Shown here: piece by piece, positions 1 to 64,000 of the stretch | Position numbering within the stretch: the first letter of the stretch is position 1 | Layout: every line of letters starts with the position of its first letter | DNA from: a virus | Reading direction: 5' to 3' (one strand) | IMG/VR virus record: IMGVR_UViG_3300025030_001854 | Span: 1-64,000 of that record | Length of the DNA stretch: 64,000 bases | The notes under the pieces: generated by a model | Databases searched by the model: none | Told to the model about the DNA's origin: nothing | Seen by the model: only the letters and a program-made list of their open reading frames with translations | Translations under genes and position numbers: made by a program

Positions 1-119
1 CACCTTTCTTTAGCCTTATCAATATAAAACTTGACAGAGGCAACGCACTCCTTCATTAGCTCTGCCATCTCAGCGGGAGAGTTTATTTCGCGCATGGTAT
101 TATTTATTATTATTTATTA

Positions 120-147
120 AAAAGGCGGGAGGATTGCTCCCCCCGCC
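120..147 (-). terminator. Intrinsic terminator after ruvB-like gene
   Basis: Minus strand GGCGGGGGGAGCAATCCTCCCGCC hairpin followed by T tract. Confidence 0.7.
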
Positions 148-165
148 AGTTGCTATGAACGATAC

Positions 166-1215
166 TTATCCCGCAACCACTGAACAAGATGTAACAGGAG
201 CAGCAGCCGTAGTAACTACTCCATCCAAAGCCCTAAGATACTCCAATCCCCTGGCAGTAATCTGTCGGCCCACAGTTTCAATGCTCATAAGATTATGGCG
301 CATCAAGTAAAGCTCCACATCCTTCTGGAGGCTTTCGCGGCTCATACCAGTTTTAGCAGACAAACAGGTAAGAGAAGTTCCATCACCATTCATCGCCAAA
401 TGGCGAAGCACACCCAGCTCAATAGGATTAAGTCCCAGAGGCAAAATGTTCAGAATAGCCTTAAGGTCATTCCATCCTTTCAATCCCATGACCTTATAGC
501 CTTTCAAGTAAGTGTTAATCTTACCCGCCATCTTCTGAGCGGCCCGTGCATTTCCGCGCAAGACAGTAGAAACATCCACAAGAACATCATCCTGAAACTC
601 TACTTCGGGAGCACCCTTTTGGACAATCTTGGCAAGATGTTCAAACGTATACTCTTGAAGGTCAAGACGTTCAAGCCGGTCAACGAGCGCGTGAAACACC
701 TTTTGAACCTCAGACGTTGCAAAGATAAAAGTCTGACGACGAAAATCAAAGTCACAGACATATTCATCCATGGCGAAAGTCGTGCGGTTCTCTGGATTAG
801 GGTTAAGGATAGTCAGTAGAGCCATCGCGACGGGGTGAGGAATCTCGCTCGCCTCATCAAACAAGAGCGTTACATCCTTATCCTGAACATAAGGAATAAT
901 CAAGCCATTGATAAATTGCTTGACATTCTTAAGAGTCGAACAATTGATTTCGACAAAGGTCTTCTTGCGTGGCTTGTTAGTGGTAGGATTGATTTCGACC
1001 ATACCATTCTCATCAAACTTAATGAGTCCTTTGGCAAACTCTCGCGCAAGGGTAGTTTTGCCCTGTCCTTTGGGCGCGACAATCATCATATTCGGCGCAA
1101 TGCGCGTTTTCTGATAAGAGTCAAGGTAGAAGTTGAGTTCTCGTTTGGCCGCTTCTTGGCCAACAATGTTGGCGAACAGCGGGTCAGCAGGCAATGGGAT
1201 TGTAATATCGTTCAT
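166..1215 (-). CDS. ruvB: RuvB-like Holliday junction branch migration AAA+ ATPase
   Basis: N-terminal IVGQ, Walker A APKGQGKTT, Walker B LLFDE, sensor RGNAR, C-terminal GLNPIEL..VELYL..GRQIT..G winged helix as in RuvB. Confidence 0.8.
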   Translation of the reverse strand: MNDITIPLPADPLFANIVGQEAAKRELNFYLDSYQKTRIAPNMMIVAPKGQGKTTLAREFAKGLIKFDENGMVEINPTTNKPRKKTFVEINCSTLKNVKQFINGLIIPYVQDKDVTLLFDEASEIPHPVAMALLTILNPNPENRTTFAMDEYVCDFDFRRQTFIFATSEVQKVFHALVDRLERLDLQEYTFEHLAKIVQKGAPEVEFQDDVLVDVSTVLRGNARAAQKMAGKINTYLKGYKVMGLKGWNDLKAILNILPLGLNPIELGVLRHLAMNGDGTSLTCLSAKTGMSRESLQKDVELYLMRHNLMSIETVGRQITARGLEYLRALDGVVTTAAAPVTSCSVVAG

Positions 1216-1584
1216 GTGAATACTCTAATTGAAAATTGGCTTGCTGTCAAGCCCCGCATTAAAAAGAAATAAAAAAAAGGACCGGAGGTTCTCTCCGGTC
1301 CCTATGTTAGGCCATCTCCCTTACAGGATACTTAAAGGAACCAGCTTCGTTAGCGAAATAGTCTGGGTCTTCATAAAGGCGTGTAGCATCGGCCATCACC
1401 TTAGACTCAAACCACTTAAACGCTTCACTATCTTGGTCAACATCATTGGCAATGATGTCTCTCGTATCATCGGGAAGGTCGGCCCACACCCGACGTATTA
1501 CCTTTTGGTGAATACGCCAGAAGTGTTCGGTTTTTCCGTTCTTCATCAATAATGGTTATTGATTGTTGTGGTTGGTTAATAACC

Positions 1585-1848
1585 CTAACTAGCATCAAGG
1601 TCAGTCACCGTAGCTGCAACAGCAGTAGCGGGGGTCTTACCTTGAATCGACTCGTAGCTTGCAGCGGCGGTCGTTGCAGTCAGGCCAGCGAAACCTACAG
1701 CTTCAGCCCACTTGCGGGACACCAAAACAGGCGTGGTGCCATCTGCAAATTTGCTGGTTAGCTCGGCCAATGGGACGCGTACGAAACTGAATGAACCCTT
1801 GGTGCGTCCACTACCCTTACGGCTCACCTTGTTAGTTGAATTGCTCAT
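1585..1848 (-). CDS. Small basic hypothetical protein, possible DNA-binding
   Basis: KGSGRTKGS motif, own TTGACC/TAATAT promoter directly before ATG. Confidence 0.5.
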   Translation of the reverse strand: MSNSTNKVSRKGSGRTKGSFSFVRVPLAELTSKFADGTTPVLVSRKWAEAVGFAGLTATTAAASYESIQGKTPATAVAATVTDLDAS

Positions 1849-3215
1849 GATGTTATATTAGAGGTTGTTTGTGCGGAGGTCAATCTTTTTTTCGATTTTT
1901 CGAAATTAATTCAGGTTCCACACACAACGGGAAGAAACAAAAACTTTTTTATCGGCAGCTTTCTTATCAAGATTGTTAAAATTGCCAAGTCCTAATTTAT
2001 GCGCTTGTGATAAAATAACGTTTTTGTCCAACAAAGATAAAAAGGTATCAGCTTCTCCGGTCGTCATAGTAAAAACGACTTTAACAGTTGTGTCTTTTTG
2101 TTTAATAATATCAGTTTTCATATTAGTTATTAATTAGGGGTATTGCTTGGTTCAAAGTTCGGCCAAGACAATCATGGGCACCACTATGGAGAAATTCGAT
2201 TTCTTTTTCGGTCATCTCCACCCTTAGATTTTCTGGAACCTCAGATTCTAATCCAGGAGGATTGGTCACGTAATACTTTAGCTTTTCCTTAATACTCTCT
2301 CGCGAGAGAGAGCCCATATATAGCCATAACAAATAAGCTTCTCGCAGAGTTAAGGTTACTGTAATGTTTTCCACGGTCGTTATGGTAACAGTTTTAATAT
2401 TTGGTGTCGAATTCATATTATTATCCTAGCTGGGATTTGCGGGCCTGTCAATATCTTTGGGCTGTTCTTTTTTATCTTTTTTAATTGGCTTAAAGTCTTG
2501 CGCCTCAGCCAAAGCTACTACATCCTTAATGAAGACCTCAACCATCCTATCCATAATGGTAACGTCGGACTGAACCAATAGCACTCGCTCTTTAATATTC
2601 TGTGGGAGTTTAGAAAAGAGTAATTCGTGTGCTTGTCTGTAACGCTCGGCCCAAGCTTCAGCCTCTTCAGCCTCTTTATTTGGCTCAGTATTATTTGGAA
2701 CTTTTTCGTTTGACGGGGGATTATTTTGGCTCATATTTGCAAAAAAGTGTGCCATTTTTGGACACTCTTATTTATTATTTAAAAGCTGAAAAACCAATTT
2801 GATAAACTTTTCATAGGGGGTAATACAACTAAATTCGTCAAAATGAGCGAAAATCATTTTAAATAACTTTAAATAACTTTAAAAAGTTTTAAATAACGTT
2901 ATTTCATTTCGACTGTCCCATTTTGTCACACTTCGTTTTTGGAGCCCATTATTTGTCTCACGGCAGCTCCACCCAGTCATAATTGTTATCATAAAAAGTA
3001 TCTCCAACAAAAAAACTTTGATACTCTTCTGACCAATTTGCCAGCTTATAAAACCACCGATAATTAACAAAAATTCTCAAAAGATATTTTCCGCTCTCGT
3101 TATTTGGTCTACTCTGCGGCATTTTTTGCCAAACAAAAACAGAAACGTTTTCGCTGTTGGCTGGAGGTTGATTTTCGCTTGATTTCATTTTTATTCTATT
3201 GTTTACGCCTGTCAC

Positions 3216-3737
3216 GTATCCAGACCTAACAACTTAATACTCAACGACTTATCTCTCTTACTACTCTTCTACTTTAACGGAAAGTTGCTGCGGTGTCAAG
3301 AGTTTGTTTTGGTTGATTTTTTTATTTTTTTGGTTGAAAAAAGTAACAGCAATTACATACAAATATCAACATGAGCAGTAGTATAATTATTTTTGGCATG
3401 GGGGAAGATTAGCCATAGAACAGTAAGTAGAACAAGGAGAGGATTCTTTTTTTAAAATGATTTTGTGTTATTATTTAAAATAATAAATAAATCGACCTCG
3501 CCCCACCAAAAAAACACCAACAACATTAACCCTCTTATACTATCTACTATATCTATATCTATCTTACTTATCCTTTCTTTTGTTGGCTAACTGCTTATTA
3601 TCAAGCACTTACACAAACTCTTTAAATTATTCTTTATTTATTATCACGTCTATTTTTACCCTATATTTCACCCTATAAAAGGTCGAATTTGGTATTACTA
3701 TAAGAATCAACACTTTACACCCGCAAACAAACAACAC
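3216..3737. other. AT-rich non-coding region with three IHF-like sites; candidate origin or packaging region
   Basis: No long ORF; ACTCAACGACTTA 3239, TATCAAGCACTTA 3599, AATCAACACTTTA 3705 versus consensus WATCAANNNNTTR. Confidence 0.45.
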
Positions 3738-6675
3738 TTAACCTTTAAGACGGCGAGAAAAGAGCTTATTATATCTCTCAAGGAACCAATTCTTAATTCT
3801 TCCGTCTTCTATGTCTATAAGTTCCTCACAAACAAACCCATAAAAATCAAAATAACCAGCATATATTTTCTGTATTCCAGATACCCCTACAAAAAAGAAT
3901 ATTAATAAACACAAAGGAAACATAATAAAAAAACCAAAAGTCATTCCTATCATAGCTATAAACAGCACCACCCTTAAAACAAAATTAACTATAAGATTTA
4001 ATAGCGTCTTCATATTATTTAATAATTTAATTCTCTAAGCGGAATCAACCATTCGCAAAAACAAGAATCCACATTTCGAAGCAAATAGGAACTTCTACGA
4101 CCCTCATTATCTTCAGCATAACAATCTCCATACTTATCCTTGGGGCATTCTTGTAAATTGAAAGCTGAACACTCAAGAATAGCAACGCGAGAACCATAAC
4201 CTTGATAACAGTTGTAAATCTTCGCGGCCTTTACAGCTTGTTCCAAAGAAGCAAAAACAAACAAACATTTTAAAGATGGCAACGGAAAAGTATGAGCATC
4301 AATTTTATATTGAACTATTAATTCTTCTTTAAAAAGTTTCTCTTGTCCATCAAGATTATAAAAGTTTGTCTCTCTTAAAAAATGGTCGGTTGTATTCGCA
4401 CTCCACATGTTACCAAAGCGGTCAACGACTACGACTTTAAAAGCGGGGGAAAGGATATTCATATTTTTTATTACTTGTTCTCTGGCAATTTCCACCCACA
4501 AACCAACTTAAAGTATTCCGCTTCTGCGGAGGCTTTCATTTCCGCCCTTTTATTTTGAATCTCCCGATAACCATCTTGAGCAAATAAAATGTTTATTTTA
4601 TTAAATAACACAAGCTGAAACGCTCCAATACCCTCAATCAAAAGAGACACATACCAATAATCTTCATAATCAGAAATTAAAGCTTGATTTGTTAAATGCG
4701 GGGTTAGGGCAGAAATAAACATCACCCTATTTAAATCAATACTCTCTCCAAGAGCGGTTTTAAAAATATTCATAATTTAAAATAATTTAAAATGTTCTAA
4801 GAATCGCGGCAATCTCAGACGGGTTAATATAGCGGGGCGACAATCCTCGACCGCCACCAGTAAAAGACCAAGAGGTAAGATTCCCAGTAGTAGAATCGAA
4901 CTTCCAAGAAAACTCATCGCACTTAAACGATATTTCTTTACCAGACTTAAGGATAATGGTAATCTTGGTTCTTTTCTTCCAGAAAGTAGAGAGGTTCATA
5001 TTATTAAATTTTAAATGTCACCCACAAAAAACTATCTTTAGCAGTTCCAGACGCGGCACCACCAACAAAAGAGTGAAAATGATTTCCGCTATCTGTTATG
5101 ATGGCGTCGGGCAATTTGTCTTTAATGAATTTGACTAACGCATCAGCCGAAGATGTGAAGCCATAAAAATAACTTCTATGATAACGGAATTGACCTTTAT
5201 ATTTTTTAATATGTCTATCGGATATTCCTAATTTCTTAGATAATTCTTGGGTAGTCATAAATTTTATATTATTTTCCAGTTAAAAGCCATTCAACCAATT
5301 CTGCTGAAGTATTGAATTGATAAACCTTGTACCCATAACTAAGTAAACATTTAACCGTTTCATATAAACTTTCTCCATTTACGCATCTTGTCCCCGACCA
5401 ACCATTTCCTATGGTTAAGGACGCCAAACACATAGCCATAAAATTGCCTCTACGAAAATGTTCCCTGGTAATAAAACCGCGGCTCTCAATTGTAGACGGT
5501 TTATTAGAATAAACACTTGTTCCCTCTTCTATTCCATAGTAAAAGTCTTCATTTACTAAATCAGCGGTGATAATGGAAGGGTTATTAAATAATACGATTT
5601 GAGTTTTCATATTTTTATGTTACAGCGGATTTTTGGTTTTGTCAAGGGTGCTAAGGTGGAAACAACGGCAGAACGGGCAGCGATACCAACGATATGTCTT
5701 TTTATATTTAAATTCTAAAATACCAGCCCAACAAGCGGCTTGAATCTCAGACTTAAACAGGCGTTTACTATCGCAAGTTTTTTGTTTGTCCATTAATCAT
5801 TAAAAGGTTTAATGGGGACTAGAAGATTAGACGAAACAATACACGAAAAATTATTCGTCGGCATCTGAACTAAAATAGTTACAAGTTTTCCTCTGACTTT
5901 GGTTACGACGGCATTAGTGTAAAACGTTGAGTGTTTAATGGCGACCGAAGAGGAAATAGGAAAAATATCCGTTGTTCTGCTCGTTATACCTGAACAATAT
6001 ACAAAATAAAAAATAATCACCGACAATAAAATAGTAATCACAAACATCCAAAAACTAGGGTCAGTTTCCCCTTTAATATTCTTTAGATAATTTTTACGGT
6101 GGATTTTCATATTATAGTTCTTCGAAATTATCGTCGCTTACCCACGTCATAAGCTCTATAAAAGAATCAAATTCGAAAACATGCCAACCCCTCGCAAGAG
6201 AGTTTTGGATGACTCCTTTAACCGTATCGGAATCGGAAGCACACCAAGTATTTCCATCGGTCATGAGTTTCGGGCAGATAACGGTGGCGTTTTCAGGATA
6301 TTTAATAATAAAACCCCTCTTAGGAGAGCTGGGCCTTTTAATTTCTACACCGAAATACTTCTTTTCAGGAGCATATTCAGGAGCAAGAACATCAGCAAGT
6401 GATATAACGGTTTGTTTAGGAATTTGGTGGACAATTTGTTTCATATTAGTAGGAAGCTACAGTTCGCTCCGCTGTAGCACCGGAACTTTCATTACAATTT
6501 TATTATACCCCAGGCCCACACCTGCAATTTTCGGGTTCTATGCATTAATACGCCCTAGTCGGCCCGTGGTTTGTTTGCGAGACACTGTTTACTTTTTTTT
6601 CTCCAGTCTTTCGACCGCACCTAAGATTACACAACGTTTTCCCTCTTGTCAAGAGCGAACCTTTTGACCTTTTTA

Positions 6676-7513
6676 TTAATTTTTAAGTGAGACTTCTCCT
6701 TCGAAAAGCTTCCAATTTCCATCTTCAAAAAGAAAATTAGACGAAGAATAACCTATTGAAATAAAATCATTACGATAATTTGATAGAATTTTATCTTTAG
6801 GAATAAAAAGAACCGTTCCTTCGCTACTAGTTCTAGCCAAAACAACAACCCCATCCCAGTCTTCTTGATTTGTGTTAGATGTTCTGACTAATAGACATGG
6901 GTATTCAAAAAGTTTTACAGATTTTTGATTAGTGGTTATAGTCGATTTCATATTTTTAATTAATTATTAAGCCAAATCTCTCCATCGAAAGTCTCCCAAT
7001 TCTTTTCTTCAAAAAAATAACTATTTGAATGATAACCAATATTAATCTCTTTATCATGGGCTGATATTGGATGCTGATTAGTAGGAATAAAAACAATGGT
7101 TCCTGATAAAGCACTTGTGGCGAGAACGACAACCCTATTCCAATCCGAACACCCTACTGTATTTTTTCTAACTAACAACATTGGATATTTAGTTTCTTTT
7201 TCTTTAAGTATTGATTGCATATTTTTATTTAATTAGACAACTCAACCTTCCCATTAAACTTTGCCCAATATGGCTGTTGGAAATTTTGTAAATTATCCCT
7301 ATATAATACTTTCCCCTCTACAAAAAGACCGTTGCCTTGGAGCACAATCTGTATTTCTGGAGAAGCATCTAATATAATAAAGTCTTTCCAAAGTTTACTT
7401 CCGATTTTTGTTCCATGTGGCCCATCAACTATTCCCAAATGAATAAACAATGTTGGATATTGCATTAGTGGGGGTTCTTCTGGGCCTTGTGGTGTTGTTA
7501 TTTCAGCATTCAT
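6676..7513 (-). repeat. Three tandem paralogous small ORFs (6676-6951, 6960-7220, 7229-7513)
   Basis: Shared YP.L N-terminal motif and C-terminal W..F.GE/KV.L.N motif. Confidence 0.65.
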
Positions 7514-7526
7514 ATTTTTTTATTAT

Positions 7527-8438
7527 TTATGGATTTTGACTTCTCAGATTACTTTCGAGTAACCCTTTATACATCTTCGCGGTCTTACCAGAGATAGCTT
7601 TCCTAACTTCCTTACTATCAACAATTTCCCCCGCTCCCTCGCGAAGCACATCTTCGACCATAGCCTTAAGGATTTCTCCCATCTTAGTCATATCATGATT
7701 TGGAAAACCCTGAAGGATATGCTCAAGCCGATTTGACGTAACCCATTCATTACCAACGGCTTCGGCATCGGCCAAGACCTGAAGCTTTGCCGGGTCAGTA
7801 ACCTCTCGCGGGGTCGCTGTCTCTCGGAACTTTTCAGTCTTATGCTTAACGATAACCCTATTACCATTATTAAGAGTAAATTCTTTCAATGGAAGAATCA
7901 CAACACCTTCACGGGGGCGAGGATTATTAATAGAACCATCAGGATTAGCCGAACTTACCTTATTTCGTATTGCCTGAACCGACGGGGCATCTCTCTGGGC
8001 GTCTAAGTCCTTAAGTTCAGTAGTAGTCCTAACATAATGAACAAACTCAAAACACAAATCAGAACAAACCTTAGCCGCATCAGGCACAGAAAGCCAGCAA
8101 TCACCAATTTTAACAGCAAAGGCAATAAACTTCAACTCTTTACCGTAAGTATCGCTCATTCCTTGCTGGCTACCTCCATAAGCCTCTCCATAGACAACGC
8201 ACGGCCTATCAACGGGCAAGCTCATAGCCTTAAACTGGGTCAGTAAAGCCTCTTGGTCAAATAGCGCCACAAATCGGGCGTGAGGCTCGCCACCAGAGGA
8301 AAACTGAATAGTATTATCGGCAGGATTAAATACAATTCGTGTATTTGTACCATGAATTTTCTCTAAACAGAAACACTCCTTGAAAAGAAGAATCTCCTGA
8401 GACTTATACAAATTATCAATATGGGGCATATAACTCAT
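7527..8438 (-). CDS. RNA ligase, Rnl2-like
   Basis: Nucleotidyltransferase motif I EKIHGTN, YGEAYG, EGVV and K.K motif V. Confidence 0.8.
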   Translation of the reverse strand: MSYMPHIDNLYKSQEILLFKECFCLEKIHGTNTRIVFNPADNTIQFSSGGEPHARFVALFDQEALLTQFKAMSLPVDRPCVVYGEAYGGSQQGMSDTYGKELKFIAFAVKIGDCWLSVPDAAKVCSDLCFEFVHYVRTTTELKDLDAQRDAPSVQAIRNKVSSANPDGSINNPRPREGVVILPLKEFTLNNGNRVIVKHKTEKFRETATPREVTDPAKLQVLADAEAVGNEWVTSNRLEHILQGFPNHDMTKMGEILKAMVEDVLREGAGEIVDSKEVRKAISGKTAKMYKGLLESNLRSQNP

Positions 8439-11179
8439 AATATTATTAATTTTTAATGTTTCTTATCTTAGCTCATATTTTGGGAACTGTCAAGAATCAA
8501 TTCCCCTCTAACATTTTCTGAATAAAAAAAGCATCACCAGGTAGAGCTTTAAGCCCAAGAGACAAACTTTCTCCATACACCGTAACTTCTCCGTTTTTCT
8601 CATAAAAAAACCCCGCGCTTGTTGCTTTTAAATGGCTAAGAATTTCTGTATGTTTAAAATAGCTCCCAAAAACAACGGGCATCCACCCATCAAACATAAC
8701 ATATTTAAGATTCATAGCTATTATTCCTTACTCACCCACAACTGACCTAATCCCAGCGGTCCATTGTTTTCGGCCCACAAATTAATATGAGAGCCATCCG
8801 TAAAATTAACTACCCAGCAATTAATCGCCCCATGAGTAATACTCTTAATGGTTTTTCCATGAGTCCAAGTGGTATCTTTGGTTTGGCGATAATTTGGAAA
8901 GTCTTTGGGGAAAATTCCTTTAATAATGTTACTTTTTTTCATAATTTTTTGGGACTCTTAACCAATGAGTAATATTATCGACATTTTTAAGATAAACCGC
9001 TGGGTCAAATCGTAATTCCCATTCCTTAGAAACAAAATCATAATTGCCGAATCCATATCTACACCAACCCCTCACTTTTACCAATGTCAGTGAGGAATCA
9101 TTACCGACAATGGGTGGCGTTTTAACCGACATCCAGCGGAGACTTGTTTTTTTATTCATATTAAATCCTAGTAGGGGGAAGACCCTCTTCTTGAATCTCT
9201 GCTTTTGGCCAAGAAGACTCGTTAACCTTATATGTATTACGAGAACCTTTACGATTAAACCAAAACGTTCCAGCGCAGGCTTGATACATCCAACCTTTGG
9301 GAAGGGCAGCAGTAATTTTATTTAGCAATCCCCATTTATCCCAATCTTTTCGTTGAGAGAAAATTTTTGTTTCTTCTCCCGCGCAAAAAGAACGAGAGAT
9401 AACCCTTTCATCGGCTTCTGCTCGGCGAACGTAATATTCTCCAACGGCAATAGTTAGAGCGTTCGGAAGTTTGCAGGTTTTCATATATGGAGTCTATTCT
9501 TTGGTTAGAGACTTGTCAACCCAAATTTTATGTTATTTTAAATCACAGAAAGTAGGGCTCTAGCTGGAAAAACAGTTGTAATCATCAATAAAAAGGAACT
9601 ATCGTTTATAGCCGCAACATCCAACCATGGTCGAATTAAATAATGATTCATTGGTGGAACTTTTCCCTGTAATACTAAAGCTGTAACTATATCAATAAGT
9701 TCCATTTTATCTTTTTTAGTTAGACCCTCGAATATTAAAGTATTTGGATTGATATACATAATTAATTATTTTTAAAACCAATTAAGTCCTTTTCCTTGAC
9801 CTAAATATACATCAAAAATTGGGTCCAACATTTTTTGAATATTAATATTCCAATGAACAAAGTTCCCATGAACATCATTTACAATCGTTGTGTCTAATTC
9901 CCCCAGGTTTTTCCATGTCCCTTCGGGGGTCCAATATTCTAAGTCAAGCCAATAAACCCAAAACCCTTCTGACCTGTCTTTTCTCCATTTTAGTCTAAAA
10001 GGAATACCTCTGTGCCAATATCGACCTTTTATTGGGATATCTCCAATTAAATTCTGCCACGGAAAATAAGAACCAGAAATATTGGGATATTCAGGTGGAA
10101 GAAAGGTGTATAGTTTATTCATTTTAATTATTTTTTAATCCCATTGACCGTAACTCATGGCTAGAAAGTTGTCGCTTTTGAATCTTCATGCAAGACAAAA
10201 CAATATTTCTCTTCGATAACCATTTTTTTTCTTTGTCGGGATTAAGGCTTTCTTCTGGGCCTAAAGGCTTCATACAATATGTAATTGGTTTAGTATTATA
10301 ATCAATAGGGATTTTCCAAAAATAAGGATTTAATTTCTTTTTATAAATAGAATATTTTAATTCATAATTGGGATTTACCAAAGCCTTAAATTCATACCAA
10401 ATACCATTAACTTTCTCAAGATGATGATAGTCTCCCAATAGAATAAATGTCTTCTCTTTTTTAACACGAGCAGCTTTTACTTTTGGACTGAGACAAATCA
10501 GTTTCGAGATTGGATGAACATAAAGAGTATCACAAAAAGTAGGGAGAAAATACTCTCTTCCATGACCAATAACGCGAAATTTACCATTCTCAATAACAAT
10601 ATTCGTTTCAACGTGCCGGGTATAATACTCTAAGGTCTTATATTTGCGCGGCACCCAAGAAAGAAAATGAAAATCAGAATAAACTTGGTCAGACAATCTT
10701 CCGACTTGCGCCCGAAACCATTTGTCTAACCGCTTCCAGGGATAATCGCTATGATAATCCCAATCCGATACTTCCTTCATTTTGCTTCGGGTGGGCAGCG
10801 TTTCGAGTTGTTCAATATCCAAGTTCATGATTTAAAACTACGACGAAATTGGCAGAGAGTCAACCACTAATCCAAATCCCAATCAACAAAAGGTTTTCCA
10901 AATTCTATTTCTTTAACTAATAAAGCGTAACATTCTCCACATCCACCGTAATAAAAATCTTTAAAAAGAAAAGGATGATATTTTTCATCTTCTAAAAGTC
11001 TATCAATATTATAATAGAATTCTCCTAATTTATCAGGATAAGTGGTGGCTGGAACCGCGAAGGTTTTTTCACAGAAACTTTTTGCTTCTTCTAAGGAAGG
11101 AAAAATTAATAATGGAATTTTAAGTTCATTACATCCCAGGCCAATAACGGCAGCAATTTTTTTCATAAAATATTTTAAA

Positions 11180-11205
11180 AAAAGCGGGAGTATTGCTACT
11201 CCCGC
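11180..11205 (-). terminator. Intrinsic terminator after rIIB
   Basis: GCGGGAGTAGCAATACTCCCGC plus T tract. Confidence 0.7.
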
Positions 11206-11227
11206 CCTTACTATTCCCCACTTCCGA

Positions 11228-12079
11228 TTAGGAGCAGAAACGTCCCAACGCATCGCGTTTGAGTTGCTGCTTTACCTTGGCGACCTTATCGAAATTCGAA
11301 TCGCGAACATCTTCCAACTTACGATTTTCCTCGGCAATGACCTCATACTCGCAAGCACGACATTTCTTGTGGCTTTCGTCAAACGGCACAGAAACCACAT
11401 TTTTAGGATTGACCTTAACAACCATCAAATGCCCATTTGAAGACTTAAAACCATTAGCATATTCCCAAGAGCCAACATGCAGTCCTCGGGAACATCCTTG
11501 ATTAGGATTATCATTAACATCACTACGCTCAACAATGATAACCTCTCCAACCCCGTTGAAGATTCGTCCTCCTTCCACTTTACCCTTGAGAACTTTAATA
11601 TCTCCAGAAGTGATAGAAAAATAATCCTCAGCTACCCCCTTATAGGCCAGGAAACATCCATCATCCGTAATAGGCATGTTTTGGTGTTCGAGGAATGCAT
11701 AAAGTTCATTTCGGGAGCGTTCACTTGGATTAGCGTAAAGGTTATCCGCAAACTTTAGAAGGCGTTGATAGCTAAGACCTTCTCGCATGAAGAAAAGAAT
11801 CCGGTCCATAAGATAGCCATGAACCTCTTGGCCGTCTCGGAGAACTTTTCCATTCTTAACAAGAAAGCGACCATTAAATTTCTTATTAATCGCCTGAGCG
11901 ACATCAATGAGTTCAATCACGGCCGCGAAATTTCCAGCTTTGTAAGCGCGAAGAACTTGCTTCCAATTTGGGTGAGAAGATTCAACGATTTTCGTATGAA
12001 TTGAATTGTCCATCCACACAACGACCAAAGTTCGGCCGGTGAAGTTATGGCTTAGAATTACAGGGTGTTTTTTGTCCAT
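11228..12079 (-). CDS. rIIB: rIIB-like protein
   Basis: NPS..S..ELY.FL, ITDDGCFLAYK, CSRGLHVG, VKVNPKNVVSVP motifs; follows rIIA. Confidence 0.85.
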   Translation of the reverse strand: MDKKHPVILSHNFTGRTLVVVWMDNSIHTKIVESSHPNWKQVLRAYKAGNFAAVIELIDVAQAINKKFNGRFLVKNGKVLRDGQEVHGYLMDRILFFMREGLSYQRLLKFADNLYANPSERSRNELYAFLEHQNMPITDDGCFLAYKGVAEDYFSITSGDIKVLKGKVEGGRIFNGVGEVIIVERSDVNDNPNQGCSRGLHVGSWEYANGFKSSNGHLMVVKVNPKNVVSVPFDESHKKCRACEYEVIAEENRKLEDVRDSNFDKVAKVKQQLKRDALGRFCS

Positions 12080-12160
12080 ATTTATATATTCTCAAAAATT
12101 TGTCAGATAGTCAAGAAAAAATTTCTCAATAAGCCGGAATTTTTATCTTTTTTTAATTTA

Positions 12161-14362
12161 TTAAATAATAACCGTATCCTCTTCCTTAGCTATACAGATT
12201 TCGGCATCCTTGAATCTAACATACTTCTTTAGTTCCTCTTGCCATTCAGAAGAAACAAGATATATTCCTCCATAATGAGAGGCGACCAAGTGCAACAAAG
12301 AATACTTCTTAACAACATCAGAGACTAAAGACGAAATATCAAAAGTCGGAGCCATTGTCTTAAGCAAATTCTTGTCAAGAAACTCGATAATAACCAATAG
12401 ATGGTCCAATGTTTTTGATTTCATCGAATCTTGCAATCGCAAAGCCTTATCCCTCAACTCTTTCGCGTCTTTAGGAATATTATCCCCCATACAAACAAAG
12501 AACTGAATAAGATGGTCTATGGCCGAATAATTCCCTTTACATTCTTTGTAGTGTTTCTGGTTAATTAGATTTTGCAGAGCATCAGGATTATTCGAACAAT
12601 ATTCAGTAATCGCATTAAAGAAAAACGTGCTAAAAGACTTCATCTTAGTATTGTTTTGAACCTGACTAGCATTTTTAAGTCCAATAATCTCTGGGACAGG
12701 AATATTTAAATTAGAAAGCATTCTAATATATTCTTCCAAATGATATGGATGAGTCCAACCGCTACCGCTGATAGTATTATTGAAATCAAATCCACTAATG
12801 GCAACATATACCCCTTCTTCCGTAGTCGGGTCAATATCCTTAATTTTCCAAAAATCAGACCGCTTAGAAGAATGCCTTGACAGACCCTTGCCGTCCCAAT
12901 AAAAGACCTTCTTAAAATGCTTTTTATTAACGATAACCGGAGTAGGATTTCCAGAGTCGTCTGTTTTAAAATATTTTGACAACGGTTCTTTCTCTAGCGT
13001 CGAAAGCTTAATCATCGGACAATCCAAACCAGTGTCCGCAAGAAACTTTTTCTTATCTTCGTCATTACCAAAGTTAAGAACATAAACCTTTCCGTATTTT
13101 CCATCGTGCAAAAACCTAATAACTCGTTGAGCAATACCATTACAAATATGAGTATCATTCTCCACAACAAGATTTTGCTCGCTAGCCTTAATTTCTGAAG
13201 TGCTAGAGACATCCATCTTATTGTAACCGACTCGATAAGAACGACAAGCTACTTGCGATTCGCTTAGGCTTCTCCAGGAAAAGGTATCAGAGTTAATTTT
13301 CTTTCCTTGAAACGATACCAAACTACCAAAAAGAAAACGTAGGGAATAAAAATTACCACCGTAATCAAAGACATTCCTCCAAAGCTTGCGAGCCTCCCAT
13401 AGGGTTTTAATTCCCGCAAACATATTAGAAATATCGCCTGTAAGAGCGGCATGAATAGCATTTAACTTTTCATTAATGACCTTCTTGGTTCTTGGGGTAT
13501 ATTGTAAGCCTTCTCGATTAGCAGCAAATTCAATGTCGCCAATATTAAATTTAATAACCAAACCCCAATCCAAAATTTGGCGAGCGACATCAGTAATTTC
13601 CCCCTGAGCGAAAACGTTCTTATCAATCTTATAGGGAATATTGCCCATAACAGCAATAGATGGGCGTTGCTTGGCAAAAAACTTCCAATCCTCGCCAAAA
13701 AACATCGGTTTCTCTTTGCGAATAATAGTAATTTGATTGGTGACTTCTTCTACAACGCTAACAACGTTAGGAATAGAATCAGAATAAGCTAAAAAGTTAA
13801 CAGCTTTTTCGATAAACTTATGAATATCTTGACCCTTAATAGGAACAACAATCTCAATACCATTTGGTTCCTCGGTCGGAACCTGGGCCATTAAAGCAAT
13901 CTTTCCACGATTACTTGTGTCAAGATAAGCATTCCAAGAGAAAAGCGTTCCATCTTTAAAGGAATTAATGATAAAAGAATCATTATAGGCAAACGCGCTC
14001 TTACATCCAATACCAAGCATTCCCGTTTCGTCTTGAGTATTCCTCTTGGTAGATTCCCCATAAGAGACATAAACATCCTTGATTTCTTCCTCGGTCAAGC
14101 CGGGACCGAAATCTCGGATTTTAAGAAAACAATCAAGAACAGATGGAAGACTAATCCTAACGGGGGCAGTTTGACCAATCCTCTTATGAGCATCAACCGC
14201 GTTAGTATAATACTCTCGGATAACTGCCAAAATAGGGTCGGAATATAATTGGTTGCGAACAATATGAAACAAAACATGAAGATTCTTCAGCGAGGCCGAA
14301 AAATCATATTCAGTTGTGATGCCAGACTGTTCGTTGATAAGGTTTTGGGAAACGGGAATCAT
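12161..14362 (-). CDS. rIIA: rIIA-like protein with GHKL ATPase domain
   Basis: LYSDPILAVIREYYTNAVDAH, IRDFGPGL, STKR, GMLGIGCKSAFAY. Confidence 0.85.
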   Translation of the reverse strand: MIPVSQNLINEQSGITTEYDFSASLKNLHVLFHIVRNQLYSDPILAVIREYYTNAVDAHKRIGQTAPVRISLPSVLDCFLKIRDFGPGLTEEEIKDVYVSYGESTKRNTQDETGMLGIGCKSAFAYNDSFIINSFKDGTLFSWNAYLDTSNRGKIALMAQVPTEEPNGIEIVVPIKGQDIHKFIEKAVNFLAYSDSIPNVVSVVEEVTNQITIIRKEKPMFFGEDWKFFAKQRPSIAVMGNIPYKIDKNVFAQGEITDVARQILDWGLVIKFNIGDIEFAANREGLQYTPRTKKVINEKLNAIHAALTGDISNMFAGIKTLWEARKLWRNVFDYGGNFYSLRFLFGSLVSFQGKKINSDTFSWRSLSESQVACRSYRVGYNKMDVSSTSEIKASEQNLVVENDTHICNGIAQRVIRFLHDGKYGKVYVLNFGNDEDKKKFLADTGLDCPMIKLSTLEKEPLSKYFKTDDSGNPTPVIVNKKHFKKVFYWDGKGLSRHSSKRSDFWKIKDIDPTTEEGVYVAISGFDFNNTISGSGWTHPYHLEEYIRMLSNLNIPVPEIIGLKNASQVQNNTKMKSFSTFFFNAITEYCSNNPDALQNLINQKHYKECKGNYSAIDHLIQFFVCMGDNIPKDAKELRDKALRLQDSMKSKTLDHLLVIIEFLDKNLLKTMAPTFDISSLVSDVVKKYSLLHLVASHYGGIYLVSSEWQEELKKYVRFKDAEICIAKEEDTVII

Positions 14363-15409
14363 AGTCCATTGACAATATACGGAAGTTGATACTCTGTCAA
14401 GAGGCTAAAGAGCGGAGAGTTTTTTAATTATATTTCGAGAGCGAGTGATATACCATTTAATTTGTCTCCTTCTATTGACAAGACCCTTCCTAATTTTTGG
14501 GAAAAGAAGCATCCCAGATGAAGATAAATTAAACATCTCATTAAAATTTCTTAAATAATCTTGACAAGTATGAAGCCGTTCGGTTTGATAGACAATATTT
14601 GATTGAATTTCTTTTCGAGTCATAATCATTCCTTAGATGGGGGATTTTTCTTCTTTCGTTTATTTCGTGGTTTTTTATTAAAATTTTTTAATTCTTTAAT
14701 GAAAGCGTCTTTGTGTTCTGGATTTTCTTGTAAGAATTCATCTGCTTCTTTATTCATAATGAAGAACATTTCCATTGAATCATTATAAAGACCGCAATTC
14801 CCTAAAATAATATGTCCAAAAAGCATAACGTTCTTATTCGGGTCGCCGTTTAATGGAAAAGCAAACATTATCGGAGCTAACGATGGTTTTTCTTCCCCAT
14901 CGTCCATAGTTAGGGTAATATTATTATCAAGAGTCGGCTTTAACCCCTTAATATGTTCAACCACTTGGGACGCCGCCTCATAAAGCTGAATATCAATTGG
15001 AAATTGGGCGTTAAATTCGTCCATAGCGACGTTTGCCTGCCAATTCGGCGCTACGATTGTCCAAACAGGTAACTGGTCAGTAGTAGAATCAGTCATATTA
15101 TTTAAAATTATAAGTTACAGTAAATTTAATATCATGTAAAACAAAAAGAGCCACCGCCCATGTTGGCACCGTTCCTTGATAACATAATATACCCATCACG
15201 GTATAAAATACTATCTTAAACAAATCAATTTTTAGGTGTTTCATTTTATTTACCCTCGATTAATTCAACTTCTTCTAAGATAATTGTTGCGGCGTCTATT
15301 TGTAGGTCGTTTATCCCTCGCATTAAAATGTGACACACAACTTCGTCATCAGAAAAAACACTTTCTAATTGTCCATCAGAATCTAGAATAATAGTTATAT
15401 TTGTCATAA

Positions 15410-15706
15410 TTATCTAAGAGTTCCATCGTGTCGTAAAGTATAAGTCTTAGAGGTAAGACATGGGCGAGAACGTTTAACTCTTCCAAAATAATCTTCATTA
15501 TTAGAAATAGTATATTCTGACAAACCTTTACAGAGCTTTATTTTAATATTATTTGGTGGAGTTGATTTATATAGTTTTCTTAAGTAGTCTCTTCCTCCAT
15601 CAACGGCGATTTCTCCACACCGACACTTACGATAATCGTGACGAGAACAAGAAAAAATAACATCGTGGCAAATTGGACATTGGAGCCCCGTAATATGAAT
15701 TGGCAT
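15410..15706 (-). CDS. Zn-ribbon phage protein
   Basis: CxxC..SRHDY..CxCG..AVDGG motif. Confidence 0.55.
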   Translation of the reverse strand: MPIHITGLQCPICHDVIFSCSRHDYRKCRCGEIAVDGGRDYLRKLYKSTPPNNIKIKLCKGLSEYTISNNEDYFGRVKRSRPCLTSKTYTLRHDGTLR

Positions 15707-16236
15707 ATCTATTCAATACGACGTTTTTGGCTGAGAGTCAATCCTCTTCTTCTTCCAACGCCTCAGTATCGGACTCGGAATCGGTCTGTGCAAGGTCATA
15801 AAGAGCCTCTAGTGAGGCAATGGCGTCCTCCTTAGCTCTATCCGCCTCTGTCTCTAGCGACTTGTCCAAGAATGGATAATGAAGGTTTCGAATTTTATCA
15901 ATAAGTACTTCAACTTTTTTTTCTAATTGTTCAATAGTCATCATATTAAATAATAATTTATTTTACCGCTACTCCATGAGATTTTAATTTAAACGTTTGT
16001 TCTCTCATTCCACTCTTTACACCTTCTAATAGTCGGATATTAAAAATATCTAACAAAGAATTGGCAATACCCCTCGCCCGTTTATTTTGTATTTCAGACT
16101 GTAATATATCTAAAGTCTTAGGGTCGAACTTAACTAATATTTCTTTCATAACTGTATTTTCCATAACTTTTCTCTCATTTTAATAAATAAAGAAACTGCC
16201 TAAAAACGGCAGTTTCATTATTGAAACTTTTTACAC

Positions 16237-16677
16237 TTATTTTTGGTTTTGTGAATCTCCAGGTATTACTCGATAATTGTCCCAAGACCTATCGGTAGAA
16301 GAAAACTCAATAATAATTCCCGCTTTAATACATTTTAATTGATGCTGACAAAGAGGCGGGATATCAACAACATCGCCATTTTTTAACAATACTTCTAAAA
16401 TCTCAGCGTTTTCTGGATTAATATATCTCAAAAGAAATTCCCCTGAAAATTGATAGAATGTCTCCCACTTGACGCCGTGCGAGTGCATAGATGAAATAGC
16501 TCCATCTTTTTCATATACAAGTAGTTTGCCAGCATAACCAGTTGGGAAATTCTCGCCAGGGATAATAATCTTATTGATTATTTGGACTTCTTTACCCCAT
16601 CCTTTAGGAACGTCGCAAGCTCGAAAAATCCGAATTTCGCCTCGCGCTCCAGTTTTTAATGTTTTGTTGTTCGCCAT
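16237..16677 (-). CDS. Cupin-fold protein
   Basis: VPKGWGKE, SMHSH..K.ETF, HQL, IEFS cupin motifs. Confidence 0.7.
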   Translation of the reverse strand: MANNKTLKTGARGEIRIFRACDVPKGWGKEVQIINKIIIPGENFPTGYAGKLLVYEKDGAISSMHSHGVKWETFYQFSGEFLLRYINPENAEILEVLLKNGDVVDIPPLCQHQLKCIKAGIIIEFSSTDRSWDNYRVIPGDSQNQK

Positions 16678-17833
16678 AGCTTTTATTTATTTCATTATTA
16701 TTTATCCACCAAGTTGCTGCACCTTGAATTAAAGAAACCCATACAATATACCAAATAATTAAACTTATTCGTGGTTCGACTTTTATATAGTCTAATTTAC
16801 TCCAATCCTTTATTTTATAGTTTTTGACAACTTCTTCATAAAGAAAATTCATAAAATTAGTAGACAAACCATATTGTAGAACATGAGACTGGATATTCCT
16901 CTTAACTATTTCGCTGTCGGTCCATCCGAAAACATGAGCCCATGATGGATAATGTAAGTTAGTTCCGCCTAATGAGATTACTAAATCATTTTTCTTTCCT
17001 CCCACGAATTTTGCTTGTTGATACTGTCCAAGCATAGAATCGTCAGAATCAAAGCCAATGATAATTAAATTAACATATTTTTTAGGACCAAGCTTCGCAT
17101 TTAATACGTCCCATTTAAAACCATTGATATACTTCTTAGCAGTTCCCATAACCCTATCAGAAGCAAAATGGTTATTGTTATTTGGCCATTCGAATACCAT
17201 TATATTTGTCGGAACTTTAATAAAAGAAAAAACGCTTGGGGCGGCTTTAATTTTATTACTCCAACGGACAATTTTAGTTACTGGTTCAATCCATTGGGTT
17301 TTCCTCCATGACGTAACATAATCGTTTGGGTCGCCATCAATCATCTTACTGTTATGTTCTGAGGTTCGTCGTCGCCCAGCAACAGGAGTTTCATCTTCGA
17401 ATTTCCTTACGAATTCTTGATATTGAATTTGATTAATATTATATTGAGAGTCTATGTCTGAAAAAGAAACCCAATGTTCTGAATGCCAACGAGTTCTTGG
17501 AGCCCAATGGTCAAAAACACGTCTAGTATGATGAACGGTTCTACGCCCACCTTTCCCGTCAGATTCAGAAGTTGTATAATGTTCTGTTCGATAAATAGCT
17601 TCTTCGTAATATTCTCGCCATGCTGAATAATGAGTAGCATGAGTAATTTTGCCAGACCACGTTTCAATATCGGCGGTCATTCCTTTAATGGCATAAATAT
17701 GAAATGTTCCAGCCATTAAAAAAGCCAAAATCGAAACCCCAAGCCACTCTTGCCACGCCACCCTTTTATTTTTTGCCCAAAAAATGCCCCCGACAAGCAG
17801 GGGCACACAAGCAATGATATAAAAAATCATCAT
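16604..17833 (-). CDS. Membrane protein co-located with LemA-like gene
   Basis: Two N-terminal and one C-terminal TM segments, GGKKND motif. Confidence 0.6.
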   Translation of the reverse strand: MMIFYIIACVPLLVGGIFWAKNKRVAWQEWLGVSILAFLMAGTFHIYAIKGMTADIETWSGKITHATHYSAWREYYEEAIYRTEHYTTSESDGKGGRRTVHHTRRVFDHWAPRTRWHSEHWVSFSDIDSQYNINQIQYQEFVRKFEDETPVAGRRRTSEHNSKMIDGDPNDYVTSWRKTQWIEPVTKIVRWSNKIKAAPSVFSFIKVPTNIMVFEWPNNNNHFASDRVMGTAKKYINGFKWDVLNAKLGPKKYVNLIIIGFDSDDSMLGQYQQAKFVGGKKNDLVISLGGTNLHYPSWAHVFGWTDSEIVKRNIQSHVLQYGLSTNFMNFLYEEVVKNYKIKDWSKLDYIKVEPRISLIIWYIVWVSLIQGAATWWINNNEINKSYGEQQNIKNWSARRNSDFSSLRRS

Positions 17834-17845
17834 ATTGTTAGTAAT

Positions 17846-18391
17846 TTACTTAAGGTTAACGTTGTCGTCTTTTCCTGTCTTGAACACTTCTTCTGTTCGT
17901 GTTGATGTAATTACTTGCGGGTCAATATGTTTGAATCCAAAAACACCCAAAATTAGACCACGGGGCTGAGTCACTAACATATTATTATACTCCGAAGCAA
18001 TTCCCACAAGCTCCTTTTGTCGCATCGTCCAACTATCCCTTGAAGCCACAATGATATTCTGAGCTTTATCGTAAACTCCAAGGTCAAGATTCGGAGGGGC
18101 CGACTCCTGCAACCACAGCATCATCTTTCCAGCTTCCTTTGGCGTCCTAGCTTCCGCCCATGCAGTAAAGATTTCCTTAAATCCGTTTTTCTTGGAATCT
18201 GCAATTTGACACACTTGGGAAATCTTCTTCCACATGTTATCAAATTCACTAGAGTTATCCTTAACCTTCATTTCATACAGGTTTTTAAGAGACGCGGCTT
18301 GATTGTAAGTCGATAGAGTTCCTAAAGCAAGAACCAAGGATAGCGCCAACATTGAAACCCCAGACACAATAAGAATTGATAGTTTATTCAT
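17846..18391 (-). CDS. LemA-like membrane-anchored protein
   Basis: N-terminal TM, YN motif, helical body, YN....P.....FGF tail. Confidence 0.55.
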   Translation of the reverse strand: MNKLSILIVSGVSMLALSLVLALGTLSTYNQAASLKNLYEMKVKDNSSEFDNMWKKISQVCQIADSKKNGFKEIFTAWAEARTPKEAGKMMLWLQESAPPNLDLGVYDKAQNIIVASRDSWTMRQKELVGIASEYNNMLVTQPRGLILGVFGFKHIDPQVITSTRTEEVFKTGKDDNVNLK

Positions 18392-19694
18392 AGTTTTAAT
18401 TAAAATTTACCGATAGGCATATATTCAATAATAAAAGACATATCGTTATCGTCGGTAACCACTTCACCCAAATAATAAGCAAATCCATTAACCCCACACA
18501 ACATTTTTTCTGAATCTCCCTGAGTAACAAAATATAAACGAGTGTTATTAAAACGAACGACAGTTCCCAGGGGTAAAGAATCAAGAGTTTTTCGGTTCAT
18601 ATTATTTGGATTATTATTTAACCATTTTCACTAATTCCGCAATCGCCGCATATTCTGGATTGAAAAATCCAGTTATAATAGTATTAAAGTTTACTACTAA
18701 TATCATAATAGATATAACCATTCCTAACATAGACGCTAAATATCCAATATAAAAATTCTCTTTTGTATCGCTACTTACATATCTCCCATCTTCCGCTAGA
18801 TTTATTAAAATATTAATCTTTTTATTAAAATGTTTTAACAAAGAAAAACAAAAAATAAATAAAATCAAAGCTATAAACAAATATGTTGTTGCTTGAATAA
18901 CTTGCTGCCAAATAAAAATCGGCCAAAAATGGTCAACCGCCACCCCCGCCTTATCAGCAAGAGAAGAAAAAATAGATGTAATATTCGTTCCGATTTTATC
19001 GGAGGTAGATTGAAGAATCTGAAGTGTGTTTGTGTCCATAAAATTATGTTAAGCTGGGTTTGGAGCGGAGTCAATAGGATTTTGCGGTGTTTCTGGTTGC
19101 ATTTCTACAATAACCTCAACATCATTCACCAATTTATGAATAAGAGTAAGAGCATTATTTGCCCAATCCAATTCTTCTACTTGGTGAGATAGTGGAACGT
19201 TTAATAAAGTTTTACTATCGAGCCAATGGGTAAATGTCTGAAACCAAGGTGTTTGTATGGGATTAACAGATAAATCATGTCCCTGATTACATATTTGGGT
19301 CAGCATCGCCATTACTTGTCCCCGGTGAGCCTCATTATTTTGGAACATTACAGAAAATCTCATATTATTGATTCAAAAAAAGCCTGCCCGTATAATTTTC
19401 GACTAGTCGAAACAGACCCTTTATTTTTTTGTTGTGGTTTATCTTGAAAAGTAAGAGTATTTGTTCCTTGAAGATTAGGAATTTTTTTAATTTTTAATGA
19501 TTTAATGGAAAATGTAGGACTCCAATTAAAATGCCTAACTTGTAATCGGATATTTTTAATAACATCAGTCACGTCTCTAAAATCCGTAAAATAACCTCGT
19601 CTTTTATTATGTAGACAAAGAAGCCCATAAACAAAAGCAATATAACTTTTGGTCCCTTTAATATCCGCCTCAATATAAAACACTTTCATAAAGT

Positions 19695-19866
19695 TGGTGA
19701 TGGGGGCGGGAATTGAACCCACCCAGACCTTAGAAACCCAAGCAAATCAAATGGTCTGATTACAGATATCATTTAACCTCTTCATTTGCGACTTGAGCTA
19801 TCAATGGTCATTTCGCATAGCTATACGAAACGAACGGTTGATTCCGCCCTGGCAATCTGCCCCATC
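19695..19866 (-). ncRNA. 172-nt tRNA-like RNA with large insertion
   Basis: Acceptor GATGGGG/CCCCATC-A-CCA, T arm GTGGG TTCAATT CCCGC, about 100 nt structured insert in place of anticodon arm. Confidence 0.7.
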
Positions 19867-19881
19867 TTAAATTTTCTTAAA

Positions 19882-20427
19882 TTATTCTTTTTTATCAGTG
19901 CTACCAAATCTACCTTCTCCCCTAAGAGACGGAGGAAGAACCTCTACAACCTCAAATGTTATCGGTAAAGTCTGTCTGGCAACCATCTGACAAATTTGTT
20001 CTCCACGTTGATAAATATTTTCAGGACGAATAATCCCATAAGTTCTAATACCCCCCGCTTCCTGAATTGTAATAAAATCTTCTGGTTGAAAAAGATAACG
20101 AAAACGCAACATCAATTCTCCCCGATAAGGAGCATCAATAAGACCAATAGAATTCGCCAATGACAAACGATATTTCGAAAGACTCGAACGAGGAAAAAGT
20201 TCAATATGAGTATCTTTATCTAGCGGAGCGATAAATAGCCCCGTTCCATACTCAATATAAGTAACGTATTTCCAGAGCTTCATACCGTCAATTGCCCTTT
20301 CAATAAATTCTCCTTTAATATTTGGCTCTGTAGTCGCCGTAATATCATATCCAACATCTTCCCCATTATGTTCAGCACATTGCGTCGGTAAAATCAAATT
20401 TTTTGTTTTTTTAATCAGTAGATTCAT
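19882..20427 (-). CDS. dut: dUTPase
   Basis: GYDI, PRSSLSK, NSIGLIDAPYRGE, ICQ, RGEGRFGST motifs I-V. Confidence 0.9.
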   Translation of the reverse strand: MNLLIKKTKNLILPTQCAEHNGEDVGYDITATTEPNIKGEFIERAIDGMKLWKYVTYIEYGTGLFIAPLDKDTHIELFPRSSLSKYRLSLANSIGLIDAPYRGELMLRFRYLFQPEDFITIQEAGGIRTYGIIRPENIYQRGEQICQMVARQTLPITFEVVEVLPPSLRGEGRFGSTDKKE

Positions 20428-20806
20428 ATTTGTTTAAAAGTTCTGGATTTTCAAAAGTGTTACCTTTAACTATAACACTTTTTTGTCTTCCTAAATGCCA
20501 AAAACCAATAGGAGAATAATGATTAAATCTCACAATAAATTCCCCATAAGAAAAAATAACCTCTCCCATTAGTTTAAGCCCATAATGGTCAACGACCATT
20601 TCTACGATATCCCCTTCGTAAATTTCTTTTTTGTTATTGTCTAGTAAACCAGTAAATTGCGTGATTGTCAAGTCATTTAGTTCTTCCAATTTATATTGTT
20701 TTATTAAATCAAAAACCGTTACCTCACCAATGATATGAAACCCAATGAAAGACGGCGGGAAGATTTTTTTGACAGCATCCCAAGCTCGAAATTTAAGAAT
20801 TCTCAT
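20411..20806 (-). CDS. YopX family protein
   Basis: KFRAWD, QFTGLLD..KKEIYEGDIV, GNTFENPELL. Confidence 0.85.
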   Translation of the reverse strand: MRILKFRAWDAVKKIFPPSFIGFHIIGEVTVFDLIKQYKLEELNDLTITQFTGLLDNNKKEIYEGDIVEMVVDHYGLKLMGEVIFSYGEFIVRFNHYSPIGFWHLGRQKSVIVKGNTFENPELLNKYESTD

Positions 20807-20810
20807 AATA

Positions 20811-21590
20811 TTATATATCAAATTCTTGACCCTTGTCCACGAACCCGAGAAATCCATCTTCCGCGACAGTTCCAATTTTATCAGCATAATGATAAAGCCA
20901 CATTTTTTTCTTAATGTCTAAGTCTAAGGTCTTTAAATCATCATAATGAGCATGAACGTGAGACTTAAATCTCATAGTTTCACAATCATGAAAAATTATA
21001 TCTGCTTGATGATAAAATTCTCTTAATTGATATGGGGCGAATTGGGTATCAGTGGTGACAAACGCCTTTTTGCCATCGGGGTTTGTAATCATTAGCCCGA
21101 AACTATACCTGAACATATATCCAGACATTATATGAATGGTTTGGACTGGTCGAAACTTATAATATTCCCAAACAAATTCTCCATTCATTTGAACGGGAAG
21201 GCATTCAAAATAATCAGTTAAATTCATCAATCTTCCCTCTATTGTTTCCAAACCTCCTTTTAATGAAGCTTCCCACAATTCAGACATTAACTCTCGAATG
21301 GTAAACATTTTTATTTTAATAGAATTATTTAGTTCGTCTTTTTTTGGAACAAAATAATTCATTAACGCAAGCCATTCTAATCCTCCAATATGGTCCGCAT
21401 GAAGATGGCTTATCCACAAAGAATCTATATCATTATGTTGAATTTTAAGTTCGTCTCTAAGAATATATGGGGCGGTCGTCCCACAATCAATCAAAAACTT
21501 TCTCCCATTATCAGCCGTAAGTAACATATTAGAGTTACCTTTACTAATAGGTGCAAACGCGCCACCAACTCCTAAAAATTTGATTTTCAT
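20811..21590 (-). CDS. Metallo-beta-lactamase fold hydrolase (RNase Z or Apyc1-like)
   Basis: FLGVGGAF, LIDCG, SHLHADHIGG, TTDT, HAH, LYHY. Confidence 0.8.
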   Translation of the reverse strand: MKIKFLGVGGAFAPISKGNSNMLLTADNGRKFLIDCGTTAPYILRDELKIQHNDIDSLWISHLHADHIGGLEWLALMNYFVPKKDELNNSIKIKMFTIRELMSELWEASLKGGLETIEGRLMNLTDYFECLPVQMNGEFVWEYYKFRPVQTIHIMSGYMFRYSFGLMITNPDGKKAFVTTDTQFAPYQLREFYHQADIIFHDCETMRFKSHVHAHYDDLKTLDLDIKKKMWLYHYADKIGTVAEDGFLGFVDKGQEFDI

Positions 21591-21618
21591 AAATTTAATA
21601 TTCTAAATTTTATTTCTC

Positions 21619-22371
21619 TCATGCGAAAACCTCTCCCAAATTAACAGTAGTACTCTCTTTAATAACCTTAATGGTTTGGTCTATATAATAAAAGATTTCG
21701 GGTAATCTAAGATGATAATTGCGGTTTCCCATTGCCCGAATTTCTATTCTTGAGGTTGCGTTTCTAATGGGAGTAAGATTATTTAAATTAATCGCAACAG
21801 ATTTTTCCCCAAAAGCTGTAGATGAATTTCCACTAAAGAAATAATCAGTTGCACGTTCTTGAACATGCATATACCTATTACTTCTAATATATTCCCATAG
21901 TTTTAAAGCTGTCTTTTGCTTAAATTTAAAAGCCGCTGGAGATGAAGGTTTACAGTAATCATTTTTTTCCCTTTTGAATTTTTTGGCAATCTTCGCGAAT
22001 AACCTATGCCTAGCCAGAAAGAAAGGATTAATTTTTTTATAAACCTCATTAGACACTGGCGATAAATTAACATGAAAGCCCGTGGAGCTATTAGTATAGC
22101 CAAATTCCTTAACCAAAGACAACACTTTATCTAAAACCACACAGGCTTCAACGGCTTTTAGCGGAGGAGTCTTAATCTCTGCCGAAAAATCGCAACCATT
22201 TCTTGGACGAATTGAACCATCATCACTAAATATAATTCCAGAGCAAATTTTTAGTAACCGTCTTTTTAATACTAAAATAGTAATTTTCCTCTCTTTAAAA
22301 CAGGCTTCGACTTCAAAGCCCAAAAGGAAATCGTTTTGAAAAATAAATGGATATTGTTCTTTAGAGTTCAT
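21619..22371 (-). CDS. Putative amidoligase
   Basis: GFEVE, DGSI, AEIKTP, TNSSTGFHVN, RIEIR. Confidence 0.75.
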   Translation of the reverse strand: MNSKEQYPFIFQNDFLLGFEVEACFKERKITILVLKRRLLKICSGIIFSDDGSIRPRNGCDFSAEIKTPPLKAVEACVVLDKVLSLVKEFGYTNSSTGFHVNLSPVSNEVYKKINPFFLARHRLFAKIAKKFKREKNDYCKPSSPAAFKFKQKTALKLWEYIRSNRYMHVQERATDYFFSGNSSTAFGEKSVAINLNNLTPIRNATSRIEIRAMGNRNYHLRLPEIFYYIDQTIKVIKESTTVNLGEVFA

Positions 22372-22887
22372 AAATCTTTACGTTACATGGTCCTGTATTC
22401 TTTAATATACTCCAATATTCTTTGGCATTCCTCTTTAGTAGTAAAGGAAAAATGAAAAGTCTGCCCACCCACGTCATAAAAAACGATAAAATGAGAATCC
22501 CCCATCTCATAACTGTAATATCTTACAATATTAGCGAGATTTATTTGTTGGTTTTGTATGGTGATGAATTTCATAAAATTATAGCTTGTATCGAAGTCTT
22601 TTTAGCAACTTTTTCTTTAAAAGTCTTTTAGCGACACGATTAAGGCTAACAACTTGCCCTTCTAATAGGTCTACCACATTACAATAAACATCAAAAGCAA
22701 TTTTTTCTTCCCAATCTGGACATACCATAACATCTTCTGGGTCAACCATATCGTAAGAAATACCAGTAACCATATCTTCTATTGCTAATCGTCCATTTTG
22801 ATTAATGTCATATATACAATAAACCTCATCAGAATCACGATAAGCTACCTTTTGACCAACCTTGAATTTTTGAGTTTTAGTTTTCAT

Positions 22888-23346
22888 TTAAAAGTATCTG
22901 TTTATAGTATTAAGTAAAATTTGTTTAAGTTGCGGGGTAATTCTAAAATGGTCAGAGTTAAACTCTAACGATTTATGAATATTCCCATTTTTATTTCGTT
23001 TTGTCGCTGCCGCCCAATCAGCCAACATTTCAATAATGTCAACTAAATCCATATCATTAATTCCATTCGGCCAATGCTGTGGATGGTGACGATTTTTTGA
23101 ATAGTGATGGTCAATTGCTGGCCTAACTGACTCTAGCAAGGCTTTGTATTCAGGGGAAGCAAATTCTACTTCTTTCAGCCGATGTTATTGCTCCTGAAAG
23201 ACTTCTCGCTCTGGGCTTTGAAGCTTCGACGCATCATGAGTATCGCCACGGTCATATAAAAGATGAATAATTTTTAATATATTAGCCCGCACTGAGGCAA
23301 TATGGTCGTTTACTTCTTGTTCGTAAGTTTGTTCTGATTGTTGCAT
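22888..23346 (-). pseudogene. DUF5662-like HD protein interrupted by an in-frame TAA
   Basis: Frame from ATG 23346 gives HDASK, then TAA at 23185-23187, then continues to HHY..NRHHP.H..DLVDIIEMLADW. Confidence 0.65.
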
Positions 23347-23527
23347 ATTTAAAAAGTATAATGTTTTTCTATTTTATAAGAATAATAAGGGGCATAAGCA
23401 GCAAATTTTTTGTAAGCTTCTAGTTCGTTTTTGATAAATTGTCTAGCTTCGTGTTGAGAATCAAAAGAGCTTAATTCGTTCCATTTATCGTATTTGCCCC
23501 CATAAACAACGTATCTAGTTTTCATAT

Positions 23528-24052
23528 TTAAATATCTTTCATTCCGCAACAATGACAAATACGCCCGTCCCAAGCTGCCTCTCCGCATTGTTCGCAACAA
23601 GCTAAATCTAATTCTTCTTCTTTGTCAACTAAAATTTCCGAAATAGTTTTGTGACAAGTTTTACATTCTCCACCATCTGAATCATAGATACATTGGTGAG
23701 ATGGGTTTGATTTTACCAATAATTCTTTATTCTCAAAAATATTTCCAATAACAAAAGCCCTATCATAAACGGCAGAAGTTAATCCTTGAATATCACTTTC
23801 AAAGTCCAAAGGCTGAATACCCCAGTGCCAAGTATCCCAAAGAATCTCATATCTATAAGGAGCGCCCTCAAGTTGAATAATGTCTCCCTCATATATTTCA
23901 ACGCCGTTTTTATCTTTTAATCCTGTCCATTGTTGGATTATAAACTCTCCTTGCCAATATCCAAGATTGATTGTAGTAATAGGACGACCATCTTCTTGCA
24001 CAAACTGATTGTGGGTTTTATCCCAAACTCTAAATTTAAATCTATTATTCAT
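23528..24052 (-). CDS. YopX family protein with Cys-rich tail
   Basis: FKFRVWD, QWTGLKDKNGVEIYEGDI, IGNIFEN. Confidence 0.8.
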   Translation of the reverse strand: MNNRFKFRVWDKTHNQFVQEDGRPITTINLGYWQGEFIIQQWTGLKDKNGVEIYEGDIIQLEGAPYRYEILWDTWHWGIQPLDFESDIQGLTSAVYDRAFVIGNIFENKELLVKSNPSHQCIYDSDGGECKTCHKTISEILVDKEEELDLACCEQCGEAAWDGRICHCCGMKDI

Positions 24053-24392
24053 AATGATAACATAAATTGGGATTTTCAAATACATTTCCAATAACGACCA
24101 ACGTAATTGTCTCTACGCATCTACCTACGTTGGTATTAATAAGTAATCCGCTAACGGTAAAGGCAGCAATTCTGTCATTATATTCTACTATCCAATTTGG
24201 ATAAGTATTTCCGTGGGTAACGATATCTCCCTCATATATTTCGACTCCATTTTTATCTTTTAATCCAGTGTTCTGCTGGAACACCAAATCTTCAATTTTG
24301 TCATAATCTAATTTATTAACAGTTTGGTTGATATTAATATGTCCGCACCACTCATGTCCGTTCCAAACTCTAAATTTAGATTTTTTGTTCAT
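24045..24392 (-). CDS. YopX family protein
   Basis: KFRVW, QNTGLKDKNGVEIYEGDIV, IGNVFENP. Confidence 0.8.
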   Translation of the reverse strand: MNKKSKFRVWNGHEWCGHININQTVNKLDYDKIEDLVFQQNTGLKDKNGVEIYEGDIVTHGNTYPNWIVEYNDRIAAFTVSGLLINTNVGRCVETITLVVIGNVFENPNLCYHYE

Positions 24393-24630
24393 ATTGGTAT
24401 GTCTCTAATATATTTTGGCAATTTAGTATTCCTATGAATAATTCTTTTTTTAGCATAAGCTATGCCGCACCATCCAGTAAATGCTCCATTTAAAAACAAA
24501 TTAACAAATCCCATCGAACGAGGGGCATAATTTAATCCTTTTCTGTTTCCTCTCGTTGTCTCTCTATCAGTCATTTCTATAACTTCACAAATACCGAATA
24601 TAGGTATTCTAACTAAAACGGGCCAGATTT

Positions 24631-25869
24631 TCATACTGCCACTTCTCCTTTAATAGCAGGATGGGGGTCATAACCAAGCAACTTAATATCCTCATATCTA
24701 AAATCAAATAACGATTTAACTTCTTCATTTAACCATAACTTAGGTAAGTCTTTCGGGCACCTAGAAAGTTGTAAATTTACTTGTTCTCTATGATTCTCAT
24801 AAATATGCAAATCTCCATAAGTATGAATAAACTCATCGGGAACCATCCCTACTACATGAGCAACCATCGCCAGTAATAAAGAATAAGAACTAATATTAAA
24901 TGGAACACCTAAAAAAGTATCACAACTGCGTTGGTAGAGTAATAGATTTAATTTGCGTCGAGGAACCCCGATATTATCCATATCCGTATCCAGTGTGGCA
25001 TCGTTTCTACGGAACTGGTTTTTGTGACATTTCTTTTCCTCACACCAGTTGTATTTGGAAATGAGATTCCATCGTTCCTCTTGCGTCAGTTCCTCTGTAT
25101 TAAAATGAAATAAACAATGACAAGGAGGCAACGCACAATGGTCTACCCAATAAGGATGCCATGCCGAGACAATCATTCGCCGGTCATCTGGATTGGTTTT
25201 GAGTTTATTTATTACTTTTTGAAGTTGGTCAACTGTCACCAATTCTCCTTTTCCCCATAATGTAGCAAAATTAACATCAGTTTCGACTTCTTCAATAAAT
25301 CGTTCTTCTGTCCATGATGAACGCCATCTATTTCCCCCTAAATCTCCAGTAGGATTAACTTCAAAAGTATTCTCTGGATGGTCTTCTAAATAATTTTTAT
25401 AACGATTATATGCAAATGTATGTGACCATTTAAATGTCGGAAATGCCCTCCACATACCGCCATAGGTTCCTTCCCCAAGTTCTCCCCATTGTTTAGCAAA
25501 TTCGAAATTTTCTTTGATAAGTTGAATAAATTTTTCTTGTGGAATAACATTCTTTTCGTCAAAAGCAAAAGGAGGGGTCATTAGTGATTTTTTATATCGA
25601 GCATAGGCCCAATCGTCCCAAATATGAACATCATTATCAACCAAATACTTAATATTTGTATTGCCCTGAATGAACCAAAGTAATTCATGAACAATCCCTT
25701 TAAACCAAACCTTCTTGGTGGTTAGAATAGGAAACCCATCTTTAAAATTAAAACGGGCTTGTTCTCCGAATACTCCTATAGTATCGACGCCAGTTCTGTT
25801 CTTCTTAACCCGTCCATAATCCAAAATAGTATGGAGAAGACGATTATATTCTTTATCTACATGATTCAT
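24631..25869 (-). CDS. thyA: Thymidylate synthase with insertions
   Basis: NRTGVDT, FPILTTKK, ELLWF, ALPPCH, YQRSCDTFLGVPFN, GDLHIYENH. Confidence 0.95.
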   Translation of the reverse strand: MNHVDKEYNRLLHTILDYGRVKKNRTGVDTIGVFGEQARFNFKDGFPILTTKKVWFKGIVHELLWFIQGNTNIKYLVDNDVHIWDDWAYARYKKSLMTPPFAFDEKNVIPQEKFIQLIKENFEFAKQWGELGEGTYGGMWRAFPTFKWSHTFAYNRYKNYLEDHPENTFEVNPTGDLGGNRWRSSWTEERFIEEVETDVNFATLWGKGELVTVDQLQKVINKLKTNPDDRRMIVSAWHPYWVDHCALPPCHCLFHFNTEELTQEERWNLISKYNWCEEKKCHKNQFRRNDATLDTDMDNIGVPRRKLNLLLYQRSCDTFLGVPFNISSYSLLLAMVAHVVGMVPDEFIHTYGDLHIYENHREQVNLQLSRCPKDLPKLWLNEEVKSLFDFRYEDIKLLGYDPHPAIKGEVAV

Positions 25870-27117
25870 AATTAACTTTCTTCTATCCTCAACTTCGTCG
25901 TTGTTTTTTGATATCCGCCGTTAATATATTGATATCCAGTAACTTCTATAAGAATTTCTGGTCTATCAGGAACCTTAGACATTTGGACTACGCAATCATT
26001 AATAAGTATGCTTTTTATCAATCTTGCTCTTTCAGGAATAAACTCAAATGTTCGTTCAGACGGGCTCAAATTAAAAGACATACAAGGAAAACAATTACCC
26101 CAACCAGTTTCAGGGTCGTGAAAAGAAACAGTAGTTTTCATAGTTTATTTAAAGCCGAAGCTGTAATATTATTAATAACCCTTACTGAGTTATTCGTTTC
26201 TAATATTGCTATAGAAACGACTCCATTAATTTCATATCGAACAACCGTTCCATTAATCTGTTTTCCATCTATAACAAAAGATACATTATCTCCAGGCGAA
26301 ATTCTTGATTGTCTCAACCATTCTTTTCTTTCTGGGTCATTATCTCTTTGATAAGCTAACATGAAAGCAATTAATGATAGTGTTAAAAAACATCCAAAAA
26401 TAAATTTTCCCATAGTATTTAATTAAAATTTAATTTCCCACCATTTAAGTGCTAAACCAATCATCCATGCTAAAAACGCAATAGCAAAAAGCAAAACAAT
26501 AAAAACAAATAAGTTGGGAAAAAGAAAAATAAATGACATTATTCCGATAATCGCCGCCATCAAAAACAAAAATCTAAAGATATTTTTAATGTTCATTTTC
26601 AATTAGTTTTAAAAGTTCTCTTGCGAATAAGATTTCTCCGTCTTCGCACCCGTAAGAATAAGCGTCATCAAAATTCCCACCTGACCAATCATAAGCGTTA
26701 AAATCTGGAACATCTATTCTGGCTTTCCGAGAAGCCACGTCCTTTAATTTAAGCAAAAGTTTTTCGTTCATAGTTGTTTAATAAGTAACTTTAAATTAGC
26801 GACTAAAGTTTCCCTCGAAATACCATTCATTAAATAGTCCACACACATTCCGATAATGGCTTCGATGTATTTCTTAAATTCTTGGTTTGTCATTTAATTT
26901 AAAGTGTTGAGAAAATCGTTAATCTCTTTGGGAGAGAGTTCTCCATGAGCCCTTCGGCACTCTTGGTCCTCGCATTCTCTATGAATGAACTCTGTATATG
27001 GTCGCTGTTCGTTTGGCCAATAAACGGGGTGAGGAATCTTGTCGGCACCGGGCAATCCACATAAACCGCAGATATCGTCGTTCATGTTCTATTGATAACA
27101 AAAATTTGAGTCGAGAG

Positions 27118-27543
27118 TCAAGAATCAATTTGAACAAGTTCAATTCCAAACTCCTTGGACAAAATTAAACTAAAATCATCTTTATCATAAATCTCTTGGA
27201 AAATCACCTGTTTAATCCCATAAGCAGCAATAGTTTGCATACAATTACGACATGGTAATAAATTACATGCCAATAACCAAATTTCGCCCGGTTTGCAATA
27301 AGATAAGGCATTTACTTCTGCATGAATAACCCTTTTTCGACGTTCGTCTCTATCCGACCAATCAATTTCTATTCCCCTTGGGGCACCATTATATCCTATT
27401 GCCGCCACACTTTTATCAAACCTTAAAACACAACATCCAGTTTTTTTATATGGGTCTTCGCTTCTTTCGCTGGCAGCTTTGGCTAATAATAAAGCATATT
27501 TTCCCCATGAAATTCTAGTAGATTTTACAAACATATTTGTCAC
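27118..27543 (-). CDS. dCMP deaminase
   Basis: RSEDP, GYNG, HAEVNA, PCRNC. Confidence 0.9.
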   Translation of the reverse strand: MTNMFVKSTRISWGKYALLLAKAASERSEDPYKKTGCCVLRFDKSVAAIGYNGAPRGIEIDWSDRDERRKRVIHAEVNALSYCKPGEIWLLACNLLPCRNCMQTIAAYGIKQVIFQEIYDKDDFSLILSKEFGIELVQIDS

Positions 27544-27572
27544 AAATTCGGTTCTCTTGTGTAATTCATTCT

Positions 27573-28436
27573 ATGAAACTATTAAGATTTAGTCAAGAAG
27601 AAATACAATTTCTCAAAGATAATTATCGTTCTCTCGGAAGAAAAAAATGTAGTATTCAATTAAATAGAACTCTCTCTTCTATTGCTAGTAAAATAAAAAA
27701 ATTAAAAATTACCTGTTCTCCAGAAGAAATTCGTATTAGACAAGCGGCTCCTAAAAAAGAAGCTGGACAATATAAAATTAAAGAAAATCTATTTATAAAA
27801 GATTTTAATGTTCGTTCTGTTTATTTATTAGGATTAATATGGGCCGATGGATATTTACAAATTCAAAAACATTCAAGATTAAGATTGCAATTAATTGAAA
27901 ATGATGCACGAAATATAGAACCCATTATTGATTCTACGGGAATATGGTCAAAAAATATTGTTTATTCTCAAAAAGGAAAAAAGAATTTACAATTTTCTTG
28001 TTCTAATCCTATTTTGTGTTCTTTTTTGAATGAACAAGATTATAAAAATAAATCTTTTTTATCTCCAGATAAAATTTTAGATATTATTCCAAAACACCTA
28101 CATAAGTATTTTTTTCTTGGATATTTAGATGGAGATGGTTGTATTTTCGCCAAAGGAAAACATTTTGTTATTACTTTTACTTCTACTCACCAACAAAATT
28201 GGAATTTTTTAGAAAGATTGTGTCAAACATTAAAATGTAAATATTATATTAAAAGATATATAAGAAAAAATAAAAATAGTAAATATTCTTCTTTTTCAAT
28301 TTATGGATATAAAAACTGTTTTGTTCTAGGAAATTACCTCTACGAACAGACCGAAAACATTTATCTACCAAGAAAGTATCAACAATTTCTCGCAATCCAA
28401 AACAAACAACTATCAAAAAAAACTAATTATGTTTGA
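27573..28436 (+). mobile_element. Free-standing LAGLIDADG homing endonuclease
   Basis: YLLGLIWADG and FFLGYLDGDG motifs; opposite strand to neighbours; GTGTAA motif 8 nt before ATG 27573. Confidence 0.85.
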
Positions 28437-28644
28437 CATTGTTTTTGTATTTGTTTTAAAGTTTTTTCAACAGATTGAAGTTGTTCTAACATTTTAGCAC
28501 TTTTTTTAATATAAGATTTTCCGCCTTTTAATTCAGCTATTTCGGATGAATGAGTTTTTATATCGCTTAATAAAATTTTTTCTGGGAAATTCAAAAAAAG
28601 CAACGCTTTAGTAACAAAATCAGAAATAATAATTCTTTTGTGTT

Positions 28645-29394
28645 TTAGATTTTTGGAGGGCATAAATTTTTAATAAAAGGAGAATATACATAATGACATA
28701 AATTATTGGCAATTTCTTCGTTAAAATGATTATCAATACTTCGACGCGAAAAAGAGACTTCTAATTGTTGTTCCGCTTCTTTTACATAATTATTTAATTG
28801 TTCTTTGGTATATTCGTGAGGATTAACTTTAATATTTAAAAGAAAGTTCCTAAAATCATAATCATATTCTTGAACATTAACGGGAAAAACATTGTAATCA
28901 AAATAATACTTTCCAGCCCAAGCTAATCTTAGCAACTGCGTAAAGTTTTTCGGGCTAAAGCCGAATTTGTCAATAGAATCTTTTCGTTTAGAACCTAGTC
29001 GGCCCGTTCTTTCCCCATTAGCTAATCTAAGCTCGCTTTGCATATAGCCCTTTAGAGCTTTATACAAAGTAGAACTTTCAATAAGACAATTTCTATATCG
29101 TCTAACCACTTCCCATTCATCAGAAACATTAATAAAATTATTAATAAACAACAACTCAATCATTTGAGTATTGGCTTGCCTAAGCAGCTTTAGGGCATGA
29201 CGAAATTCAGTAAATACTTTATCCTCAGCAACTTGAGAAACTAGTATTTCATCTTTTTTTAAGCCCAAAAGGTGAGCAGTATCTGTATTAATAAAAACCC
29301 CTCGATAATCAGTATCGGAATTTTCTGTAGCCAAGCCATAAGAACGAGAGCCACCTAATACTTCTATTAATAATTTATGATTTACTGTTAACAT
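28645..29394 (-). CDS. Predicted nucleotidyltransferase (Pol beta superfamily, RlaP/NrdC.11-like)
   Basis: GSRSYGLATENSDTDYRGV motif. Confidence 0.8.
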   Translation of the reverse strand: MLTVNHKLLIEVLGGSRSYGLATENSDTDYRGVFINTDTAHLLGLKKDEILVSQVAEDKVFTEFRHALKLLRQANTQMIELLFINNFINVSDEWEVVRRYRNCLIESSTLYKALKGYMQSELRLANGERTGRLGSKRKDSIDKFGFSPKNFTQLLRLAWAGKYYFDYNVFPVNVQEYDYDFRNFLLNIKVNPHEYTKEQLNNYVKEAEQQLEVSFSRRSIDNHFNEEIANNLCHYVYSPFIKNLCPPKI

Positions 29395-29817
29395 ATAAAA
29401 AGAAAGACAGATAATTGGTATCCTAATAATAAACGTAGGAAAGTCCTACCGAGCTTACCAATATCTGTCTTTATTAGTTACACAAGATTAAGTCGCAATA
29501 CCAACTTGCGCCAAATATTCCGTAACCTTTTCCTGTGGAACTAGTTCCAATTCAGAAGGCTTAACAAAGCCGTTAAGTTTCTTATGGAAGGATACTAACC
29601 AAGTCCCATTGGGCTTAGGCATTCTTGCTCGAACTACCATACCTTTAAAACCATACAATCGGCCTGCTACTACATCAAAACGATGTTCTGGTTGCGTATG
29701 TTGAACTATAGAACGAGGAATAAACCGACCCGTTAAAGGACAACGTAATGAATGTCTCATGTCAGCAATACTAAAACTTAGTTGGAGAAAAGTCAAGAAA
29801 TAGTGTAAGAAAAGTAT

Positions 29818-30252
29818 ATGTATATGGAGATTTTATCGCTGGCCGGTGGTGCTTTGTCCGGCTTCATATTTAAAATGCTCGCGCAAAATGCTCAAAACAG
29901 AGCCGATGAGCATAAAATGTTAATAGAAAGAATAGGTTCCCGAGACTCTTCTGCTGATAAGGCGTCTACTAGAGTTCCTAACTCTAAAGAGGGCAATTGG
30001 ATTAGAAGAATATTAGTATTATCTATTCTTTTCGGGGTTATTCTCGCGCCATTTATATTGGCCGTTTTTGGGAAACCCGTTATTGTGGAAGTGAGTTCTC
30101 CGGTAAAAAGTTGGTTTTTCGGTCTATTTTCATCAGGAGGAAAACAGCATTTTTATGAATTATCTAGTTACTTATTAATACAAGAAGTAAGGGTTGCTCT
30201 TATGTCCTTGATAGGATTCTATTTTGGACAAAGTGCCGCCAGAACATCATAA
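29818..30252 (+). CDS. Membrane protein, holin-like candidate
   Basis: Several hydrophobic segments, IGFYFG C-terminus; late-type GTGTAA motif upstream. Confidence 0.45.
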   Translation: MYMEILSLAGGALSGFIFKMLAQNAQNRADEHKMLIERIGSRDSSADKASTRVPNSKEGNWIRRILVLSILFGVILAPFILAVFGKPVIVEVSSPVKSWFFGLFSSGGKQHFYELSSYLLIQEVRVALMSLIGFYFGQSAARTS

Positions 30253-30253
30253 T

Positions 30254-30721
30254 ATGAACAAGTTTTTATATTTTATTTTAATTATCGGTCTTCTTGTAGG
30301 ATGTTCTTCTAACAAGGGAATTCCTCCAAAAAAGATATCTGGATTCAAACCCGCCGCTATCCAATCAATTACCCCCATCACAAATAAGAACATTAAACCA
30401 ATATTCATTGTAAATGGAACTATCACTAATAAATTATCTCAACGACCAAATGATAAAAAGGGAGCAGAATTATTAAATAATAATAATAATACCCAAGAAA
30501 TATCAAAAGGAGCAATTATACCCCCACTAGAAGTTCCACAAATATTTAAATTAAGTATTACGTCTTCTAATGTGTTAGTGGAAAAATGGTCTTCTAATCA
30601 AAATATCAATAAAAAAACATCCCAAGGATGTTTAAAGATAATTATATATTATCTTGTTGTAATAGTTATTGGACTTTTTGGATGGAAATACTATAAATTT
30701 TGGTTTGGCAAAAAAAAGTAA
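30254..30721 (+). CDS. Lipoprotein with C-terminal TM helix, unimolecular spanin candidate
   Basis: Lipobox LLVG-C and C-terminal IIIYYLVVIVIGLFGW followed by basic tail. Confidence 0.5.
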   Translation: MNKFLYFILIIGLLVGCSSNKGIPPKKISGFKPAAIQSITPITNKNIKPIFIVNGTITNKLSQRPNDKKGAELLNNNNNTQEISKGAIIPPLEVPQIFKLSITSSNVLVEKWSSNQNINKKTSQGCLKIIIYYLVVIVIGLFGWKYYKFWFGKKK

Positions 30722-30724
30722 AAG

Positions 30725-31201
30725 TTATTTATTAGTAATTTCTTCAGGAACAAAAGAAATAATCTTTACGGGTTTACCCTTCATTTTAGCAACTTCAATG
30801 GTGTTTTTGGTCCCCCTAGATGTCCCATCCCAGAACGCGATGATGACATCCGAATGCTCCACAATCTGAGCATTGCGCTTGAAACCCGCCCCACGGTCAA
30901 ACAGACCCGTTTCTGGGTCATTCCATAACGGGGGAAAAACCAAAAAGGGTACACCAAATTTTATAGCCCATTCCACAGCAAATGAATCTGCCCCATTAGC
31001 GTTCCCCGAAACAATCAATCTTATTTTCTTTTTATTGTCTGTTAAGACTTGAAAAAGACGGTCCTTATCTTTAAAGTTACGCCCGCCAACAACTGCTACT
31101 TTTTTTAATGTTTCTTTGGTTTCGTCGGACATGATTTTTCCTCCACAAGTTCGTATGGTAACATATTCTTTCTTGATAATAGAGTTAAACAAAAACAACA
31201 A
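30725..31201 (-). CDS. DUF2493 / SLOG family protein
   Basis: VVGGRNF, VSGNANGAD, AGFKRN, AFWDGTSRGT. Confidence 0.8.
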   Translation of the reverse strand: MLFLFNSIIKKEYVTIRTCGGKIMSDETKETLKKVAVVGGRNFKDKDRLFQVLTDNKKKIRLIVSGNANGADSFAVEWAIKFGVPFLVFPPLWNDPETGLFDRGAGFKRNAQIVEHSDVIIAFWDGTSRGTKNTIEVAKMKGKPVKIISFVPEEITNK

Positions 31202-31324
31202 TAAAAATCTTGGTCGTTTTTAACCCCACAACATACTTTCCCACAAGAGGGACATAAATAAAGTCTTGGTTTTTCTCTCATAATTTTATTAAATAAAAAG
31301 AGGCTCCCTACGGAGCCTTGTAAC

Positions 31325-31948
31325 TTAAAAATATCTATGGTCTGGATGTTTTGCATCCTTCACCAAAGCACAAAGAGGAATAGACTTAGGGGCAACGGGC
31401 TTTTTAAGCAACTTTAAACCAACCTCATGGTTTAACCTATCGCCCTTCTTTGAATTCACGTCTCGATGACAAGAGACAAGATTTTCCCAAGAATCCTTAC
31501 CCCCTCTGGCGCGAGGAATAATATGGTCCTTTGAAAAAGTCCTATTAGTTAATTCAACCCCAGTATATTGACAGCGATTGCCGTCCCTATCTCGGATAGC
31601 TTTTGCCGTAGGTTGTTGGTCCTTCATTGGCATTTTAGTATAGTTAGGACAAATAACCACGGTTGGAACCCTAATCCGTTGGCGAACTCCACCAATAGTC
31701 ATATCCCAATCTCGAATAGGTAACTGCAACCAAGTATCAAAATCTACTGGATAGAAATTAGGAGAAATGTCATAACGAGGTTGATTATCTTCCCCAATTT
31801 CATAAATGATATCTAATGCCAAATACGGAGAAGAACCGTGCTGCCCACCCATCATAGCAGAAAGAGCTTCCGCTACGGTGGAAAAACCTAATCGTTGGTA
31901 GTTCGCGTTGAGACGCAAACAAATAGGAGAATGTAATATTTCGGCCAT
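31325..31948 (-). CDS. HNH endonuclease
   Basis: RDGNRCQYTG, DHIIPRARGG.DSWENLV.C...N..K. Confidence 0.85.
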   Translation of the reverse strand: MAEILHSPICLRLNANYQRLGFSTVAEALSAMMGGQHGSSPYLALDIIYEIGEDNQPRYDISPNFYPVDFDTWLQLPIRDWDMTIGGVRQRIRVPTVVICPNYTKMPMKDQQPTAKAIRDRDGNRCQYTGVELTNRTFSKDHIIPRARGGKDSWENLVSCHRDVNSKKGDRLNHEVGLKLLKKPVAPKSIPLCALVKDAKHPDHRYF

Positions 31949-33560
31949 AATATATCTATTCTACACGATATTGGGCTTTAGTCAACAGGAAAACATTCGT
32001 CGCATAAATATTGAGTATCATCTTGCCCAGTTTCTATTGCTGGCCCAGTTCTATAACTATCTAATTCATACCACCATAACCATCCGGCCCCCTGGCATTT
32101 AGAACAAGCAGGATTAGGAACCTTTTTGTGACCCCAATTAATTTCTTGATAGTTTTTATTAAAAGATTTAAAGTCTTTAACTCTATCTCGGTCGCCTTTT
32201 CCATTCATACAAAAGTCATTTTTTTACTCCCAACTTTTTCAATATCCTTGGCATAAATCATGGCCGTAAAACACCCTGACTGGTAAAAATTAATTTCTAA
32301 TCCATTTTCATCATAGTCACGATTATCATCTAATTGTTTGGCTATGACATGATGCCCATCGGGATAAATATCATGTGGACCATGACCTGTTCCCCCTCCT
32401 GAGAATGACGTTTTAGTTACGACATAAGCACCAATAAACACAGAAGTATCAAAAGATAAAGCATTTGAAGCTTTGGGCGAGGCTGGTCTTAACACTTCCC
32501 CAACTTTTATGTCAGTAAGAGCTAATTCTTTACTGAAGGGACGATTAGAATAAACAAATCGTGATTGAATTTTAGCGTATACTGTCATTCCCCTTTTAAT
32601 TAAAAAAACATCTCCAGTTTGTAAGTTTGTTTTCATATATTAAAGTAAGCTTTTATATTTTCGAACAAAAAGACTAATCACCGGCCAAAAAGGAATAAGT
32701 AACAATTTTACTTGTCTTTTGGTAACATAGATGTCCGTAAGAAGACCCATCATAACAGCCGCATACTGAAATACAAGTATCACTATTAATATCACAATAA
32801 TAATTTCCATAAGTTTTAATATTTATCCTTTTACCCAAACTTTTTTAAGTTCTTGTTTTTTAGTTGATTTATTATATTGTTCATCTAAAGATATATTCAA
32901 ATAAAAAATTTCAACTTCTTCGCCACTACTATAACAATGACTATCTCCACAACATACATGAGGAGCATCAATCATAATCCCCGCCTCCATTTCTGGGTCG
33001 AATTCTTTTAAAGAATTAAGAACATTCTGCAACTGGTCTATTACGTCTTTAACTTTCATAAATTATCCAAATAGTTTTTTATATTCTTCATCACACGATG
33101 AGCGCAAATTAAGAGGATGGTTCTCTTCCCATTCTCCGATATCTCTTTCTACAATATTTTTAACTTTAGAGTCTAAACAATCGTCCATTTCAATCATGTC
33201 AACAATATTCGTTGGTCCAATACCCTCATGGTCAATAACAAGAATTTCAACTTTATAAGCTTTCATAACCCCAAATACTCTTCGTTCTTCCAACGACAAC
33301 TTATCTAAAGCTTTCTGTTTGACCCGTTGCCTAATTCCAGCGGCGTTTTCTTGTTTAATTCTTCGGGCATCTTCTTCATCGTGTTGAGCTATCCACTCTC
33401 GGGTTTCGACAGTTAATTCGTGAAGTTTTTTCAATCTTCGCAAAATTGTTCTCATATCACAAGCGGCCCTAGTTGCTTTATCAGCTTCTTGGCGTAAACC
33501 CCCATCATAATCATTAGGATAATCACATCGGCATGGCATAATTTTTTCTTTTTGTTTAAT

Positions 33561-34166
33561 TTAATCAATCCGAATAAGTCTTGAACCTCCACCTGGACTA
33601 ACCTCAACAGCCTTTTTAATGTCTTCTTCTGAAAGACCCCTTAAAGATTGGGCAATTTTCATAACTGTTCCATTACAAGGAAAATATCCCTTTTTGGTAT
33701 ATTTAAAAGCCCTCCTTAAAGAATCAACAACATTTCCCTCAAGTTTATTAACTCCAAGATGATTCCTTAAAGTAGAAATAATAGCTTCAGTAGTGGAATA
33801 AATTTGAGTTCCATTCCAAGCAAACTGACAAACAGTAAAATCAAAAGAATTAAATAAATCTTCTATCGAAGAATAATACTTAACCCTAATGCATTGAACC
33901 AACAAATCATCAAGAATAAAAGAGACAGCATTCTTATGTTCACTGATTTTTTTAAATCCCCTCTGTAAAAGTAATTGACAATAATTGTTAAACGCCTTCT
34001 CTGTTTCAAAAAAAACATCTACATCACTTAATTTCTCATTACCTTTAAACCAACCACGAATCGCCCCGCCAGCTATCCAACCAAATAACGATGAAGAGGG
34101 AATAGGAACAATATCGGGAATTTTTGGTCCTAACATCTGAAGTTCGTCAAGAGTAATAATAGTCAT
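33561..34166 (-). CDS. tRNA nucleotidyltransferase / poly(A) polymerase head-like protein
   Basis: AGGAIRG, DVDVFF, FDFTVCQ and R..KY..KG motifs. Confidence 0.65.
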   Translation of the reverse strand: MTIITLDELQMLGPKIPDIVPIPSSSLFGWIAGGAIRGWFKGNEKLSDVDVFFETEKAFNNYCQLLLQRGFKKISEHKNAVSFILDDLLVQCIRVKYYSSIEDLFNSFDFTVCQFAWNGTQIYSTTEAIISTLRNHLGVNKLEGNVVDSLRRAFKYTKKGYFPCNGTVMKIAQSLRGLSEEDIKKAVEVSPGGGSRLIRID

Positions 34167-34178
34167 AAATAATAAAAA

Positions 34179-34446
34179 AATTTAAGAAAAAATAGCCGAG
34201 ATTCTGTGTTCCTTGCGGTCATCTTACATTTATCTCACTTTACAGTGGGGATTTACTAATAATCCCTGCTCCAACCTCGCCAGACTTTGGCGTATAACTC
34301 ACATACGGCTCTGGCTATTTAGGATTGCTTTGGATTTGTGGTATTAACGAGAATAAATTCTCTCCCAATCATCGAGTTAAAAAGTCTCGAACTTGTCCTC
34401 TATAATAGGGTTAGCCTATTACAGCGTAAGATTTTTTTCTTAAATT
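34179..34446 (-). ncRNA. rnpB: Minimal RNase P RNA
   Basis: P1 AATTTAAGAAAAAA/TTTTTTCTTAAATT; P2 ATCTTAC/GTAAGAT; P3 TAATAGG/CCTATTA; GAGGACAAGTTCGAGAC and ACAGAATCTCGGCTA form P4; GGAGCAG and AGATAAATG conserved blocks. Confidence 0.8.
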
Positions 34447-34639
34447 AAAATAGTTCTCCATATTTTATCAATTTTCCATTTACTTCTTTAAGCATATAAC
34501 AATCAGCATATCCTAATTCATTTAACATTAAACGACTAGCAATATCTTCAGCTATATCTTTTTTAGAAGGACGGGACAACTGTTCTAAATATTCATCAGA
34601 TACTTCTACATCTATAAGCATTTTAATATTCATAAAAAT

Positions 34640-34852
34640 TAGAGTAGCTTTTGTTTTTTGCGGCGTTAGCCATGGTAGTGCTACTTATCCATCTACCGTA
34701 GTTTGGTCAATGTAGAGAAACCTTCGATGGCGTAGAATTTCCTCTGGTTTCTTTAGTTTGTTCTATTAGACACTTCTCAGCATCCGTCAATGACTCAAAG
34801 TGTTAATATATTCCGTTTTAACAACTACTCCGTGGCCTACGGATGACCAAAT
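34640..34852 (-). ncRNA. Orphan structured RNA candidate
   Basis: Intergenic and GC-enriched; GAGTAG/CTACTC closing helix, AGAAACC/GGTTTCT helix, TTTGGTCA/TGACCAAA possible pseudoknot. Confidence 0.45.
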
Positions 34853-35232
34853 TGTTTAATACTTCCTCATAAAACTAACAACGTCATTATTAATATTTTT
34901 TATAAAGAAATATTTATGTTCTATCAAATATTTTTCAATTTCTGTCTTTGTAAGAAATCCCTGTGGCATACAACTATAGCTATGAAGCCCACAACGTCCA
35001 AGAAGCAAATAACAACCTTCATTCTTATCAGACCATTTTCCATGAACAATTAACATGGGTCCAGAGTCTACGGAGCGAAAAACATCCCCAGCTTCAAGGG
35101 CACCGACTTTTAATTGATAAACGGGTTTAATTAAACCTTGTTTTAGAGCTTTATCTAAATCGACCTCATAATCTTTGCCGTTAATCGTTAATTTAATATT
35201 AGGTTCCATATATTTGGTGTGATGTTCAAATC

Positions 35233-35757
35233 TTAACGCAAGTTTGCCCCGCTGTCAAGCACCCCTTTTGTTCCGAAATCTGGATGTTGACAAATTAAAA
35301 CTTTAATATTTAACGATTGTCCAAAAACAGATTCGAGAATAGCCATAACAATATGCCAATCTCCACCACCCCTATTACATCCAATACCATAAGGGATAGC
35401 TAAAATTTTAACTTCTCCGCTATCTTTCTTTAAAATATTATTCCTAAGAGAAGTTAGTCCTTCAACCAAAGCGTTGTAATCAGTTTGTCTTTTCCCGCCC
35501 CCTAATTCAAATTGCCCATATAAATTAATAATATTAGACACCCCAGGAAATGAAAAATTATAAACTGCTGCATGGGAAAAGGTTCCAAGTTTAGATGGGT
35601 CGCCGTAAGAAGTTTTTTTATCAGCTTCGTAAGCTTCTGGAAACAGCTCTCGTATATCTTTAGCTATTCCCGCGCCCATAACATGAAAACAATTAGCTTG
35701 ATGAATATGGGCATCTGCTTCTTGCTGAAAGAAGTCTATTACTTTTAATTCAATCAT
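35233..35757 (-). CDS. Macro domain (Appr-1-p processing) protein
   Basis: HQANCFHVMGAGIA, NLYGQ, IPYGIGCNRGGGDW. Confidence 0.85.
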   Translation of the reverse strand: MIELKVIDFFQQEADAHIHQANCFHVMGAGIAKDIRELFPEAYEADKKTSYGDPSKLGTFSHAAVYNFSFPGVSNIINLYGQFELGGGKRQTDYNALVEGLTSLRNNILKKDSGEVKILAIPYGIGCNRGGGDWHIVMAILESVFGQSLNIKVLICQHPDFGTKGVLDSGANLR

Positions 35758-36503
35758 ATAATAATTTTAAATTTGTCTAAAATAAGTTGCCTTAAACCAT
35801 TAGAAAAAAACCTAATAAGAGTTTTAGTATCTACGCTAGGTGCAGAATTTAACTCTAGAAAATAGTAGTCTTTTCCTACTTTCAAAATATCTGCGGCTCC
35901 AGCATCTAACCCGATAGTTTTAGCCGCGTCAAGTGTTTGTTGGGAAATTTTTGAGTCAAATTTAAATCTATAACTGTATCCCCAATTACTTCTACAAGGA
36001 AAAGATTTATGGTCTTCTGGTGTTAATGGAACTCGTTGAGCCACAAATGTTTGCTCTCCGCAAAACCAAACTCGATATTCTTCATCTGTTTCCAAGAACT
36101 GAGTCGCATAGTATCCACCTAAAACTTCAAATGGACCATTAATAATACTAAATTCATTTCCCGCTGTATGTGTATATGGGCGAATTACAGCTTTTATTCC
36201 CTTTGGGACCATTTTATAATAAATGGTAGGAGTTTTTACTATATGAGATAATCTTTTAAGAGCCTCTAATTTATCGCAATTTAAAGAAATATTTGATGCT
36301 GGATTAATTACCATGTCGAATTCTCCCCCGCGAGTTAAATAAGAATTTCCCCATCGAACCACAACAACATCCCTTTGGACATTTTTTGCAGACCTAGTAA
36401 CAGGAAAGCCAATTTGTTTAGCGGACTCGAATTCGCTTTTAATTGTAAGGATATTAATCTTCATACCAGTGAGGTCGATTGATAATAGGAGTACTCGTTC
36501 CAA
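35754..36503 (-). CDS. ATP-grasp peptide ligase (RimK-like)
   Basis: VVRWG, DKL, EYRVW, GLDAGAADI, LELNSAP. Confidence 0.75.
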   Translation of the reverse strand: MERVLLLSIDLTGMKINILTIKSEFESAKQIGFPVTRSAKNVQRDVVVVRWGNSYLTRGGEFDMVINPASNISLNCDKLEALKRLSHIVKTPTIYYKMVPKGIKAVIRPYTHTAGNEFSIINGPFEVLGGYYATQFLETDEEYRVWFCGEQTFVAQRVPLTPEDHKSFPCRSNWGYSYRFKFDSKISQQTLDAAKTIGLDAGAADILKVGKDYYFLELNSAPSVDTKTLIRFFSNGLRQLILDKFKIII

Positions 36504-37305
36504 TAGGACTTGAAGAATATTGAGACATCACAGAATTCTGTCCAGCCGTATTAGGGATATAAGGTTTATATGGAGTATATGGCAATGCAGAATAAACTTT
36601 ATTTTGTTTACCACCCAATCTATACCATTTCCCACCTTCTGCAAACGGACTTGGCTTGATTTTTTGCTTAACAAACTTGCCATGTCTATTATAGCGATAC
36701 CAACCCTCTTCTACCTCGGAACTCTTTTTATATTCTCCAAAAGGGAATACTGATGCGAAAGCAAAACTTTTATCGCTACGAGGCCAAATTTCCAAATCGC
36801 CACTTGTTTTAACAATATCTAGGGTGCCATTTTTATGTAGAGCCATAAAAACTCCAGCATGGTCTAATACTTGAGAAAACTTCTTTGGCCCGATAGTCTT
36901 TAAAAGATGACCGGCAACTTCACTATCTGTTTCCCCCTCCATTTTTCCGACAAACTTTTGTAAAAGAACCTTAGACACACCATAATCAGACCATATACCA
37001 TTATGGACAACAGCCATATCTCCGATAATAAACGGATGAGTATTTCTATCAGCATTACAGCCATGGGAAGCCGCCCGAAGATGAGCAAGCGTCCATCCAT
37101 TGTAAGGCATGTGAGACAGAAAAGGATATTGTTCCTTTTCAAGTAGCTGGGTTAGCGAAAATGGGAATTTTTCAACTTTAAATTCTCCATCTGGTTGAAT
37201 AAAAACAGAGCCAACTCCGTCTTTATTCATATTTTCGAAATCTAACAGTATTTTAATTGCCCGTTCACGGGAGAACAGCGGCGGAAAAGCGGCGAGGCGA
37301 CACAT
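36454..37305 (-). CDS. Class II glutamine amidotransferase
   Basis: N-terminal MC, DGVG, HLRAASHG, NTHPF, HNG, GETDSE. Confidence 0.85.
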   Translation of the reverse strand: MCRLAAFPPLFSRERAIKILLDFENMNKDGVGSVFIQPDGEFKVEKFPFSLTQLLEKEQYPFLSHMPYNGWTLAHLRAASHGCNADRNTHPFIIGDMAVVHNGIWSDYGVSKVLLQKFVGKMEGETDSEVAGHLLKTIGPKKFSQVLDHAGVFMALHKNGTLDIVKTSGDLEIWPRSDKSFAFASVFPFGEYKKSSEVEEGWYRYNRHGKFVKQKIKPSPFAEGGKWYRLGGKQNKVYSALPYTPYKPYIPNTAGQNSVMSQYSSSPIGTSTPIINRPHWYED

Positions 37306-37714
37306 AATTTATTTTTTAGTAGGTAATGGTAACGTAAAATTTTGAAAATCGACTTCTGTAGTTTTTTTGTCCAAAAATAGAATAATAGTTTCTAAAATAG
37401 CTGTCGCTAATGGAATATTTTGTCTTAGTTCGTATCCAAGACCAATATAATATTTTCCATAATAGCGGTCGTTTTTGTATATGTCAATAGAAATTCCGTA
37501 TTTTTTAAAAAAATCAACGATAATTTTAAGATATTCTGGATGGTCAAAATTATGATATGCAGCGAAACAAATCTTAACATCCCAATTAATTTCTTCCTTT
37601 TCTGGTTTTTTAATTCCAAATACTCGGTAATCAAATTGAATTGAATTATTTGATAAACGGCAGTTGTCTCGTATTTGTTGTAGATTAATATCTTTTTTAA
37701 AAGTTATCATAAAA

Positions 37715-38677
37715 TTATGTCGGTGTTGAAATAAGAGAATCTGAATACCTTTTCCAAACATCTTCCAAAGAAGGAATTTTTACTTCGTCTTTATATAGAC
37801 CCCAAGACTTTTTCATGTCATCGGTATTCCAAGATAATTTTTTGGAAATCAGCAAAGGAAATAATTCAAGATACTTTTGATATAATGGATATAATTCCAT
37901 CTTTTGGATTTTAGGCCAAAGTTCAAAGAATAGTTTTGTCAATTGTGTTCTATTTACGGTATTTAAATAAACCAAAAACATACTATCTGGAGAATACTTC
38001 TGAAAAAAAGGCGATTGGCTAGCTTTAACAATTTTAAATAATTCATAACCAACAACCTTAGATAAACATAATGCTGCTGCCGCTGCATACGGAGAAGATA
38101 ACCAACTACTTGGACTTCTAAATTCTAATCCATGTAATTGAATCCTATAATCTAAACCCTGCCCATAATGGCGGCGACGAAAACGAGCATCTTTTGATTT
38201 TTCAACCAAGGTGCAAGGAATTCCCACAAAAAACGCCAAATTAAACATAAAAAAGTCTATATTTAGAGGAAAATTACCCTGCCACGCTTGATAATCATCT
38301 CCTTCTTTTTCAAAACCAAAATGAATATGTCCACCTAAAGTCTCTCGATTAATTCTTGACCCGGCTTTCCAAATATAATCTTGTAAAATCGGTCGAGTAT
38401 TAGCGAAAGAAAGAAGAATTTCTCTAATTCTATTTACTACTACTAGAGGATTTTCATCTGGTTCTGGACGTAATTCAAGAATCCTCCCACATCCATCTGT
38501 TCCCATCAACCCAACATTATGAGAATCATCTTCGCTAAAAAATCTGGCCAATGCTGTAGAATGAGTCGTTGTGTGGGGCAAACAAAGAGCAAACTCTGGG
38601 TCAGCACCTAACTTAAAATTTTTAAAATCTCTCTCACTCATAAAATTATGTATTAGATGGGATAATAAAATCATCAA
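37715..38677 (-). CDS. phiEco32-like COOH-NH2 ligase
   Basis: LGADPEF, GTDG, ELRPEP, GGHIHFG, RR.HYG, EFRS. Confidence 0.8.
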   Translation of the reverse strand: MMILLSHLIHNFMSERDFKNFKLGADPEFALCLPHTTTHSTALARFFSEDDSHNVGLMGTDGCGRILELRPEPDENPLVVVNRIREILLSFANTRPILQDYIWKAGSRINRETLGGHIHFGFEKEGDDYQAWQGNFPLNIDFFMFNLAFFVGIPCTLVEKSKDARFRRRHYGQGLDYRIQLHGLEFRSPSSWLSSPYAAAAALCLSKVVGYELFKIVKASQSPFFQKYSPDSMFLVYLNTVNRTQLTKLFFELWPKIQKMELYPLYQKYLELFPLLISKKLSWNTDDMKKSWGLYKDEVKIPSLEDVWKRYSDSLISTPT

Positions 38678-39353
38678 GGGTGAGAACTGGAATAGAACTA
38701 ATTGGTTCTCCAGAGCTTATCTGTAATACTCTATTAGTTAGAGTACAATATACATCTTTTTGTGAGGCTTGAACATTTAAAGCTCGAATAATCCCGGCTG
38801 GGACTTGAATAAAAAAGGTTTTATTTTTGCGAATTAATTTTGTTTTTCGCGGAACGTCTAATGCTGTAGTTTTTGGCATACAACAAGCATAGAGGACTTT
38901 TGTTTTTGAGTCAAGAGTCAAAAATCAAAAAGGAACGTCCTGTTCGTCATATTGAATACCCTCTAATTCTAGTCTGTCTATTTTATCTAATAAATTTTGT
39001 TGACGTTCTTCAAGCCAATTATCAATCAATGCTCCCCTTTTAGTTTGAATATCAAGAAACTTACCAATAAATAAATGATTATACGATTCAGCAATATAGT
39101 TTCTAAGTTCTCCAAAACTCAAATCTTCATCAAGACTTTGAGCTTCTAATGGTGTAGAGTTTACTATTTCTATTTTAAGATTTTGACAATCATCACAAAT
39201 TTTAAAACTACAACCCTTATGGTCCCAAACACCATGATGGTAATGGTAAAGTTCTCCTACTTTAATAACCCCATGACACTCATAACATTTATGTGTTTTC
39301 CTAGCTTTACGCAATTTACAAAGATAAACCTGTGGATATTCTGCGTCCATATT

Positions 39354-39899
39354 TTATTTTTCTCCGTGATGGTCTATTGGCTTAAATGTTTTTTTGGACA
39401 TTATTTTCTTTACTTGTTCAAAAGAAATGGGGGTAAAATTATGGCAATCAACTCCTACGTCGATAGCTAAAGCATTTGGGTCGTCTGGAAGAGAATTGTG
39501 ACTATGACCATAAAGATTATAAGCCCCGTGATGACTCTTATTCCAAACCCTCATAGAATAATGACACAAAGTAATATCTTGCCCCTCTACTTTTATCTCA
39601 TGATATGTATCATAAGCGGCATAAAATTTTCGTCTATTTGCCCAAGCAAGACGGTCATGGTTACCTTTTATAAAAACAATTAAACCTCTTAAGCGACGAA
39701 AGACGATATCAAAATGATAATCCTCTCGCCCAAAACAGAAATCGCCCAAATGATAAACTAAATCTCCATCTTTCACGACGTTATTCCAATTATTAATAAT
39801 GGTTTCGTTCATTTCTACTGTATTAGAAAATGGACGATTGCAATAACGGCAAATATTAAAATGGTGAAAATGGGTATCGGCAGTAAAAAAAGTACTCAT
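39354..39899 (-). CDS. Calcineurin-like metallophosphoesterase
   Basis: ADTHF, HLGDF, KGNHD, LCHY, GHSH, DVGVD. Confidence 0.85.
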   Translation of the reverse strand: MSTFFTADTHFHHFNICRYCNRPFSNTVEMNETIINNWNNVVKDGDLVYHLGDFCFGREDYHFDIVFRRLRGLIVFIKGNHDRLAWANRRKFYAAYDTYHEIKVEGQDITLCHYSMRVWNKSHHGAYNLYGHSHNSLPDDPNALAIDVGVDCHNFTPISFEQVKKIMSKKTFKPIDHHGEK

Positions 39900-40370
39900 A
39901 CAATCCCAGACCAATAATGAACTCCAGTATAAGAAACCTTGGGTAAATAAATTCCAGATGGAGAACTAGAAGTAGGGCTAGAAGTAGGAATACTATTTTC
40001 TTTAAATTTCCGCACATAAGATGGCTCTGCCTTTGGCACAACCTTGGCGGCGAAAGCTCCAACTAAACCGGCACCTAAACGGGTTAAAAAAGCACGTCTT
40101 TGCATAATTTTATATTTTTTCGTATCGAGGAACAATTACAATGGGGACACCAGGGAAGTTAGTCTTAACAAACGCCTCTCCTGAATTTTTTGCGACATCT
40201 AATTTTAGCATCGCATTTTGAGAGGTAACGTTTGGCATAGCAGAAGGTAAATCTGTGCTTAAACACACGACATCCCAACCCTCAGATAAGACAATTGTTG
40301 CTTTGGTGATATTCATACGAAGACTATATTGAACTTTTGGAAGACAGTCAAGAAGAAAAAAATATTAAAA

Positions 40371-40462
40371 TGGCGGAAAACATCAGTCCTGCCCTGAACC
40401 CCTCTTGTTAGACGGGCCATCCCGTTTCCAGCGGGAGAAGCCACTTTGGCTTTTTATTTTCC
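40371..40462 (-). tRNA. tRNA-Ser(GGA)
   Basis: TCCCG CTGGAAA CGGGA, long variable arm, GCCA end. Confidence 0.75.
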
Positions 40463-40606
40463 ACATCTTCTCTTAAACGATTCTCTATATCATTATATGA
40501 AAAAACATCGCAATATCTAAGACCATGATAATCTCGATTTGCATTTTTTCCCAATTTAAAAACCACTGTTGGTCATACCAATTCATGTATTACTATTACA
40601 CTTTTT

Positions 40607-40691
40607 CGGCTGTTGAAGGGATTGCACCCTCGCGCCCAAAGGGACGGCTTCAGTTTTCGAGACTGACCTATTACTACTCTAGCAAACAGCC
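40607..40691 (-). tRNA. tRNA-Ser(CGA)
   Basis: TCAGT CTCGAAA ACTGA, long variable arm, no encoded CCA. Confidence 0.8.
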
Positions 40692-42176
40692 CTAACTGCT
40701 TTTCTTGGATTCGTGACAAGAACAGTCGCAACTCTTCTTAGAACACCAATTAAATTTCTTTTTTAGCCAAACTAAAAGTCCAGCACAAAAAATTGGAATT
40801 CCTATACAAAAAATTCCACCATCAATACAAGATATCATTATTTTTCCCCTTTAGAACATTTACCACATAAAAATTGTGAGCCATTCCACCATAATAACAA
40901 CAAAGGATAAATATCGTGACAACATTCGCATTCTTGCAAAAGGTCATAATTCCCTATATTGTCGTATCCATCCCACATATTATAGTTTATTAAATTAATT
41001 CCCTAAGATAACGTTTAATTTCAATACGAGCGGGTTTATTAGCTTTGGCATATTGCTTTTTAGAAGCTCTAATAGCAGTATGAAGCTTGTCTTCTGGAAG
41101 TTCTGAAGATTCTCGTAATGCTTTTCTAATGAGTTTTGCTGTTTTTGCGTTCATAAAAGTTTAACTATTTTTTATATATTTTTCTAATTCTTTATCGGGT
41201 AAATTTTTTCTCATTTCGACACATTGAGGATTTGAAGAAGAACATCTACCGCCAAATTTTAAGCATTCATAAAAATAAGAGCCTTTTAAATTCATTAATT
41301 CTTGTCTAGTAGATTTTGGGGCCAATTCTGGATATTTTTTAAACGATACAAATTTACCAAGCTCTAAATTTCCAACTTTTTTACATTCTACAAATTGAAT
41401 ACTATAACGTCTCATATTAAATTCCAGTAAAAGTGTCTTTTTTCTTTTTTTTAAACCACTCTTCTACTTCTAACCACAAAGCCACTACAATTAGTAGAAC
41501 TAATATAAAAAAATCTTTTATGGTTCTCATTGGAGCCCTAAGATGGTATCGCGCCATCGTCTCTTGAATACCAATCAAGAATAATGCTTTTATACTATTA
41601 GGGCATAAACAAAATATTTGAGCCCCGTCCCAGAATTGCACTGAGATTTCTTCCTTACGAGGGAAGCACATCTCTATTTATGTTTACGGGGCTTAGACCC
41701 ATTATAAAATGGGCGGGTTCTGGCCAAATTTAAGCGGTTACTAATTGAGAATTCTTATATTCTTCTCCGCACTTATCACAAACAACAACTGGTTGAAATC
41801 CAATTTCTTCTCGGCCCGTGCCACTCAATAGGGCCGAAACCTTACGAATTGTCAATACTTGTTTAAAGTATCCATGTCCACACTTACACATAACTTGTGT
41901 CGTTTGAGACATAGGAATACTGCGAGGACTTAGGTCTGATGCGTTCATATTTTTAATTTAAAAAGAAAATTCCGACTAAACAAAATAAAACACCAATACC
42001 TAAATAAGCAAATAGCTTACATAGCATTTTAAAGTTTTTGGCATTTGCTTGTTCTTCAACGTATAAATTATCCCAAGAGGTTTCTTCCTGTTTAAGGACA
42101 GGAGATTTAAGGTCAATTTCTTGATTTTCCATATAGGTTATATTAAATTAGAGTTGCTGGTTTGTCAAACAAAAAT

Positions 42177-42253
42177 TGGTGTTCGCGGTTGGATTTGCAC
42201 CAACCTAATCTATCTACGATTACTTTTTTAGGAAAAAAGGTCGATACGCGAAC
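42177..42253 (-). tRNA. Atypical D-armless tRNA-Arg(CCT)
   Basis: GTTCGCG/CGCGAAC-ACCA, loop TT CCT AA, T arm GTTGG TGCAAAT CCAAC. Confidence 0.6.
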
Positions 42254-42865
42254 AAAAAATTATAAATTAACATCCATAATTGCTATCTTCTGGAGGAATA
42301 ATTAATGGTTCCAGTTTAAGGGTTTTCTTAAGAAGGTTCTTCTTAATAAGGACGCTTAAAGCTTTTGCTCTTAGATTAAATTCTCTTTGAGATTCTTTTC
42401 TTTTCTGACCTGCAAATTTTTTTGTTTTTCTTTCTTTTTTATTAAATTGACCTTGATGACCAATTCTCCATTTATCTCCAAGAGATTCTAATGGTTCACG
42501 ACAAATAGGACATAACCCATAACCCTTACGGCTATATTTATGCTTTTCGCAAACGTAATTTAAGTTTCTATTTCCAAACATACAATTTCATTTAATTAAT
42601 TTATATTTACTCTTAAGAAAATCAATACGAGTGGAATATTTAGAACTCTCAATAATTGGATTTCCTTCTATCTTCAGAAAGATATAACGGACTTCTGTTC
42701 TATCTTTATTTATAGCAACAATTTTAATGAAGGTATCTCCCCAATCTTTGTCTACTAATTCGTCACCAACAGAAATATTGGGACAACAGGATTTAGAAAT
42801 AATACTCTTTCCGTTAACAACAAAATTCCAAAATCTAGTAAAAATATTATTCATAATATATAAAT

Positions 42866-42943
42866 TGGTAGGATAGGAGGGATTCGAACCCTCATTAGTC
42901 CATTATGCACACATTGTTTAGAAGACAAGGCCATTACTATCCC
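42866..42943 (-). tRNA. Atypical D-armless tRNA-Arg(TCT)
   Basis: GGGATAG/CTATCCT-ACCA, TTGT CTTCTAA ACAA, GGTTCGAATCC T arm. Confidence 0.7.
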
Positions 42944-43543
42944 ATTAAATTATTTAATTACTTTAAACTTTTATCGTCCTTTTCTGGGAGGATAAAAAAA
43001 TATAGAGCTTTTACAAACCTCACAGGTTTCTCTTGCGAAATCTCCATCTCTCTGGCATGACTCTATTTTCAGTTCCCGTTGAAAAGCTTCAAAACGAGAG
43101 AAACAATTAGGACAAGTACTAATCCAAATTTCTTCTGAAGGAGGATTGCCTCTAAAAACACATTTCATATTAAATTTTTTTCTCTATTTTCACCACCAAA
43201 AATTCTATATCTTTAGCAAAATGAAGAGTCTCCTGTTTATTTCTTCTCGCATCACGAATAGCTAATTTTTTATTTTTCCAGTTACTTGATTGAATATGCC
43301 AAGTAATAGGAAAATCTTCTCTGTTTCTCCAAAAAATTGTATAATTGATGGTAGATTTCATTTTAAATAATTCAGTTTTTTTTAATTTGATTTCGAGTTT
43401 TTAACACCCAGGCTGTCTCGACGATAGTATAACCATCTTGGTCACATACGCTATCCCATTCTCCAATAGATATAAGATAATCTTTCGCCTGTTGATAAGT
43501 TAGACCTTTTTCTTTTTCGAAGTCACTAATTTTCATTCAGAAA

Positions 43544-43619
43544 TGGAGTCCGCTATAGGAATCGCACCTATCAACCCTCGTTTTGCAGACGCGGTGTTTC
43601 ACTAGCCACACCAGCGGAC
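43544..43619 (-). tRNA. tRNA-Cys(GCA)
   Basis: Loop CTGCAAA, U73-CCA. Confidence 0.8.
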
Positions 43620-44080
43620 ATTTTTATTCTTCATTAAAAGTCTTATCTTGGCATTCCTGGCAAAGGCCCGAAATCCTCGCCTCCTTACGGCTTAGAGTAT
43701 CTCGAAAAGGCCCATAAGGCTTTCGGCAGATTGGACAGACTTCTTTCCCGATGCTTTCCTGCCTATTTACACCAAAAATTTGGGTCAAAAGTTTATCAAT
43801 TGCTGGATTTTTCTCTGTCGGTTTCATAATATTCTTTAAATTAATTAGTTATTTTATCCGCCAAAGTTCTAAGAGCACCAGAAAGAGCAATTAAATCTTG
43901 CTTACGAACAGTATTAAGACAGAACGTAGATGCTACTGTTGAATCAGTTCGTTGCGTGACATCAAAAACCAAACTATGATAACAAAAATTTTTCATCTTG
44001 TTCTTCTTAAGAGTAAGAAAGACTACTGAATTATAGCTATTAATTACTACAGATACAGATTGTCGTTTCATAATCTTACT

Positions 44081-44386
44081 TTACTCCTGTTTTGGCTGCT
44101 CGTCAAGCCATTTTGCAATCACATCACAATGACACGACACTTCTTTATCGGCACGTTTACAATAACAGCCTAATTTTTCATCTTTTAAAGTTAAAACTAA
44201 ATCATAAAACCTTTTATCTTTAAGACAAAAATTAAACCATTTAGCAAATTTATTAATAACTTCTTCTCTTGTCCCATCTCTACCGATTTCAAAAGGATTA
44301 CCAAATATAGAACCCCTTCCACAGTACTCATAAGGAGTTTCTGAATAAGCTCTTATATTAATTACTTTTGTCATATATATTTGCAA
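44081..44386 (-). CDS. DUF4326 family protein
   Basis: YCGRGSIFGNPF, LGCYC, CHCDVI. Confidence 0.8.
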   Translation of the reverse strand: MQIYMTKVINIRAYSETPYEYCGRGSIFGNPFEIGRDGTREEVINKFAKWFNFCLKDKRFYDLVLTLKDEKLGCYCKRADKEVSCHCDVIAKWLDEQPKQE

Positions 44387-44464
44387 ACGGGGAGATTTGC
44401 ACTCCCACGCTTTTTAAAGCCTAAGATTCTCGGTCTTAGATGTCTGCTCTTTCATCACGTTTGC
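44382..44464 (-). tRNA. tRNA-Leu(GAG)
   Basis: TAAGA CCGAGAA TCTTA with long variable arm. Confidence 0.75.
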
Positions 44465-44923
44465 TCTATTTCTTACTCCATAATTAGAGGTTTGAGCATG
44501 ACAATTACAGCATAAAAGTTGAATATTGAATAATCTATTATCCTTATTATCTCCATTGATATGATGTAATTCCAAAGGAATATATAATGTATTCCATTTA
44601 ACCCGACCACATTTTTCGCATTGATGTTTTTTTAAACCCTCTTGAATCAATCTTTTTTTTAAACAATGACTACTAATTTTTATGCAATCTTTTACAAGAA
44701 AATATTCAATGGGTTTTCTGGTTGGAGCCCTTTTACCTCTCCAGATAGCTTGACCCAAAAAATGAGGTGCTTTTATTAAAAACTCTTCGGCCCTTTCTTT
44801 TATTCTTAAATAATTATGACTGTCTGGATACAATCCCAATTTAATACATACACTTCTCCAAGATTCTGAATTTTGAATCACAATATTTAATGTTTGAAAA
44901 TCAATTTGTTTTATCTTACCCAT
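44414..44923 (-). mobile_element. HNH endonuclease overlapping tRNA-Leu(GAG)
   Basis: CEKC, LELHHING..DNR..N...LCCNCHAQT. Confidence 0.85.
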
Positions 44924-44980
44924 ACTGTCTAATAGTTACACGAAACAGTATGAATTGGGAATTTTCCCTATCTAAAAATT

Positions 44981-45071
44981 TGCGGGGTCTGAGATTTGAA
45001 CCTCAGTCCAGAGTGACAAGCTCTCTTGTATACCCTACTCGCCTTTCGGTTCTTCAGGGCCGCTCCCCCGC
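44981..45071 (-). tRNA. Atypical tRNA-Thr(TGT)-like RNA with enlarged D region
   Basis: GCGGGG/CCCCGC-A, T arm CTGAG GTTCAAAT CTCAG, loop CT TGT CA. Confidence 0.45.
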
Positions 45072-45072
45072 G

Positions 45073-45474
45073 TCAGTAACCTCGGTAACAAACCGTTAAG
45101 TGTAACGGCCATTTTAAATCAGGTTTTAATCCTAATTCAGTTCTTATATGTTGAATAAAAGGACATTCCACTAATAACCAAAAATACTCTCCTAAAAAGA
45201 AATATTCATGGTCAGTCTTAATATCAGAGAAATATTTAAATTCAATTACTTTTCCTTCATATTTACCCCATAAAGGATGTTGATTAATTCCCCTTTCGTG
45301 TTTTCCAGGAAGAATCGTAACGTGGCTTCCGTGGTAAGAGGTAGAAGTTTTCTTGCCGATAAATCTTTCTACCCAAAATCTATAGTAATTAGCAATAGAA
45401 TGAGGACATTCTAAAATTATCCAATCATTCTTATATCTAATAACGCCTTTGGCGAAATAAAATTTTTCTTTCAT
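45073..45474 (-). CDS. 2H phosphoesterase-like protein
   Basis: Two HxT motifs, SHVTI and PLHLTV. Confidence 0.6.
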   Translation of the reverse strand: MKEKFYFAKGVIRYKNDWIILECPHSIANYYRFWVERFIGKKTSTSYHGSHVTILPGKHERGINQHPLWGKYEGKVIEFKYFSDIKTDHEYFFLGEYFWLLVECPFIQHIRTELGLKPDLKWPLHLTVCYRGY

Positions 45475-45723
45475 AATTCAATCCTTTCTGTTTTTTTCAC
45501 CAGATAAGTGAACGGTTCTACACTAAAACGTATTTGTTTTGTCGTCAAGGACTTTCCAAAACTAACGGCCCTATCACTTCACGACAATCATTAGATAATC
45601 TTAATTCTTTTATTCTTTTTAAACACTCTTTTTTAAAAGAAAATCTTTCAAACCGAACATCCCAATGTCCTTCCATTTGATTATACTCAAAATATTCTTC
45701 GTAAATAATAAAATACATAAATT

Positions 45724-45798
45724 TGGTAGTCCCGAACGGTCTTGCGCCGATACTTGCGAATTTTTGAAATTCGTGCCTCTGCTTTGGGCTACGGGACC
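45724..45798 (-). tRNA. tRNA-Leu(CAA), short variable arm
   Basis: CGAAT TTCAAAA ATTCG. Confidence 0.75.
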
Positions 45799-46451
45799 AT
45801 TTAATCTAAATTTTCTGGTTTAACTGGCCAACCAATACTTAAAAAGGATTCTAATTGCTCTCCCGCATTATATTTCCACTTAGGAGGTTCATCACAAATA
45901 GCGGAACAAAAATCCATTAATTGATACGCTGGAAGAGAAACTATTTGATGGATATCACTACCTAAAACTTTAGCCCCAATCTTATAAGCTATTTTTTCGG
46001 CGTCTTCTAAAGATTGAGCGGGCAAATGGAAAGCATATTTCCGATTTTCAATATCATATTCAAGTAAATACAATTTCACCATATTAATTTTTTAATTCAA
46101 ATTCAAGTTTAGTTAAAGTTTTCAAATTTAAATCTTTTTTCTTACATTCTTCACATCCATTTTTAACAAAGATTTCTGTTTTGTCTTTTGATGGACAACG
46201 GCATTGTTCTAACACTTTACCGCAACTACATTTTTTTATATAATGCATAGAGATTATTTTCCAATTGGCATAAACTCAATCACAAAATCTGTATAATCAT
46301 CAGGCAATAGCAAAATATTTCCATTGGATGTTACAATTGATTTACCAGAACGAGGATTTGCCCATGTTCCACCACCCTCACGAACAAAACAGTAAGTGTT
46401 ATCTACTTTAACTACAGAACCAATAGGTAAAGCTAAAATATTTTTCATAAA

Positions 46452-46528
46452 TGGTGAGATTAGAGGGCATTGCACCCTCGTTTACTGCTTGAGAAACAGT
46501 AGTCCTATTCTTCTTAGACGATAATCTC
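46452..46528 (-). tRNA. tRNA-Glu(CTC)
   Basis: ACTGT TTCTCAA GCAGT. Confidence 0.8.
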
Positions 46529-46908
46529 ATTTTAAGAACTACATACTAAACTACTAATTTTAGCTATAACAGCGGCATCAATATAGTCTGTATACTTTGA
46601 TGTTATAGTTGTATAAAAACAATCGCTATTATCTATTTTTAGTATTCCGGTGCTGTCAATTGGCGGTAATGGGCTTCCGACAATAGTATTTTGGGTTAAA
46701 GTATTTAAACGATTTAACTCTACTTTTTCAGCTTCTCCACTACTTACCCATAGACTAAAAAGCGAAAAACACTCAGGACAAACATTCAAAACTTCTTCTT
46801 TGGGTTTTTTAAGTTGAATAGCTTCGTTTTCGTTTTCTATTCTTGATTGGCAAAAAAAGCATTCCATAGTTAAAGATTAACCTGGAGTTGTTTGATTGTC
46901 AAGAAAAT

Positions 46909-46979
46909 TGGTGGCAGGCTGGGGATTCGCACCCCACCGAATTCCTTATGAGAGAACTCTGGCCGCTAGACCGCTTGCC
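46909..46979 (-). tRNA. tRNA-Met or Ile2(CAT), short D arm
   Basis: GTTCT CTCATAA GGAAT. Confidence 0.7.
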
Positions 46980-47098
46980 AAAAATAAGTGTAATATATTG
47001 TGAATTGAGATTTGAAATAGCTATAATTTTTAGCCTCCTTATGTGCCCCTTGGAAGGGAGCTTCTGGTTTCCAGTCTCAATTCACCATAAGGACGGCT

Positions 47099-47626
47099 AT
47101 GATTAATAATATGAAAAAATGTTCTAAATGTCAGCAATTAAAAAATAAATCTTTTTTTTGTAAAAATAAACGAGCAAAAGATGGACTTTTTTCCCACTGT
47201 AGAGACTGCCGAATAATTTATTATAAATCAATAACTACTATTAAAAAAGAAAAAATTAAAATTCGTCATAATATTCGAATGAACGAACGATTTGATAATC
47301 CAATAGAAGTAAGAAAAATTCGTTTAAAAACCTTATTAATTATATCAAGATATAGAGCTAAAAAAAGAAATTTACCATTCGATTTAGATAAAGACTGGCT
47401 AGATAAAAATACCCCCGATACTTGTCCAGCTTTAGGTATTCCTCTTATTTTTAATCCTAGATATGGAAACCATTCTTTTAATTGCCCATCAATAGATAGA
47501 ATAGATAACTCAAAAGGATATACTAAAGATAATTGTGTTGTTGTATCAAAAAAAGCTAATACTATTAAAAATATGTCTACTATATCCGAATTAAAAATGG
47601 TCGCTGATTTTTATTCCAAATTTTGA
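47099..47626 (+). mobile_element. HNH-like endonuclease
   Basis: KKCSKC, CRDC, CPALG, PSIDRIDNSKGYTKDNCVVVS..AN. Confidence 0.75.
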
Positions 47627-48308
47627 AGATTATTTATATCTTTTTCTTAAAAAGTTTAATAGACAACGTTCATCGCAAAAATTATATTGCTTGGTTTCCC
47701 CAGTGTCAATACCTGTTTCTAATGTAGCATCAATAGCTGGATTGGGTTTTTCTCCCTGTTCTTTTGTTTTCTTGGGTTTTGACGAATCAATAGACATTTT
47801 ACATTCGTCGCATTGAATTACCTTTTTCGCTATAACAGAAGGAATATCTAATAACCAAATTCCCTGCTTTTTAAATGTTTCGTCTATTAATGGCATATAT
47901 TGTCTATTACACAAAAAAACGTGTAATTTATATTAACCTTAAAATTTTATGCCAGAAATTACTTTTACAATCACCCAAAATCGTTTTGATAAGATTCAAA
48001 ATGCAATGACATCTTACGCCGAATATAATCCTTTAGACCCAGCGGTAGACGAAAATGACTTTGCCAAAAAGGCTTTTTTGGCTATGCTGCAAGTTTATTT
48101 AAATAGGCATCGCCAAACCCGTATTGAAACGGTTAAAACTCAACTTTCTGAATGCTCAGATGCTACCTGGACTCAAATCACTGGTATTTTAGGATAATAC
48201 CATACTATAACTAACGGGGGGAACATTTAATTTAATGTCCTTTTGCTGGGAAGACGCACATCCAGATAATAAAACAATTACAACTAATAGTATTAATAAT
48301 TTCATATT

Positions 48309-48845
48309 TTAAAATTTAATAAAATAACAAGACTCTATCTCTTCTTTGGTGAGAATTACTATCTTACAAGTTTGGGGCTCGTAAAAGCCTATTTTTACTT
48401 TTTCTTGTTCTCTATATAAAAAAATATTTATAGCATGTCCCTGCAATTCTTTAGTCTCATAAAGAAACTCCCCAAAAGATAAAGCCGTATTTTTTAATTT
48501 ATTAGGAGTATTATGGTGAAGATATTGGGCAAAAAAAGCAGAAAATCTTGCGAAATCATCACAATCATTTTCTTCAGCAGTCCAATTAGAACTTGCTAAT
48601 TGTTGTTTAAAACTAAAAAATGAGTCAGAAAAAGCTCCAGCCACCCAATTTTTACTTGGAACAGCGTAATTTCTGTCAGAATACATTGATAGAGAAGGAA
48701 TAATACCATTAGTGGCAAGATGAATTCTAATTTCTTGTCCAGTCATCTTAAACGTCGAAACTGGATGATTATCTTGTTTTGAACAACCAAATAGTAATAA
48801 AACACTTAAAATTATAACCGCTAATATACTCTTACCGATATTCAT
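48309..48845 (-). CDS. Lipoprotein with papain/transglutaminase-like domain
   Basis: Lipobox LLFG-C; NDCDDFA, GHAIN, YEPQ suggest a Cys-His-Glu triad. Confidence 0.6.
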   Translation of the reverse strand: MNIGKSILAVIILSVLLLFGCSKQDNHPVSTFKMTGQEIRIHLATNGIIPSLSMYSDRNYAVPSKNWVAGAFSDSFFSFKQQLASSNWTAEENDCDDFARFSAFFAQYLHHNTPNKLKNTALSFGEFLYETKELQGHAINIFLYREQEKVKIGFYEPQTCKIVILTKEEIESCYFIKF

Positions 48846-49105
48846 GACTATATTTACACAAAAAAGCCAGCTAAAAAGCTGGCTCGTGTTTAATATTCAA
48901 ACTTAATTTTCAGGTTTTATCCCCCAGTTCGTTTTGAGAAGTTCATTTTCAATTACTTGGAAATCCAATGTCTCTCCACCAACTAGCATTGGATGAATGT
49001 AAATGTTTGGATGACCATTTTCATCTATATGAGAAACCCTAATGGAATGGTCTATTACATTATTTTTGTAATTTATTTTTAAATAATCTTCGAGGTTCAT
49101 AAAAA

Positions 49106-50110
49106 TTATTTTAATACAATAAGTAAAGTTCCTGGCACAAGATTTCTGTTCACAGAAGTACTTTGTATAAAGATATTATACTTATCATGACTTGCTGGCG
49201 AGACTTTAACCTCGTAGTCTGGTAAACCAAGAAGTTGCCGAGCGTTAGCTCCAGAATAGACTTTACCAGTTGTCTTTTCCTGAACTAGAATTTGTTTATA
49301 ATTTTGAACGCTTTCAGGTTTAGTAAGCTGAAAATAAGCAGAACCCTTTCGATAGGGTCGAGAAGTCCAACTTTCTACAAACGGCTGAATAACCGCTTTC
49401 CTCTGAACAGGGAAAACCTCAAAATCATTTATAGGTAATTCATCGAGAGTCACTTTTACAGCTTTCGTATTTAAAGTATTAGTATTTAATTGGAAAAGAC
49501 TCTTTGTGGAACGAATACCTTGGGAACGACCCAACATATAATTATCAGTTGCAGTCCTAATAACTTCTCCTACTTTAGTAACTCCATCAGAAGTAGTAGA
49601 CCAAATTTGAGTGTTCTCCAATGGGAATCCATAAGAAGTAGCATATCTTCGTCCCGAAGGGTCAGGAACTAAACACGCGAAAGTCCAATTATCCTTAGAC
49701 GTTTCAATCATTAATTTAAGCTTTTCGGGAGAATTTTTGCTACTATTTTCTTGACCATCAGTTAAAACATAAACTAAAAATGCATGGTCGGCATAGATTT
49801 CAGGAGTAAGACTTAAATCATCTGAAGCTTTAATTGTGGCATCAATAAGCGCCGTATTACCTGTTGCCAAATAATGCTTGGCGATACTTGGTAATCTCAT
49901 AACATCCATGTCATAAAGAAGGCAAGTGATGTCCTGATTAAACAAATAAACAGAAACTCTCGTTTCCTGATTCATCTCTTTGGAACGAGTCGCAAGGTGA
50001 GAAATTTGTTCATCGAATACCTTAACTACTTCACGAGAAAGTCCTCTCATAGAACCACTCTTATCAATGACAAATACAATATGATTAATATAATTTTGAA
50101 TTAAACTCAT
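49106..50110 (-). CDS. vWA domain protein
   Basis: MIDAS DKSGSM, TALIDA, LTDGQEN. Confidence 0.85.
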   Translation of the reverse strand: MSLIQNYINHIVFVIDKSGSMRGLSREVVKVFDEQISHLATRSKEMNQETRVSVYLFNQDITCLLYDMDVMRLPSIAKHYLATGNTALIDATIKASDDLSLTPEIYADHAFLVYVLTDGQENSSKNSPEKLKLMIETSKDNWTFACLVPDPSGRRYATSYGFPLENTQIWSTTSDGVTKVGEVIRTATDNYMLGRSQGIRSTKSLFQLNTNTLNTKAVKVTLDELPINDFEVFPVQRKAVIQPFVESWTSRPYRKGSAYFQLTKPESVQNYKQILVQEKTTGKVYSGANARQLLGLPDYEVKVSPASHDKYNIFIQSTSVNRNLVPGTLLIVLK

Positions 50111-50163
50111 GACTTATGATATGTAAAATTTTCCAAAAAATCAAGTAAAATTTTCCAAAAAAT

Positions 50164-50238
50164 TGGTGGGTTGACGGGGAATCGCACCCCGTTCCGAGAC
50201 TTTAAGAGAGTCCGCTTCACTATCAAAGTTTTCAACCC
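50164..50238 (-). tRNA. tRNA-Lys(CTT)
   Basis: GGACT CTCTTAA AGTCT. Confidence 0.8.
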
Positions 50239-50310
50239 ATAATTACTAAAAAGGTGGCCGGGCTAGCTCGTCATTATTACAGACGCCGACCATAAATTAA
50301 TTTTAATAAA

Positions 50311-50496
50311 TTGCGGGTGAGATTTTACTCACAACAGTTTTCAGGGCTGGTTAGGCTATATACTGCACCCAAACAGTTACGTCACACAATTCATAAAACC
50401 ATTCCTCATAACCAATTAAGGAACACGTTTGTATGCACCATGGCTCTCTTTCAGACCATGCCATAACTATCTGTCCATCTAATTCTGGCACCGCAA
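50311..50496 (-). ncRNA. About 185-nt tRNA-like structured RNA, possibly manA-class
   Basis: TTGCGG/CCGCAA ends, terminal GTGAG TAAAAT CTCAC arm, CATGGTC/GCCATG and TTCCT/AGGAA hairpins. Confidence 0.55.
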
Positions 50497-50801
50497 AATT
50501 ATTTAATCCAATAATTAAAAATCTTTATCTACGACAGCAATCTTTAGTTTATTGCCAGTAGCCATTTTCACTAAATCATTAACGGTCTTTAATAAATTAT
50601 TTAAATCTTTATCGTCTTTAATTAGCTGGGTCACCCAACCCTCTCCGGTTGGTAACTCGCACCATACAAAACAAGCCCCTTTTTGTTCTCCAGCAAACTT
50701 TAAGATTCCACTTTTCTCTATTAATTCAATCATTTCTGATTGGACATCTGGAAGTTTATCTGTGTTAACTAATTTTTTGTCGATGGTTGTGATTTTCATA
50801 A

Positions 50802-50987
50802 TTAAATATGAATACTATTTAAATAAGACCAAAGCCCACTTACCTTAATTAGCCACAGAACTAGCAAAACAACAGTCGCTATATTAAGGATTTTCTTAAT
50901 CTTTCCGTCCATTGGAACATACAAATTAATTGCATACAGGGCCATTCCAATCAAAACTATAACCAACATAACTATAAATAATGACAT
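50802..50987 (-). CDS. Small two-TM membrane protein (Thivi_2564-like)
   Basis: IN.YVPMDGKIKKILNI..VV..VLWL motif between two TM helices. Confidence 0.6.
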   Translation of the reverse strand: MSLFIVMLVIVLIGMALYAINLYVPMDGKIKKILNIATVVLLVLWLIKVSGLWSYLNSIHI

Positions 50988-50991
50988 AAAT

Positions 50992-51065
50992 TGGTGGGAC
51001 TCCACGGTATCTCGCCGTGTTCTCAAGGTTAAAAGCCTTTTGCATCAATTTAATGCTTGAATCCC
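50992..51065 (-). tRNA. tRNA-Lys(TTT) copy 1
   Basis: AAGG CTTTTAA CCTT. Confidence 0.75.
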
Positions 51066-51112
51066 ATTTTGTTTTAATCTCTCTTGTGTAGATTAAAAGT
51101 GTAAACACATAT

Positions 51113-51580
51113 ATGAAAGAACAAATTCTTAAACTCAGAGCTGAAGGTAAATCTTACGACCAAATTGTTTCGTTACTTGGATGTTCTTCTGCTACTGTTT
51201 GGTATCATTGTAACCCAACCGCAAAAAAAGAACGAGCCCGCCTCAATAGATTAAAAGATAAACTTTGGCATAAAAAAATTAAAATTATTTTTGGTGGTAA
51301 ATGTCAATCTTGCGGTTATCATCGCTGTCTTTCCGCTTTAGATTTCCATCACTATAATAACGATAAAACATATTCGGTCATGAATATTATTCGTATTTCA
51401 AAAGGTAAAGCAATACAAGAAGCAATGAAATGTATTCTTCTTTGTTCTAATTGTCATCGAGAAGTTCATAATAAAATGTTAGATATTAGTCATTTAGTCC
51501 CAAACATTCCTACTCAAGGACTTGGGAAAAGCGGACGACCATCAAAACTTATAGTAATGGCTAAAACCTTCAACCCATAA
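51113..51580 (+). mobile_element. HTH-HNH endonuclease
   Basis: N-terminal HTH; CQSCG, LDFHH, LCSNCHREVH. Confidence 0.8.
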
Positions 51581-51815
51581 CTAATTTTTTTTCTTAGGAC
51601 CGCCATGCCTATAACAAGCTAATCCTGAGCAATATCCTGGCCACCATTTTCCATTAATAAATTCAACATAACGCATTTGGTCCTTTTCTTGAGGTCCATA
51701 AGCTTCTTCGTCGCAAAATCCATCGGGAAGACCGCCACTCCACATTGGGACAGAACAACGTCCTTTTCCTTCTGAATCTAATTCTTGATGATGTTTTGAA
51801 AGAGATGCCATAATT

Positions 51816-51889
51816 TGGTGGGCCTCCACGGTATCTCGCCGTGTTCAATTGGTTAAAAGCCAATTGCATCAATTTAATGCTTGAAGCCC
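51816..51889 (-). tRNA. tRNA-Lys(TTT) copy 2
   Basis: TTGG CTTTTAA CCAA; D and T arms match copy 1. Confidence 0.75.
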
Positions 51890-52155
51890 ATATATAACAG
51901 TATTTTCTTAAATTTTAAATTAAGAATTGTTCTAAATTGGAGCCGCAGTAGGATAACGCTTCCTATCATTAAATTTACAAAATTCAATACCCTCTTAGGG
52001 ACAGCGGCATTAAAAGGGTCATGAAACATGACCCAGTATTCTCTACGTCCAAGTCTTATCACGCATTTGTCCACGTTTCGAACCGTATCGTAACAGAGGA
52101 GAACATCGACTTGGTTATACTATCTCAAAAATTTGTGGACTTGTCAAACAAAAAA

Positions 52156-52232
52156 TGGTGCGCCGTGAGAATTCTGCCATCTCGTTATTTTTGCTTGGAA
52201 GGCAAATGCCATAGCTTCTAGGCGAACGACGC
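52156..52232 (-). tRNA. tRNA-Gly(TCC)
   Basis: TTTGC CTTCCAA GCAAA. Confidence 0.8.
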
Positions 52233-52251
52233 ATTAATTAATTTAAATTAG

Positions 52252-52323
52252 CTCCCTCTGATGGTAACGCTCCACCCTTTTCTGATTCAGAGTCAGTTGT
52301 AATAACTAATATACTAAGAGGGA
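52252..52323 (-). tRNA. tRNA-Gln(CTG)
   Basis: CTGA CTCTGAA TCAG, U1-A72, G73. Confidence 0.75.
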
Positions 52324-52971
52324 ATGAATCTGTTTTTTTATAATTGGGCTATGCCATCAAAAGTAATCCAAGGAACATAAGAATTTCCGGTTTCTGTATT
52401 ATTAACAGGCAAGTTCGCATATGTAGATTTACTTCCAAATTTTTGGAATCCTCCGCGATAAGCTGCCCCGCTATTTCCACTATTTGTTAATCTATATAAT
52501 CCGACTTCTACCACGAGAAGGTCGTAATTATCAAATTCAAAATAAGCACAATTACCAGAAAATGTTCTATTTTGTAATATTCCATAAGAAGTATTTTCAT
52601 ATTCTGAACCTACTGCTCCAGAAAACACAGTTTGTTTTAAACTTCCAGAAGGAGAATGAATAGAAATAGTAAGCGAAGTTTTATAATCACCAGCCGTCGA
52701 ATCTTCTCGGCCTTGAATTTGACCTCGAAATAATCCATTAATTGCTGCTGTTCCCATATTTAGCTGGGCAACATACTGTCTATTTAAAAAATTGAAAACT
52801 CCGGTATTAGGGAAATTTTTGTAAATTTCTTTAACAGAAGGAACTCCAGTTTCCGTCTTTGAACTACTTAAAACTTTTCTATCTCCAGATGTGGTAGCTG
52901 TCCAATAAGTAGAAAATGATGGCGAGGCAACAATGCCTGTTGATTGAGAAAAATAAAATGTATTACTCATA

Positions 52972-53172
52972 TTAAGTATTACACTTATTCTTTCTCCATT
53001 TTCTCCATTCTACCAATAATAAAACAATAATTAAAGGAATTAAAATAAATACCCCACCAACTTCGGGAATAATTGGATAATGGGGATTATGAATATTGGA
53101 ATGACCATGAGGGTTTCCGTAATGATTTCCATTATTATAAATTGTTCCATAGGTGAGGCTGTTTGTTTCCAT
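52972..53172 (-). CDS. Small protein with PEP-CTERM-like sorting signal
   Basis: PIIPEVGG followed by TM helix and basic WRKWRK. Confidence 0.5.
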   Translation of the reverse strand: METNSLTYGTIYNNGNHYGNPHGHSNIHNPHYPIIPEVGGVFILIPLIIVLLLVEWRKWRKNKCNT

Positions 53173-53198
53173 AACATCAGGTGTTTTGAGATATAAAA

Positions 53199-53272
53199 TG
53201 GTAGGCCGTACTTGTTACGCTCAAGTGAAAAAATCTCATCAGGATTCTATTTTACTATTAAATTAACGGCCC
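53199..53272 (-). tRNA. tRNA-Ile(GAT)
   Basis: GAATC CTGATGA GATTT. Confidence 0.75.
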
Positions 53273-53331
53273 ATTAAAAGTCAGCTATGAGAACGCGATT
53301 CTCTTATAGTGGTAGTTGACGAGTCCACAAA

Positions 53332-53423
53332 TGGTAGCTCCATGCCGAATCTCACGGCCCAGCACCCCAGTCCGGGGATTATATTCGTTATAAGCGAACC
53401 CATGCAATTTACATCTTGGAGCC
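53332..53423 (-). tRNA. tRNA-Ile(TAT) with long variable arm
   Basis: GTTCG CTTATAA CGAAT, variable hairpin CCCC/GGGG. Confidence 0.7.
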
Positions 53424-53436
53424 ATTACTAATTAAA

Positions 53437-53512
53437 TGGTCCCATTCCATCGTACTGCCCGATGACTTTCTGTGCTTCAAACAGACGTGCAGACTATCTA
53501 CACCAGAATGGG
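53437..53512 (-). tRNA. tRNA-Phe(GAA)
   Basis: TCTGT TTGAAGC ACAGA. Confidence 0.75.
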
Positions 53513-53514
53513 AT

Positions 53515-54099
53515 TTAAAAATGTTTTTGACTATGACAATTGGGACACAAATACATTAAATTGTTAATTAAATTATTTTTTTTATTTTCGTCTATGTGAT
53601 GAATTTGTAATTGAATTGGATTATTTTTCCAAGAATCAATACTACATTCAAAACATTTATAAGGAACATTATGAATATTCATATGCTTTTTAAGAGATTT
53701 TCTTGTTAATCTTTCCTGTCTAAGTATTGTTTTTTGATTTGTTAGTTGTGCGGTTTTTAAACCTCCGCGTTTTCTCCCATTATCACGACCAATAGAAACA
53801 TCAACATTTAACTTTAATAATCTTTTTTTATAATGATACCATGCTCCACCACTCATTCCGACGCCTAAATATAATAAAAATTGATTAATTGAATCACTCT
53901 CCCTCCAAACCTCTAACAACTTTTCATCCGAAAATTTAAAACGATTCTTTAAATATATATTTGGTTTCGTTTTTAAATTTAATTTTTTTAACCGATAACG
54001 TATTCCAGTTTCACTTAATCCCACATTGGAACTTAATTCTTTAATTGTTAAACCCTGGTCAATTAAATCTTCCAAAAACTTTCTTTCTAATATTTTCAT
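53515..54099 (-). mobile_element. HTH-HNH endonuclease
   Basis: CFEC, LQIHHID, N...NLMYLCPNCHSQ. Confidence 0.85.
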
Positions 54100-54166
54100 A
54101 TCTCATATTACACCGAAACAGTGAATGTGAGAACAATAAATATCTCGCTATACTCAAAAAACTAAA

Positions 54167-54240
54167 TGGTCGGTCATGTCGTAATCCCAACGACCCCTTA
54201 TGCTCCCAAAGCACATGTGCTTGTTCAACACTTATGACCG
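54167..54240 (-). tRNA. tRNA-Pro(TGG)
   Basis: C1-G72, TGTGC TTTGGGA GCATA. Confidence 0.75.
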
Positions 54241-54243
54241 ATA

Positions 54244-54317
54244 TGGTGAGGCGTAACGGTAACTCTCCGCTTTAGCTAGTTTGTAATACTAGTGCATTAA
54301 TTTTATGCTAACACCCC
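54244..54317 (-). tRNA. tRNA-Val(TAC)
   Basis: CTAGT ATTACAA ACTAG. Confidence 0.75.
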
Positions 54318-54320
54318 AAT

Positions 54321-54449
54321 TTTTCAGAGAACAGACAACAACAGCTTTTTTAACGTGCTACTATTACACCAACGACTTTCGTCGCCTTGGATTTGCACCA
54401 AAACCTTTCGTTTGATAGACGATGAAACTGTTATTTACACTACTGAAAA
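54321..54449 (-). ncRNA. YrlA-like Y RNA (permuted tRNA-like domain)
   Basis: CAGTAGTG...TGTTCTCTG end stem; T arm TTGG TGCAAAT CCAA, closed acceptor CGAC GAAA GTCG, then D arm GGTGTAATAGTAGCAC. Confidence 0.75.
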
Positions 54450-54523
54450 TGGTGAACGTTGAGAGAATCGCACTCCCGTCTCGGATATGTCGCACCCGCG
54501 CTTTTCTTTTAAACTAAACGTCC
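54450..54523 (-). tRNA. tRNA-Val(GAC)
   Basis: CGGGT GCGACAT ATCCG. Confidence 0.75.
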
Positions 54524-54826
54524 AATTCTAAATTTTGTAAATAAGAATATTCGCAATGAGCTAATAAGGCTTCAAATAATTCTTCGTCTGTTACGTCTGA
54601 CAAATTTGTTTCTTCTTTATTCATAATTAAGCAAACCTTCCATTCTTACAAATATACTCATACATACTACAATCCGCCCCGCAACCTAACTCGAAACAAA
54701 ACCTAAACCCGACATGTAATACTTTATGCTTTGTTTTCATCCATGTCAAGCCGTTATTTTTCCATGGCTTTCCTATAAATTCAAGATTTTTATATTTATT
54801 TTTAATATCTTGAGAAACGTAAATAT

Positions 54827-55069
54827 TCATTGGTCAACTTTTCTGTAATTCTTTTGCCATAAACCTCTTGTAATAAGATTCGCGGCCTTAATAACTTCTT
54901 TTTCAGACATTTCATGAAATGCCTCATGAATAAGCTCATGGACTAAAGTATTTAAATAAGCTTTGGGTTTTTGTCTTGGGTCAATTTCTATTAAATTATC
55001 GCCCTGATAACACATTCCCCAGGCTTTGTTTCGGCCTAATTTTTTATCTATGATTTTAAGTTTGGCCAT
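54827..55069 (-). CDS. Small HEXXH zincin-like protein
   Basis: TLVHELIH motif. Confidence 0.55.
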   Translation of the reverse strand: MAKLKIIDKKLGRNKAWGMCYQGDNLIEIDPRQKPKAYLNTLVHELIHEAFHEMSEKEVIKAANLITRGLWQKNYRKVDQ

Positions 55070-55203
55070 GACTTAAATTACACTAATAACTAGAGACGAT
55101 TCCCGATTCTCCACGTCTCACTTTCCTTCGGAAATATTTTATTTTCCCGCCTACTCGGAACATACTAATTTATTTATCGTATCTTTTATATGATAGTTAA
55201 AAA

Positions 55204-55278
55204 TGGTGACGGTGACAGGAATTGCACCCGCACTTGTTGGTGTCTAAAACCAATGCCTCTGCGTTGGGCTACACCGCC
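55204..55278 (-). tRNA. tRNA-Leu(TAG), short variable arm
   Basis: TTGGT TTTAGAC ACCAA. Confidence 0.75.
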
Positions 55279-55285
55279 AATAAAA

Positions 55286-55368
55286 TTACAGAGAACATAC
55301 AAATAAAGGTTTGCTTGTTGGCAGGCTTGGAGCCTAGTAGAAGTATCTTTATTTTATCGCTACTGTAA
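55286..55368 (-). ncRNA. Y RNA-like
   Basis: ACAGTAGCG...TACTTC...TGTTCTCTGT shared end-stem motif. Confidence 0.65.
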
Positions 55369-55369
55369 A

Positions 55370-55452
55370 TGGTAGCCAAGACGGGACTTGCACCCGTAAA
55401 ATTACGAAATTTTAAGTTTCGTTGCTGTGCTGTTCGCATTAATCACTTGGCC
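55370..55452 (-). tRNA. tRNA-Leu(TAA), enlarged D loop
   Basis: CGAAA CTTAAAA TTTCG. Confidence 0.7.
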
Positions 55453-55933
55453 GTTTTTTATTTTTACTTTTATATGTAGATGTCTGCGCGTGACAATTTG
55501 GACATAAAATTTGTAGATTCTCTAAACGATTATCTGTTTTTATTCCATTAATATGATGCAATTCTAAGGGAATTTTCTGATTTTGCCACTCTCTTATTTG
55601 ACATATTTCACATTCATACTTTTTTAATTTTCTATCAAAAAGTCTATTTTTTAAATTATGAGAGGTTGTTTTAGATGGACAATTATCGGTTAACCAATAT
55701 TCAATTGGTTTCCAATTAGATGTTTGTTTCCCTCTTAATAATTTATTGTAAGACCGACCAACCCAATGAGAAACATCAAAATTATATTTTTGAACAATTT
55801 TAACAATTATTTTAAATTGACTAGAAGATTTCCCTGTCTGACCTAGTGATAACAATACCATTTTTATTGTAATATTATTTTTATCATTTATAGCTTTTAC
55901 AGCTTCTTCGTCAGTAAATTTTCTAGCACTCAT
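55439..55933 (-). mobile_element. HNH endonuclease overlapping tRNA-Leu(TAA)
   Basis: CEIC, LELHHING..DNRLENLQILCPNCHAQT. Confidence 0.85.
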
Positions 55934-55974
55934 ATATGTATAGATATACACACGTCTATGCTTATAGAGAAATA

Positions 55975-56081
55975 TTAATAGAACAAGCAATAAGAACGGC
56001 ACAATGCCAGTTTTCCCAATTACTAATTTGGCGGGAAAATTCGATTATGAGTCGAAGTATTTCTTATTTATCACTAATTAA
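55975..56081 (-). ncRNA. Y RNA-like
   Basis: TAGTGATA...TACTTC GACTCATAATC...TTTTCCC/GGGAAAA...TGTTCT. Confidence 0.6.
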
Positions 56082-56083
56082 AT

Positions 56084-56158
56084 CGGGCGAACAACGAGGT
56101 TTGCACTCGCATAATCTTGATTCACAATCAAGGACATTAACGTTATGCTATATTCGCC
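56084..56158 (-). tRNA. tRNA-His(GTG)
   Basis: G-1:C73, CTTGA TTGTGAA TCAAG. Confidence 0.8.
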
Positions 56159-56164
56159 ATAAAA

Positions 56165-56293
56165 TGGTAGCCTGCCAGGAATCGAACCTAGTTTTAAATT
56201 ACTTTATCAACGTAGGCTTACTATAGATATCTTACATCTCAATTTCATTATTGTTGGTTATCTGACTTCCACAGAATACCCTCGTATCAGGCC
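56165..56293 (-). ncRNA. 129-nt tRNA-like RNA
   Basis: GGCCTG/CAGGCT-ACCA, T arm CTAGG TTCGATT CCTGG, no recognisable anticodon arm. Confidence 0.6.
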
Positions 56294-56463
56294 ATAAAAT
56301 TAAAAAGCGGGCTTGCTCTCCAGCTTGCCCGCTGGGGGTGTAGGCTAATGGTTTAGCTTATTCCCTCCACCACTTATACAATTTCACAACATTTCGACCA
56401 CCGTCCGAAAATTCTCCCCTTCAATGAAGTCGGCTAGTAGTTGTGCTGGGTTTGCAGGTATAA

Positions 56464-56539
56464 TGGCCCTCTATGCGAGACTCGCACTCGCTACATATCT
56501 TAGACAGAGATATATGATAAACTCATTCAACAATAGAGG
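56464..56539 (-). tRNA. tRNA-Asp(GTC)
   Basis: TATCT CTGTCTA AGATA, G73. Confidence 0.75.
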
Positions 56540-56615
56540 ATGTGCCTTGTTTTATTTTTATGAGAGCAATGGACATTCTTTATTACCCATCCTGACAAGG
56601 CGGAACTCTCGGGTA

Positions 56616-56692
56616 TGGCGAACATAGAGGGACTCGCACCCACAATCTTTGCCTTCGCAGGGCAATGCTTTATCTAATTTAGCTATATGTTC
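56616..56692 (-). tRNA. tRNA-Arg(GCG)
   Basis: TTGCC CTGCGAA GGCAA. Confidence 0.8.
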
Positions 56693-56697
56693 AAATT

Positions 56698-56886
56698 TTT
56701 ACGGAACAATTAGACTCAGTTTTGTCTGTGCTTTTCATCCAGACTTGCCATTATTTTGTTTCTTAAACAATTTTTAAGAACGTCCATTTTTGCGTTTTTG
56801 GCGCTATGTTTATACGTCCAATATGACTTGAAAGCCATATTATTTTTTTCATTGATAAAGATGAAACTGATTCTATCACCAGTAAA
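56698..56886 (-). ncRNA. Long Y RNA-like
   Basis: TACTGGTGATAG...TTTCATC...TGTTCCGTA end stem enclosing about 130 nt. Confidence 0.55.
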
Positions 56887-56887
56887 A

Positions 56888-56971
56888 TGGTAGACACGGA
56901 AAGATTTGCACTTTCATTTTCAATTTCTAATTACCATTACTAATTTCGAAGATTAGCTGGATTACGTGTCC
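56888..56971 (-). tRNA. Atypical D-armless tRNA-Arg(TCG)
   Basis: GGACACG/CGTGTCT-ACCA, CTAAT CTTCGAA ATTAG. Confidence 0.65.
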
Positions 56972-57696
56972 AATTTCTTTTTTTGTTTATTAACATGGGA
57001 AAATGGAGAAATATTTTTCCAATCTAAATTGTAATATTTGGCCCATTTTCTTATTGTATTGTCGGAACCCACTCCAATTAATTTTTTAATTTGTAAAATA
57101 TTTTTTGTTTTTAAAAGACTCTCCAATTCTTCTTTAGATGGACGGATAAATTTTCTATTACTAATCTTAGGAGAATGTCGCCAATTAGGATTTAATTGAG
57201 ATGGTTTTATTTTATATTTTTTATGTCTCTTTCCAGCAAATGAAGGTGTTTGGCTGTGACAGTTTGGGCAAAGAAAAGCTAAATTTTCCAAACGATTATC
57301 ATTAGATACTCCGTTCTTATGTTCTAATTGAAGACTTAATTTATTTCCTTGCCACTCTCCAAAATTTCCGCATTTTTCACATTTATAATCTAGTAATTGA
57401 AATTTAATAAGATTAGTTTTAATGTGTCGTCTATTTTGTATAGAATTTTCTTCTAATTTCCGTAAAAAATCATCTTTAGTATTTTTTCTTGTCAAGTTAG
57501 AAGAATTTACTCTCGATAAAAAATGTTTTGTATCTAATCCTAAAAATTCAATTCTCTTCCAACAGGTTTGATAATTAGACCCTTTATTTTCCATTCCAAA
57601 AAATCTTAAAACTTGAGACATACTAATGCTATTTTTAATAAGCTCAATAAAAGCATTATCTTCCATTTGCCAAACCACGCTTGTTCTTTTTCTCAT
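56962..57696 (-). mobile_element. HNH endonuclease overlapping tRNA-Arg(TCG)
   Basis: CEKC, LQLEHKNG..DNRLENLAFLCPNCHSQT. Confidence 0.85.
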
Positions 57697-57747
57697 ATCA
57701 TATATTACACAAAATAACGTAAGAAGTCTAATAATAGTGCAAAATAC

Positions 57748-57821
57748 TGGCTCCCCTCCCACCACTTGCAGATGGACTTACGCTTTCAAAGAGCGGTTTG
57801 CTACTCTTACAACAGAGGGGA
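57748..57821 (-). tRNA. tRNA-Gln(TTG)
   Basis: CGCT CTTTGAA AGCG. Confidence 0.7.
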
Positions 57822-57903
57822 ATTTCGCCAGAGCTTCGGATTAAACCGCATTTTTAATTGAGCCTCACTGTTCTGGCTAAGTGAGAATATACTTAATGAT
57901 AGT

Positions 57904-57979
57904 TGGTGGACACAGATGGGAATCGCACCCACTAAATCTTCATTGCGAATGAAGTGCATCGCTATTTTGCTTCTGGCCC
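57904..57979 (-). tRNA. tRNA-Ala(CGC)
   Basis: CTTCA TTCGCAA TGAAG, G3:U70. Confidence 0.75.
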
Positions 57980-57991
57980 ATTCTGTCTTTT

Positions 57992-58262
57992 GTTTAATAG
58001 GTATTAGGATTTCCAGCGTCACCTAAGTTTTTAACAACCTTTTCGCGGGGTATGCAACCAAGCCCGATTTGAGCCTCGTCTCAGCTAAGGATTTGCACCT
58101 TTTTATTATACCCATTTACCTTTATGGATGATACGCTCACGTAACTATGTTAGTAATGATGTCTAACTTCATCCGATACCACGATTTAGACCTATGGCAA
58201 ACCTCTTTAATAATTAATTAAATCAATGCCGACATCTAAACAGCAGTTCACACCTATTAAAC
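57992..58262 (-). ncRNA. Orphan structured RNA, about 270 nt
   Basis: 11-bp closing helix GTTTAATAGGT/ACCTATTAAAC, internal AAGG TGCAAAT CCTT T-loop hairpin. Confidence 0.55.
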
Positions 58263-58314
58263 GGATTCACCCCCAAAGGGTTTGGTTTTGCTTAATCACT
58301 AATAATACTAAGAC

Positions 58315-58394
58315 TGGTGGACCACGGCGGTAACACTCCGCTTTTTTTAACTTGCTTGCAAAGCAAGTTCAACATTTTTGTTGCCACGTAGCCC
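58315..58394 (-). tRNA. tRNA-Ala(TGC), atypical
   Basis: CTTGC TTTGCAA GCAAG, G3:U70. Confidence 0.65.
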
Positions 58395-58454
58395 AAGGAG
58401 GCGCGTATCGTTAACGCCGACGCCTGATTGAATACAGGAGGTCTTGTGAACCCA

Positions 58455-58544
58455 TGGCGGAAGCAGGGGGAGTCGCACCCACACCGGCTTTCACCGGCTT
58501 AGTTTAGCAAACTAATTCGACAAACTGATATTCGACTTACTTCC
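58455..58544 (-). tRNA. tRNA-Ser(GCT)
   Basis: TTAGT TTGCTAA ACTAA, long variable arm. Confidence 0.8.
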
Positions 58545-58668
58545 AAAGCCCGTTTGGTGAGCAACCCCCTATGCAAATCTTCATCCATAAACAAGTTGCA
58601 TAGCGCATACATTTATGAATCTCGCTCATTTCTAACGAGCATATCTAATAAATTAAATATCGAATTAA

Positions 58669-58754
58669 TGGCGGAAGCTAAGAGAATCGCACTCATAAGC
58701 CCTTGCGGACCAACAGTTTTCAAGACTGTGCCCTCGTCTATTCGGACAGCTTCC
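58669..58754 (-). tRNA. tRNA-Ser(TGA)
   Basis: ACAGT CTTGAAA ACTGT, long variable arm. Confidence 0.8.
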
Positions 58755-58842
58755 AAATCCCGATATTTAGTTTTCGGGCAAACAACATCAACTCTGTCTG
58801 ATGTCTGGCGATATTACATAACGGTAATATTCGTTGTTAACA

Positions 58843-58932
58843 TGGTGGGCGCGGCAGGAATTGCACCTGCGATGTTTACCCGATGGGATGAATTTTACAG
58901 ATTCACGTCTTCGCTACTCAAACCACACGCCC
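58843..58932 (-). tRNA. tRNA-Tyr(GTA)
   Basis: TGAAT CTGTAAA ATTCA, long variable region. Confidence 0.8.
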
Positions 58933-58936
58933 AATA

Positions 58937-59067
58937 TTGTGAGAACAAACGAAAAAAGCTTTTTTCTGTGCTACCGCTACACTAAGACGGCATTTTGAGC
59001 CGTCTGCAAGACTTGAACTTGCCCTAGTCTTTACAATAAGATGAAACTCTTTTCTGACGCTACACAA
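58937..59067 (-). ncRNA. YrlA-like Y RNA (permuted tRNA-like domain)
   Basis: TGTGTAGCG...TGTTCTCACA end stem; T arm GCAAG TTCAAGT CTTGC, closed acceptor AGACGGC/GCCGTCT, D arm TAGTGTAGCGGTAGCAC. Confidence 0.8.
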
Positions 59068-59068
59068 A

Positions 59069-59139
59069 TGGCAAGAAGTGTGAGACTCGCACTCACCAAG
59101 ACAAGTTTTGGAGACTCGTCACCGCCTTGCGGACTTCCT
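59069..59139 (-). tRNA. tRNA-Trp(CCA)
   Basis: CGAGT CTCCAAA ACTTG, G73. Confidence 0.75.
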
Positions 59140-59144
59140 ATTAA

Positions 59145-59211
59145 TTGAGAGAACAAATAATTTCAGCGTTGTTTCATTAGACGTGAAGTAACTGAAATAG
59201 ACACTACTCAA
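59145..59211 (-). ncRNA. Short Y RNA-like
   Basis: TGAGTAGTG...TACTTC...TGTTCTCTCA. Confidence 0.65.
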
Positions 59212-59215
59212 ATAT

Positions 59216-59292
59216 TTGCGGAAAATCAGGAGTCGAACCTGTTATCTCTAACCTTATGAGGGTTGAATGGTATTCCGTTCCACTCTTCCGCA
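59216..59292 (-). tRNA. tRNA-Met(CAT), initiator-like
   Basis: TGCGG...CCGCAA ends, loop CTCATAA, canonical TTCGA. Confidence 0.75.
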
Positions 59293-59367
59293 TGGCTCTC
59301 GGGGCTTGATTCGCACAAGCATATCGCGCTTTAACAGAACGCTTCACTACTTTTGTGATACCCGAGA
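59293..59367 (-). tRNA. tRNA-Asn(GTT)
   Basis: Loop CTGTTAA, U1-A72, G73. Confidence 0.8.
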
Positions 59368-59378
59368 ATTATAAAACA

Positions 59379-59658
59379 TTTTAATACTAAATACATAAGA
59401 AGTTTTTATGGTCATTTCAACCACTTTGATAGGTAAAACCACCATTCGTTATCTCTGAATTACATAATATAGAGGCAATTCTCAGAATGGCCATACGTTT
59501 AATGGACCGAAAGTTTAAGGTTACCGCCCACATAGTCCTGCTCTGACCGAGAAATGTCAGCTTGATTGGCAAAAGGAAATCCCAAATATGCTTTACACAC
59601 CCAAAATATCCTACACAATGCTTATGTCTTGTAACATGTAACTGCATTAGTATTAAAA
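59379..59658 (-). ncRNA. Orphan structured RNA, about 280 nt
   Basis: 12-bp closing helix TTTTAATACTAA/TTAGTATTAAAA and inner ACATAAG/CTTATGT. Confidence 0.5.
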
Positions 59659-59659
59659 T

Positions 59660-59769
59660 TGGCACCTGTCGGGGTCTTTCTCCCCAATCACCACATTGAT
59701 ATCGGCAATAATTAGCACACAATCTCTAATTATCAAAAGTATCGAATATCGTGGCACTTGTGTTCAGGT
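59660..59769 (-). ncRNA. 110-nt tRNA-like RNA with elongated anticodon arm
   Basis: ACCTG/CAGGT-GCCA, T arm GGGG AGAAAGA CCCC, long CCAC..ATAATTAG/CTAATTAT..GTGG stem. Confidence 0.5.
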
Positions 59770-59774
59770 ATAAA

Positions 59775-59851
59775 TGGTAGTGGTAGACGGAGTTGCACCG
59801 ACATTTTACTCGCTGAAAACGAGGAGTCCTAGACTATTAGACGATACCACC
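59775..59851 (-). tRNA. tRNA-Glu(TTC)
   Basis: CTCG TTTTCAG CGAG. Confidence 0.75.
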
Positions 59852-59979
59852 ATAAAATTGAATACTTGTAACAACATGCATTACAAGTATTTAGAAGAAA
59901 TGTTAGACCCTTCTTGGGAAGCCTAACTTAGTGGTAATTCTTCATACCGTTCTATAACTATTGCAATAATTATAGAAAA

Positions 59980-60462
59980 TTATTTAATAATTGGACTCGT
60001 TTTTATATGTTGTAATAAAGAAAGGATTTGTTCTTTTCTATATCCATTTTTTCCTAAATTAACAAAAATACAAACAAATTCGACATTTCCCTCAACATAT
60101 CCCTTTGAAGAATCTATTCTATCTAGAGAAGCTTTTGCTGGATTATGAGTAGAAAATCTTCCTTTGTCTAAATGCATATTAATACCTAAATATGGGCAAA
60201 TTCCCATTTGAATATCCCAAATAGATTTAAGATAACTTACGGTTAAATTAAAATCTAACTGTTTTAGTTTTGCATTTTTCTTTGCTGTGCTTACATAGAC
60301 TCTAAAAGGAGAAAATTCATCTTCTTCACTTGCCTGACAAGATAAAGAACAAAAAAATCTATCTTTTTTTCTCCCTCTAGAAAGCTGACGAGTATACTCT
60401 CGTTTCTCCTTTTCAAAGGATATTCCACATTTAAAACAAATCAATTGTAATACTTCTCTCAT
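59980..60462 (-). mobile_element. HNH-like endonuclease
   Basis: CFKC, FCSLSC, CPYLG, ASLDRIDSSKGYVEGNVEFVC..VN. Confidence 0.75.
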
Positions 60463-60502
60463 ATAAGTATTTACACTATCCGGTGGAGCTTGAGAAACAA
60501 AA

Positions 60503-60577
60503 TGGTGGAGATAGATGGTTATGCTCCATCTATTAGACTATGCCATAGTCTTGTGATACTGATTTCACCATATCCCC
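60503..60577 (-). tRNA. tRNA-Ala(GGC)
   Basis: AGACT ATGGCAT AGTCT, G3:U70. Confidence 0.8.
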
Positions 60578-60884
60578 AGAAGGGCACTTAACGTCGAATG
60601 AGGAATTCTAGTTAAATGCCACCGACAAAAAAAAGAAAATTAGGAGGGAATATCTTATTACCCCCAAGCACTCTTTCTTTTAGATTATTCGGTCAGATAG
60701 GACCGTCGTCCCAAAATTGCGCTGTTATGGAATATAAAATCGCAACTACATTTAATATTTCGGTTGGCCGACCTAATAAAAAAATTACCTTATCTAAAAG
60801 ATTTCATGGCAGCCCAGCTTCATTTTTCATGAGTCGAGCACGTTACAAGTAACAGTACTTGTTTTTCTGTCACTAATCTTCTTA

Positions 60885-60958
60885 TGGAGCAGTATGTCGG
60901 TAACGCTCCGACTTGTTTTGATTGGCAATCAAACGCATTACTTTTGTGCTAATACTGC
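60885..60958 (-). tRNA. tRNA-Gly(GCC)
   Basis: TTTGA TTGCCAA TCAAA, U73. Confidence 0.8.
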
Positions 60959-61118
60959 ATAGAAATTGAGTAATGAACGAATATTTTCAATTTGTTCATC
61001 ACAATAAAGAACATCTTGCCCTTACGATTTCTCGTAGCTGGTTCTTACCCCCAGTCGTTCGTTTAATTAATCGGGCCAAACTCTCAAAAAGCCACTCTGC
61101 ATTTCTTACTACGATTCT

Positions 61119-61147
61119 ATACTACGTTCAGTTTGTGCTTCTGTCAA
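61119..61147 (-). promoter_or_regulatory. sigma70-like promoter at the head of the tRNA array
   Basis: TTGACA-N17-TAGTAT; boxA-like TGTTCTTTA at 61005-61013 downstream. Confidence 0.65.
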
Positions 61148-61196
61148 TACTCTCTTTTCGATTTCTTGTCAGATTTTGTGGGATTTTATAATTAAA

Positions 61197-61230
61197 TAAA
61201 AAACCCGCTATCTTTTCAGGGACAGCGGGT
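61197..61230 (-). terminator. Intrinsic terminator of putative attenuator
   Basis: ACCCGCTGTC...GATAGCGGGT followed by TTTTT. Confidence 0.8.
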
Positions 61231-61250
61231 ATTTAACTATTTTCCCCCAC

Positions 61251-61346
61251 TTATCCCACACCCCCTGTATTGGCAATAAAATAACAATCACTTGCCCATT
61301 TAGGAGCGAGGGTCACTGTTTCTGATTGACGTAATACAAATATCAT
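61251..61346 (-). CDS. 31-aa leader peptide MIFVLRQSETVTLAPKWASDCYFIANTGGVG
   Basis: GTGTAA motif 9 nt before ATG; stop 20 nt before terminator; 19 different amino acids. Confidence 0.65.
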   Translation of the reverse strand: MIFVLRQSETVTLAPKWASDCYFIANTGGVG

Positions 61347-63485
61347 TTTCTTATCTTACACCTATTTGATGTAATTTTCCAAAAAAAATTCAAAAAGAAA
61401 TTAAACTTTCAAAAATTTTTCAATTCTTTTCTCTTGATGAGTATTTCCATAAGGAATAGTTGGAAGCCAAGGGAAGCTTCTTCCAGTCCATCCTATTGGT
61501 AAATCTTTTAAAGTTTCTACTTTTTTAACGTCAAAAGTGATAGAATCTGCCTGAGCAACAATTTCGTCTCTATTTTTTCTCCAAATATCCTCGGCGAGCT
61601 TCTTTAGGTCAGATTCTTGATAGAAATTTTCTCCAACTATTTCAGTTTCTAATGTTATTTTAATTTTAATTAAACTCATATATTAGTTGCTCTTTAGAAC
61701 AAAGACATTCAGGAGCATCAGGAAACTTAACAATTAAATAATTTCCATCAGGTTGATGTTTCAAATTTGGAAAAGTCTCTTGCATTCTTAACGACTCTTC
61801 AATACTATAAATTTCTCCCTCGGTATTTTTATTTATTAAAGTTTTTCCAATTTTTATTGGATATTTAGCTAATACCCTTTGACGAATCATAAACTATTTA
61901 TTAAAATATAAATACATCAATAATCCAATAATAGTTAAATATCCTGCATGGATTAGAACTTTAACGCCCTTAAACCCCACAAATACTCCCATACAGAAAC
62001 TAACTAGACTACTTAGTTGCGGTGGTTGAGGCGGGTTCATTGGATATTCCATTGTTAACTTTATTTAAAAGTCCTTCGCACGTTCCCTTTAGCTTGTCCC
62101 TCAAAGCTCCACCAAGGAAAAAGTGGTCAATTAGAAATACGACCGCTATCCAGTAAAGCGTGTTTTTGTTTTCGTTAACGAAACTTTTAAGACCGTCTGT
62201 TATTGAGTTCATAATGTTATTATTTGTTGTTTTGTTTTCTAAAATAGGTCTATCTAATTTGGCTTCTTGTTTAGCTTCTGAATAAGCAGCAGCTAATTCT
62301 TTGTACATATCATTTCTCTCTGACTCGTTATTCCATGACCAAGATGTATCAGTTCCATTCTTAAAAAAGATTCTTATTGAATATGGCTTATCACACTGGA
62401 CATTGTTATTGATGACCGTCATTCTTGAAATTTCATATAAATCTATCGACACCCAAGAATTTGAAAATATTCTATTCATAATTTTTTTCGTTTCATAAAT
62501 CTTCCGCATATCTCACATCTAGGTGGCCAGCCGCCCAATCCATGAACATAACACTCTTCATCTGGCTCTAATGCCTGAATAGAACAAGAACAAGTATGAG
62601 GTTCTTTACAAATATGTTTTTTAATTTTTTTCATTTAATTTAAATAATGATTTCTTCCAAAAGAAACAAATACATCTAAAGAATCACCATTATATTGATT
62701 TGCCGATTTTCCTAAATTAAATTCGTCGGGGTATGACACTCCATTGATTGTTACGGCTGGACAATATAAATTAAATAACCCACTTTCATATCCATTAATA
62801 ATATAACATGGACGAGAAAATTTACCGTCCTTTCTATATTTGAAAGGATAAGGTCCATCAAAATTATTTTTAAATACTTGTCTTGGATTCATATTTTCTC
62901 TTTAATCGTTGAAGTTCTGCCCGTTCTTTTATTTCTATTTTCTTGGCAGCTAATTGATTATGTTTTTCTAGCTGGTTAGCAACGAGATTTCTCACCCTTT
63001 CGTCGGGAACGATATTGACTGATAATAATATTGCTTCCCGTATCATTTGATTAGGATGGGTTGGAACTGTATGGAAAATATAATCTTTTGCTAATTTTTC
63101 ATATTCTTCATCTGTATAAAAGTCAATCTTCGTATCTGGAATATCTGTTACAGTCCTTGGATAGGAGCTTATTAAAGCATATTTAGCATTTTCCCATGGC
63201 GTTGTTTTCTTTTTCATAATTAAAATTTTTTATTTACAATCTCCATTAGTACAAATTGGACGGCCCGAAGACGTATAAGACAACGGGTATTTACATTTAG
63301 GACACTTACCGATGGCCAAATAAATTTTCCTTTTTAGATAAAATCTTTTGTAAATAACCCACGGAACATCTTTAACACCAATATATAGAGATACAAAAAA
63401 CAATATCAAAGCTATATAAAAAATTGACTCATTCATAAATCTTTATCCAGAATACAAGGTAGTTGAGAAATCGTCAAGGAAAAAG

Positions 63486-63514
63486 AAAAGGGCTAGAGAG
63501 ATTATCTCTAGCCC
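63486..63514 (-). terminator. Terminator after Ro60 gene
   Basis: GGGCTAGAGAT/CTCTAGCCC hairpin plus T tract. Confidence 0.7.
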
Positions 63515-63535
63515 GTGATTTAAAACTATTTAAAG

Positions 63536-64000
63536 TTATTCTTGGTTTAACTTTTCTAGTTCGATAATGTAATCCAAAACGGCCTCAGAAAAACCGTCAA
63601 TATGGTTCCAAGCCCCATATCCGACACCATTTTGATAAGCGGCAACATTGATAATATACCCATTACTTCCTTTACGAGGATTTATTACCCTGTCATGAGA
63701 TTGTTCGTCTGTAAAAACAATCAAACGTTCGTATGGAATATTAGATACGTCACCTATGGCTTTCCCTAAATAAGTTCCAGAATGAGTCTGACTATTCTTA
63801 ATGGCGTCCCTCAAGGCAAATCCTCTACGAGAAGGAACTTGCACGGTTGCATTAGAGAAAGTAAAGACCTCTACATCTTTAAACATTTCTCTAGCAAGAA
63901 TAGCTAGTCCACTTGCCCCGTCGTCCCTTGTAGACTCGGACTTAGCACTCATAGGAGCATTCATAGAACCCGAAACGTCAATAAGAAGAACAGTTTTACC
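63536..64000 (-). CDS. rsr: Ro60/Rsr TROVE protein, C-terminal vWA part (5-prime truncated by window)
   Basis: GKTVLLIDVSGSM, RRGFALRDAI, GTYLG, TDEQSHD, INVAAYQNGVGYG.W..IDGFSEAV. Confidence 0.85.
   Translation of the reverse strand, partial: GKTVLLIDVSGSMNAPMSAKSESTRDDGASGLAILAREMFKDVEVFTFSNATVQVPSRRGFALRDAIKNSQTHSGTYLGKAIGDVSNIPYERLIVFTDEQSHDRVINPRKGSNGYIINVAAYQNGVGYGAWNHIDGFSEAVLDYIIELEKLNQE

What the first reader, a model, noticed from the sequence alone, without database searches (positions are those of the whole stretch)
34179..34446. Phage-encoded minimal RNase P RNA with a remodelled specificity domain
Seen: all catalytic-domain landmarks appear in order with compensatory pairing. 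These are P1 (14 bp), P2 ATCTTAC/GTAAGAT, P3, P4 (AAGTTCGAGA with TCTCGGCT), P5 CTTT/GGAG, AGATAAATG, short P15-like GGGATT/AATCCC and CC GCAA GG hairpins, in only 268 nt. The S-domain segment (about 95 nt; GAGAAT/ATTCTC, GCCAGA/TCTGGC) lacks the usual conserved blocks. Established: bacterial RNase P RNAs are typically 330-400 nt and the S-domain reads the tRNA elbow. Inference: a viral ribozyme adapted to this phage's non-canonical tRNA elbows.
Basis: partly seen in the sequence, partly recalled or inferred. Interest (0 to 1): 0.85.

Follow-up and report, generated by a model that had tools for sequence, protein, structure and literature searches.

The report
Phage-encoded reduced RNase P RNA gene
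A large groundwater phage carries its own slimmed-down copy of RNase P RNA, the ribozyme that trims the front end of new tRNAs; it belongs to a big phage-only family that I found described in no paper.

Summary
The 268-nt stretch (minus strand, 34446 to 34179) is a real, divergent RNase P RNA gene. No Rfam RNase P model hits it, even at E<=10. A pattern taken from its 3' end pulled 85 IMG/VR loci, and 72 hold the same RNA, mostly beside tRNA arrays. A profile of 28 of them, built without the candidate, hits only this site in the whole 136.8-kb record. The score is 84 bits, E 1.5e-25, or 56.6 bits, E 7.4e-17, once the pattern-selected 3' part is removed. The family structure covaries strongly: 88.7% of cells paired against 34-44% for slid controls, and 57 of 66 pairs show compensatory changes. 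Seven of 23 relatives' loci match Rfam RNase P models significantly but below threshold. All 83 proposed pairs of the candidate are canonical. Its idea of adaptation to odd tRNA elbows is not supported: the same domain serves phages with normal tRNAs (420 of 457). Catalysis is inferred, not shown. This scan found the class before on other DNA.

The parts
34179..34446 (-). Whole RNase P RNA gene, 268 nt (RNA position p = window 34447 - p)
   Evidence: Family HMM envelope 34446-34178; all helices canonical; only hit in the 136.8-kb record
34433..34446 (-). P1 5' strand (pairs with 34179-34192)
   Evidence: 14/14 pairs; all 12 family P1 pairs show compensatory changes, 75% of cells paired
34179..34192 (-). 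P1 3' strand
34426..34432 (-). P2 5' strand (pairs with 34221-34227)
   Evidence: 7/7 pairs; family 91.3% paired, 6 of 7 pairs compensatory
34400..34424 (-). P3 hairpin, 10 bp with a 5-nt loop
   Evidence: 10/10 pairs; family outer 6 pairs 98.6% paired
34385..34400 (-). CR-I: J3/4 plus P4 5' strand (GAGGACAAGUUCGAGA). It has a bulged U and is 2 nt longer in J3/4 than the main family form
   Evidence: the same variant is in 4 other distinct family RNAs; Rfam consensus GAGGAAAGUCC is printed
34193..34207 (-). CR-V: ACAGAA plus P4 3' strand (UCUCGGCU) and A
   Evidence: P4 8/8 pairs; family P4 100% paired with 4 covarying pairs; matches Rfam consensus ACAGAACCCGGCUUA
34381..34384 (-). P5 5' strand CUUU (pairs with AAAG at 34328-34331)
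   Evidence: 4/4; family 98.2% paired, 4 of 4 pairs compensatory
34374..34378 (-). P6 pseudoknot 5' strand AACUC (pairs with GAGUU in the P17 loop, 34296-34300)
   Evidence: 5/5; family 95.5% paired, 3 of 4 pairs compensatory. The name P6 is by recalled type-A architecture
34332..34373 (-). Reduced specificity domain (RNA 74-115): a short helix, GGGAG, a P12-like hairpin (34349-34362) and CGUUAAUACC
   Evidence: family helix 81.4% paired, 4 of 5 pairs compensatory; Rfam models leave this part of relatives unaligned
34270..34324 (-). P15-L15-P16-P17 module. P15 is UCC/GGA, P16 GCCAGA/UCUGGC, P17 CGUAU/AUACG. The L15 3' side GAGGUU (34273-34278) carries the GGU motif
   Evidence: P15/P16/P17 assignment follows the Rfam alignment of L228; GGT is invariant in 28 of 28 members; family pairing 96.4/90.0/79.6%
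34248..34266 (-). Extra hairpin between P15 and P18 (GGGAUU/AAUCCC, loop AUUAGUA).
   Evidence: 6/6; 5 of 5 family pairs compensatory; the loop U-AUUAG-YA recurs in the nearest relatives
34236..34247 (-). P18 hairpin with GUAA tetraloop
   Evidence: 4/4; family 88.1% paired
34227..34235 (-). CR-IV / J18-2: AGAUAAAUG
   Evidence: Rfam consensus AGAugAAUG
34211..34218 (-). P19-like mini hairpin CC-GCAA-GG, inserted between P2 3' and CR-V
   Evidence: similar inserted hairpins in L213, L228, L194, L171 and L348. The name P19 is recalled from type B
33561..34166 (-). Downstream same-strand ORF, 201 aa, nucleotidyltransferase-like; its ATG lies 12 nt after the RNA's 3' end
   Evidence: phrog_4400 E 1.3e-17 and phrog_1614 'nucleotidyltransferase' E 3.9e-10; no Pfam family
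34445..34633 (-). Upstream same-strand ORF, 62 aa, acidic, no family; its stop codon overlaps the RNA's first 2 nt

Best explanation
This is the gene for a reduced, type-A-like RNase P RNA carried by a large phage of about 33% GC (IMG/VR record of 136.8 kb, CheckV 71% complete). The RNA keeps the whole catalytic domain:
- P1-P5, with a P4 helix that has its bulged U and is flanked by CR-I, CR-IV and CR-V
- the P15-L15(GGU)-P16-P17 arm
- the P6 pseudoknot
- P18

The specificity domain is cut down to one short helix plus one hairpin, about 42 nt.

Shown: homology to a large phage family, conserved and covarying structure, and a statistical link from that family to the Rfam RNase P models.

Inferred: the RNA is transcribed with its neighbouring genes and released. 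It then binds the host's RnpA protein, since none is encoded in the record. The resulting enzyme cleaves the 5' leaders of the phage's own tRNA precursors, with L15 GGU pairing to the encoded 3' CCA. This would make the maturation of the phage's many tRNAs less dependent on host RNase P.
For: 1. Family membership. An HMM of 28 relatives, built without the candidate, hits 34440-34180 (minus) at 84 bits, E 1.5e-25; the next hit has E 0.52. There is a single hit in the whole record. With the pattern-selected 3' part removed the hit is still 56.6 bits, E 7.4e-17.

2. Structure.
- All 83 proposed pairs of the candidate are canonical.
- Family alignment A2: 88.7% of cells paired, against 60.3% shuffled and 34-44% slid; 57 of 66 pairs have compensatory changes; covariation score 0.642 against 0.09-0.16 for slid controls; P4 is 100% paired.
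- The candidate's own structure on A3: 80.7% paired, 49 of 65 pairs compensatory.

3. Link to RNase P. All of these are below Rfam's gathering scores.
- L228: RF00010, 59.1 bits, E 1.2e-17, aligned over model positions 1-367 with CR-I, P15/L15/P16/P17, CR-IV and CR-V in register.
- L191: RF00011, 58.8 bits.
- L221: RF00373, 40.7 bits.
- L362: shares the candidate's CR-I variant; RF00010, 36.4 bits, E 7.6e-8.
- G006 and G005 copies: 64.8 and 40 bits.

4. Context.
- 45 of 56 distinct family loci hold tRNA genes; 31 have one within 500 nt.
- This phage has at least 12 tRNA genes on the same strand, 6.2-26 kb upstream.
- 9 of those 12 encode CCA, which fits the invariant GGU in L15.

5. The family is viral.
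- 73 of 85 IMG/VR pattern loci hold the RNA (one cut by a locus end). Only 6 of 88 pattern loci in 185,579 species' genomes do.
- One such genome also has a canonical rnpB at 255 bits.
Against: - No Rfam RNase P model hits the candidate itself, at gathering or at E<=10 on 651 bases. The genome search with RF00010 on the record found 0.
- Only 7 of 23 relatives' loci scanned gave any RNase P hit at E<=1, all below gathering.
- The family HMM does not hit a canonical bacterial rnpB (L325) at E<=10. The bridge to RNase P therefore rests on covariance-model hits and shared motifs, not on plain sequence similarity.
- The candidate's J3/4 in CR-I is 2 nt longer than in 72 relatives. That set was selected with the shorter motif, and 4 other distinct RNAs share the longer form.
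- It does not lie inside the tRNA array.
- No RnpA gene in the record (the record is incomplete).
- No promoter-like site is placed to serve it.
- Neither transcription nor catalysis has been shown.
Confidence: 0.78

Rival explanations
1. It is an RNase P-derived RNA that no longer acts mainly on pre-tRNA 5' ends. It might be a decoy that titrates host RnpA or blocks host RNase P. Or it might be a ribozyme retargeted to other phage RNAs, such as the tmRNA precursor or the tRNA-like and Y-like RNAs noted elsewhere in this window.
For: - The specificity domain that reads the tRNA elbow is almost gone.
- The gene sits 6 kb from the tRNA array, next to RNA-metabolism genes rather than between tRNAs.
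- The record also encodes a tmRNA.
- The one viral RNase P-like RNA I found in print, from camelpox virus, was reported inactive on pre-tRNA and discussed as a possible decoy (passage read in PMC3001073).
Against: - Every catalytic-core element is kept under covariation, including the bulged U of P4 and the CCA-binding GGU. A mere protein decoy would not need them.
- Most family members sit inside tRNA arrays.
Confidence: 0.12
2. One reading: the specificity domain was remodelled as an adaptation to this phage's non-canonical tRNA elbows.
For: - 9 of 12 tRNAs in the window have TGCRA rather than TTCRA T-loops.
- The locus of one near relative, L227, has 3 of 5 TGCRA and 0 TTCRA.
Against: - The same reduced domain with the same conserved blocks serves phages with canonical tRNAs: 420 of 457 TTCRA across 56 loci.
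- The closest relatives L195 (68% identical) and L348 (69%) have 26/26 and 8/8 TTCRA.
- No domain position distinguishes the candidate and L227 from the others.
Confidence: 0.07
3. It is a decaying or functionless captured copy, or host DNA misassembled into the viral contig.
For: - No Rfam hit.
- A 2-nt insertion in the most conserved core strand.
- No expression data.
Against: - 83 of 83 pairs are intact and all conserved blocks are intact.
- The insertion is shared by 4 other distinct RNAs that are only 60-69% identical overall, so it is maintained.
- The gene is packed between two same-strand phage ORFs, with 2 nt of overlap on one side and a 12-nt gap on the other.
- The same DNA stands in contigs of several groundwater runs (some may be the source of this DNA).
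Confidence: 0.03

Closest known systems
Bacterial class A RNase P RNA (rnpB, E. coli M1 RNA type; Rfam RF00010)
   Same: - Order and pairing of P1-P5.
- P4 with a bulged U, between a GAGGA..AGU.C strand and an ACAGAA..GGCU.A strand.
- AGAU.AAUG before the P2 3' strand.
- P15 with an internal loop carrying GGU, then P16, P17, the P6 pseudoknot and P18 with a GNRA loop.

The consensus is as printed; the candidate is.
   Different: - 268 nt against a 367-position model.
- The specificity domain is about 42 nt, with no alignable P7-P9, P13 or P14.
- P4 is one A-U pair shorter (GGCUA rather than GGCUUA).
- J3/4 is 2 nt longer than in the phage family.
- An extra hairpin between P15 and P18, and a small hairpin between P2 and CR-V.
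- No hit to the model.
- Encoded by a phage.
The unnamed family of phage-encoded reduced RNase P RNAs in IMG/VR contigs
   Same: All helices and conserved blocks; HMM 84 bits; phage origin; tRNA-rich genome.
   Different: - At most 69% identical to any member found.
- It belongs to the rarer sub-type with the longer J3/4 (5 distinct RNAs including this one).
- It lies outside the tRNA array, directly upstream of a nucleotidyltransferase-like gene.
- Its phage's tRNAs mostly have G at T-loop position 55.
Naturally reduced cellular RNase P RNAs: Mycoplasma fermentans and Thermoproteaceae (type T) forms, and diverged forms in CPR bacteria
   Same: Natural loss of specificity-domain helices with the catalytic core retained. 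PMC8172020 (passages read) reports CPR RNase P RNAs that lack P12, P13, P14, P16, P17 or P18 and are found only below Rfam thresholds. It names M. fermentans and Thermoproteaceae as the known cases without P12.
   Different: - Those are the cell's only, essential copy. This one is an accessory viral copy.
- This RNA keeps P15-P17, P6 and P18, which many CPR forms lack.
- The sizes of the M. fermentans and type T RNAs are recalled, not checked here.
Camelpox/orthopoxvirus RNase P-like RNA
   Same: A virus-encoded RNA with secondary-structure similarity to bacterial and archaeal RNase P RNA (passage in PMC3001073).
   Different: - It comes from a virus of animals.
- It was reported there to have no pre-tRNA processing activity in vitro.
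- That passage gives no family-wide covariation evidence.
- It is not associated with viral tRNA arrays.

Membership tests
Bacterial RNase P RNA class A (Rfam RF00010) | Scores at or above the curated gathering score (100 bits) of the covariance model | tested here: not met
   No hit at gathering, none at E<=10 on 34000-34650, and 0 matches with the genome search. Relatives score 36-65 bits.
Bacterial RNase P RNA class A (Rfam RF00010) | P4 helix with a bulged U, formed by the CR-I strand and the CR-V strand | tested here: met
   8/8 pairs with bulged U56; 100% paired in 28 relatives, with 4 covarying pairs.
Bacterial RNase P RNA class A (Rfam RF00010) | Conserved core blocks CR-I (GAGGAAAGUCC-like), CR-IV (AGAUGAAUG-like) and CR-V (ACAGAA..GGCUUA-like), in that order | tested here: met
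   GAGGACAAGUUC at RNA 47-58, AGAUAAAUG at 212-220, ACAGAAUCUCGGCUA at 240-254, compared with the consensus printed. CR-I carries 2 extra nt and CR-V lacks one U.
Bacterial RNase P RNA class A (Rfam RF00010) | P15 internal loop with GGU (the binding site for tRNA 3' CCA), followed by P16, P17 and the P6 pseudoknot | tested here: met
   One search gives the helices; GGT is invariant in 28 of 28 members; register as in the Rfam alignment of L228; P6 95.5% paired. That GGU binds CCA is established knowledge, recalled.
Bacterial RNase P RNA class A (Rfam RF00010) | Full specificity domain (P7-P14 with conserved blocks CR-II and CR-III) | tested here: not met
   Only about 42 nt lie between P6 5' and P5 3'. 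Rfam models leave this part of relatives as unaligned insertions. A resemblance of CGUUAAUACCAC to CR-III is my recollection only.
Bacterial RNase P RNA class A (Rfam RF00010) | Catalyses removal of the 5' leader of pre-tRNA | not testable with these tools
Phage reduced RNase P RNA family (alignment A2, unnamed) | Significant match to the family profile over its full length | tested here: met
   84 bits, E 1.5e-25, HMM positions 7-238 of 240; 56.6 bits without the pattern-selected part.
Phage reduced RNase P RNA family (alignment A2, unnamed) | Consensus helices P1-P6, the S-helix, P15-P18 | tested here: met
   All are present and fully paired in the candidate; the projection on A3 is 80.7% paired.
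Phage reduced RNase P RNA family (alignment A2, unnamed) | Lies within or beside a phage tRNA array | tested here: inconclusive
   The nearest called tRNA gene is 6.2 kb upstream on the same strand. In the family, 31 of 56 loci have a tRNA within 500 nt and 11 of 56 have none in the stored locus.
Bacterial RNase P RNA class B (Rfam RF00011) | Match to the model; the type-B helices (P5.1, P10.1, P15.1, P19) in place of P6, P16 and P17 | tested here: not met
   No hit at E<=10. P6, P16 and P17 are present. Only a 2-bp P19-like hairpin and one extra hairpin resemble type-B features (helix names recalled).
Archaeal RNase P RNA, including the S-domain-less type T (Rfam clan CL00002) | Match to any model of the clan | tested here: not met
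   No clan member hit the candidate at E<=10. Some relatives hit RF00373 at 21-41 bits.

The most novel reading that the evidence does not exclude
The phage ribozyme is an 'elbow-blind' RNase P. Having shed the domain that measures the tRNA T-loop/D-loop corner, it would recognise substrates through the acceptor stem, the 3' CCA (L15 GGU) and the leader alone. It could then mature tRNAs that host RNase P handles poorly. In this phage those would be the G55 T-loop tRNAs and the D-arm-less tRNA-like genes noted by other readers. Together with the nucleotidyltransferase-like gene 12 nt downstream, it would form a self-contained viral tRNA end-maturation module (5' trimming plus 3' end addition or repair). 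That module would free phage tRNA design from host processing constraints.
Probability: 0.2. Interest if true: 0.85.

Novelty: new variant of a known kind. Interest (0 to 1): 0.74.

Why it matters
RNase P RNA is one of the few universal ribozymes, and textbooks treat it as a cellular housekeeping gene.

**Auxiliary viral function.** A large, covarying, phage-specific family of half-sized versions would add 5' tRNA processing to the list of translation-related functions that phages carry.

**Minimal architectures.** The family offers dozens of natural minimal forms (about 180-270 nt). They show which parts of the ribozyme are dispensable when the specificity domain is nearly gone.

**Detection.** Current Rfam thresholds miss the family entirely. 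This member gets no hit at all, so such genes are absent from phage annotations.

**This copy as a test case.** It is a useful one because:
- its phage's tRNAs have unusual T-loops;
- it carries a rarer variant of the most conserved core strand;
- it is directly followed by a nucleotidyltransferase-like gene.

I found no paper describing phage RNase P RNAs in 8 full-text searches. Subscription-journal papers and supplements were not searchable, so this is not proof of absence.

Tried and rejected
**Direct Rfam detection.** No RNase P hit on the window at gathering. None at E<=10 on 34000-34650; the only rows there were weak chance matches to Ysr197, CrcZ and snoR64a. RF00010 over the whole record: 0.

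**Exact-word scans of IMG/VR.** My motif filter kept one of these, L046, which has no Rfam hit. A 17-mer of CR-I gave 15 stretches, all reading as high-GC coding sequence rather than this RNA.

**Synteny route.** 17 loci encode relatives of the downstream nucleotidyltransferase at 26-37% identity. The two upstream gaps I read, in L002 and L001, show no such RNA. A single-sequence nhmmer search of the candidate against the 136 loci then held found nothing.

**BLAST against GenBank phages.** The candidate and family member L153 both gave no match.

**Expression.**
- No RNA holder was listed.
- Read laying showed one identical contig in X1, which may be this DNA's source.
- It also showed short pieces of other family members in X12.
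- There was nothing usable on variation or RNA ends.

**Protein subunit.** No PF00825 (RnpA) match in the record, which is 71% complete. The upstream 62-aa ORF is acidic and matches no family.

**L227's record.** It holds no relative of the nucleotidyltransferase.

**Family HMM against a canonical rnpB (L325).** No hit at E<=10.

**Promoter scan.** 6 sigma-70-like sites against 8.1 expected by chance, and none placed to serve the RNA.

**Pfam for the nucleotidyltransferase-like ORF.** Nothing at E<=0.001 or of any meaning at E<=1. I therefore do not call it a CCA-adding enzyme.

**Prokaryote genomes.** The same 3' pattern gave 88 loci, about the number I estimated by hand for chance. Only 6 carry the family and 2 are partial matches in Mycoplasmataceae-labelled contigs.

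Full report
**What is there**

The finding's coordinates hold a 268-nt intergenic stretch. The stretch lies between two minus-strand ORFs. The stop codon of a 62-aa acidic ORF (34445-34633) overlaps its first 2 nt. The ATG of a 201-aa nucleotidyltransferase-like ORF (33561-34166) follows 12 nt after its end. The window is the first 64 kb of an IMG/VR virus record of 136,838 bp, 33% GC, CheckV 71% complete. The strand folds better than all 200 shuffles (z = -3.64).

Rfam gives no RNase P hit:
- none at gathering thresholds over the window;
- none at E<=10 on 651 bases around the site;
- none with RF00010 over the whole record.

Taken alone this would refute the reading.

**Finding relatives**

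Several routes led nowhere:
- single-sequence searches;
- exact 14- and 17-mers;
- synteny with the nucleotidyltransferase.

A gapped pattern built from the candidate's AGAUAAAUG and ACAGAA..GGCUA blocks gave 85 IMG/VR loci. I estimated roughly 10 by chance; this is my own arithmetic, not a tool result.
- 72 of the 85 also have AGGAAG[U/C]UC 116-325 nt upstream, giving 56 distinct RNAs.
- One more locus (L152) is cut by the locus end.
- L171, L190/L198 and L191 hold variant, possibly split or permuted, forms.
- 8 are chance or coding matches. I read 10 of the 13 motif-less loci. L196, L214 and L217 repeat L178's match string.

**Membership of the candidate**

A MAFFT alignment of 28 members without the candidate (A2) was turned into an HMM.
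- It hits 34440-34180 (minus) at 84.0 bits, E 1.5e-25, covering positions 7-238 of 240. The next hit in the window has E 0.52.
- It is the only hit in the whole record.
- The relatives were selected with a pattern from the candidate's 3' end. I therefore repeated the test with that part of the alignment removed. The result was 56.6 bits, E 7.4e-17.

The closest members are 68-69% identical: L195 and L348.

**Structure**

On A2, a structure with 12 helices, including two pseudoknots, gives these figures:

| Measure | Observed | Shuffled | 3' partners slid |
|---|---|---|---|
| Cells forming standard pairs | 88.7% | 60.3% | 34-44% |
| Covariation score | 0.642 | 0.172 | 0.09-0.16 |

57 of 66 pairs carry changes on both sides.

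Per helix, cells paired:

| Helix | Paired | Note |
|---|---|---|
| P2 | 91.3% | |
| P3 | 98.6% | |
| P4 | 100% | 4 covarying pairs and an invariant bulged U |
| P5 | 98.2% | |
| P6 | 95.5% | |
| P15 | 96.4% | |
| P16 | 90.0% | |
| P17 | 79.6% | |

In the candidate, every one of the 83 proposed pairs is canonical. Positions are RNA positions:

| Helix | 5' strand | 3' strand | Note |
|---|---|---|---|
| P1 | 1-14 | 255-268 | |
| P2 | 15-21 | 220-226 | |
| P3 | 23-32 | 38-47 | |
| P4 | 54-62 | 246-253 | U56 bulged |
| P5 | 63-66 | 116-119 | |
| P6 | 69-73 | 147-151 | |
| Short helix | 80-82 | 106-108 | |
| P12-like hairpin | 85-90 | 93-98 | |
| P15 | 123-125 | 175-177 | |
| P16 | 132-137 | 163-168 | |
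| P17 | 140-144 | 152-156 | |
| Extra hairpin | 181-186 | 194-199 | |
| P18 | 200-203 | 208-211 | GUAA loop |
| Mini hairpin | 229-230 | 235-236 | 2 bp, GCAA loop |

Projected on an alignment of the candidate with 15 relatives, this structure is 80.7% paired against 36-49% when slid. 49 of 65 pairs are compensatory. The structure was derived from the candidate, which favours the unslid register.

**Link to RNase P**

Relatives hit Rfam RNase P models with significant E-values, all below the gathering scores:

| Locus | Model | Bits | E-value |
|---|---|---|---|
| L228 | RF00010 | 59.1 | 1.2e-17 |
| L191 | RF00011 | 58.8 | 2.2e-13 |
| L221 | RF00373 | 40.7 | 1.6e-10 |
| L194 | RF00373 | 28.6 | 2e-4 |
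| L212 | RF00373 | 26.2 | 1.2e-3 |
| L175 | RF00373 | 21.2 | 0.04 |
| L362 | RF00010 | 36.4 | 7.6e-8 |

In all, 6 of 16 loci and 1 of 7 loci gave a hit; the other 16 of 23 gave none. Two copies in genome bins score 64.8 and 40 bits.

The L228 alignment runs over the whole class A model. It puts these elements in register with the family's blocks:
- GAGGAAAGUCC;
- the GCAA-P15-AAAUAGG-P16-P17-CGGGUA-P15' module;
- AGAUGAAUG;
- ACAGAACCCGGCUUA.

That is the basis for my helix names. The specificity domain of relatives is left unaligned by the models.

Against the link: the family HMM does not detect a canonical Bacteroidetes rnpB, L325, at E<=10.

- P5 is CUUU/AAAG, not CUUU/GGAG. GGA is the 3' strand of P15.
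- GCCAGA/UCUGGC is P16, within the catalytic domain.
- GGGAUU/AAUCCC is an additional hairpin whose stem covaries and whose loop recurs in the nearest relatives.
- The specificity domain shrinks to about 42 nt (RNA 74-115). It does carry family-conserved blocks: GGGAG, a hairpin, and CGUUAAUACCAC.

**Special features of this copy**

- J3/4 is 2 nt longer (GAGGA-CA-AGUUC) than in the 72 relatives, which were selected with the shorter motif. A targeted scan found 7 further loci, 4 distinct RNAs, with the same longer form. They are 60-69% identical overall, so the variant is maintained. L348 also shares the small hairpin before CR-V.
- The gene is not inside the tRNA array. It lies 6.2 kb downstream of the last called tRNA gene on the same strand.
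- No RnpA gene is present in the record.

**The elbow hypothesis**

The window's tRNAs are unusual: 9 of 12 have TGCRA T-loops, 1 has TTCRA, and 9 of 12 encode CCA. But tRNAs beside family RNAs are overwhelmingly canonical: 420 of 457 are TTCRA and 15 are TGCRA-only, across 56 loci. This includes the closest relatives. No position of the reduced domain sets the candidate apart. The reduction therefore predates, and is independent of, the odd elbows. A ribozyme that no longer reads the elbow could still be what lets such tRNAs exist. That is my bold reading, and it is untested.

**Distribution**

In one genome per 185,579 prokaryote species, the same pattern gave 88 loci, about the number I estimated for chance.
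- Only 6 carry the family.
- One lies on a 3-kb contig with 13 tRNAs.
- One lies in a bin that also has a canonical rnpB at 255 bits.

The family therefore looks viral.

The DNA of this window occurs in groundwater metagenome runs, and no RNA holder is listed.

**Literature**

Eight full-text searches found no description of phage-encoded RNase P RNA. Passages I read:
- PMC8172020, on diverged CPR RNase P RNAs found only below Rfam thresholds.
- PMC11143913, a review in which 'phage-encoded' refers to tRNAs.
- PMC3001073, on a camelpox RNase P-like RNA without activity.

This scan has reported the same class on other DNA several times. I treat those notes as leads only.

**Verdict**

This is a genuine, structurally intact, divergent member of a phage-specific family of reduced type-A-like RNase P RNAs. 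Function in 5' maturation of phage pre-tRNAs with host RnpA is the most likely mechanism, but it is inferred.

Noticed in passing
window 40607-60577 (minus strand): 9 of the 12 ARAGORN-called tRNA genes have a TGCRA T-loop (G where the near-universal U55 stands), only 1 has TTCRA, and 3 of 12 lack an encoded CCA. The L227 locus, which holds a related RNase P RNA, shows 3 of 5 TGCRA and 0 TTCRA.
   Followed up: partly
G000:C1 70560-70942 (minus), outside the window: ARAGORN calls a tmRNA gene with a 24-residue tag peptide in the same phage record.
   Followed up: no
L191 (IMG/VR), about 560-1060 on its minus strand: The CR-IV/CR-V end of an RNase P-like RNA is followed directly by a P2/P3-like start, as if the gene were circularly permuted. 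Rfam RF00011 gives 58.8 bits. L171 and L190/L198 hold only the 3' half next to unrelated sequence.
   Followed up: partly
L348/L364, L331/L352, L349, L362/L363: A sub-type of the phage family has the same 2-nt longer J3/4 as the window's RNA. In L349 the RNA appears to start right at the end of a tRNA-like sequence.
   Followed up: partly
window 34640-34852: A 213-nt ORF-free block lies just upstream of the 62-aa ORF (another reader flagged it as a structured RNA). The scan shows one terminator-like hairpin at 34829-34843 (minus). No Rfam family matched at the scanned edge (34000-34650).
   Followed up: no
window 7527-8438, 35233-35757, 37715-38677: RNA-metabolism genes lie around the ribozyme: an RNA ligase (PF09414), a phosphatase-like ORF (phrog_335, E 4e-41) and a phiEco32-like COOH-NH2 ligase (PF14395). 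Together with the nucleotidyltransferase-like ORF they look like an RNA repair and maturation island.
   Followed up: no
L240/L328 (contig labelled Roizmanbacteria MAG), L246 (Bacteroidetes UBA6161 MAG): Family RNAs occur in a few metagenome-assembled 'bacterial' bins. One is a 3-kb contig with 13 tRNA genes. One is in a bin that also has a canonical rnpB (255 bits). These are probably phage contigs binned with cells, or prophages.
   Followed up: partly

What the first reader, a model, noticed from the sequence alone, without database searches (positions are those of the whole stretch)
40371..60958. Array-wide rewiring of the tRNA elbow: G55 with A18
Seen: by my reading 36 of 38 tRNAs have G instead of U at position 55 (T loops TGCRA, AGCRT, GGCAG, CGAGA, TGGGA). 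Most D loops read AG rather than GG. The two with canonical TTCGA (Met 59216, Arg-TCT 42866) keep GG. The two YrlA-like RNAs covary likewise (TGC with AG at 54321; TTC with GG at 58937). Established: G18-psi55 is near universal and psi55 is made by TruB. Inference: selected independence from host modification, or evasion of elbow-recognising nucleases or sensors.
Basis: partly seen in the sequence, partly recalled or inferred. Interest (0 to 1): 0.7.

Follow-up and report, generated by a model that had tools for sequence, protein, structure and literature searches.

The report
Phage tRNA set with rewired elbow
An uncultured large phage carries about 41 tRNA genes, and 39 of them replace the near-universal corner contact of tRNA (G18 with U55) by a matched A18 with G55, a second way of locking the tRNA fold that could make these tRNAs invisible to enzymes that read U55.

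Summary
The window (first 64 kb of a 137-kb IMG/VR phage record) holds 41 tRNA(-like) genes, all on the minus strand at 40371-60958. Of these, 39 have G at T-loop position 55; 2 keep TTCGA.

A18 accompanies G55 in 31 of the 34 G55 tRNAs whose D loop can be numbered. The 19:56 pair stays Watson-Crick while its identity changes (G:C, U:A, A:U, C:G). Positions 54/58 also co-vary (U-A, C-A, A-U, G-G).

The set covers all 20 amino acids and reads 57 of 61 sense codons. Most genes encode CCA.

The trait is shared by relatives with 61-63% DnaE identity: G55 in 67 of 75 tRNAs, against T55 in 40 of 41 tRNAs of two other phages. It also occurs, mixed with canonical tRNAs, in unrelated IMG/VR phages. Candidate host-type genomes are canonical.

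The design matches the generic YGNRA T-loop with an intercalating adenosine known from riboswitches.

The purpose is inferred. My best guess is escape from U54/U55-dependent factors such as T-loop Schlafen nucleases.

I found no paper describing this. Earlier notes of this scan report the same swap on other DNA. Standard finders miss about 70% of these genes.

The parts
60885..60958 (-). tRNA-Gly(GCC); T loop AGCGTTA, D loop AAAAGTA, CCA encoded
60503..60577 (-). tRNA-Ala(GGC); T loop AGCATAA, D loop AATCAGTA
59775..59851 (-). tRNA-Glu(TTC); T loop TGCAACT, D loop AATAGTCTA
59293..59367 (-). tRNA-Asn(GTT); T loop TGCGAAT, D loop AAAAGTA
59217..59291 (-). tRNA-Met(CAT), canonical: T loop TTCGACT, D loop AACGGAATA (GG), no encoded CCA
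59069..59139 (-). tRNA-Trp(CCA); T loop TGCGAGT; D region very short, not assignable
58843..58932 (-). tRNA-Tyr(GTA), long variable arm; T loop TGCAATT, D loop GAGTAGCGA
58669..58754 (-). tRNA-Ser(TGA); T loop TGCGATT
58455..58544 (-). tRNA-Ser(GCT); T loop TGCGACT
58315..58394 (-). tRNA-Ala(TGC), extended anticodon stem; T loop AGTGTTA (T56) with D loop ACAAAAA (A19)
57904..57979 (-). tRNA-Ala(CGC), imperfect acceptor stem; T loop TGCGATT, D loop AATAGCG
57748..57821 (-). tRNA-Gln(TTG); T loop TGCAAGT, D loop AAGAGTA
56888..56971 (-). tRNA-like gene, anticodon not assignable; T loop TGCAAAT, CCA encoded
56616..56692 (-). tRNA-Arg(GCG); T loop TGCGAGT, D loop AATTAGATA
56464..56539 (-). tRNA-Asp(GTC); T loop TGCGAGT, D loop ATGAGTTTA
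56083..56157 (-). tRNA-His(GTG); T loop TGCAAAC, D loop AACGTTA (C18 G19), no CCA
55370..55452 (-). tRNA-Leu(TAA), enlarged D region; T loop TGCAAGT
55204..55278 (-). tRNA-Leu(TAG) with a 5-nt variable loop; T loop TGCAATT, D loop AACGCAG (C18 G19)
54450..54523 (-). tRNA-Val(GAC); T loop TGCGATT, D loop AAAAGAA
54244..54317 (-). tRNA-Val(TAC); T loop AGAGTTA (A56) with D loop AAAATTA (T19)
54167..54240 (-). tRNA-Pro(TGG); T loop TGGGATT (G56) with D loop TGAACAA (C19); A8/T14
53437..53512 (-). tRNA-Phe(GAA); T loop GGCAGTA, D loop AGATAGTCT
53332..53423 (-). tRNA-Ile(TAT), 92 nt with long extra arm; T loop TGAGATT (A56), D loop (T)AAATTG (T19)
53199..53272 (-). tRNA-Ile(GAT); T loop AGCGTAA, D loop AATAGTA
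52249..52323 (-). tRNA-Gln(CTG); T loop AGCGTTA, D loop ATTAGTTA, no CCA
52156..52232 (-). tRNA-Gly(TCC); T loop GGCAGAA, D loop AGAAGCTA
51938..52008 (-). tRNA-Thr(TGT); T loop AGCGTTA; very short D loop
51816..51889 (-). tRNA-Lys(TTT) copy a; T loop CGAGATA (A56), D loop TAAATTG (T19); A8/T14
50992..51065 (-). tRNA-Lys(TTT) copy b; T loop CGAGATA, D loop TAAATTG
50164..50238 (-). tRNA-Lys(CTT); T loop TGCGATT, D loop TGATAGT
46909..46979 (-). tRNA-Met/Ile2/fMet(CAT); T loop TGCGAAT but D loop AGCGGCC (GG): the one clear exception to 18/55 covariation
46452..46528 (-). tRNA-Glu(CTC); T loop TGCAATG, D loop AAGAAGAATA
45724..45798 (-). tRNA-Leu(CAA) with a 5-nt variable loop; T loop CGCAAGA, D loop AAAGCAG
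44381..44464 (-). tRNA-Leu(GAG), long variable arm; T loop TGCAAAT, D loop AAGAGCAG, no CCA
43544..43619 (-). tRNA-Cys(GCA); T loop TGCGATT, D loop GCTAGTGA
42866..42943 (-). tRNA-Arg(TCT), canonical T loop TTCGAAT; Rfam aligns it with the D arm deleted and a 16-nt insertion in the variable region
42177..42253 (-). tRNA-Arg(CCT)-like, no D arm, extra arm with loop GTAGATA; T loop TGCAAAT
41618..41692 (-). tRNA-Thr(CGT); T loop TGCAATT, D loop AAATAGAG, no CCA
41531..41604 (-). tRNA-Thr(GGT); T loop CGCGATA, D loop AAAAGCA
40604..40691 (-). tRNA-Ser(CGA); T loop TGCAATC, D loop AGTAGTA, no CCA
40371..40462 (-). tRNA-Ser(GGA); T loop GGCAGGA; weak model score (E=5.5) but a full cloverleaf with GCCA tail
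58933..59068 (-). Paralogous tRNA-like RNA: T arm with loop TTCAAGT, D-arm-like hairpin with loop AGCGGTA (GG)
59140..59216 (-). Third copy of the outer frame of these elements, without the tRNA-like insert

Best explanation
These are working phage tRNAs, a near-complete private decoding set. Their elbow is built on the generic T-loop design instead of the tRNA-specific one.

Proposed structure:
- G at T-loop position 2 (tRNA position 55).
- Adenosine 18 from the D loop intercalating between 57 and 58 and bonding to G55.
- A 19:56 Watson-Crick pair of any identity capping the stack.
- A 54/58 pair that may be U-A, C-A, A-U or G-G.

Shown here: the sequence pattern, its covariation, its conservation across a deep phage clade, and its absence from three candidate host-type genomes.

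Inferred structure: the L-shape is kept. RNase P, synthetases, EF-Tu and the ribosome read shape and stack on the 19:56 face, so they should still accept these tRNAs.

Inferred purpose, my most likely reading: removing U55, and U54 in 14 of 39, makes the set blind to host factors that need the U54-U55-C56 motif. These include T-loop-cutting defence nucleases of the Schlafen type as well as TruB and TrmA. Phage translation could then continue on its own tRNAs when the host tRNA pool is attacked.

I put about 0.85 on 'functional tRNAs with an alternative, co-evolved elbow' and about 0.4 on nuclease or sensor evasion as the selective reason. The confidence given is for the whole statement.
For: Cloverleaves and completeness:
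- 41 genes in one co-oriented array; 39 of 41 have G55.
- All 20 amino acids are covered. 57 of 61 sense codons are read, which is 97.5% of 31,170 ORF codons.
- CCA is encoded in 34 of 41.

Covariation:
- In the clade, G55 goes with A18 in 62 of 67 tRNAs and T55 goes with GG in 3 of 4.
- 19:56 is Watson-Crick in 73 of 75; 0 of 2000 shuffles reach that.
- When 56 is A, G or T, position 19 is T, C or A.
- Lys tRNAs of two relatives differ by a double change: T19:A56 versus A19:T56.
- In four unrelated phage arrays that mix both types, T55 goes with GG in 27 of 27 and G55 with GG in 5 of 41 (p = 3e-14).

Conservation:
- G55 in 67 of 75 tRNAs across six records whose DnaE is 61-63% identical or that share a 52%-identical protein.

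Structural precedent (passages read, bioRxiv 10.1101/2022.12.26.521914):
- Riboswitch T-loops have the consensus YGNRA.
- Adenosine is used almost exclusively as the intercalator.
- That adenosine makes two hydrogen bonds to the sugar edge of the G at position 2.
- A GGAAG T-loop exists in rRNA.

Cost of single changes:
- In yeast SUP4oc no single mutation is tolerated at G18-U55, G19-C56 or U54-A58 (passages, PMC4117946).

Function of one natural G55/A18 tRNA:
- The only Ile-GAT tRNA that my scan finds in the Nostoc PCC 7120 trn operon has T loop GGCAGTA and D loop AAAAGTG.
- The operonic tRNAIle-GAU was detected and aminoacylated in vivo (passages, PMC8421152).

Nuclease rationale:
- CbCash cuts 5' of U55, and U54 or U55 substitutions abolish cleavage.
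- The paper calls the targeting of phage tRNAs an open question (passages, PMC13462974).

Context:
- RNA ligase, RlaP-type nucleotidyltransferase and macro-domain genes lie in the same window.
Against: - No experiment on these tRNAs exists. No RNA run holds the locus.
- The host is unknown, so neither a host T-loop nuclease nor canonical host tRNAs are demonstrated for the true host.
- 25 of 39 G55 tRNAs keep T54.
- Other phage arrays mix G55 and canonical tRNAs in one genome (8 of 16 and 5 of 23). A studied bacterial array has 1 G55 tRNA among 18. If evasion were the only driver, such mixtures would be odd.
- Earlier scan notes (unchecked) report the same swap in chromosomal tRNAs of some bacteria, where phage-defence evasion is not an obvious motive.
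- Several members are structurally aberrant and may be decaying: two Arg genes without a D arm, the poor acceptor stem of Ala-CGC, and the unassignable 56888 gene.
- The Schlafen domain is common in the presumptive host family (54 of 61 genomes), but the function of those proteins is unknown.
Confidence: 0.45

Rival explanations
1. Self-sufficient folding. The G55/A18 elbow is selected because it folds stably straight after transcription, without pseudouridine 55, m5U54 or Gm18. Phage tRNAs made in bulk late in infection would then not depend on, or queue for, host modification enzymes.
For: - G55 cannot be pseudouridylated, and 14 of 39 G55 tRNAs also lack U54.
- In a riboswitch screen, YGNRA T-loops with an intercalating A were the best performers and tRNA-type UUCRA loops were classed as weaker (passages).
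- D loops are A-rich: 49% A against 33% in the outgroup phages.
- This reading fits mixed arrays and bacterial spare-tRNA arrays as well as it fits phages.
Against: - T54 is retained in 25 of 39.
- Unmodified canonical tRNAs are generally functional in vitro (general knowledge, not tested here).
- It does not explain why the clade drives the trait to about 90-95% while other phage arrays stay canonical (40 of 41).
Confidence: 0.25
2. Neutral alternative carried by descent. A18/G55 is simply a second workable elbow that arose in a lineage of mobile tRNA arrays spread by homing endonucleases. It persists because reversion needs two coordinated changes, not because it helps this phage.
For: - HNH endonuclease genes are interspersed in the array, as in known arrays (passages, PMC8421152).
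- The same loop types recur in unrelated phages and in the Nostoc array.
- Single changes are deleterious in yeast, so either state is a trap.
Against: - Independent loop classes (UGNRA, CGNRA, AGNRU, GGNAG) and changing 19:56 identities show continued evolution under constraint.
- G55 is kept in 67 of 75 tRNAs over deep divergence.
- Canonical tRNAs do enter these arrays (2 of 41 here) yet do not spread.
Confidence: 0.15
3. Phage-made host shut-off with self-immunity. The phage itself destroys or disables canonical host tRNAs through the U54-U55 motif and translates with its own G55 set.
For: - The decoding set is near-complete.
- Many ORFs have no known function.
Against: - No nuclease of a tRNA-targeting family was recognised among 142 ORFs in Pfam, 58 in PHROGs or 81 in PADLOC.
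- Two canonical tRNAs and one canonical tRNA-like RNA are kept in the array.
Confidence: 0.07
4. Host-like pattern. The phage merely copies a peculiarity of its host's own tRNAs.
For: - The host is unidentified.
- The DNA comes from groundwater-type metagenomes.
- Earlier unchecked scan notes report some A18/G55 tRNAs in candidate-phyla-radiation bacteria.
Against: - A Flavobacterium MAG, the best match of a phage sugar gene and consistent with the lack of Shine-Dalgarno sites, has T55 in 26 of 29 scanner calls. Its one G55 gene sits on a 1.8-kb contig beside CCA-encoding tRNAs and was found in 1 of 61 genomes of the family.
- Two Saccharibacteria genomes have T55 in 31 of 31 and 16 of 17.
- Mixed arrays show that both elbow types work in one cell.
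Confidence: 0.05
5. Not translation tRNAs. The genes make decoys or tRNA mimics for another purpose.
For: - Two or three clearly non-decoding tRNA-like RNAs lie in the same array.
- Some members are aberrant.
- Staphylococcal cell-wall tRNAGly species lack G18, G19, U55 and C56 and work off the ribosome (passages, PMC4574755).
Against: - Anticodons cover all 20 amino acids with normal 7-nt loops and U33 in nearly all.
- Acceptor stems and CCA are intact.
Confidence: 0.03

Closest known systems
Large tRNA gene arrays of phages and mobile elements (L-arrays), e.g. the trn operon of Nostoc/Anabaena PCC 7120 on pCC7120delta (PMC8421152, passages read)
   Same: - Dozens of co-oriented tRNA genes, with HNH homing endonuclease genes in or beside the array.
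- Class-I-sized Leu-type tRNAs are present.
- The tRNAs are extra to the housekeeping set.
- In Nostoc, 23 of 26 were detected and charged in vivo.
- One Nostoc member (Ile-GAT) has the same GGCAGTA / A18 design.
   Different: - In the Nostoc operon 17 of 18 scanner-called tRNAs are canonical; here 39 of 41 are G55.
- The paper's main text never mentions T-loop, U55 or G18 (0 occurrences). Its supplements were not read.
- This array is in a lytic-type large phage, not on a plasmid.
Generic T-loop motif (YGNRA) with intercalating adenosine, as in FMN and cobalamin riboswitches and rRNA (bioRxiv 10.1101/2022.12.26.521914, passages read)
   Same: - G at loop position 2, purine at 4, A at 5.
- U or C at position 1.
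- An adenosine from the partner loop intercalates and bonds to the G.
- A G...G variant exists in rRNA (GGAAG), compared with GGCAG here.
   Different: - Those are riboswitch or rRNA tertiary contacts, not tRNAs. The paper states that tRNA T-loops differ by having U at position 2.
- The AGNRU class (A54/U58, 7 of 39 here) is not in that consensus.
- The geometry in these tRNAs is inferred, not solved.
Phage tRNAs that escape tRNA-targeting defence by changes in the anticodon loop (Azam et al. 2024, seen only as a title in the reference list of PMC13462974; details recalled)
   Same: Phage-encoded tRNAs that differ from host tRNAs at the nucleotides a defence nuclease needs.
   Different: - The change here is in the elbow (T loop plus a compensating D-loop change), not the anticodon loop.
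- It is set-wide.
- Resistance is untested.
Non-proteinogenic tRNAGly of Staphylococcus (PMC4574755, passages read)
   Same: Natural bacterial tRNAs that lack G18, G19, U55 and C56.
   Different: - Only three glycine isoacceptors are involved, and they are used for cell-wall synthesis.
- They have U18U19 or C18U19, not a compensating A18.
- Here all 20 amino acids are represented and the covariation preserves the contact.
Mitochondrial tRNAs with degenerate D/T loops (PMC2777451, abstract only)
   Same: Departure from the conserved elbow nucleotides.
   Different: Mitochondrial elbows are reduced or lost under AT pressure. Here loop sizes, the 19:56 pair and the stems are kept, and the replacement is a defined, co-varying pair.

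Membership tests
tRNA (Rfam RF00005 / canonical cloverleaf) | Cloverleaf: 7-bp acceptor stem, 5-bp T stem with 7-nt loop, 5-bp anticodon stem with 7-nt loop and U33, D arm | tested here: met
   About 30 genes pass a strict pair-count scan (at least 19 of 21 pairs). 40 hits at E<0.1 with model R1. At least 5 members have an aberrant or missing D arm.
tRNA (Rfam RF00005 / canonical cloverleaf) | Score above Rfam's gathering cut-off (29 bits) | tested here: inconclusive
   12 of 41 in the window-wide run, 16 of 41 with laxer filters, 18. The rest fall below, largely because of the T and D loops.
tRNA (Rfam RF00005 / canonical cloverleaf) | U54-U55-C56-R57-A58 T loop with G18-G19 in the D loop | tested here: not met
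   G55 in 39 of 41. A18 in 31 of the 34 G55 tRNAs that can be assigned.
tRNA (Rfam RF00005 / canonical cloverleaf) | Aminoacylation and use on the ribosome | not testable with these tools
   No RNA data. The only indirect evidence is that the one G55/A18 tRNA of the Nostoc trn operon (Ile-GAU) is charged in vivo.
Generic T-loop motif (YGNRA plus intercalating A) | Five-nucleotide loop core Y-G-N-R-A | tested here: met
   29 of 39 G55 loops fit (25 with T54, 4 with C54, all with R57 and A58). 7 are A-G-N-R-T and 3 are G-G-C-A-G.
Generic T-loop motif (YGNRA plus intercalating A) | Adenosine from the partner element intercalates between positions 4 and 5 and bonds to G2 | not testable with these tools
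   Only sequence covariation is available: A18 with G55 in 62 of 67, GG with T55. No 3D model was made.
Phage/mobile long tRNA arrays (L-array type) | At least 20 co-oriented tRNA genes at high density | tested here: met
   41 genes in 20.6 kb, all on the minus strand.
Phage/mobile long tRNA arrays (L-array type) | Linked HNH homing endonuclease genes | tested here: met
   HNH or endonuclease VII-type ORFs at 44417-44923, 47099-47623, 51113-51577, 53518-54099, 55442-56002, 56965-57765 and 59983-60462.
YrlA / bacterial Y RNA | Match to a curated Y-RNA-type family; Ro (TROVE) protein gene nearby | tested here: not met
   No Rfam match on 54318-54449 or 58933-59068 at E<=10. No TROVE domain among 142 ORFs at E<=1e-5. 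The module order (T arm, then a D-arm-like hairpin, inside a long stem) resembles YrlA only from my recollection.
Defence-evading phage tRNAs | Demonstrated resistance to a host tRNA nuclease | not testable with these tools
   The only support is the published U54/U55 dependence of one T-loop nuclease.

The most novel reading that the evidence does not exclude
A whole clade of roughly 200-kb groundwater phages translates with a private, near-complete tRNA pool whose elbow has been re-engineered. The changes are A18 with G55, swappable 54/58 and 8/14 pairs, and a free 19:56 identity. The pool would escape every host factor that reads the universal U54-U55-C56 signature. It would therefore survive wholesale destruction of canonical tRNAs by T-loop nucleases such as prokaryotic Schlafens. 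This would be the elbow counterpart of anticodon-loop evasion, and a natural proof that U55 is dispensable for all 20 decoding systems.
Probability: 0.3. Interest if true: 0.85.

Novelty: new variant of a known kind. Interest (0 to 1): 0.72.

Why it matters
- **Conservation.** U55 (pseudouridine 55) paired with G18 is treated as one of the most conserved features of tRNA. A natural set of 39 tRNAs for all 20 amino acids built without it shows that the feature is a choice among workable designs, not a necessity.
- **Natural mutagenesis.** The arrays provide a ready-made experiment on tertiary pairs 18/55, 19/56, 54/58 and 8/14.
- **Testable question.** A 2026 paper left open whether phage tRNAs are targeted by T-loop-cutting defence nucleases. 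These tRNAs and their revertants are the obvious substrates to test.
- **Annotation.** Default ARAGORN and Rfam each found 12 of 41 genes. tRNA counts of uncultured phages, and codon-usage or host inferences built on them, are therefore biased.
- **Engineering.** Such elbows could also serve as scaffolds for orthogonal tRNAs.

Tried and rejected
- **Close relatives among cultured phages and plasmids.** Megablast of 21 kb against phages found no match. blastn of 7.9 kb against phages hit only HNH genes, in 58 records. The same query against plasmids found no match.
- **Host from prophage or bacterial contigs.** DnaE in genome contigs returned 0 relatives. G009, classed 'provirus', has uniform 34-37% GC over 60 kb with no visible host flank and was not pursued.
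- **R1 bit score as a discriminator of G55 tRNAs in bacterial genomes.** Rejected, because canonical tRNAs also reach 55-60 bits.
- **Expression.** No RNA holder is listed for the locus.
- **Phage-encoded tRNA nuclease.** None was recognised. This is not evidence of absence.
- **'YrlA-like' label.** No Rfam or TROVE support.
- **Mis-parses.** The automatic parse of several odd genes was wrong (Met 59217, Leu-GAG, Ala-TGC, the two Arg genes, 56888). I corrected these by hand.
- **Literature.** Six searches found no paper on G55/A18 phage tRNAs. Subscription journals are not covered.

Full report
**What the DNA is.** The window is the first 64 kb of a 136,838-bp linear IMG/VR virus record, estimated about 71% complete and about 34% GC. 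Its genes are those of a large lytic-type phage: RIIA/RIIB, a split DnaE-type polymerase, ribonucleotide reductase, thymidylate synthase, a sigma factor, RNA ligase, RlaP-type nucleotidyltransferases and many HNH endonucleases. It has no near relative among 50,697 GenBank phage records.

**Checking the observation.**
- Default tools see only part of the array. ARAGORN finds 12 tRNAs, Rfam at gathering finds 12, and more sensitive Rfam runs find 16 and 18.
- A loop-agnostic cloverleaf scan of the whole record found about 30 clean cloverleaves with NCCA tails. All were on the minus strand between 40.6 and 61.0 kb, and their T loops read NGNRNNN rather than TTCRANN.
- I built a covariance model from 24 of them and ran it unfiltered over both strands of the window. 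It gave 40 hits at E<0.1, all minus strand at 40604-60958. Of these, 24 match by construction and 16 are new.
- Ser-GGA at 40371-40462 scores only E=5.5 but folds as a cloverleaf with a GCCA tail.
- I parsed them automatically and corrected six mis-parsed odd members by hand.
- Result: 39 of 41 have G at position 55.
  - T54 loops: 25 (TGCRA 23, TGGGA 1, TGAGA 1)
  - A54 loops: 7 (AGNRT)
  - C54 loops: 4
  - G54 loops: 3 (GGCAG)
- Only Met-CAT 59217-59291 and Arg-TCT 42866-42943 keep TTCGA.

**The partner in the D loop.** Of the 39 G55 genes:
- 31 read A at the position before the base that pairs with 56
- 2 read C (His, Leu-TAG)
- 1 has GG (Met-CAT 46909)
- 5 have D regions I cannot number

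The most telling cases are the six genes whose position 56 is not C:
- A56 goes with a D loop ending ATTN (Lys-TTT twice, Val-TAC, Ile-TAT).
- G56 goes with ACAA (Pro).
- T56 goes with AAAA (Ala-TGC).

In every one of these the base before is A. So 19:56 stays Watson-Crick while its identity changes, and A18 is constant.

Positions 54 and 58 co-vary as well (T-A, C-A, A-T, G-G). In some tRNAs 8/14 is swapped to A-T.

**Is it more than this genome?**
- A 334-aa protein inside the array and the DnaE polymerase retrieved relatives from IMG/VR.
- Records G001, G004, G006, G007 and G008 carry the same kind of tRNAs. Their DnaE is 61-63% identical to ours, or, for G001, a 52%-identical array protein is shared.
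- Two high-GC phages that share only the 334-aa protein (G002, G003) have ordinary tRNAs.
- With one uniform scan, G55 is found in 67 of 75 clade tRNAs against T55 in 40 of 41 outgroup tRNAs.
- With G55 the 18-19 dinucleotide is AG 55, AT 4, AC 2, AA 1. With T55 it is GG in 3 of 4.
- 19:56 is Watson-Crick in 73 of 75. The shuffle mean is 59.9, and 0 of 2000 shuffles reach the observed value.
- A Lys tRNA differs between two relatives by a double change: T19:A56 versus A19:T56.
- Five of those records lack our DnaE, so they are other phage lineages.
- Four of these records hold arrays that mix both elbow types: 8 of 16, 17 of 18, 11 of 14 and 5 of 23 tRNAs have G55.
- Within those mixed arrays T55 goes with GG in 27 of 27 and G55 goes with GG in 5 of 41 (p = 3e-14).
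- This within-genome contrast is the cleanest covariation test. It also shows that both designs work in one cell.

**Host.** The host is not identified.
- Upstream regions show no Shine-Dalgarno enrichment (13 of 131 against 9% background).
- The best bacterial match of a phage sugar gene is a Flavobacterium MAG at 53%.
- The DNA is held by groundwater and soil metagenome runs.
- That MAG has T55 in 26 of 29 scanner calls and GG in 25 of 29. Its single G55 tRNA lies on a 1.8-kb contig beside CCA-encoding tRNAs and was found in 1 of 61 genomes of the family. It is probably a binned phage fragment.
- Two Saccharibacteria genomes have T55 in 31 of 31 and 16 of 17.

**What it is.** The pattern is that of the generic T-loop motif. 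In passages of bioRxiv 10.1101/2022.12.26.521914:
- Riboswitch T-loops have the consensus YGNRA.
- Biology uses adenosine almost exclusively as the base that intercalates between loop positions 4 and 5.
- That adenosine makes two hydrogen bonds to the sugar edge of the G at position 2.
- tRNA is singled out as different because it has U at position 2.
- An rRNA loop GGAAG is mentioned.

The phage tRNAs therefore seem to have exchanged the tRNA-specific solution (U55 with G18) for the general one (G55 with A18). Some use further variants (GGCAG, and AGNRU, which is outside that consensus).

Single changes at these pairs are not tolerated in a yeast suppressor tRNA (passages of PMC4117946). That explains the strict covariation.

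[quoted passage not shown] This is compatible with a free 19:56 identity.

**Do they work?**
- The set covers all 20 amino acids. By standard wobble it reads 57 of 61 sense codons, or 97.5% of 31,170 codons in ORFs of 150 aa or more.
- 34 of 41 genes encode CCA.
- A lead from earlier notes of this scan took me to long bacterial tRNA arrays. In the Nostoc PCC 7120 trn operon I find 17 of 18 scanner-called tRNAs canonical and one, Ile-GAT, with GGCAGTA and AAAAGTG.
- Passages of PMC8421152 report that 23 of 26 operonic tRNAs are detected and aminoacylated in vivo. This includes operonic tRNAIle-GAU, with aberrant gel migration.
- That is indirect evidence that such an elbow is processed and charged.
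- The paper's main text has no occurrence of T-loop, U55 or G18. I did not read its supplements.

**Why?** This part is inference.
- Passages of PMC13462974 describe a CRISPR-associated bacterial Schlafen nuclease that cuts tRNAs 5' of U55 at the UUC motif.
- Single U54 or U55 substitutions abolish that cleavage.
- The authors call the fate of phage tRNAs an open question.
- A near-complete tRNA set without U55, in a phage that also carries RNA-repair-type genes, fits an arms race over tRNA integrity.
- The Schlafen domain is found in 54 of 61 genomes of the presumptive host family, against 5 of 14 control genomes. This is circumstantial only.

The main rival is that the G55/A18 elbow folds well without modification. 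A second rival is that it is a neutral alternative locked in by the need for double changes. The mixed arrays and the bacterial example argue that evasion cannot be the whole story. I found no phage-encoded tRNA nuclease.

**The tRNA-like RNAs.**
- Elements at 54318-54449 and 58933-59068 are paralogues with a shared outer stem.
- Their inner T-arm and D-arm-like hairpins differ exactly as the tRNAs do: TGCAAAT with AATAGTA, versus TTCAAGT with AGCGGTA.
- This supports the covariation independently.
- Their identification as YrlA is not supported by Rfam or by a Ro gene.

**Novelty.**
- Six literature searches found no description of G55/A18 tRNAs in phages. Subscription journals are not covered.
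- Earlier notes of this scan report the same swap in other phages, in long bacterial arrays and in some candidate-phyla-radiation bacteria. I treat those as leads.
- I checked one of them: the Nostoc operon, where 1 of 18 tRNAs is G55.
- I could not reproduce the bacterial claim in the two Saccharibacteria genomes I looked at.
- I class the finding as a new variant of a known kind. The known kind is phage and mobile tRNA arrays. The new variant is an apparently undescribed, co-evolved elbow that here reaches 95% of the set.

Noticed in passing
window 42177-42253 and 42866-42943 (minus strand): Two Arg tRNAs (CCT, TCT) have no D arm; Rfam aligns 4 nt where the model has 15. Instead they carry a long extra arm after the anticodon arm whose loop looks like a D loop: GTAGATA with the TGC T loop, AATGGACTA with the TTC T loop. 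The extra arm may stand in for the D arm.
   Followed up: partly
window 55204-55278 and 45724-45798 (minus strand); also L037, L038, L276: Leu-anticodon tRNAs (TAG, CAA) have only a 5-nt variable loop and a Leu/Tyr-type D arm. Similar short Leu-type tRNAs occur in the two outgroup phages and in the Nostoc trn operon.
   Followed up: no
window 56158-56463 (minus strand): A 306-nt gene-free stretch between tRNA-His and tRNA-Asp ends in a canonical T arm (loop TTCGATT), an acceptor strand and ACCA, and pairs with a 5' strand about 135 nt upstream. It could be a tRNA with a large insertion or another tRNA-like RNA. There is no Rfam match.
   Followed up: no
window 44417-44923, 47099-47623(+), 51113-51577(+), 53518-54099, 55442-56002, 56965-57765, 59983-60462: Seven HNH or endonuclease VII-type homing endonuclease genes are interspersed among the tRNA genes. 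Four belong to one PHROG family (phrog_10822).
   Followed up: partly
window 7530-8438, 28648-29394, 33564-34166, 35236-35757, 39357-39914 (minus strand): An RNA-repair-like gene set: RNA ligase, an RlaP-type and a second pol-beta-type nucleotidyltransferase, a macro domain (DarG-like) and a phosphoesterase. Beside them lie a glutamine amidotransferase and a phiEco32-type COOH-NH2 ligase.
   Followed up: no
window-wide and G000: There is no Shine-Dalgarno signal upstream of ORFs (13 of 131 against 9% background); upstream regions are A-rich. This suggests a host that does not rely on SD, for example Bacteroidota.
   Followed up: partly
window 53332-53423 (minus strand): tRNA-Ile(TAT) is 92 nt long with a long, stem-forming variable arm. 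This is unusual for an Ile tRNA.
   Followed up: no
window 51816-51889, 50992-51065, 54167-54240, 50164-50238; relatives L035, L046: The 8/14 tertiary pair is swapped to A8/T14 in Lys and Pro tRNAs. In the clade: T-A 54, A-T 6, A-A 8; Fisher p = 1.6e-4.
   Followed up: partly
G010:C35 (L117 1-320); G073:C437 and C466 (L260, L261): Bacterial MAGs contain short or palindromic contigs that are CCA-encoding tRNA arrays of phage type. A few members have G55 (Tyr-GTA TGCAAGT; Lys-TTT AGCGTTA). These are probably binned phage fragments.
   Followed up: partly
L045 (G004) 8736-8808, 9721-9794, 11069-11143, 11691-11763: A further T-loop class in a relative (CAGTCAA, GTGCCAG, TCCCCAA, TCGTCAA) has neither U55 nor G55. 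Its D loops are 9-11 nt long.
   Followed up: no
window 24634-25869 and 27537-28433: The thymidylate synthase homologue is 412 aa, with the 266-position profile stretched over the whole length, so it carries large insertions. A LAGLIDADG endonuclease gene lies nearby on the other strand.
   Followed up: no

Follow-up and report, generated by a model that had tools for sequence, protein, structure and literature searches.

The stretch of viral DNA analysed here, called the window, comprises 64,000 nucleotides (positions 1 to 64,000 of IMG/VR record IMGVR_UViG_3300025030_001854) and contains a tRNA island in which HNH endonuclease genes and small ORFs are scattered among the tRNA genes. Three tRNA-Arg genes with the anticodons CCU, UCU and UCG, all on the minus strand, lie in it exactly where a sequence-only reading of the same DNA had placed them. 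All three combine a 7-bp acceptor stem with normal anticodon and T arms, and all carry A73 and an encoded CCA. As that reading had described, and as the minus-strand parse bore out, the gap from acceptor to anticodon stem is 7-8 nt and the gap from anticodon arm to T arm is 18-24 nt in all three. These genes are termed rewired below; L denotes a 3-nt strand of the 5' linker and R the 3 nt found soon 3' of the anticodon arm, which together form the helix of the family discussed later. The features are as follows.

40607-60958, minus strand: tRNA island, with about 36 other tRNA genes, all of them on this strand
42253-42177, minus strand: rewired tRNA-Arg(CCU), 77 nt including the encoded CCA
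42230-42232, minus strand: Arg-CCU anticodon
42241-42243, minus strand: Arg-CCU L strand CGA of the rewired D-stem, 3/3 pairs with the R strand
42217-42219, minus strand: Arg-CCU R strand TCG, partner of CGA
42209-42216, minus strand: Arg-CCU D-loop-like segment TAGATAGA, 3' of the anticodon arm
42943-42866, minus strand: rewired tRNA-Arg(UCU), 78 nt including CCA
42920-42922, minus strand: Arg-UCU anticodon
42931-42933, minus strand: Arg-UCU L strand TGG
42906-42908, minus strand: Arg-UCU R strand GCA
42899-42905, minus strand: Arg-UCU D-loop-like segment TAATGGA
56971-56888, minus strand: rewired tRNA-Arg(UCG), 84 nt including CCA
56947-56949, minus strand: Arg-UCG anticodon
56958-56960, minus strand: Arg-UCG L strand CCA, 3/3 pairs with the R strand
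56934-56936, minus strand: Arg-UCG R strand TGG
56926-56933, minus strand: Arg-UCG D-loop-like segment TAATTAGA
56616-56692, minus strand: canonical tRNA-Arg(GCG), found by ARAGORN, 64 bits with RF00005

Acceptor, anticodon and T stems are paired at 7/7, 5/5 and 5/5 positions in Arg-CCU and Arg-UCG and at 7/7, 4/5 and 5/5 in Arg-UCU, the anticodon stem of which has one C.U mismatch. Arg-CCU is composed of the acceptor GTTCGCG/CGCGAAC, the linker TATCGAC (7 nt), the anticodon arm CTTTT-TTCCTAA-AAAAG, an 18-nt 'variable' region (TAATCGTAGATAGATTAG) and the T arm GTTGG-TGCAAAT-CCAAC, then ACCA. Its L and R strands correspond to helix columns 12-14 and 43-45 of the family alignment, and its segment TAGATAGA, aligned to TAGACGGA of the homologue L104, holds the analogues of A18, G19 and A20. 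Arg-UCU has the linker TAATGGC (7 nt), a 19-nt region (GTGTGCATAATGGACTAAT) and the T loop TTCGAAT followed by ACCA; its TGG and GCA strands make 2/3 standard pairs, the weakest pairing of the three genes. In Arg-UCG the linker is TAATCCAG (8 nt), the 24-nt region is TAATGGTAATTAGAAATTGAAAAT, the T loop TGCAAAT precedes ACCA, and a second helix is possible between AAT (linker nt 2-4) and ATT in the tail. The sole canonical tRNA-Arg of the record, Arg-GCG, has a normal D arm with the loop AAATTAGATAA.

This design is almost always overlooked by gene finders and in database records. ARAGORN with default settings found 0/3 of the rewired genes. The general tRNA model RF00005, with a gathering score of 29 bits, put Arg-UCU (33.0 bits) and Arg-UCG (32.5 bits) barely above that score and left Arg-CCU unreported even with E up to 10; in its alignments of Arg-UCU and Arg-UCG 4-5 nt stand in place of 15 D-arm model positions and a long insert appears in the variable region. 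An architecture scan of both strands of the whole 136,838-bp record returned two matches, both of them candidates, when full pairing of the acceptor (7/7), anticodon (5/5) and T (5/5) stems was required, and nine when the anticodon stem was relaxed to 4/5; the nine included all three candidates, and the remaining six were two mis-parsed normal tRNAs and four matches without ACCA. A family covariance model (R1), made from 59 sequences with the window genes left out, scored Arg-UCU at 71.3 bits (E 4.8e-18), Arg-CCU at 50.1 bits (E 7e-12) and Arg-UCG at 44.7 bits (filters off), with E-values across the three window genes of 4.8e-18 to 1.6e-12, and canonical Arg-GCG at 18.3 bits only.

Judged by these R1 scores, the three window genes are members of a large and widespread phage-borne tRNA-Arg family. 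The architecture is present in 90/120 viral loci that match an anticodon-loop and T-loop pattern and in 13/120 loci matching the same pattern in cellular genomes. Bacteriophage Felix O1 has an unannotated copy:

AF320576, 25951-26029: rewired tRNA-Arg(UCU)

Homologues of this copy occur in 263 GenBank phage records, and the family is also found on hundreds of viral contigs. Among the GenBank matches listed for the Felix-type copy, one of 40 has a tRNA label, 'tRNA-OTHER', and none of the 40 is labelled tRNA-Arg. The window genes are too diverged from the Felix O1-type family to be matched by blastn, and no published description of a rewired tRNA-Arg was found in the literature. When genes were collected by a pattern blind to the anticodon, at least 110 of 114 had Arg anticodons (TCT 75, ACG 24, CCT 6, TCG 5, CTA 2, GAT 1, TAC 1), the two CTA cases being a shifted parse of TCT, which upholds the proposed restriction to Arg isoacceptors; the window anticodons CCT, TCT and TCG are all Arg (NCU or NCG). 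As a point against the view, set out below, that the rewired genes are working tRNA genes, relatives of this phage with 61-63% identical DNA polymerase have canonical Arg-UCU genes instead; canonical Arg-UCU genes are seen in the relatives L014 and L015.

The text resembling a D loop, which had been claimed for the window genes, is conserved in the homologues. It lies directly 3' of the R strand in the family form TAAyTGGA, or more broadly T-A-R-(y)-y-G-G-A, which Arg-UCU fits as TAATGGA. The A20-like base is kept as expected: A directly follows GG in 60/63 genes (first-match rule) and the other three have AGGA. At the analogue of the 15-48 pair, 56 genes have A-T, 3 have G-C, 2 have G-G and 2 have another combination, and N73 is A or G in 55/64 genes. 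PMC9976931 gives A20, C35 and A/G73 as the determinants of Arg identity in bacteria; the A20 analogue, C35, U/G36 and A73 are visible in the rewired Arg genes of the phage, whose anticodon loops also stay canonical, with 7 nt, U33 and A37.

Nearly every tRNA of this phage combines G55 with A18. In TAGATAGA and TAATTAGA the first G of the family GG is replaced by A, alongside TGC T loops. The suggested rule that GG accompanies TTC and AG accompanies TGC is followed in the island, where 28/29 tRNAs having a 7-nt T loop in the parse carry G55 and the sole TTC tRNA has a D loop with GG. In a survey of 98 tRNAs of this phage and three relatives, the G55 tRNAs had AG and not GG in the D loop in 71 cases, GG in 7 and neither in 9, and the T55 tRNAs had GG in 6 and AG in 1. 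Among the rewired genes, TAGA occurs in both that have a TGC T loop and TGGA in the one with TTC, so the change of G18 to A goes with that of U55 to G as in the ordinary tRNAs of the phage, in agreement with the elbow covariation noticed earlier. Elsewhere, of 33 loci retrieved with one exact pattern, 0 were rewired genes with a TGC T loop; the A18/G55 case for the rewired form therefore consists of two genes and the analogy with ordinary tRNAs.

Codon usage bears on whether such genes serve translation. Over 94 ORFs the shares of Arg codons are AGA 48.9%, AGG 12.4%, CGA 14.9% and CGG 3.8%, and as predicted from the anticodons the three rewired genes jointly cover 80% of the Arg codons of the phage; no other tRNA reading AGA, AGG, CGA or CGG is present in the record. 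It is conceivable that the genes are tRNA look-alikes acting outside translation, as a decoy or sponge for a host tRNA-Arg nuclease or enzyme, or as a regulatory RNA, and the limitation of the family to Arg and its bias towards viruses (90 viral against 13 cellular loci) would fit such a role. We regard it as unlikely: U33, A37, C35, A20 and A/G73 are kept, CCA is encoded in the window genes, all six Arg codons are predicted to be split among the four Arg genes of the phage without overlap, and the most-used ones fall to the rewired genes. This complementarity counts against a decoy, because a decoy needs none.

The L-R helix was examined in a structure-blind MAFFT alignment (A2) of 65 rows and 64 distinct sequences; L-R pairing was used to select neither this set nor the second one. 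Columns 12-14 and 43-45 are paired in 92.6% of cases versus 56.0% in shuffles, none of 500 being as high, and 21-39% in slid controls. The covariation score is 0.803 vs 0.160, both sides are changed in 63 cells, compensatory changes are found at 3/3 pairs over the 64 distinct sequences, and RNAalifold predicts the helix unaided. In a second set, chosen independently and made up of 82 further distinct genes, L-R is paired in 228/246 cells, whereas 1000 shuffles gave a mean of 146.7 and a maximum of 164. The linker pairing proposed from the window alone (CGA/TCG, CCA/TGG) is thus a conserved helix with strong covariation, and the check on homologues that had been called for speaks against random decay.

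Single-sequence folding is less uniform. The minimum free energy fold of Arg-UCG includes L-R. For Arg-CCU, nearest-neighbour energies are -19.8 kcal/mol for a fold with a local hairpin (TAATC/GATTA) and -16.4 kcal/mol for the L-R fold, and in Arg-UCU L-R costs energy (-12.9 with it vs -14.7). It could be argued from this that the genes encode D-arm-less tRNAs of the mitochondrial kind, in which the linker would serve purely as a connector, the long region would form a variable-arm hairpin and the molecule would be a flexible 'boomerang': the long region of Arg-CCU can fold into a hairpin of 5 bp and a 7-nt loop, 3.4 kcal/mol more stable than L-R, and that of Arg-UCU can, as read from its sequence, pair CAT/ATG around AATGGACTA. 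Such hairpins are nevertheless not conserved among the homologues in the rows inspected, whereas the linker-R helix covaries, and in the subgroup with 8-nt linkers the linker is paired both 5' and 3' of the D-loop text, the second helix being formed in 107/111 cells. The conserved GG-A and the 18/55 match imply, moreover, an elbow contact that D-arm-less mitochondrial tRNAs do not have. The covarying L-R, the conserved GG-A and the 18-24 nt region do not fit that type, for which no D stem, no D-loop/T-loop contact and a short variable loop are expected, and the explanation is considered very improbable.

A reading of the genes as pseudogenes in decay, or as tRNA-Arg remnants left by integration, could appeal to their low scores or absence in standard finders and to the unannotated Felix-type copies in GenBank records, but it is scarcely credible in view of the covariation (over 64 distinct sequences the four helices are 97.1% paired, and both sides are changed in 438 cells), two complete acceptor strands, the spread of the family over hundreds of viral contigs and 263 GenBank records, and 64 + 82 distinct sequences, which show that the homologues are not one recent clone. 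Other classes were also considered. The D hairpin of a canonical cloverleaf is absent at positions 9-26, with only 7-8 nt there; a class II tRNA is ruled out by the lack of a D hairpin and of conserved self-pairing in the long region, and an allo-tRNA, (8/4) or (9/3) type, which has 8 or 9 bp in the acceptor stem and 4 or 3 bp in the T stem, by the 7/5 arrangement of all three window genes.

It is therefore proposed, with good though not full confidence, that the window holds three working tRNA-Arg genes of a widespread phage family in which the cloverleaf is wired in a permuted order. Comparison of sequences shows the gene anatomy, the L-R helix, the conservation of the D-loop text, the Arg restriction and the A18/G55 match. 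The chain passes from U8-A9 through 1-2 more bases into L and almost straight on into the anticodon stem, and R sits 3-10 nt 3' of the anticodon arm; with R beyond the arm, L-R encloses it and could stack on it like a D stem. Immediately after R, T-A-R-y-y-G-G-A provides the analogues of A14, R15, G18, G19 and A20, and a tail of 4-10 nt bridges this segment to the T stem. Given the general geometry of tRNA, every helix and the D loop could occupy their usual place in the L shape, and the altered connections would be 9 to '22', 43 to '10' and 21 to '48/49' only. GG (AG in this phage) would contact T-loop positions 55-56; A20, C35 and A73 would give bacterial ArgRS its normal determinants, and AGG, AGA and CGA/CGG would be decoded. 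A more specific version, which we find doubtful but worth stating, is a natural topological isomer with the same L shape, charging by the host ArgRS and normal decoding, retained by phages for Arg alone since the altered core would escape an agent that attacks ordinary tRNA-Arg in infected cells, say a host nuclease directed at tRNA-Arg or a defence system, and refitted in this phage to a private A18-G55 elbow.

With canonical tRNA-Arg the rewired genes share the 7-bp acceptor, 5-bp T stem, anticodon arm, U8, the D-loop text G18 G19 A20, C35, A/G73 and CCA, and the job is presumed alike; the difference is that the anticodon arm is flanked by the two D-stem strands, with the D-loop text placed between this arm and the T arm. 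The Felix O1-type gene is identical in kind in architecture and helix, but it is UCU, whereas the window genes include CCU and UCG, and these two carry the change of G18 to A with U55 to G typical of this phage. D-arm-less tRNAs also have a short connector in place of the D arm and are functional despite it; they are flexible and lack the D-loop text, a long post-anticodon region and a conserved D/T-loop contact, whereas the rewired genes keep D stem and D loop, relocated. In the red alga Cyanidioschyzon merolae tRNA genes are circularly permuted and processing restores the canonical tRNA. There, too, the order of parts on the DNA departs from cloverleaf order, but the window genes keep their acceptor halves in the usual order, and their mature RNA would retain the permutation. 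The allo-tRNAs and (8/4) and (9/3) tRNAs of bacteria and phages, likewise non-canonical designs, are described in PMC5389517 (Mukai et al.) from metagenomes and from tRNA clusters of phages, and some of them have Arg anticodons; in these tRNAs the division of base pairs between acceptor and T stem is changed while a D hairpin with a long stem and tetraloop is retained, whereas the window genes are 7/5 without a D hairpin.

Copies of the gene are present in cultivable E. coli and Salmonella phages, and the question is therefore directly testable. If the rewired tRNAs are charged and used, the cloverleaf would not be the sole wiring for a working cytoplasmic-type tRNA and a D stem could form from strands flanking the anticodon arm, which would constrain models of how tRNA folds and evolves in a new way and supply the design of orthogonal tRNAs with a natural scaffold. 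It would also explain the apparently missing AGA reader in many phage genomes, among them those of Felix O1, rV5-like, Klebsiella and jumbo phages, and would mean that annotation pipelines systematically drop a gene found in hundreds of sequenced phages.

On the minus strand of the window three complete tRNA-like genes are found, each with a short 5' linker and a long variable region, which agrees with the first description of this DNA. In these rewired genes text resembling a D loop is placed 3' of the anticodon arm:

42253-42177, minus strand: Arg-CCU, 77 nt; linker of 7 nt, region after the anticodon arm of 18 nt, T loop TGCAAAT
42943-42866, minus strand: Arg-UCU, 78 nt; linker of 7 nt, region after the anticodon arm of 19 nt, T loop TTCGAAT
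56971-56888, minus strand: Arg-UCG, 84 nt; linker of 8 nt, region after the anticodon arm of 24 nt, T loop TGCAAAT

All three possess a 7-bp acceptor stem, anticodon and T stems of 5 bp, T loops and anticodon loops of 7 nt (the latter of the form YU-NNN-AA), A73 and an encoded CCA; the anticodon stem of Arg-UCU has a single C.U mismatch. The Rfam tRNA model RF00005 gives Arg-UCU 33.0 bits and Arg-UCG 32.5 bits, with the D arm deleted and 16-21 nt inserted in the variable region, and reports no match for Arg-CCU. When both strands of the entire record were scanned for this architecture with perfect stems demanded, Arg-CCU and Arg-UCG alone were returned; tolerating one anticodon-stem mismatch gave nine matches (the three rewired genes, two mis-parsed ordinary tRNAs and four sequences without ACCA). 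This record-wide scan excludes chance, in a genome rich in A+T, as the source of the architecture. A tRNA fragment or attachment-site remnant (compare the consulted part of PMC9897764) is rejected, both acceptor strands being present in the genes. A match of Arg-UCG to RAGATH-21 is not significant (13.9 bits against a gathering threshold of 70.3), and a full-text literature search on RAGATH-21 found nothing.

The sequence-only reading had supposed that the linker can pair with the relocated segment (CGA/TCG, CCA/TGG). Homologues were collected and tested for covariation, and in two samples this pairing emerges as a conserved helix. In 64 distinct family members, with a linker of 7-8 nt starting UA, three bases of the linker (L) form the complement of three bases after the anticodon arm (R), the R strand lying immediately 5' of a conserved TAAyTGGA. 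Among 63 parsed genes all three pairs are formed in 50, two in 11 and fewer in 2, and the L/R types seen are CGG/CCG, CTC/GAG, CCC/GGG, CAC/GTG, CAA/TTG, CGC/GCG, CGA/TCG, CAG/CTG, CTT/AAG and CCA/TGG. On a structure-blind MAFFT alignment (65 rows, 64 of them distinct) 92.6% of L-R cells are paired versus 56.0% after shuffling, with none of 500 shuffles as high; two-sided changes occur at all three pairs, and with the partner columns displaced by 1-3, pairing drops to 21-39%. The helices overall are 97.1% paired, the other three having been selection criteria of the scan while L-R had no part in selection, and RNAalifold predicts L-R unaided from the same alignment. The second sample, drawn with a pattern of D-loop text plus T loop that left the anticodon free, comprises 82 further distinct genes and shows 228 of 246 L-R cells paired (mean of 1000 shuffles 146.7, maximum 164). 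Nearest-neighbour energies count against the reading: a local hairpin is preferred over L-R in Arg-CCU, the mismatched L-R of Arg-UCU is disfavoured, and among the three window genes the minimum-energy fold includes L-R in Arg-UCG only.

A second helix is seen in the subgroup with an 8-nt linker, which includes Arg-UCG. Here linker bases 2-4 pair with three tail bases (AAC/GTT, AGT/ACT, AGC/GCT, AAT/ATT, ACA/TGT) in 107 of 111 cells, the shuffled mean being 84.2 and the maximum 92. Taken together with L-R, it would therefore make the D-loop text of this subgroup bulge from the 3' strand of a helix of 6 bp. Genes with a 7-nt linker, Arg-CCU and Arg-UCU included, have no consistent pairing of linker bases 2-3 with the tail, and the second helix holds only for the 8-nt-linker subgroup. 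Outside the main family stands another rewired Arg-UCU group of 20 distinct sequences, with a 9-10-nt linker GYCCCNNCA, a helix of 5-6 bp that encloses the anticodon arm, a tail (A/T)GGANGGCA and the T loop TTCGATT; its first T-stem pair is often mismatched, and an 8/4 split of acceptor and T stems is possible. It is found at IMG/VR loci L029, L046, L050, L051, L053, L055, L057, L061, L071, L081, L083, L108, L118, L131, L132, L136, L140 and others.

The wider distribution of the architecture was revealed by pattern and homology searches. A blastn search of both rewired-gene regions against GenBank phages gave no match, a 104-aa ORF nearby, taken as an anchor for synteny, gave 263 pattern matches in viral contigs and no relative among them, and the exact Arg-UCG pattern (CTTCGAA...TAATGG...TGCAAAT) occurs at three loci, each a chance match within coding sequence. 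Between annotated tRNA genes of phage Felix O1 lies, at AF320576 25951-26029, an Arg-UCU gene that shares this architecture, has perfect stems and lacks annotation. Its homologues occur in 263 GenBank phage records, from Felixounavirus, 145-kb E. coli and Klebsiella phages and jumbo phages to Serratia and Streptomyces phages; among the 40 of these records listed the gene is labelled 'tRNA-OTHER' in one and tRNA-Arg in none. The Felix-type locus was also met in 24 sequencing runs listed, all as contigs, and the four inspected indicate that the stretch is present as DNA or RNA, such contigs giving neither ends nor strand. A pattern of nothing but the anticodon loop, a gap of 24-34 nt and the T loop matched at least 120 viral loci, with the architecture in 90 of the 120 listed; the same pattern in one genome per prokaryotic species gave the architecture in 13 of 120, therefore the rewired form is mainly viral.

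Membership of the window genes was assessed with R1, a covariance model of the rewired family built from 59 members with the window genes left out. Arg-UCU scored 71.3 bits, Arg-CCU 50.1 bits, Arg-UCG 44.7 bits with filters off (it is lost under default filters) and the canonical Arg-GCG 18.3 bits. The three window genes resemble different subgroups. Arg-UCU is like the TAATGGC/GCA group (L021, L088, L138), the Arg-CCU tail TAGATAGATTAG is like TAGACGGAGTAG of L104, and Arg-UCG is like the 8-nt-linker genes with TTGAAAAT, among them L357, which has CCG/CGG where Arg-UCG has CCA/TGG. The window genes belong to a large phage family that is conserved, specific to Arg and for the most part unannotated. 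Counted against the reading of these genes as working tRNAs is that the nearest phage relatives use an ordinary Arg-UCU. The DNA polymerase has relatives on six contigs (61-63% identity), RF00005 matched four of them, and the rewired gene is absent from the parsed tRNA regions of these four; two relatives with large tRNA islands possess canonical Arg-UCU and Arg-GCG with D arms.

The elbow of the tRNAs of this phage is peculiar. Among 29 tRNAs whose T loop is parsed as 7 nt, 28 have G, not U, at T-loop position 55, and the D loops have AG in place of the usual GG; three tRNAs with xGA T loops have a D loop with neither. In the phage and its relatives L014, L015 and L016, T loops with G55 read TGC, CGC, AGC, GGC or xGA, and the D loop reads AATT where position 56 is A. 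Pooled over the 98 tRNAs of these four, G55 is accompanied by AG but not GG in 71, by GG in 7 and by neither in 9, and T55 by the same in 1, 6 and 0 respectively. For the universal G18-psi55 contact to be changed throughout a clade is unusual in its own right. In the family with TTC T loops the D-loop text is TGGA in 58 genes, plus three AGGA read as AG under a first-match rule; in the window the TGC T loops of Arg-CCU and Arg-UCG go with TAGA and the TTC T loop of Arg-UCU with TGGA. The relocated segment obeys the rule noticed initially, GG with TTC and AG with TGC, as ordinary D loops do. This is expected if it makes the same contact as real D loops, a fit that rests on two TGC genes, and these two genes appear to be adapted to the unusual elbow of their phage. 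A pattern search for further genes of the rewired form that have TGC in the T loop found the architecture in 0 of 33 loci.

The fold proposed for these genes is based on the general geometry of tRNA. L runs on into the anticodon stem at its 5' strand. If the L-R helix stacks on that stem like a D stem, L would take the place of canonical positions 22-25 and R that of 10-13. The passage from R into the D-loop text would then correspond to that from 13 into 14-21, and the tail would meet the T stem as 48 meets 49. The helices and the D loop could all keep ordinary tRNA positions with three connections different, and the rewired genes are classed as tRNAs with permuted connectivity. Of 63 genes, 56 have A and T as the analogues of positions 15 and 48 (the latter taken as the last base ahead of the T stem), 3 have G and C, 2 have G and G, and 2 have other combinations. 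These counts match the Levitt pair pattern and would support a normal core, for which the fit at 18/55 offers a second support.

The whole record has 136,838 bp and is estimated to be 71% complete; the window covers its first 64 kb. The phage has a G+C content of 32-40% and encodes a family-B DNA polymerase, ribonucleotide reductase, a UvsX-like recombinase, RNA ligase, thymidylate synthase and HNH endonucleases. Its tRNA genes are gathered in an island, with the following features:

40607-60958, minus strand: tRNA island, every tRNA gene on the minus strand
45724-45798 and 55204-55278: tRNA-Leu(CAA) and tRNA-Leu(UAG), 75 nt, variable loop of 5 nt, long variable arm absent
46909-46979, minus strand: odd tRNA-like gene, anticodon CAT, D arm very short with its loop parsed as 3 nt, T loop TGCGAAT
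56962-57765, minus strand: HNH endonuclease ORF (PF01844, E 6.6e-06), its end falling 10 nt inside the 5' end of Arg-UCG

ARAGORN reports 12 tRNAs with default settings, RF00005 18 in the whole record with none outside the island, and the permissive mitochondrial mode of ARAGORN 36 on the minus strand of the island, at least one of them doubtful. The CAT gene is found only by the permissive mode and has a weak match to the Rfam Tymo_tRNA-like model (26.1 bits against a gathering threshold of 40). HNH genes are also annotated across the Felix-type rewired gene in 2 of the 40 GenBank records listed, and the endonucleases may home at this tRNA-Arg gene.

Full-text searches of a literature set with few of the subscription journals or of the earlier papers on phage tRNAs found no description of this wiring, so its novelty is not proven. 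The consulted parts of a review on non-canonical tRNAs (PMC7609411) and of papers on novel cloverleafs (PMC5389517), phage tRNAs and defence (PMC11555353) and tRNA gene fragments (PMC9897764) do not describe it.

It had been suggested that the architecture is specific to Arg isoacceptors and keeps the A20-like identity base, and both points are borne out. An anticodon-blind sample of 114 genes has nearly all Arg anticodons (TCT 75, ACG 24, CCT 6, TCG 5, CTA 2, GAT 1, TAC 1), and both CTA calls become TCT on a one-base stem shift. Loci L304 and L369, with the rewired architecture, GTAATTGGA text and non-Arg anticodons (GAT, TAC), may be anticodon-switched members or mis-parses. Across the family A follows GG, C35 is universal, and 55 of 64 genes have A or G as N73. 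According to the consulted part of Giege and Eriani (PMC9976931), bacterial Arg identity lies mainly in A20, C35, position 36 and A/G73, and a main determinant in the D loop is unique to arginine. Because Arg identity uses a D-loop base, there is a simple possible reason why the D-loop text was kept and drift occurred only among Arg anticodons. The sequence-only reading holds, as far as can be judged from sequence. Each of the six Arg codons is served either by the canonical Arg-GCG or by one of the three rewired genes, with zero overlap, and in 94 long ORFs the codons of the rewired genes make up 48.9% (AGA), 14.9% (CGA), 12.4% (AGG) and 3.8% (CGG) of Arg codons. It is likely, with fairly good confidence, that the rewired genes function in translation.

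What the first reader, a model, noticed from the sequence alone, without database searches (positions are those of the whole stretch)
61197..61361. Pan-codon leader-peptide attenuator at the head of the tRNA and Y RNA array
Seen: a leaderless 31-codon ORF (61346-61251) encodes 19 of 20 amino acids (no His) with 28 distinct codons, and repeated residues mostly use different synonymous codons. It is followed 20 nt later by an intrinsic terminator. The sequence across the stop, GGGATAAGTGGG, and also ACAGGGGGT, can pair with the terminator 5-prime arm ACCCGCTGTCCC. Established: in amino-acid attenuators ribosome position selects terminator versus antiterminator. Inference: a ribosome reaching the stop masks the antiterminator and transcription ends, whereas stalling at any codon gives read-through into the array. 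That would make it a general sensor of tRNA depletion or damage rather than of one amino acid. Caveat: a separate sigma70 promoter lies downstream at 61119-61147.
Basis: partly seen in the sequence, partly recalled or inferred. Interest (0 to 1): 0.9.

Follow-up and report, generated by a model that had tools for sequence, protein, structure and literature searches.

The report
Codon-diverse leader attenuator before phage tRNAs
In front of a groundwater phage's large block of tRNA genes sits a tiny 31-codon reading frame wired into an RNA switch with a transcription stop signal, which probably lets transcription run on into the tRNA genes only when ribosomes stall, although no experiment or distant relative yet confirms it.

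Summary
The 31-codon ORF (61346-61251, minus strand) has 28 distinct codons and 19 amino acids. A strong intrinsic terminator starts 20 nt after its stop, and a promoter-like site lies downstream.

New here: the RNA has the full four-segment layout of a trp-type attenuator. Segment 1 lies inside the ORF, segment 2 spans the last codons and the stop, and segments 3 and 4 are the terminator arms. Ribosome-masking folds give terminator, then antiterminator, then terminator as the ribosome advances. None of 400 shuffles and none of the other 10 strong terminators in the genome does this.

A natural strain carries two compensating insertions. They add a base pair to the terminator and also fill the single bulge in the antiterminator.

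Against: the start context is poor and the ORF's own promoter is weak. A strong separate promoter drives the array. Codon diversity is only p about 0.001-0.04 after matching composition. The codons are not matched to the phage's tRNAs. I found no syntenic relatives and no RNA data.

Verdict: probably (about 0.5) a translation-coupled attenuator. The 'general tRNA sensor' reading is inference. Earlier AI notes of this scan report similar leaders before tRNA arrays in other phages; they are unchecked, and my literature searches found nothing of the kind in print.

The parts
61401..61679 (-). Last ordinary gene (92 aa, no known family) of the small-gene operon downstream of Ro60. Its stop lies 170 nt before the terminator.
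   Evidence: only 99-100% identical relatives
61353..61382 (-). Candidate weak promoter (TTGGAA-18 or TGGAAA-17, then TAAGAT). Its -10 ends 6 nt before the ATG, the same geometry as the phage's leaderless genes.
   Evidence: score 2.49, in the top 0.19% of genome positions, but far below true members (18-31)
61251..61346 (-). Leader ORF: 31 codons plus TAA, 28 distinct codons, 19 amino acids.
   Evidence: Codon usage is gene-like: CAI 0.58, above 96% of 304 off-frame open windows.
61303..61313 (-). Segment 1 (ACCCUCGCUCC, codons 12-15), the anti-antiterminator arm that pairs with segment 2a.
   Evidence: the 1:2 structure is -22.6 kcal/mol
61255..61265 (-). Segment 2a (GGGGGUGUGGG, codons 28-31), which pairs with segment 1.
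61244..61257 (-). Segment 2b (GGGAUAAGUGGGGG, spanning the stop codon), the antiterminator arm that pairs with the terminator 5' arm. It is a near-copy of the terminator 3' arm.
   Evidence: 11 bp plus a bulge at -15.7 kcal/mol; 12 contiguous bp at -20.4 in the variant strain
61219..61230 (-). Segment 3, the terminator 5' arm.
   Evidence: The variant strain has one U inserted between 61224 and 61223.
61203..61212 (-). Segment 4, the terminator 3' arm.
   Evidence: The variant strain has one A inserted between 61209 and 61208.
61194..61202 (-). U tract of the terminator.
61119..61147 (-). Independent promoter of the tRNA array, a member of the phage's TTGAC-N7-CAAA-N7-TAnnnT class.
   Evidence: score 17.8, rank 22 in the genome
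60885..60958 (-). First tRNA of the array (Gly, GCC). About 25 more follow on the same strand down to 40.6 kb.

Best explanation
This is a translation-coupled transcription attenuator of the trp/his type. It sits between the Ro60 small-gene operon and the tRNA array.

Transcripts enter from the upstream operon, and perhaps from a weak leaderless promoter at 61382-61353. They carry a 31-codon ORF and four pairing segments.
- If the ORF is not translated, or a ribosome is still in the first few codons, segment 1 (codons 12-15) pairs with segment 2a. The terminator (3:4) then forms and transcription stops at about 61200.
- If a ribosome runs through to the stop codon, it covers segment 2b, and the terminator again forms.
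- If a ribosome stalls with its A site at about codons 9-26, it covers segment 1 and leaves segment 2b free. Segment 2b pairs with the terminator's 5' arm before the 3' arm is made, and RNA polymerase reads on into the tRNA array.

This 18-codon window holds 15 different amino acids. Shortage of almost any charged tRNA would therefore be sensed, rather than shortage of one amino acid.

Shown: the ORF, the terminator, the three alternative helices with their energies, the uniqueness of the switch in this genome, and the compensatory strain variation.
Inferred: that the ORF is translated, that ribosome position decides the fold in vivo, that read-through adds meaningfully to the array's own promoter, and that the diversity is there for sensing.
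For: 1. Four-segment topology. The 1:2 structure is -22.6, the 2:3 antiterminator -15.7 and the 3:4 terminator -17.3 kcal/mol. The 211-nt region folds with z = -3.2, and 0 of 200 shuffles fold as well.
2. Ribosome-masking folds give terminator at A-site codons 1-8, antiterminator or a near tie at 9-26, and terminator from 27 to the stop.
3. Controls. Of 400 dinucleotide shuffles of the 116 nt upstream, 0 reach the real profile and 8 show a weaker switch. The segment 2b:3 duplex is matched by 6 of 400. Of the 11 strong terminators in the 137-kb genome, only this one switches.
4. A natural strain (a 20-kb contig in run X5) differs at 4 places in 1201 nt, and 3 of them lie within 43 nt of the module. 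One U is inserted in segment 3 and one A in segment 4. Together they add a U-A pair to the terminator. The same U pairs with the formerly bulged A of segment 2b, giving a perfect 12-bp antiterminator (-20.4 against a terminator of -18.2) and a clean profile: terminator, then antiterminator at codons 6-26, then terminator.
5. The terminator starts 20 nt after the ORF's stop. The genome's other terminators lie 3-28 nt after real genes' stops; this one lies 170 nt after the 92-aa gene.
6. The ORF's codon usage is gene-like. Its CAI of 0.58 lies at the 18th percentile of gene windows and above 96% of 304 off-frame open windows.
7. The phage often uses leaderless genes, with the ATG exactly 6 nt after the -10 hexamer: 11 cases at that distance, the peak of the distribution. 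The ORF has this geometry behind a weak promoter match.
8. Amino-acid and codon diversity lies in the tail of all nulls.
Against: - The start context scores at the 7th percentile of the phage's genes, and 36% of random ATGs score better.
- The ORF's candidate promoter scores 2.5 against 18-31 for true members.
- A strong promoter of the phage's main class sits 56 nt after the terminator stem (61203 to 61147) and can drive the array on its own. The gain from read-through is therefore unclear.
- In the window's own strain the antiterminator is slightly weaker than the terminator, and equilibrium pairing of segment 3 with segment 2b is only 0.03-0.53 when segment 1 is masked.
- The diversity is only P = 0.011-0.036 for amino acids once composition is matched, and the feature was chosen after the fact.
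- Leader codons are not enriched for codons read by the phage's own tRNAs: 20 of 31 against 64.7% genome-wide, P = 0.59. His is absent from the leader although a tRNA-His is encoded.
- No syntenic relatives exist in the collections I could reach, so conservation of the ORF is untested. The ORF shows no variation in the strains laid, which says nothing about coding constraint.
- In 103 other Ro60 loci, 0 of 6 terminator-before-tRNA heads show a switch or a diverse ORF.
Confidence: 0.5

Rival explanations
1. An ordinary operon-end terminator. The hairpin simply ends the Ro60 small-gene operon and insulates it from the array's own promoter. The 31-codon ORF is either untranslated or an unrelated small gene, and the alternative pairings are by-products of G-rich and C-rich runs.
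For: - A strong independent array promoter follows the terminator.
- Start context and own promoter are poor.
- An ATG-started frame of this length is not rare: 11-18% of composition-matched shuffles stay open.
- The diversity P-values are modest, and the codons do not match the phage's tRNAs.
- The terminator lies at the usual distance after a stop codon, as for any small gene.
- The compensatory insertions prove selection on the terminator only.
Against: - The switch profile is absent in 400 of 400 shuffles and in the 10 other terminators.
- Segment 2b is a near-copy of the terminator 3' arm.
- The inserted U of the strain variant falls exactly opposite the antiterminator's bulge.
- An untranslated 170-nt tail would be unusual in this compact genome.
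- The frame has gene-like codon usage.
Confidence: 0.33
2. An RNA switch that does not need translation. The same three alternative helices are set by a bound factor (a protein, a tRNA as in T-boxes, or a small ligand) that stabilises or opens the 1:2 structure. The ORF is incidental.
For: The 1:2 helix encloses a separate hairpin and the whole region is well folded, with z = -3.2. The neighbourhood is rich in RNA-handling functions: Ro60, tRNAs and a tmRNA.
Against: - No Rfam family, T-box included, matches the region even at E up to 1.
- The frame's start, its stop inside segment 2 and segment 1 at codons 12-15 fit ribosome control closely.
- Codon usage is gene-like.
- No conserved aptamer can be shown without relatives.
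Confidence: 0.1

Closest known systems
Leader-peptide transcription attenuators of amino-acid operons (trpL, hisL, pheL, leuL; multivalent thrL and ilvL). Named from my own knowledge; pheL appears in PMC3082878, seen as a search listing only.
   Same: A short ORF is followed by an intrinsic terminator. There are four segments with mutually exclusive 1:2, 2:3 and 3:4 pairing. The ORF covers segment 1 and its stop lies at segment 2. A ribosome stalled over segment 1 is predicted to free the antiterminator.
   Different: There is no run of codons for one amino acid. Instead the diversity is near maximal: 15 amino acids in the 18-codon sensing window. What lies downstream is a tRNA array, not biosynthetic genes. 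A second promoter lies between the terminator and the array. The element sits in a phage. Nothing has been shown experimentally.
toiL, the uORF of E. coli topAI-yjhQ that senses several classes of ribosome-targeting antibiotics (PMC12121999; search listing and start of abstract seen).
   Same: The logic is that of a general translation-stress sensor, in which stalling inside a short upstream ORF raises expression of what follows.
   Different: As I recall it, toiL acts through Rho-dependent termination and translation of the downstream gene, not through an intrinsic terminator and antiterminator pair. It controls a toxin-antitoxin pair, not tRNA genes.
The silent long tRNA array (trn operon) of Anabaena PCC 7120, induced by translational stress (PMC8421152, passages read; PMC10272220, abstract read).
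   Same: An accessory tRNA array is switched on when translation is impaired, with RNA-repair genes as neighbours or co-regulated genes.
   Different: There, control is at the promoter, through direct repeats bound by the repressor TrcR. The words 'attenuat', 'leader' and 'terminator' occur 0 times in PMC8421152.
Earlier AI notes of this scan on other phages (for example e1-5618024, e1-3450868, e1-4045671): short leader ORF plus terminator before tRNA blocks.
   Same: The same architecture and the same proposed logic.
   Different: Those leaders are said to mirror the few amino acids of a small tRNA block. Here the array covers at least 19 amino acids, the leader covers 19, and I found no codon-level match. 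I did not check those notes.

Membership tests
Leader-peptide transcription attenuator (trp/his type) | Short ORF with a usable start, upstream of the regulated genes | tested here: inconclusive
   The ORF is present and its codon usage is gene-like. The start context is at the 7th percentile of genes and the leaderless promoter match is weak.
Leader-peptide transcription attenuator (trp/his type) | Intrinsic terminator between the ORF and the regulated genes | tested here: met
   A 10-bp stem with a run of 6 U at -17.3 kcal/mol. A compensatory double insertion in a natural strain keeps it paired.
Leader-peptide transcription attenuator (trp/his type) | Antiterminator that uses the terminator's 5' arm and is mutually exclusive with the terminator | tested here: met
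   The 11-bp (12-bp in the variant) segment 2b:3 helix is at -15.7 (-20.4) kcal/mol. Its duplex energy is matched by 6 of 400 shuffles.
Leader-peptide transcription attenuator (trp/his type) | Anti-antiterminator (1:2) with segment 1 inside the ORF, so that ribosome position decides the fold | tested here: met
   Met in silico only. Segment 1 is codons 12-15. Masking folds give a terminator, antiterminator, terminator profile, seen in 0 of 400 shuffles and 0 of 10 other terminators.
Leader-peptide transcription attenuator (trp/his type) | Cluster of codons for the amino acid that is sensed | tested here: not met
   No residue occurs more than 3 times and there are no tandem identical codons. 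The ORF has 19 amino acids in 31 codons.
Leader-peptide transcription attenuator (trp/his type) | Read-through depends on translation and stalling | not testable with these tools
   No RNA run is listed for this DNA, and the host is unknown.
T-box riboswitch | Match to the T-box leader model (specifier loop, T-box sequence) | tested here: not met
   Rfam cmscan of 54000-64000 at E up to 1 lists only tRNA, tRNA-Sec-like and a weak manA match. Nothing falls at 61190-61400.
Intrinsic (Rho-independent) terminator | G+C-rich hairpin directly followed by a U tract | tested here: met
Ro60 / Y RNA module | TROVE-domain protein with adjacent Y RNA | tested here: inconclusive
   The TROVE domain is confirmed at E = 1.3e-19. 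No Y RNA family is matched by Rfam. I did not test the first readers' Y-like RNAs.

The most novel reading that the evidence does not exclude
The element is a universal gauge of the tRNA pool. A phage wrote almost the whole amino-acid alphabet into one leader peptide, so that depletion or cleavage of nearly any host tRNA stalls the ribosome in the 18-codon window. Such depletion could come, for example, from anticodon nucleases of anti-phage defence. Stalling lets transcription from the Ro60 operon run on into the phage's own tRNA and RNA-repair block, as a defence-triggered counter-defence switch. The strain differences concentrated in the terminator and antiterminator would then be tuning of its threshold.
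Probability: 0.3. Interest if true: 0.85.

Novelty: new variant of a known kind. Interest (0 to 1): 0.62.

Why it matters
Phage tRNA arrays are now thought to replace host tRNAs destroyed by defence nucleases (PMC10264068; search listing and start of abstract seen). How phages control these arrays is essentially unknown.

A leader peptide that samples nearly all amino acids would turn the textbook single-amino-acid attenuator into a general sensor of decoding capacity, and would link sensing directly to tRNA supply. It is directly testable with a reporter in a coupled transcription-translation system. It would also give a compact, portable 'translation health' switch.

My three searches for leader-peptide or attenuator control of tRNA genes found no published account. 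If the rival is right instead, this is an ordinary terminator and of little interest.

Tried and rejected
Relatives:
- DNA search of 60800-62600 against 50,697 phage records found no match.
- The 92-aa upstream protein gave no relative in viral contigs or in metagenome contigs. In the 5.8-billion protein set it has only a 2-member cluster at 99-100% identity, seen on 12 and 5 contigs.
- The exact terminator 28-mer gave 0 matches in viral contigs.
- Ro60 as bait gave 23 viral loci and 80 metagenome loci at 40-60% identity. None encodes a homologue of the neighbouring small genes, and none matches the region by blastn. Only HNH endonucleases are shared, in L082, L107 and L109.
- The DnaB-like helicase as bait gave 32 loci at 44-52% identity. 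The 5 longest records hold 0-3 tRNAs, so they have no comparable array.
- The scan's own index shows no look-alike stretch.
- I therefore could not test conservation of the ORF beyond near-identical strains.

Analogues: in the 103 Ro60 loci, a script found 6 terminators within 450 nt before a tRNA 'head'. None of the 6 showed a switching profile or a diverse short ORF. These loci are not syntenic, so this is weak evidence.

Codon mirror: leader codons readable by the phage's tRNAs were 20 of 31 with 26 anticodons (64.7% expected) and 24 of 31 with 33 anticodons (85.2% expected). There is no enrichment. The anticodon list rests on ARAGORN at a relaxed threshold, Rfam and, for the longer list, first readers' unverified calls.

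Expression: no RNA holder was listed. All runs laid were contigs, so no transcript ends could be read.

The 155 nt between the array promoter and the first tRNA fold no better than shuffles, with z = -0.78. I dropped the idea of a structured RNA there.

The host is not determined. rIIA-like and other proteins give only distant matches.

Supplementary files of papers were not consulted. They could hold transcript maps of phage tRNA regions that bear on novelty.
Full report
**Setting.** The window is bases 1-64000 of a 136,838-base IMG/VR virus record, estimated 71% complete, with about 34% G+C. DNA near-identical to the stretch is held by groundwater metagenome runs. Around the finding all genes run on the minus strand.
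- A TROVE/Ro60 gene of 468 aa (Pfam TROVE E = 1.3e-19) ends at 63536 and has its own terminator at 63514-63490.
- Eight small genes of unknown family follow, down to 61401.
- Next comes the element under study.
- Then comes a promoter-like site at 61147-61119.
- Last is a long array of tRNA genes on the same strand, from 60958 down to 40607. ARAGORN finds 12 at its default threshold and 25 at a relaxed one. Rfam adds more.
- HNH endonuclease genes are interspersed in the array.

The ORF at 61346-61251 has 31 sense codons, 28 distinct codons and 19 amino acids, lacking only His. The terminator at 61230-61203 has a 10-bp stem followed by six U and starts 20 nt after the stop.

**How unusual is the diversity?**
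- Against the window itself it is extreme. Two of 175 six-frame ORFs of 27-35 codons reach 19 amino acids. Of 28,555 open 31-codon windows, 0.28% reach 19 amino acids, 0.22% reach 28 codons and 0.014% reach both.
- Part of that comes from composition. The ORF is 41% G+C because it carries G-rich and C-rich stems in an A+T-rich genome.
- Against 20,000 open shuffles of its own letters, P(19 amino acids or more) is 0.011 (mononucleotide) or 0.036 (dinucleotide). The joint P with 28 codons is 0.0013 or 0.0044.
- The diversity is therefore notable but, for a feature picked after reading 64 kb, not decisive on its own.

- In the fold of 61400-61190 (-54.8 kcal/mol, z = -3.2, 0 of 200 shuffles as good), a C-rich segment inside the ORF pairs with the G-rich end of the ORF. 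Segment 1 is 61313-61303 (codons 12-15). Segment 2a is 61265-61255 (codons 28-31).
- Segment 2b (61257-61244, spanning the stop) overlaps 2a by three G and pairs with the terminator's 5' arm (segment 3).
- The energies are -22.6 for 1:2, -15.7 for 2:3 and -17.3 for the terminator.
- I then removed the RNA that a ribosome would cover, through 13 nt past the first base of the A-site codon. The terminator is the best fold with the A site at codons 1-8. The antiterminator, or a near tie, is best at codons 9-26. The terminator is best again from codon 27 to the stop.
- This is the logic of the trp attenuator, which I name from my own knowledge.
- The sensing window of 18 codons holds 15 different amino acids.

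**Controls for the switch.**
- I shuffled the 116 nt upstream of the terminator 400 times, keeping dinucleotides. None of the 400 shuffles gave a terminator when unmasked together with as many antiterminator states as the real sequence. Eight of 400 gave a weaker switch. Forty of 400 gave any antiterminator state. Six of 400 matched the segment 2b:3 duplex energy.
- My scan found 11 strong terminator-like hairpins in the whole genome. Nine always fold as terminators, one weak one never does, and only this one switches.

**Natural variation.**
- A 20-kb contig of run X5 spans the whole 1201 nt laid and differs at four places: 61100, 61241, one base inserted behind 61208 and one behind 61223.
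- On the RNA strand the two insertions put a U into segment 3 and an A into segment 4, directly opposite each other. The terminator thereby gains a U-A pair (-18.2 kcal/mol, 11 bp).
- The same U also pairs with the A that is bulged in the window's antiterminator. That helix becomes 12 contiguous pairs at -20.4 kcal/mol.
- In that strain the profile is clean. The terminator forms with no ribosome and at codons 1-5, the antiterminator at codons 6-26, and the terminator from codon 27 to the stop. The mean pairing probability of segment 3 with its upstream partner is 0.47-0.92 in the middle window, against 0.07 unmasked.
- The paired insertions show selection on the terminator. That the added base also fits segment 2b is what the switch model predicts. 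I put it at a few per cent by chance; this is my rough estimate, not computed.
- Three of the four differences fall within 43 nt of the module.
- The ORF itself is invariant in X5 and X9, so there is no evidence on coding constraint.

**Is the ORF translated?** The evidence is mixed.
- For: its codon usage looks like a coding frame. Its CAI is 0.58, against 0.67 +/- 0.09 for gene windows and 0.45 +/- 0.07 for 304 off-frame open windows.
- For: the genome's terminators lie 3-28 nt after the stops of real genes of 65-468 aa. This one lies 20 nt after the ORF's stop but 170 nt after the 92-aa gene.
- Background: the phage hardly uses Shine-Dalgarno sites, with AGGAG before 2 of 105 genes. Many genes are leaderless. 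For promoter matches of 9 of 12 or better, the distance from the -10 hexamer to an ATG peaks sharply at 6 nt, with 11 cases. These promoters share a TTGAC-N7-CAAA-N7-TAnnnT motif.
- Partly for: the ORF has exactly this 6-nt geometry behind TGGAAA-17-TAAGAT. That match scores only 2.5, against 18-31 for the true members, although only 0.19% of genome positions score as high.
- Against: the ORF's start context is at the 7th percentile of the phage's genes.
- So 'leaderless' is possible but unproven. Transcripts from the upstream operon pass through the ORF in any case, since I saw no terminator between 63490 and 61230.

**Points against a regulatory role.**
- The array has its own promoter, a good member of the phage's main promoter class (score 17.8, rank 22). 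Read-through can only add to it.
- In the window's strain the two helices are nearly isoenergetic, so the switch would rely on the order of transcription.
- The leader's codons are not enriched for those read by the phage's own tRNAs: 20 of 31 against 64.7% expected, P = 0.59.
- I could find no syntenic relative by DNA, by the neighbouring proteins, by Ro60 or by the helicase.
- In 103 non-syntenic Ro60 loci, 0 of 6 terminators before tRNA heads show a switch.

**Comparison with what is known.**
- The architecture matches leader-peptide attenuators in four of five structural features. It fails the fifth, a cluster of codons for one amino acid, and replaces it with maximal diversity.
- It is not a T-box by Rfam.
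- In logic it resembles toiL, a uORF that senses many kinds of translation stress (PMC12121999; listing and start of abstract seen).
- It also resembles the stress-induced tRNA array of Anabaena. That array is controlled at its promoter by TrcR (PMC8421152, passages read; PMC10272220, abstract read).
- Three full-text searches for leader-peptide or attenuator control of tRNA genes or phage tRNA arrays returned nothing relevant.
- Earlier AI notes of this scan report similar leaders before tRNA blocks in several other phages. I did not check them and do not count them as support.

**Verdict.** The most likely reading (about 0.5) is a translation-coupled attenuator. Its sensing window covers 15 amino acids, and it gates read-through from the Ro60 operon into the tRNA array. 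An ordinary terminator with an incidental or unrelated small ORF remains a serious rival (about 0.33), and an RNA-only switch is a minor one (about 0.1). It would be a new variant of a known kind of control.

Noticed in passing
window 1250-1215, 1883-1848, 2451-2416, 5645-5610, 9519-9484, 10863-10828, 12114-12079, 19074-19039, 38914-38879, 40351-40316, 44106-44071, 46902-46867 (all minus strand); also G000 69647-69612: A phage-specific promoter class, TTGAC-N7-CAA(A/C)-N7-TAnnnT, is followed exactly 6 nt later by the ATG of a gene. This implies many leaderless mRNAs. The tRNA-array promoter at 61147 belongs to the class.
   Followed up: partly
whole genome (G000): Genes almost lack Shine-Dalgarno motifs, with AGGAG before 2 of 105 genes. 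They have A/T-rich upstream regions with T at -1 in 75% of cases. The host is unknown. Near-identical DNA is held by groundwater metagenome runs.
   Followed up: partly
window 61203-61245: Between two natural strains, 3 of 4 differences in 1201 nt fall within this 43-nt stretch of terminator and antiterminator. The surrounding genes and the ORF are identical. This may be tuning of termination strength.
   Followed up: partly
window 40607-60958, minus strand: Many tRNAs of the array are non-canonical. ARAGORN finds 12 at its default threshold and 25 on this strand only at a relaxed threshold. Rfam finds some that ARAGORN misses, at 41534, 42869, 54247, 54453, 57908 and 60888.
   Followed up: no
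G000 70560-70942, minus strand (beyond the window): ARAGORN calls a phage-encoded tmRNA with an unusually long tag peptide. A calcineurin-like phosphoesterase (G000 65366-66160) and an ECF-like sigma factor (G000 68444-69055) lie next to Ro60.
   Followed up: no
window 60634-60891, minus strand: A weak sub-threshold Rfam match to the manA RNA motif (17.7 bits against a gathering score of 55.2, E = 0.52) lies between the first two tRNAs of the array. It is probably chance.
   Followed up: no
window 8476-8465 and 61358-61347, minus strand: The same 12-mer, TAAGATAAGAAA (the -10 hexamer plus the next 6 nt), occurs at a strong promoter of the class (site 8493) and at the leader ORF's candidate promoter.
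   Followed up: no
L082, L107, L109, L114, L115, L117, L118, L128: In several unrelated metagenome contigs the Ro60 homologue sits inside or next to a tRNA array. L082, L107 and L109 also carry HNH endonucleases related to those of this phage's array. Ro60 with tRNA arrays thus seems to be a recurrent phage module.
   Followed up: partly
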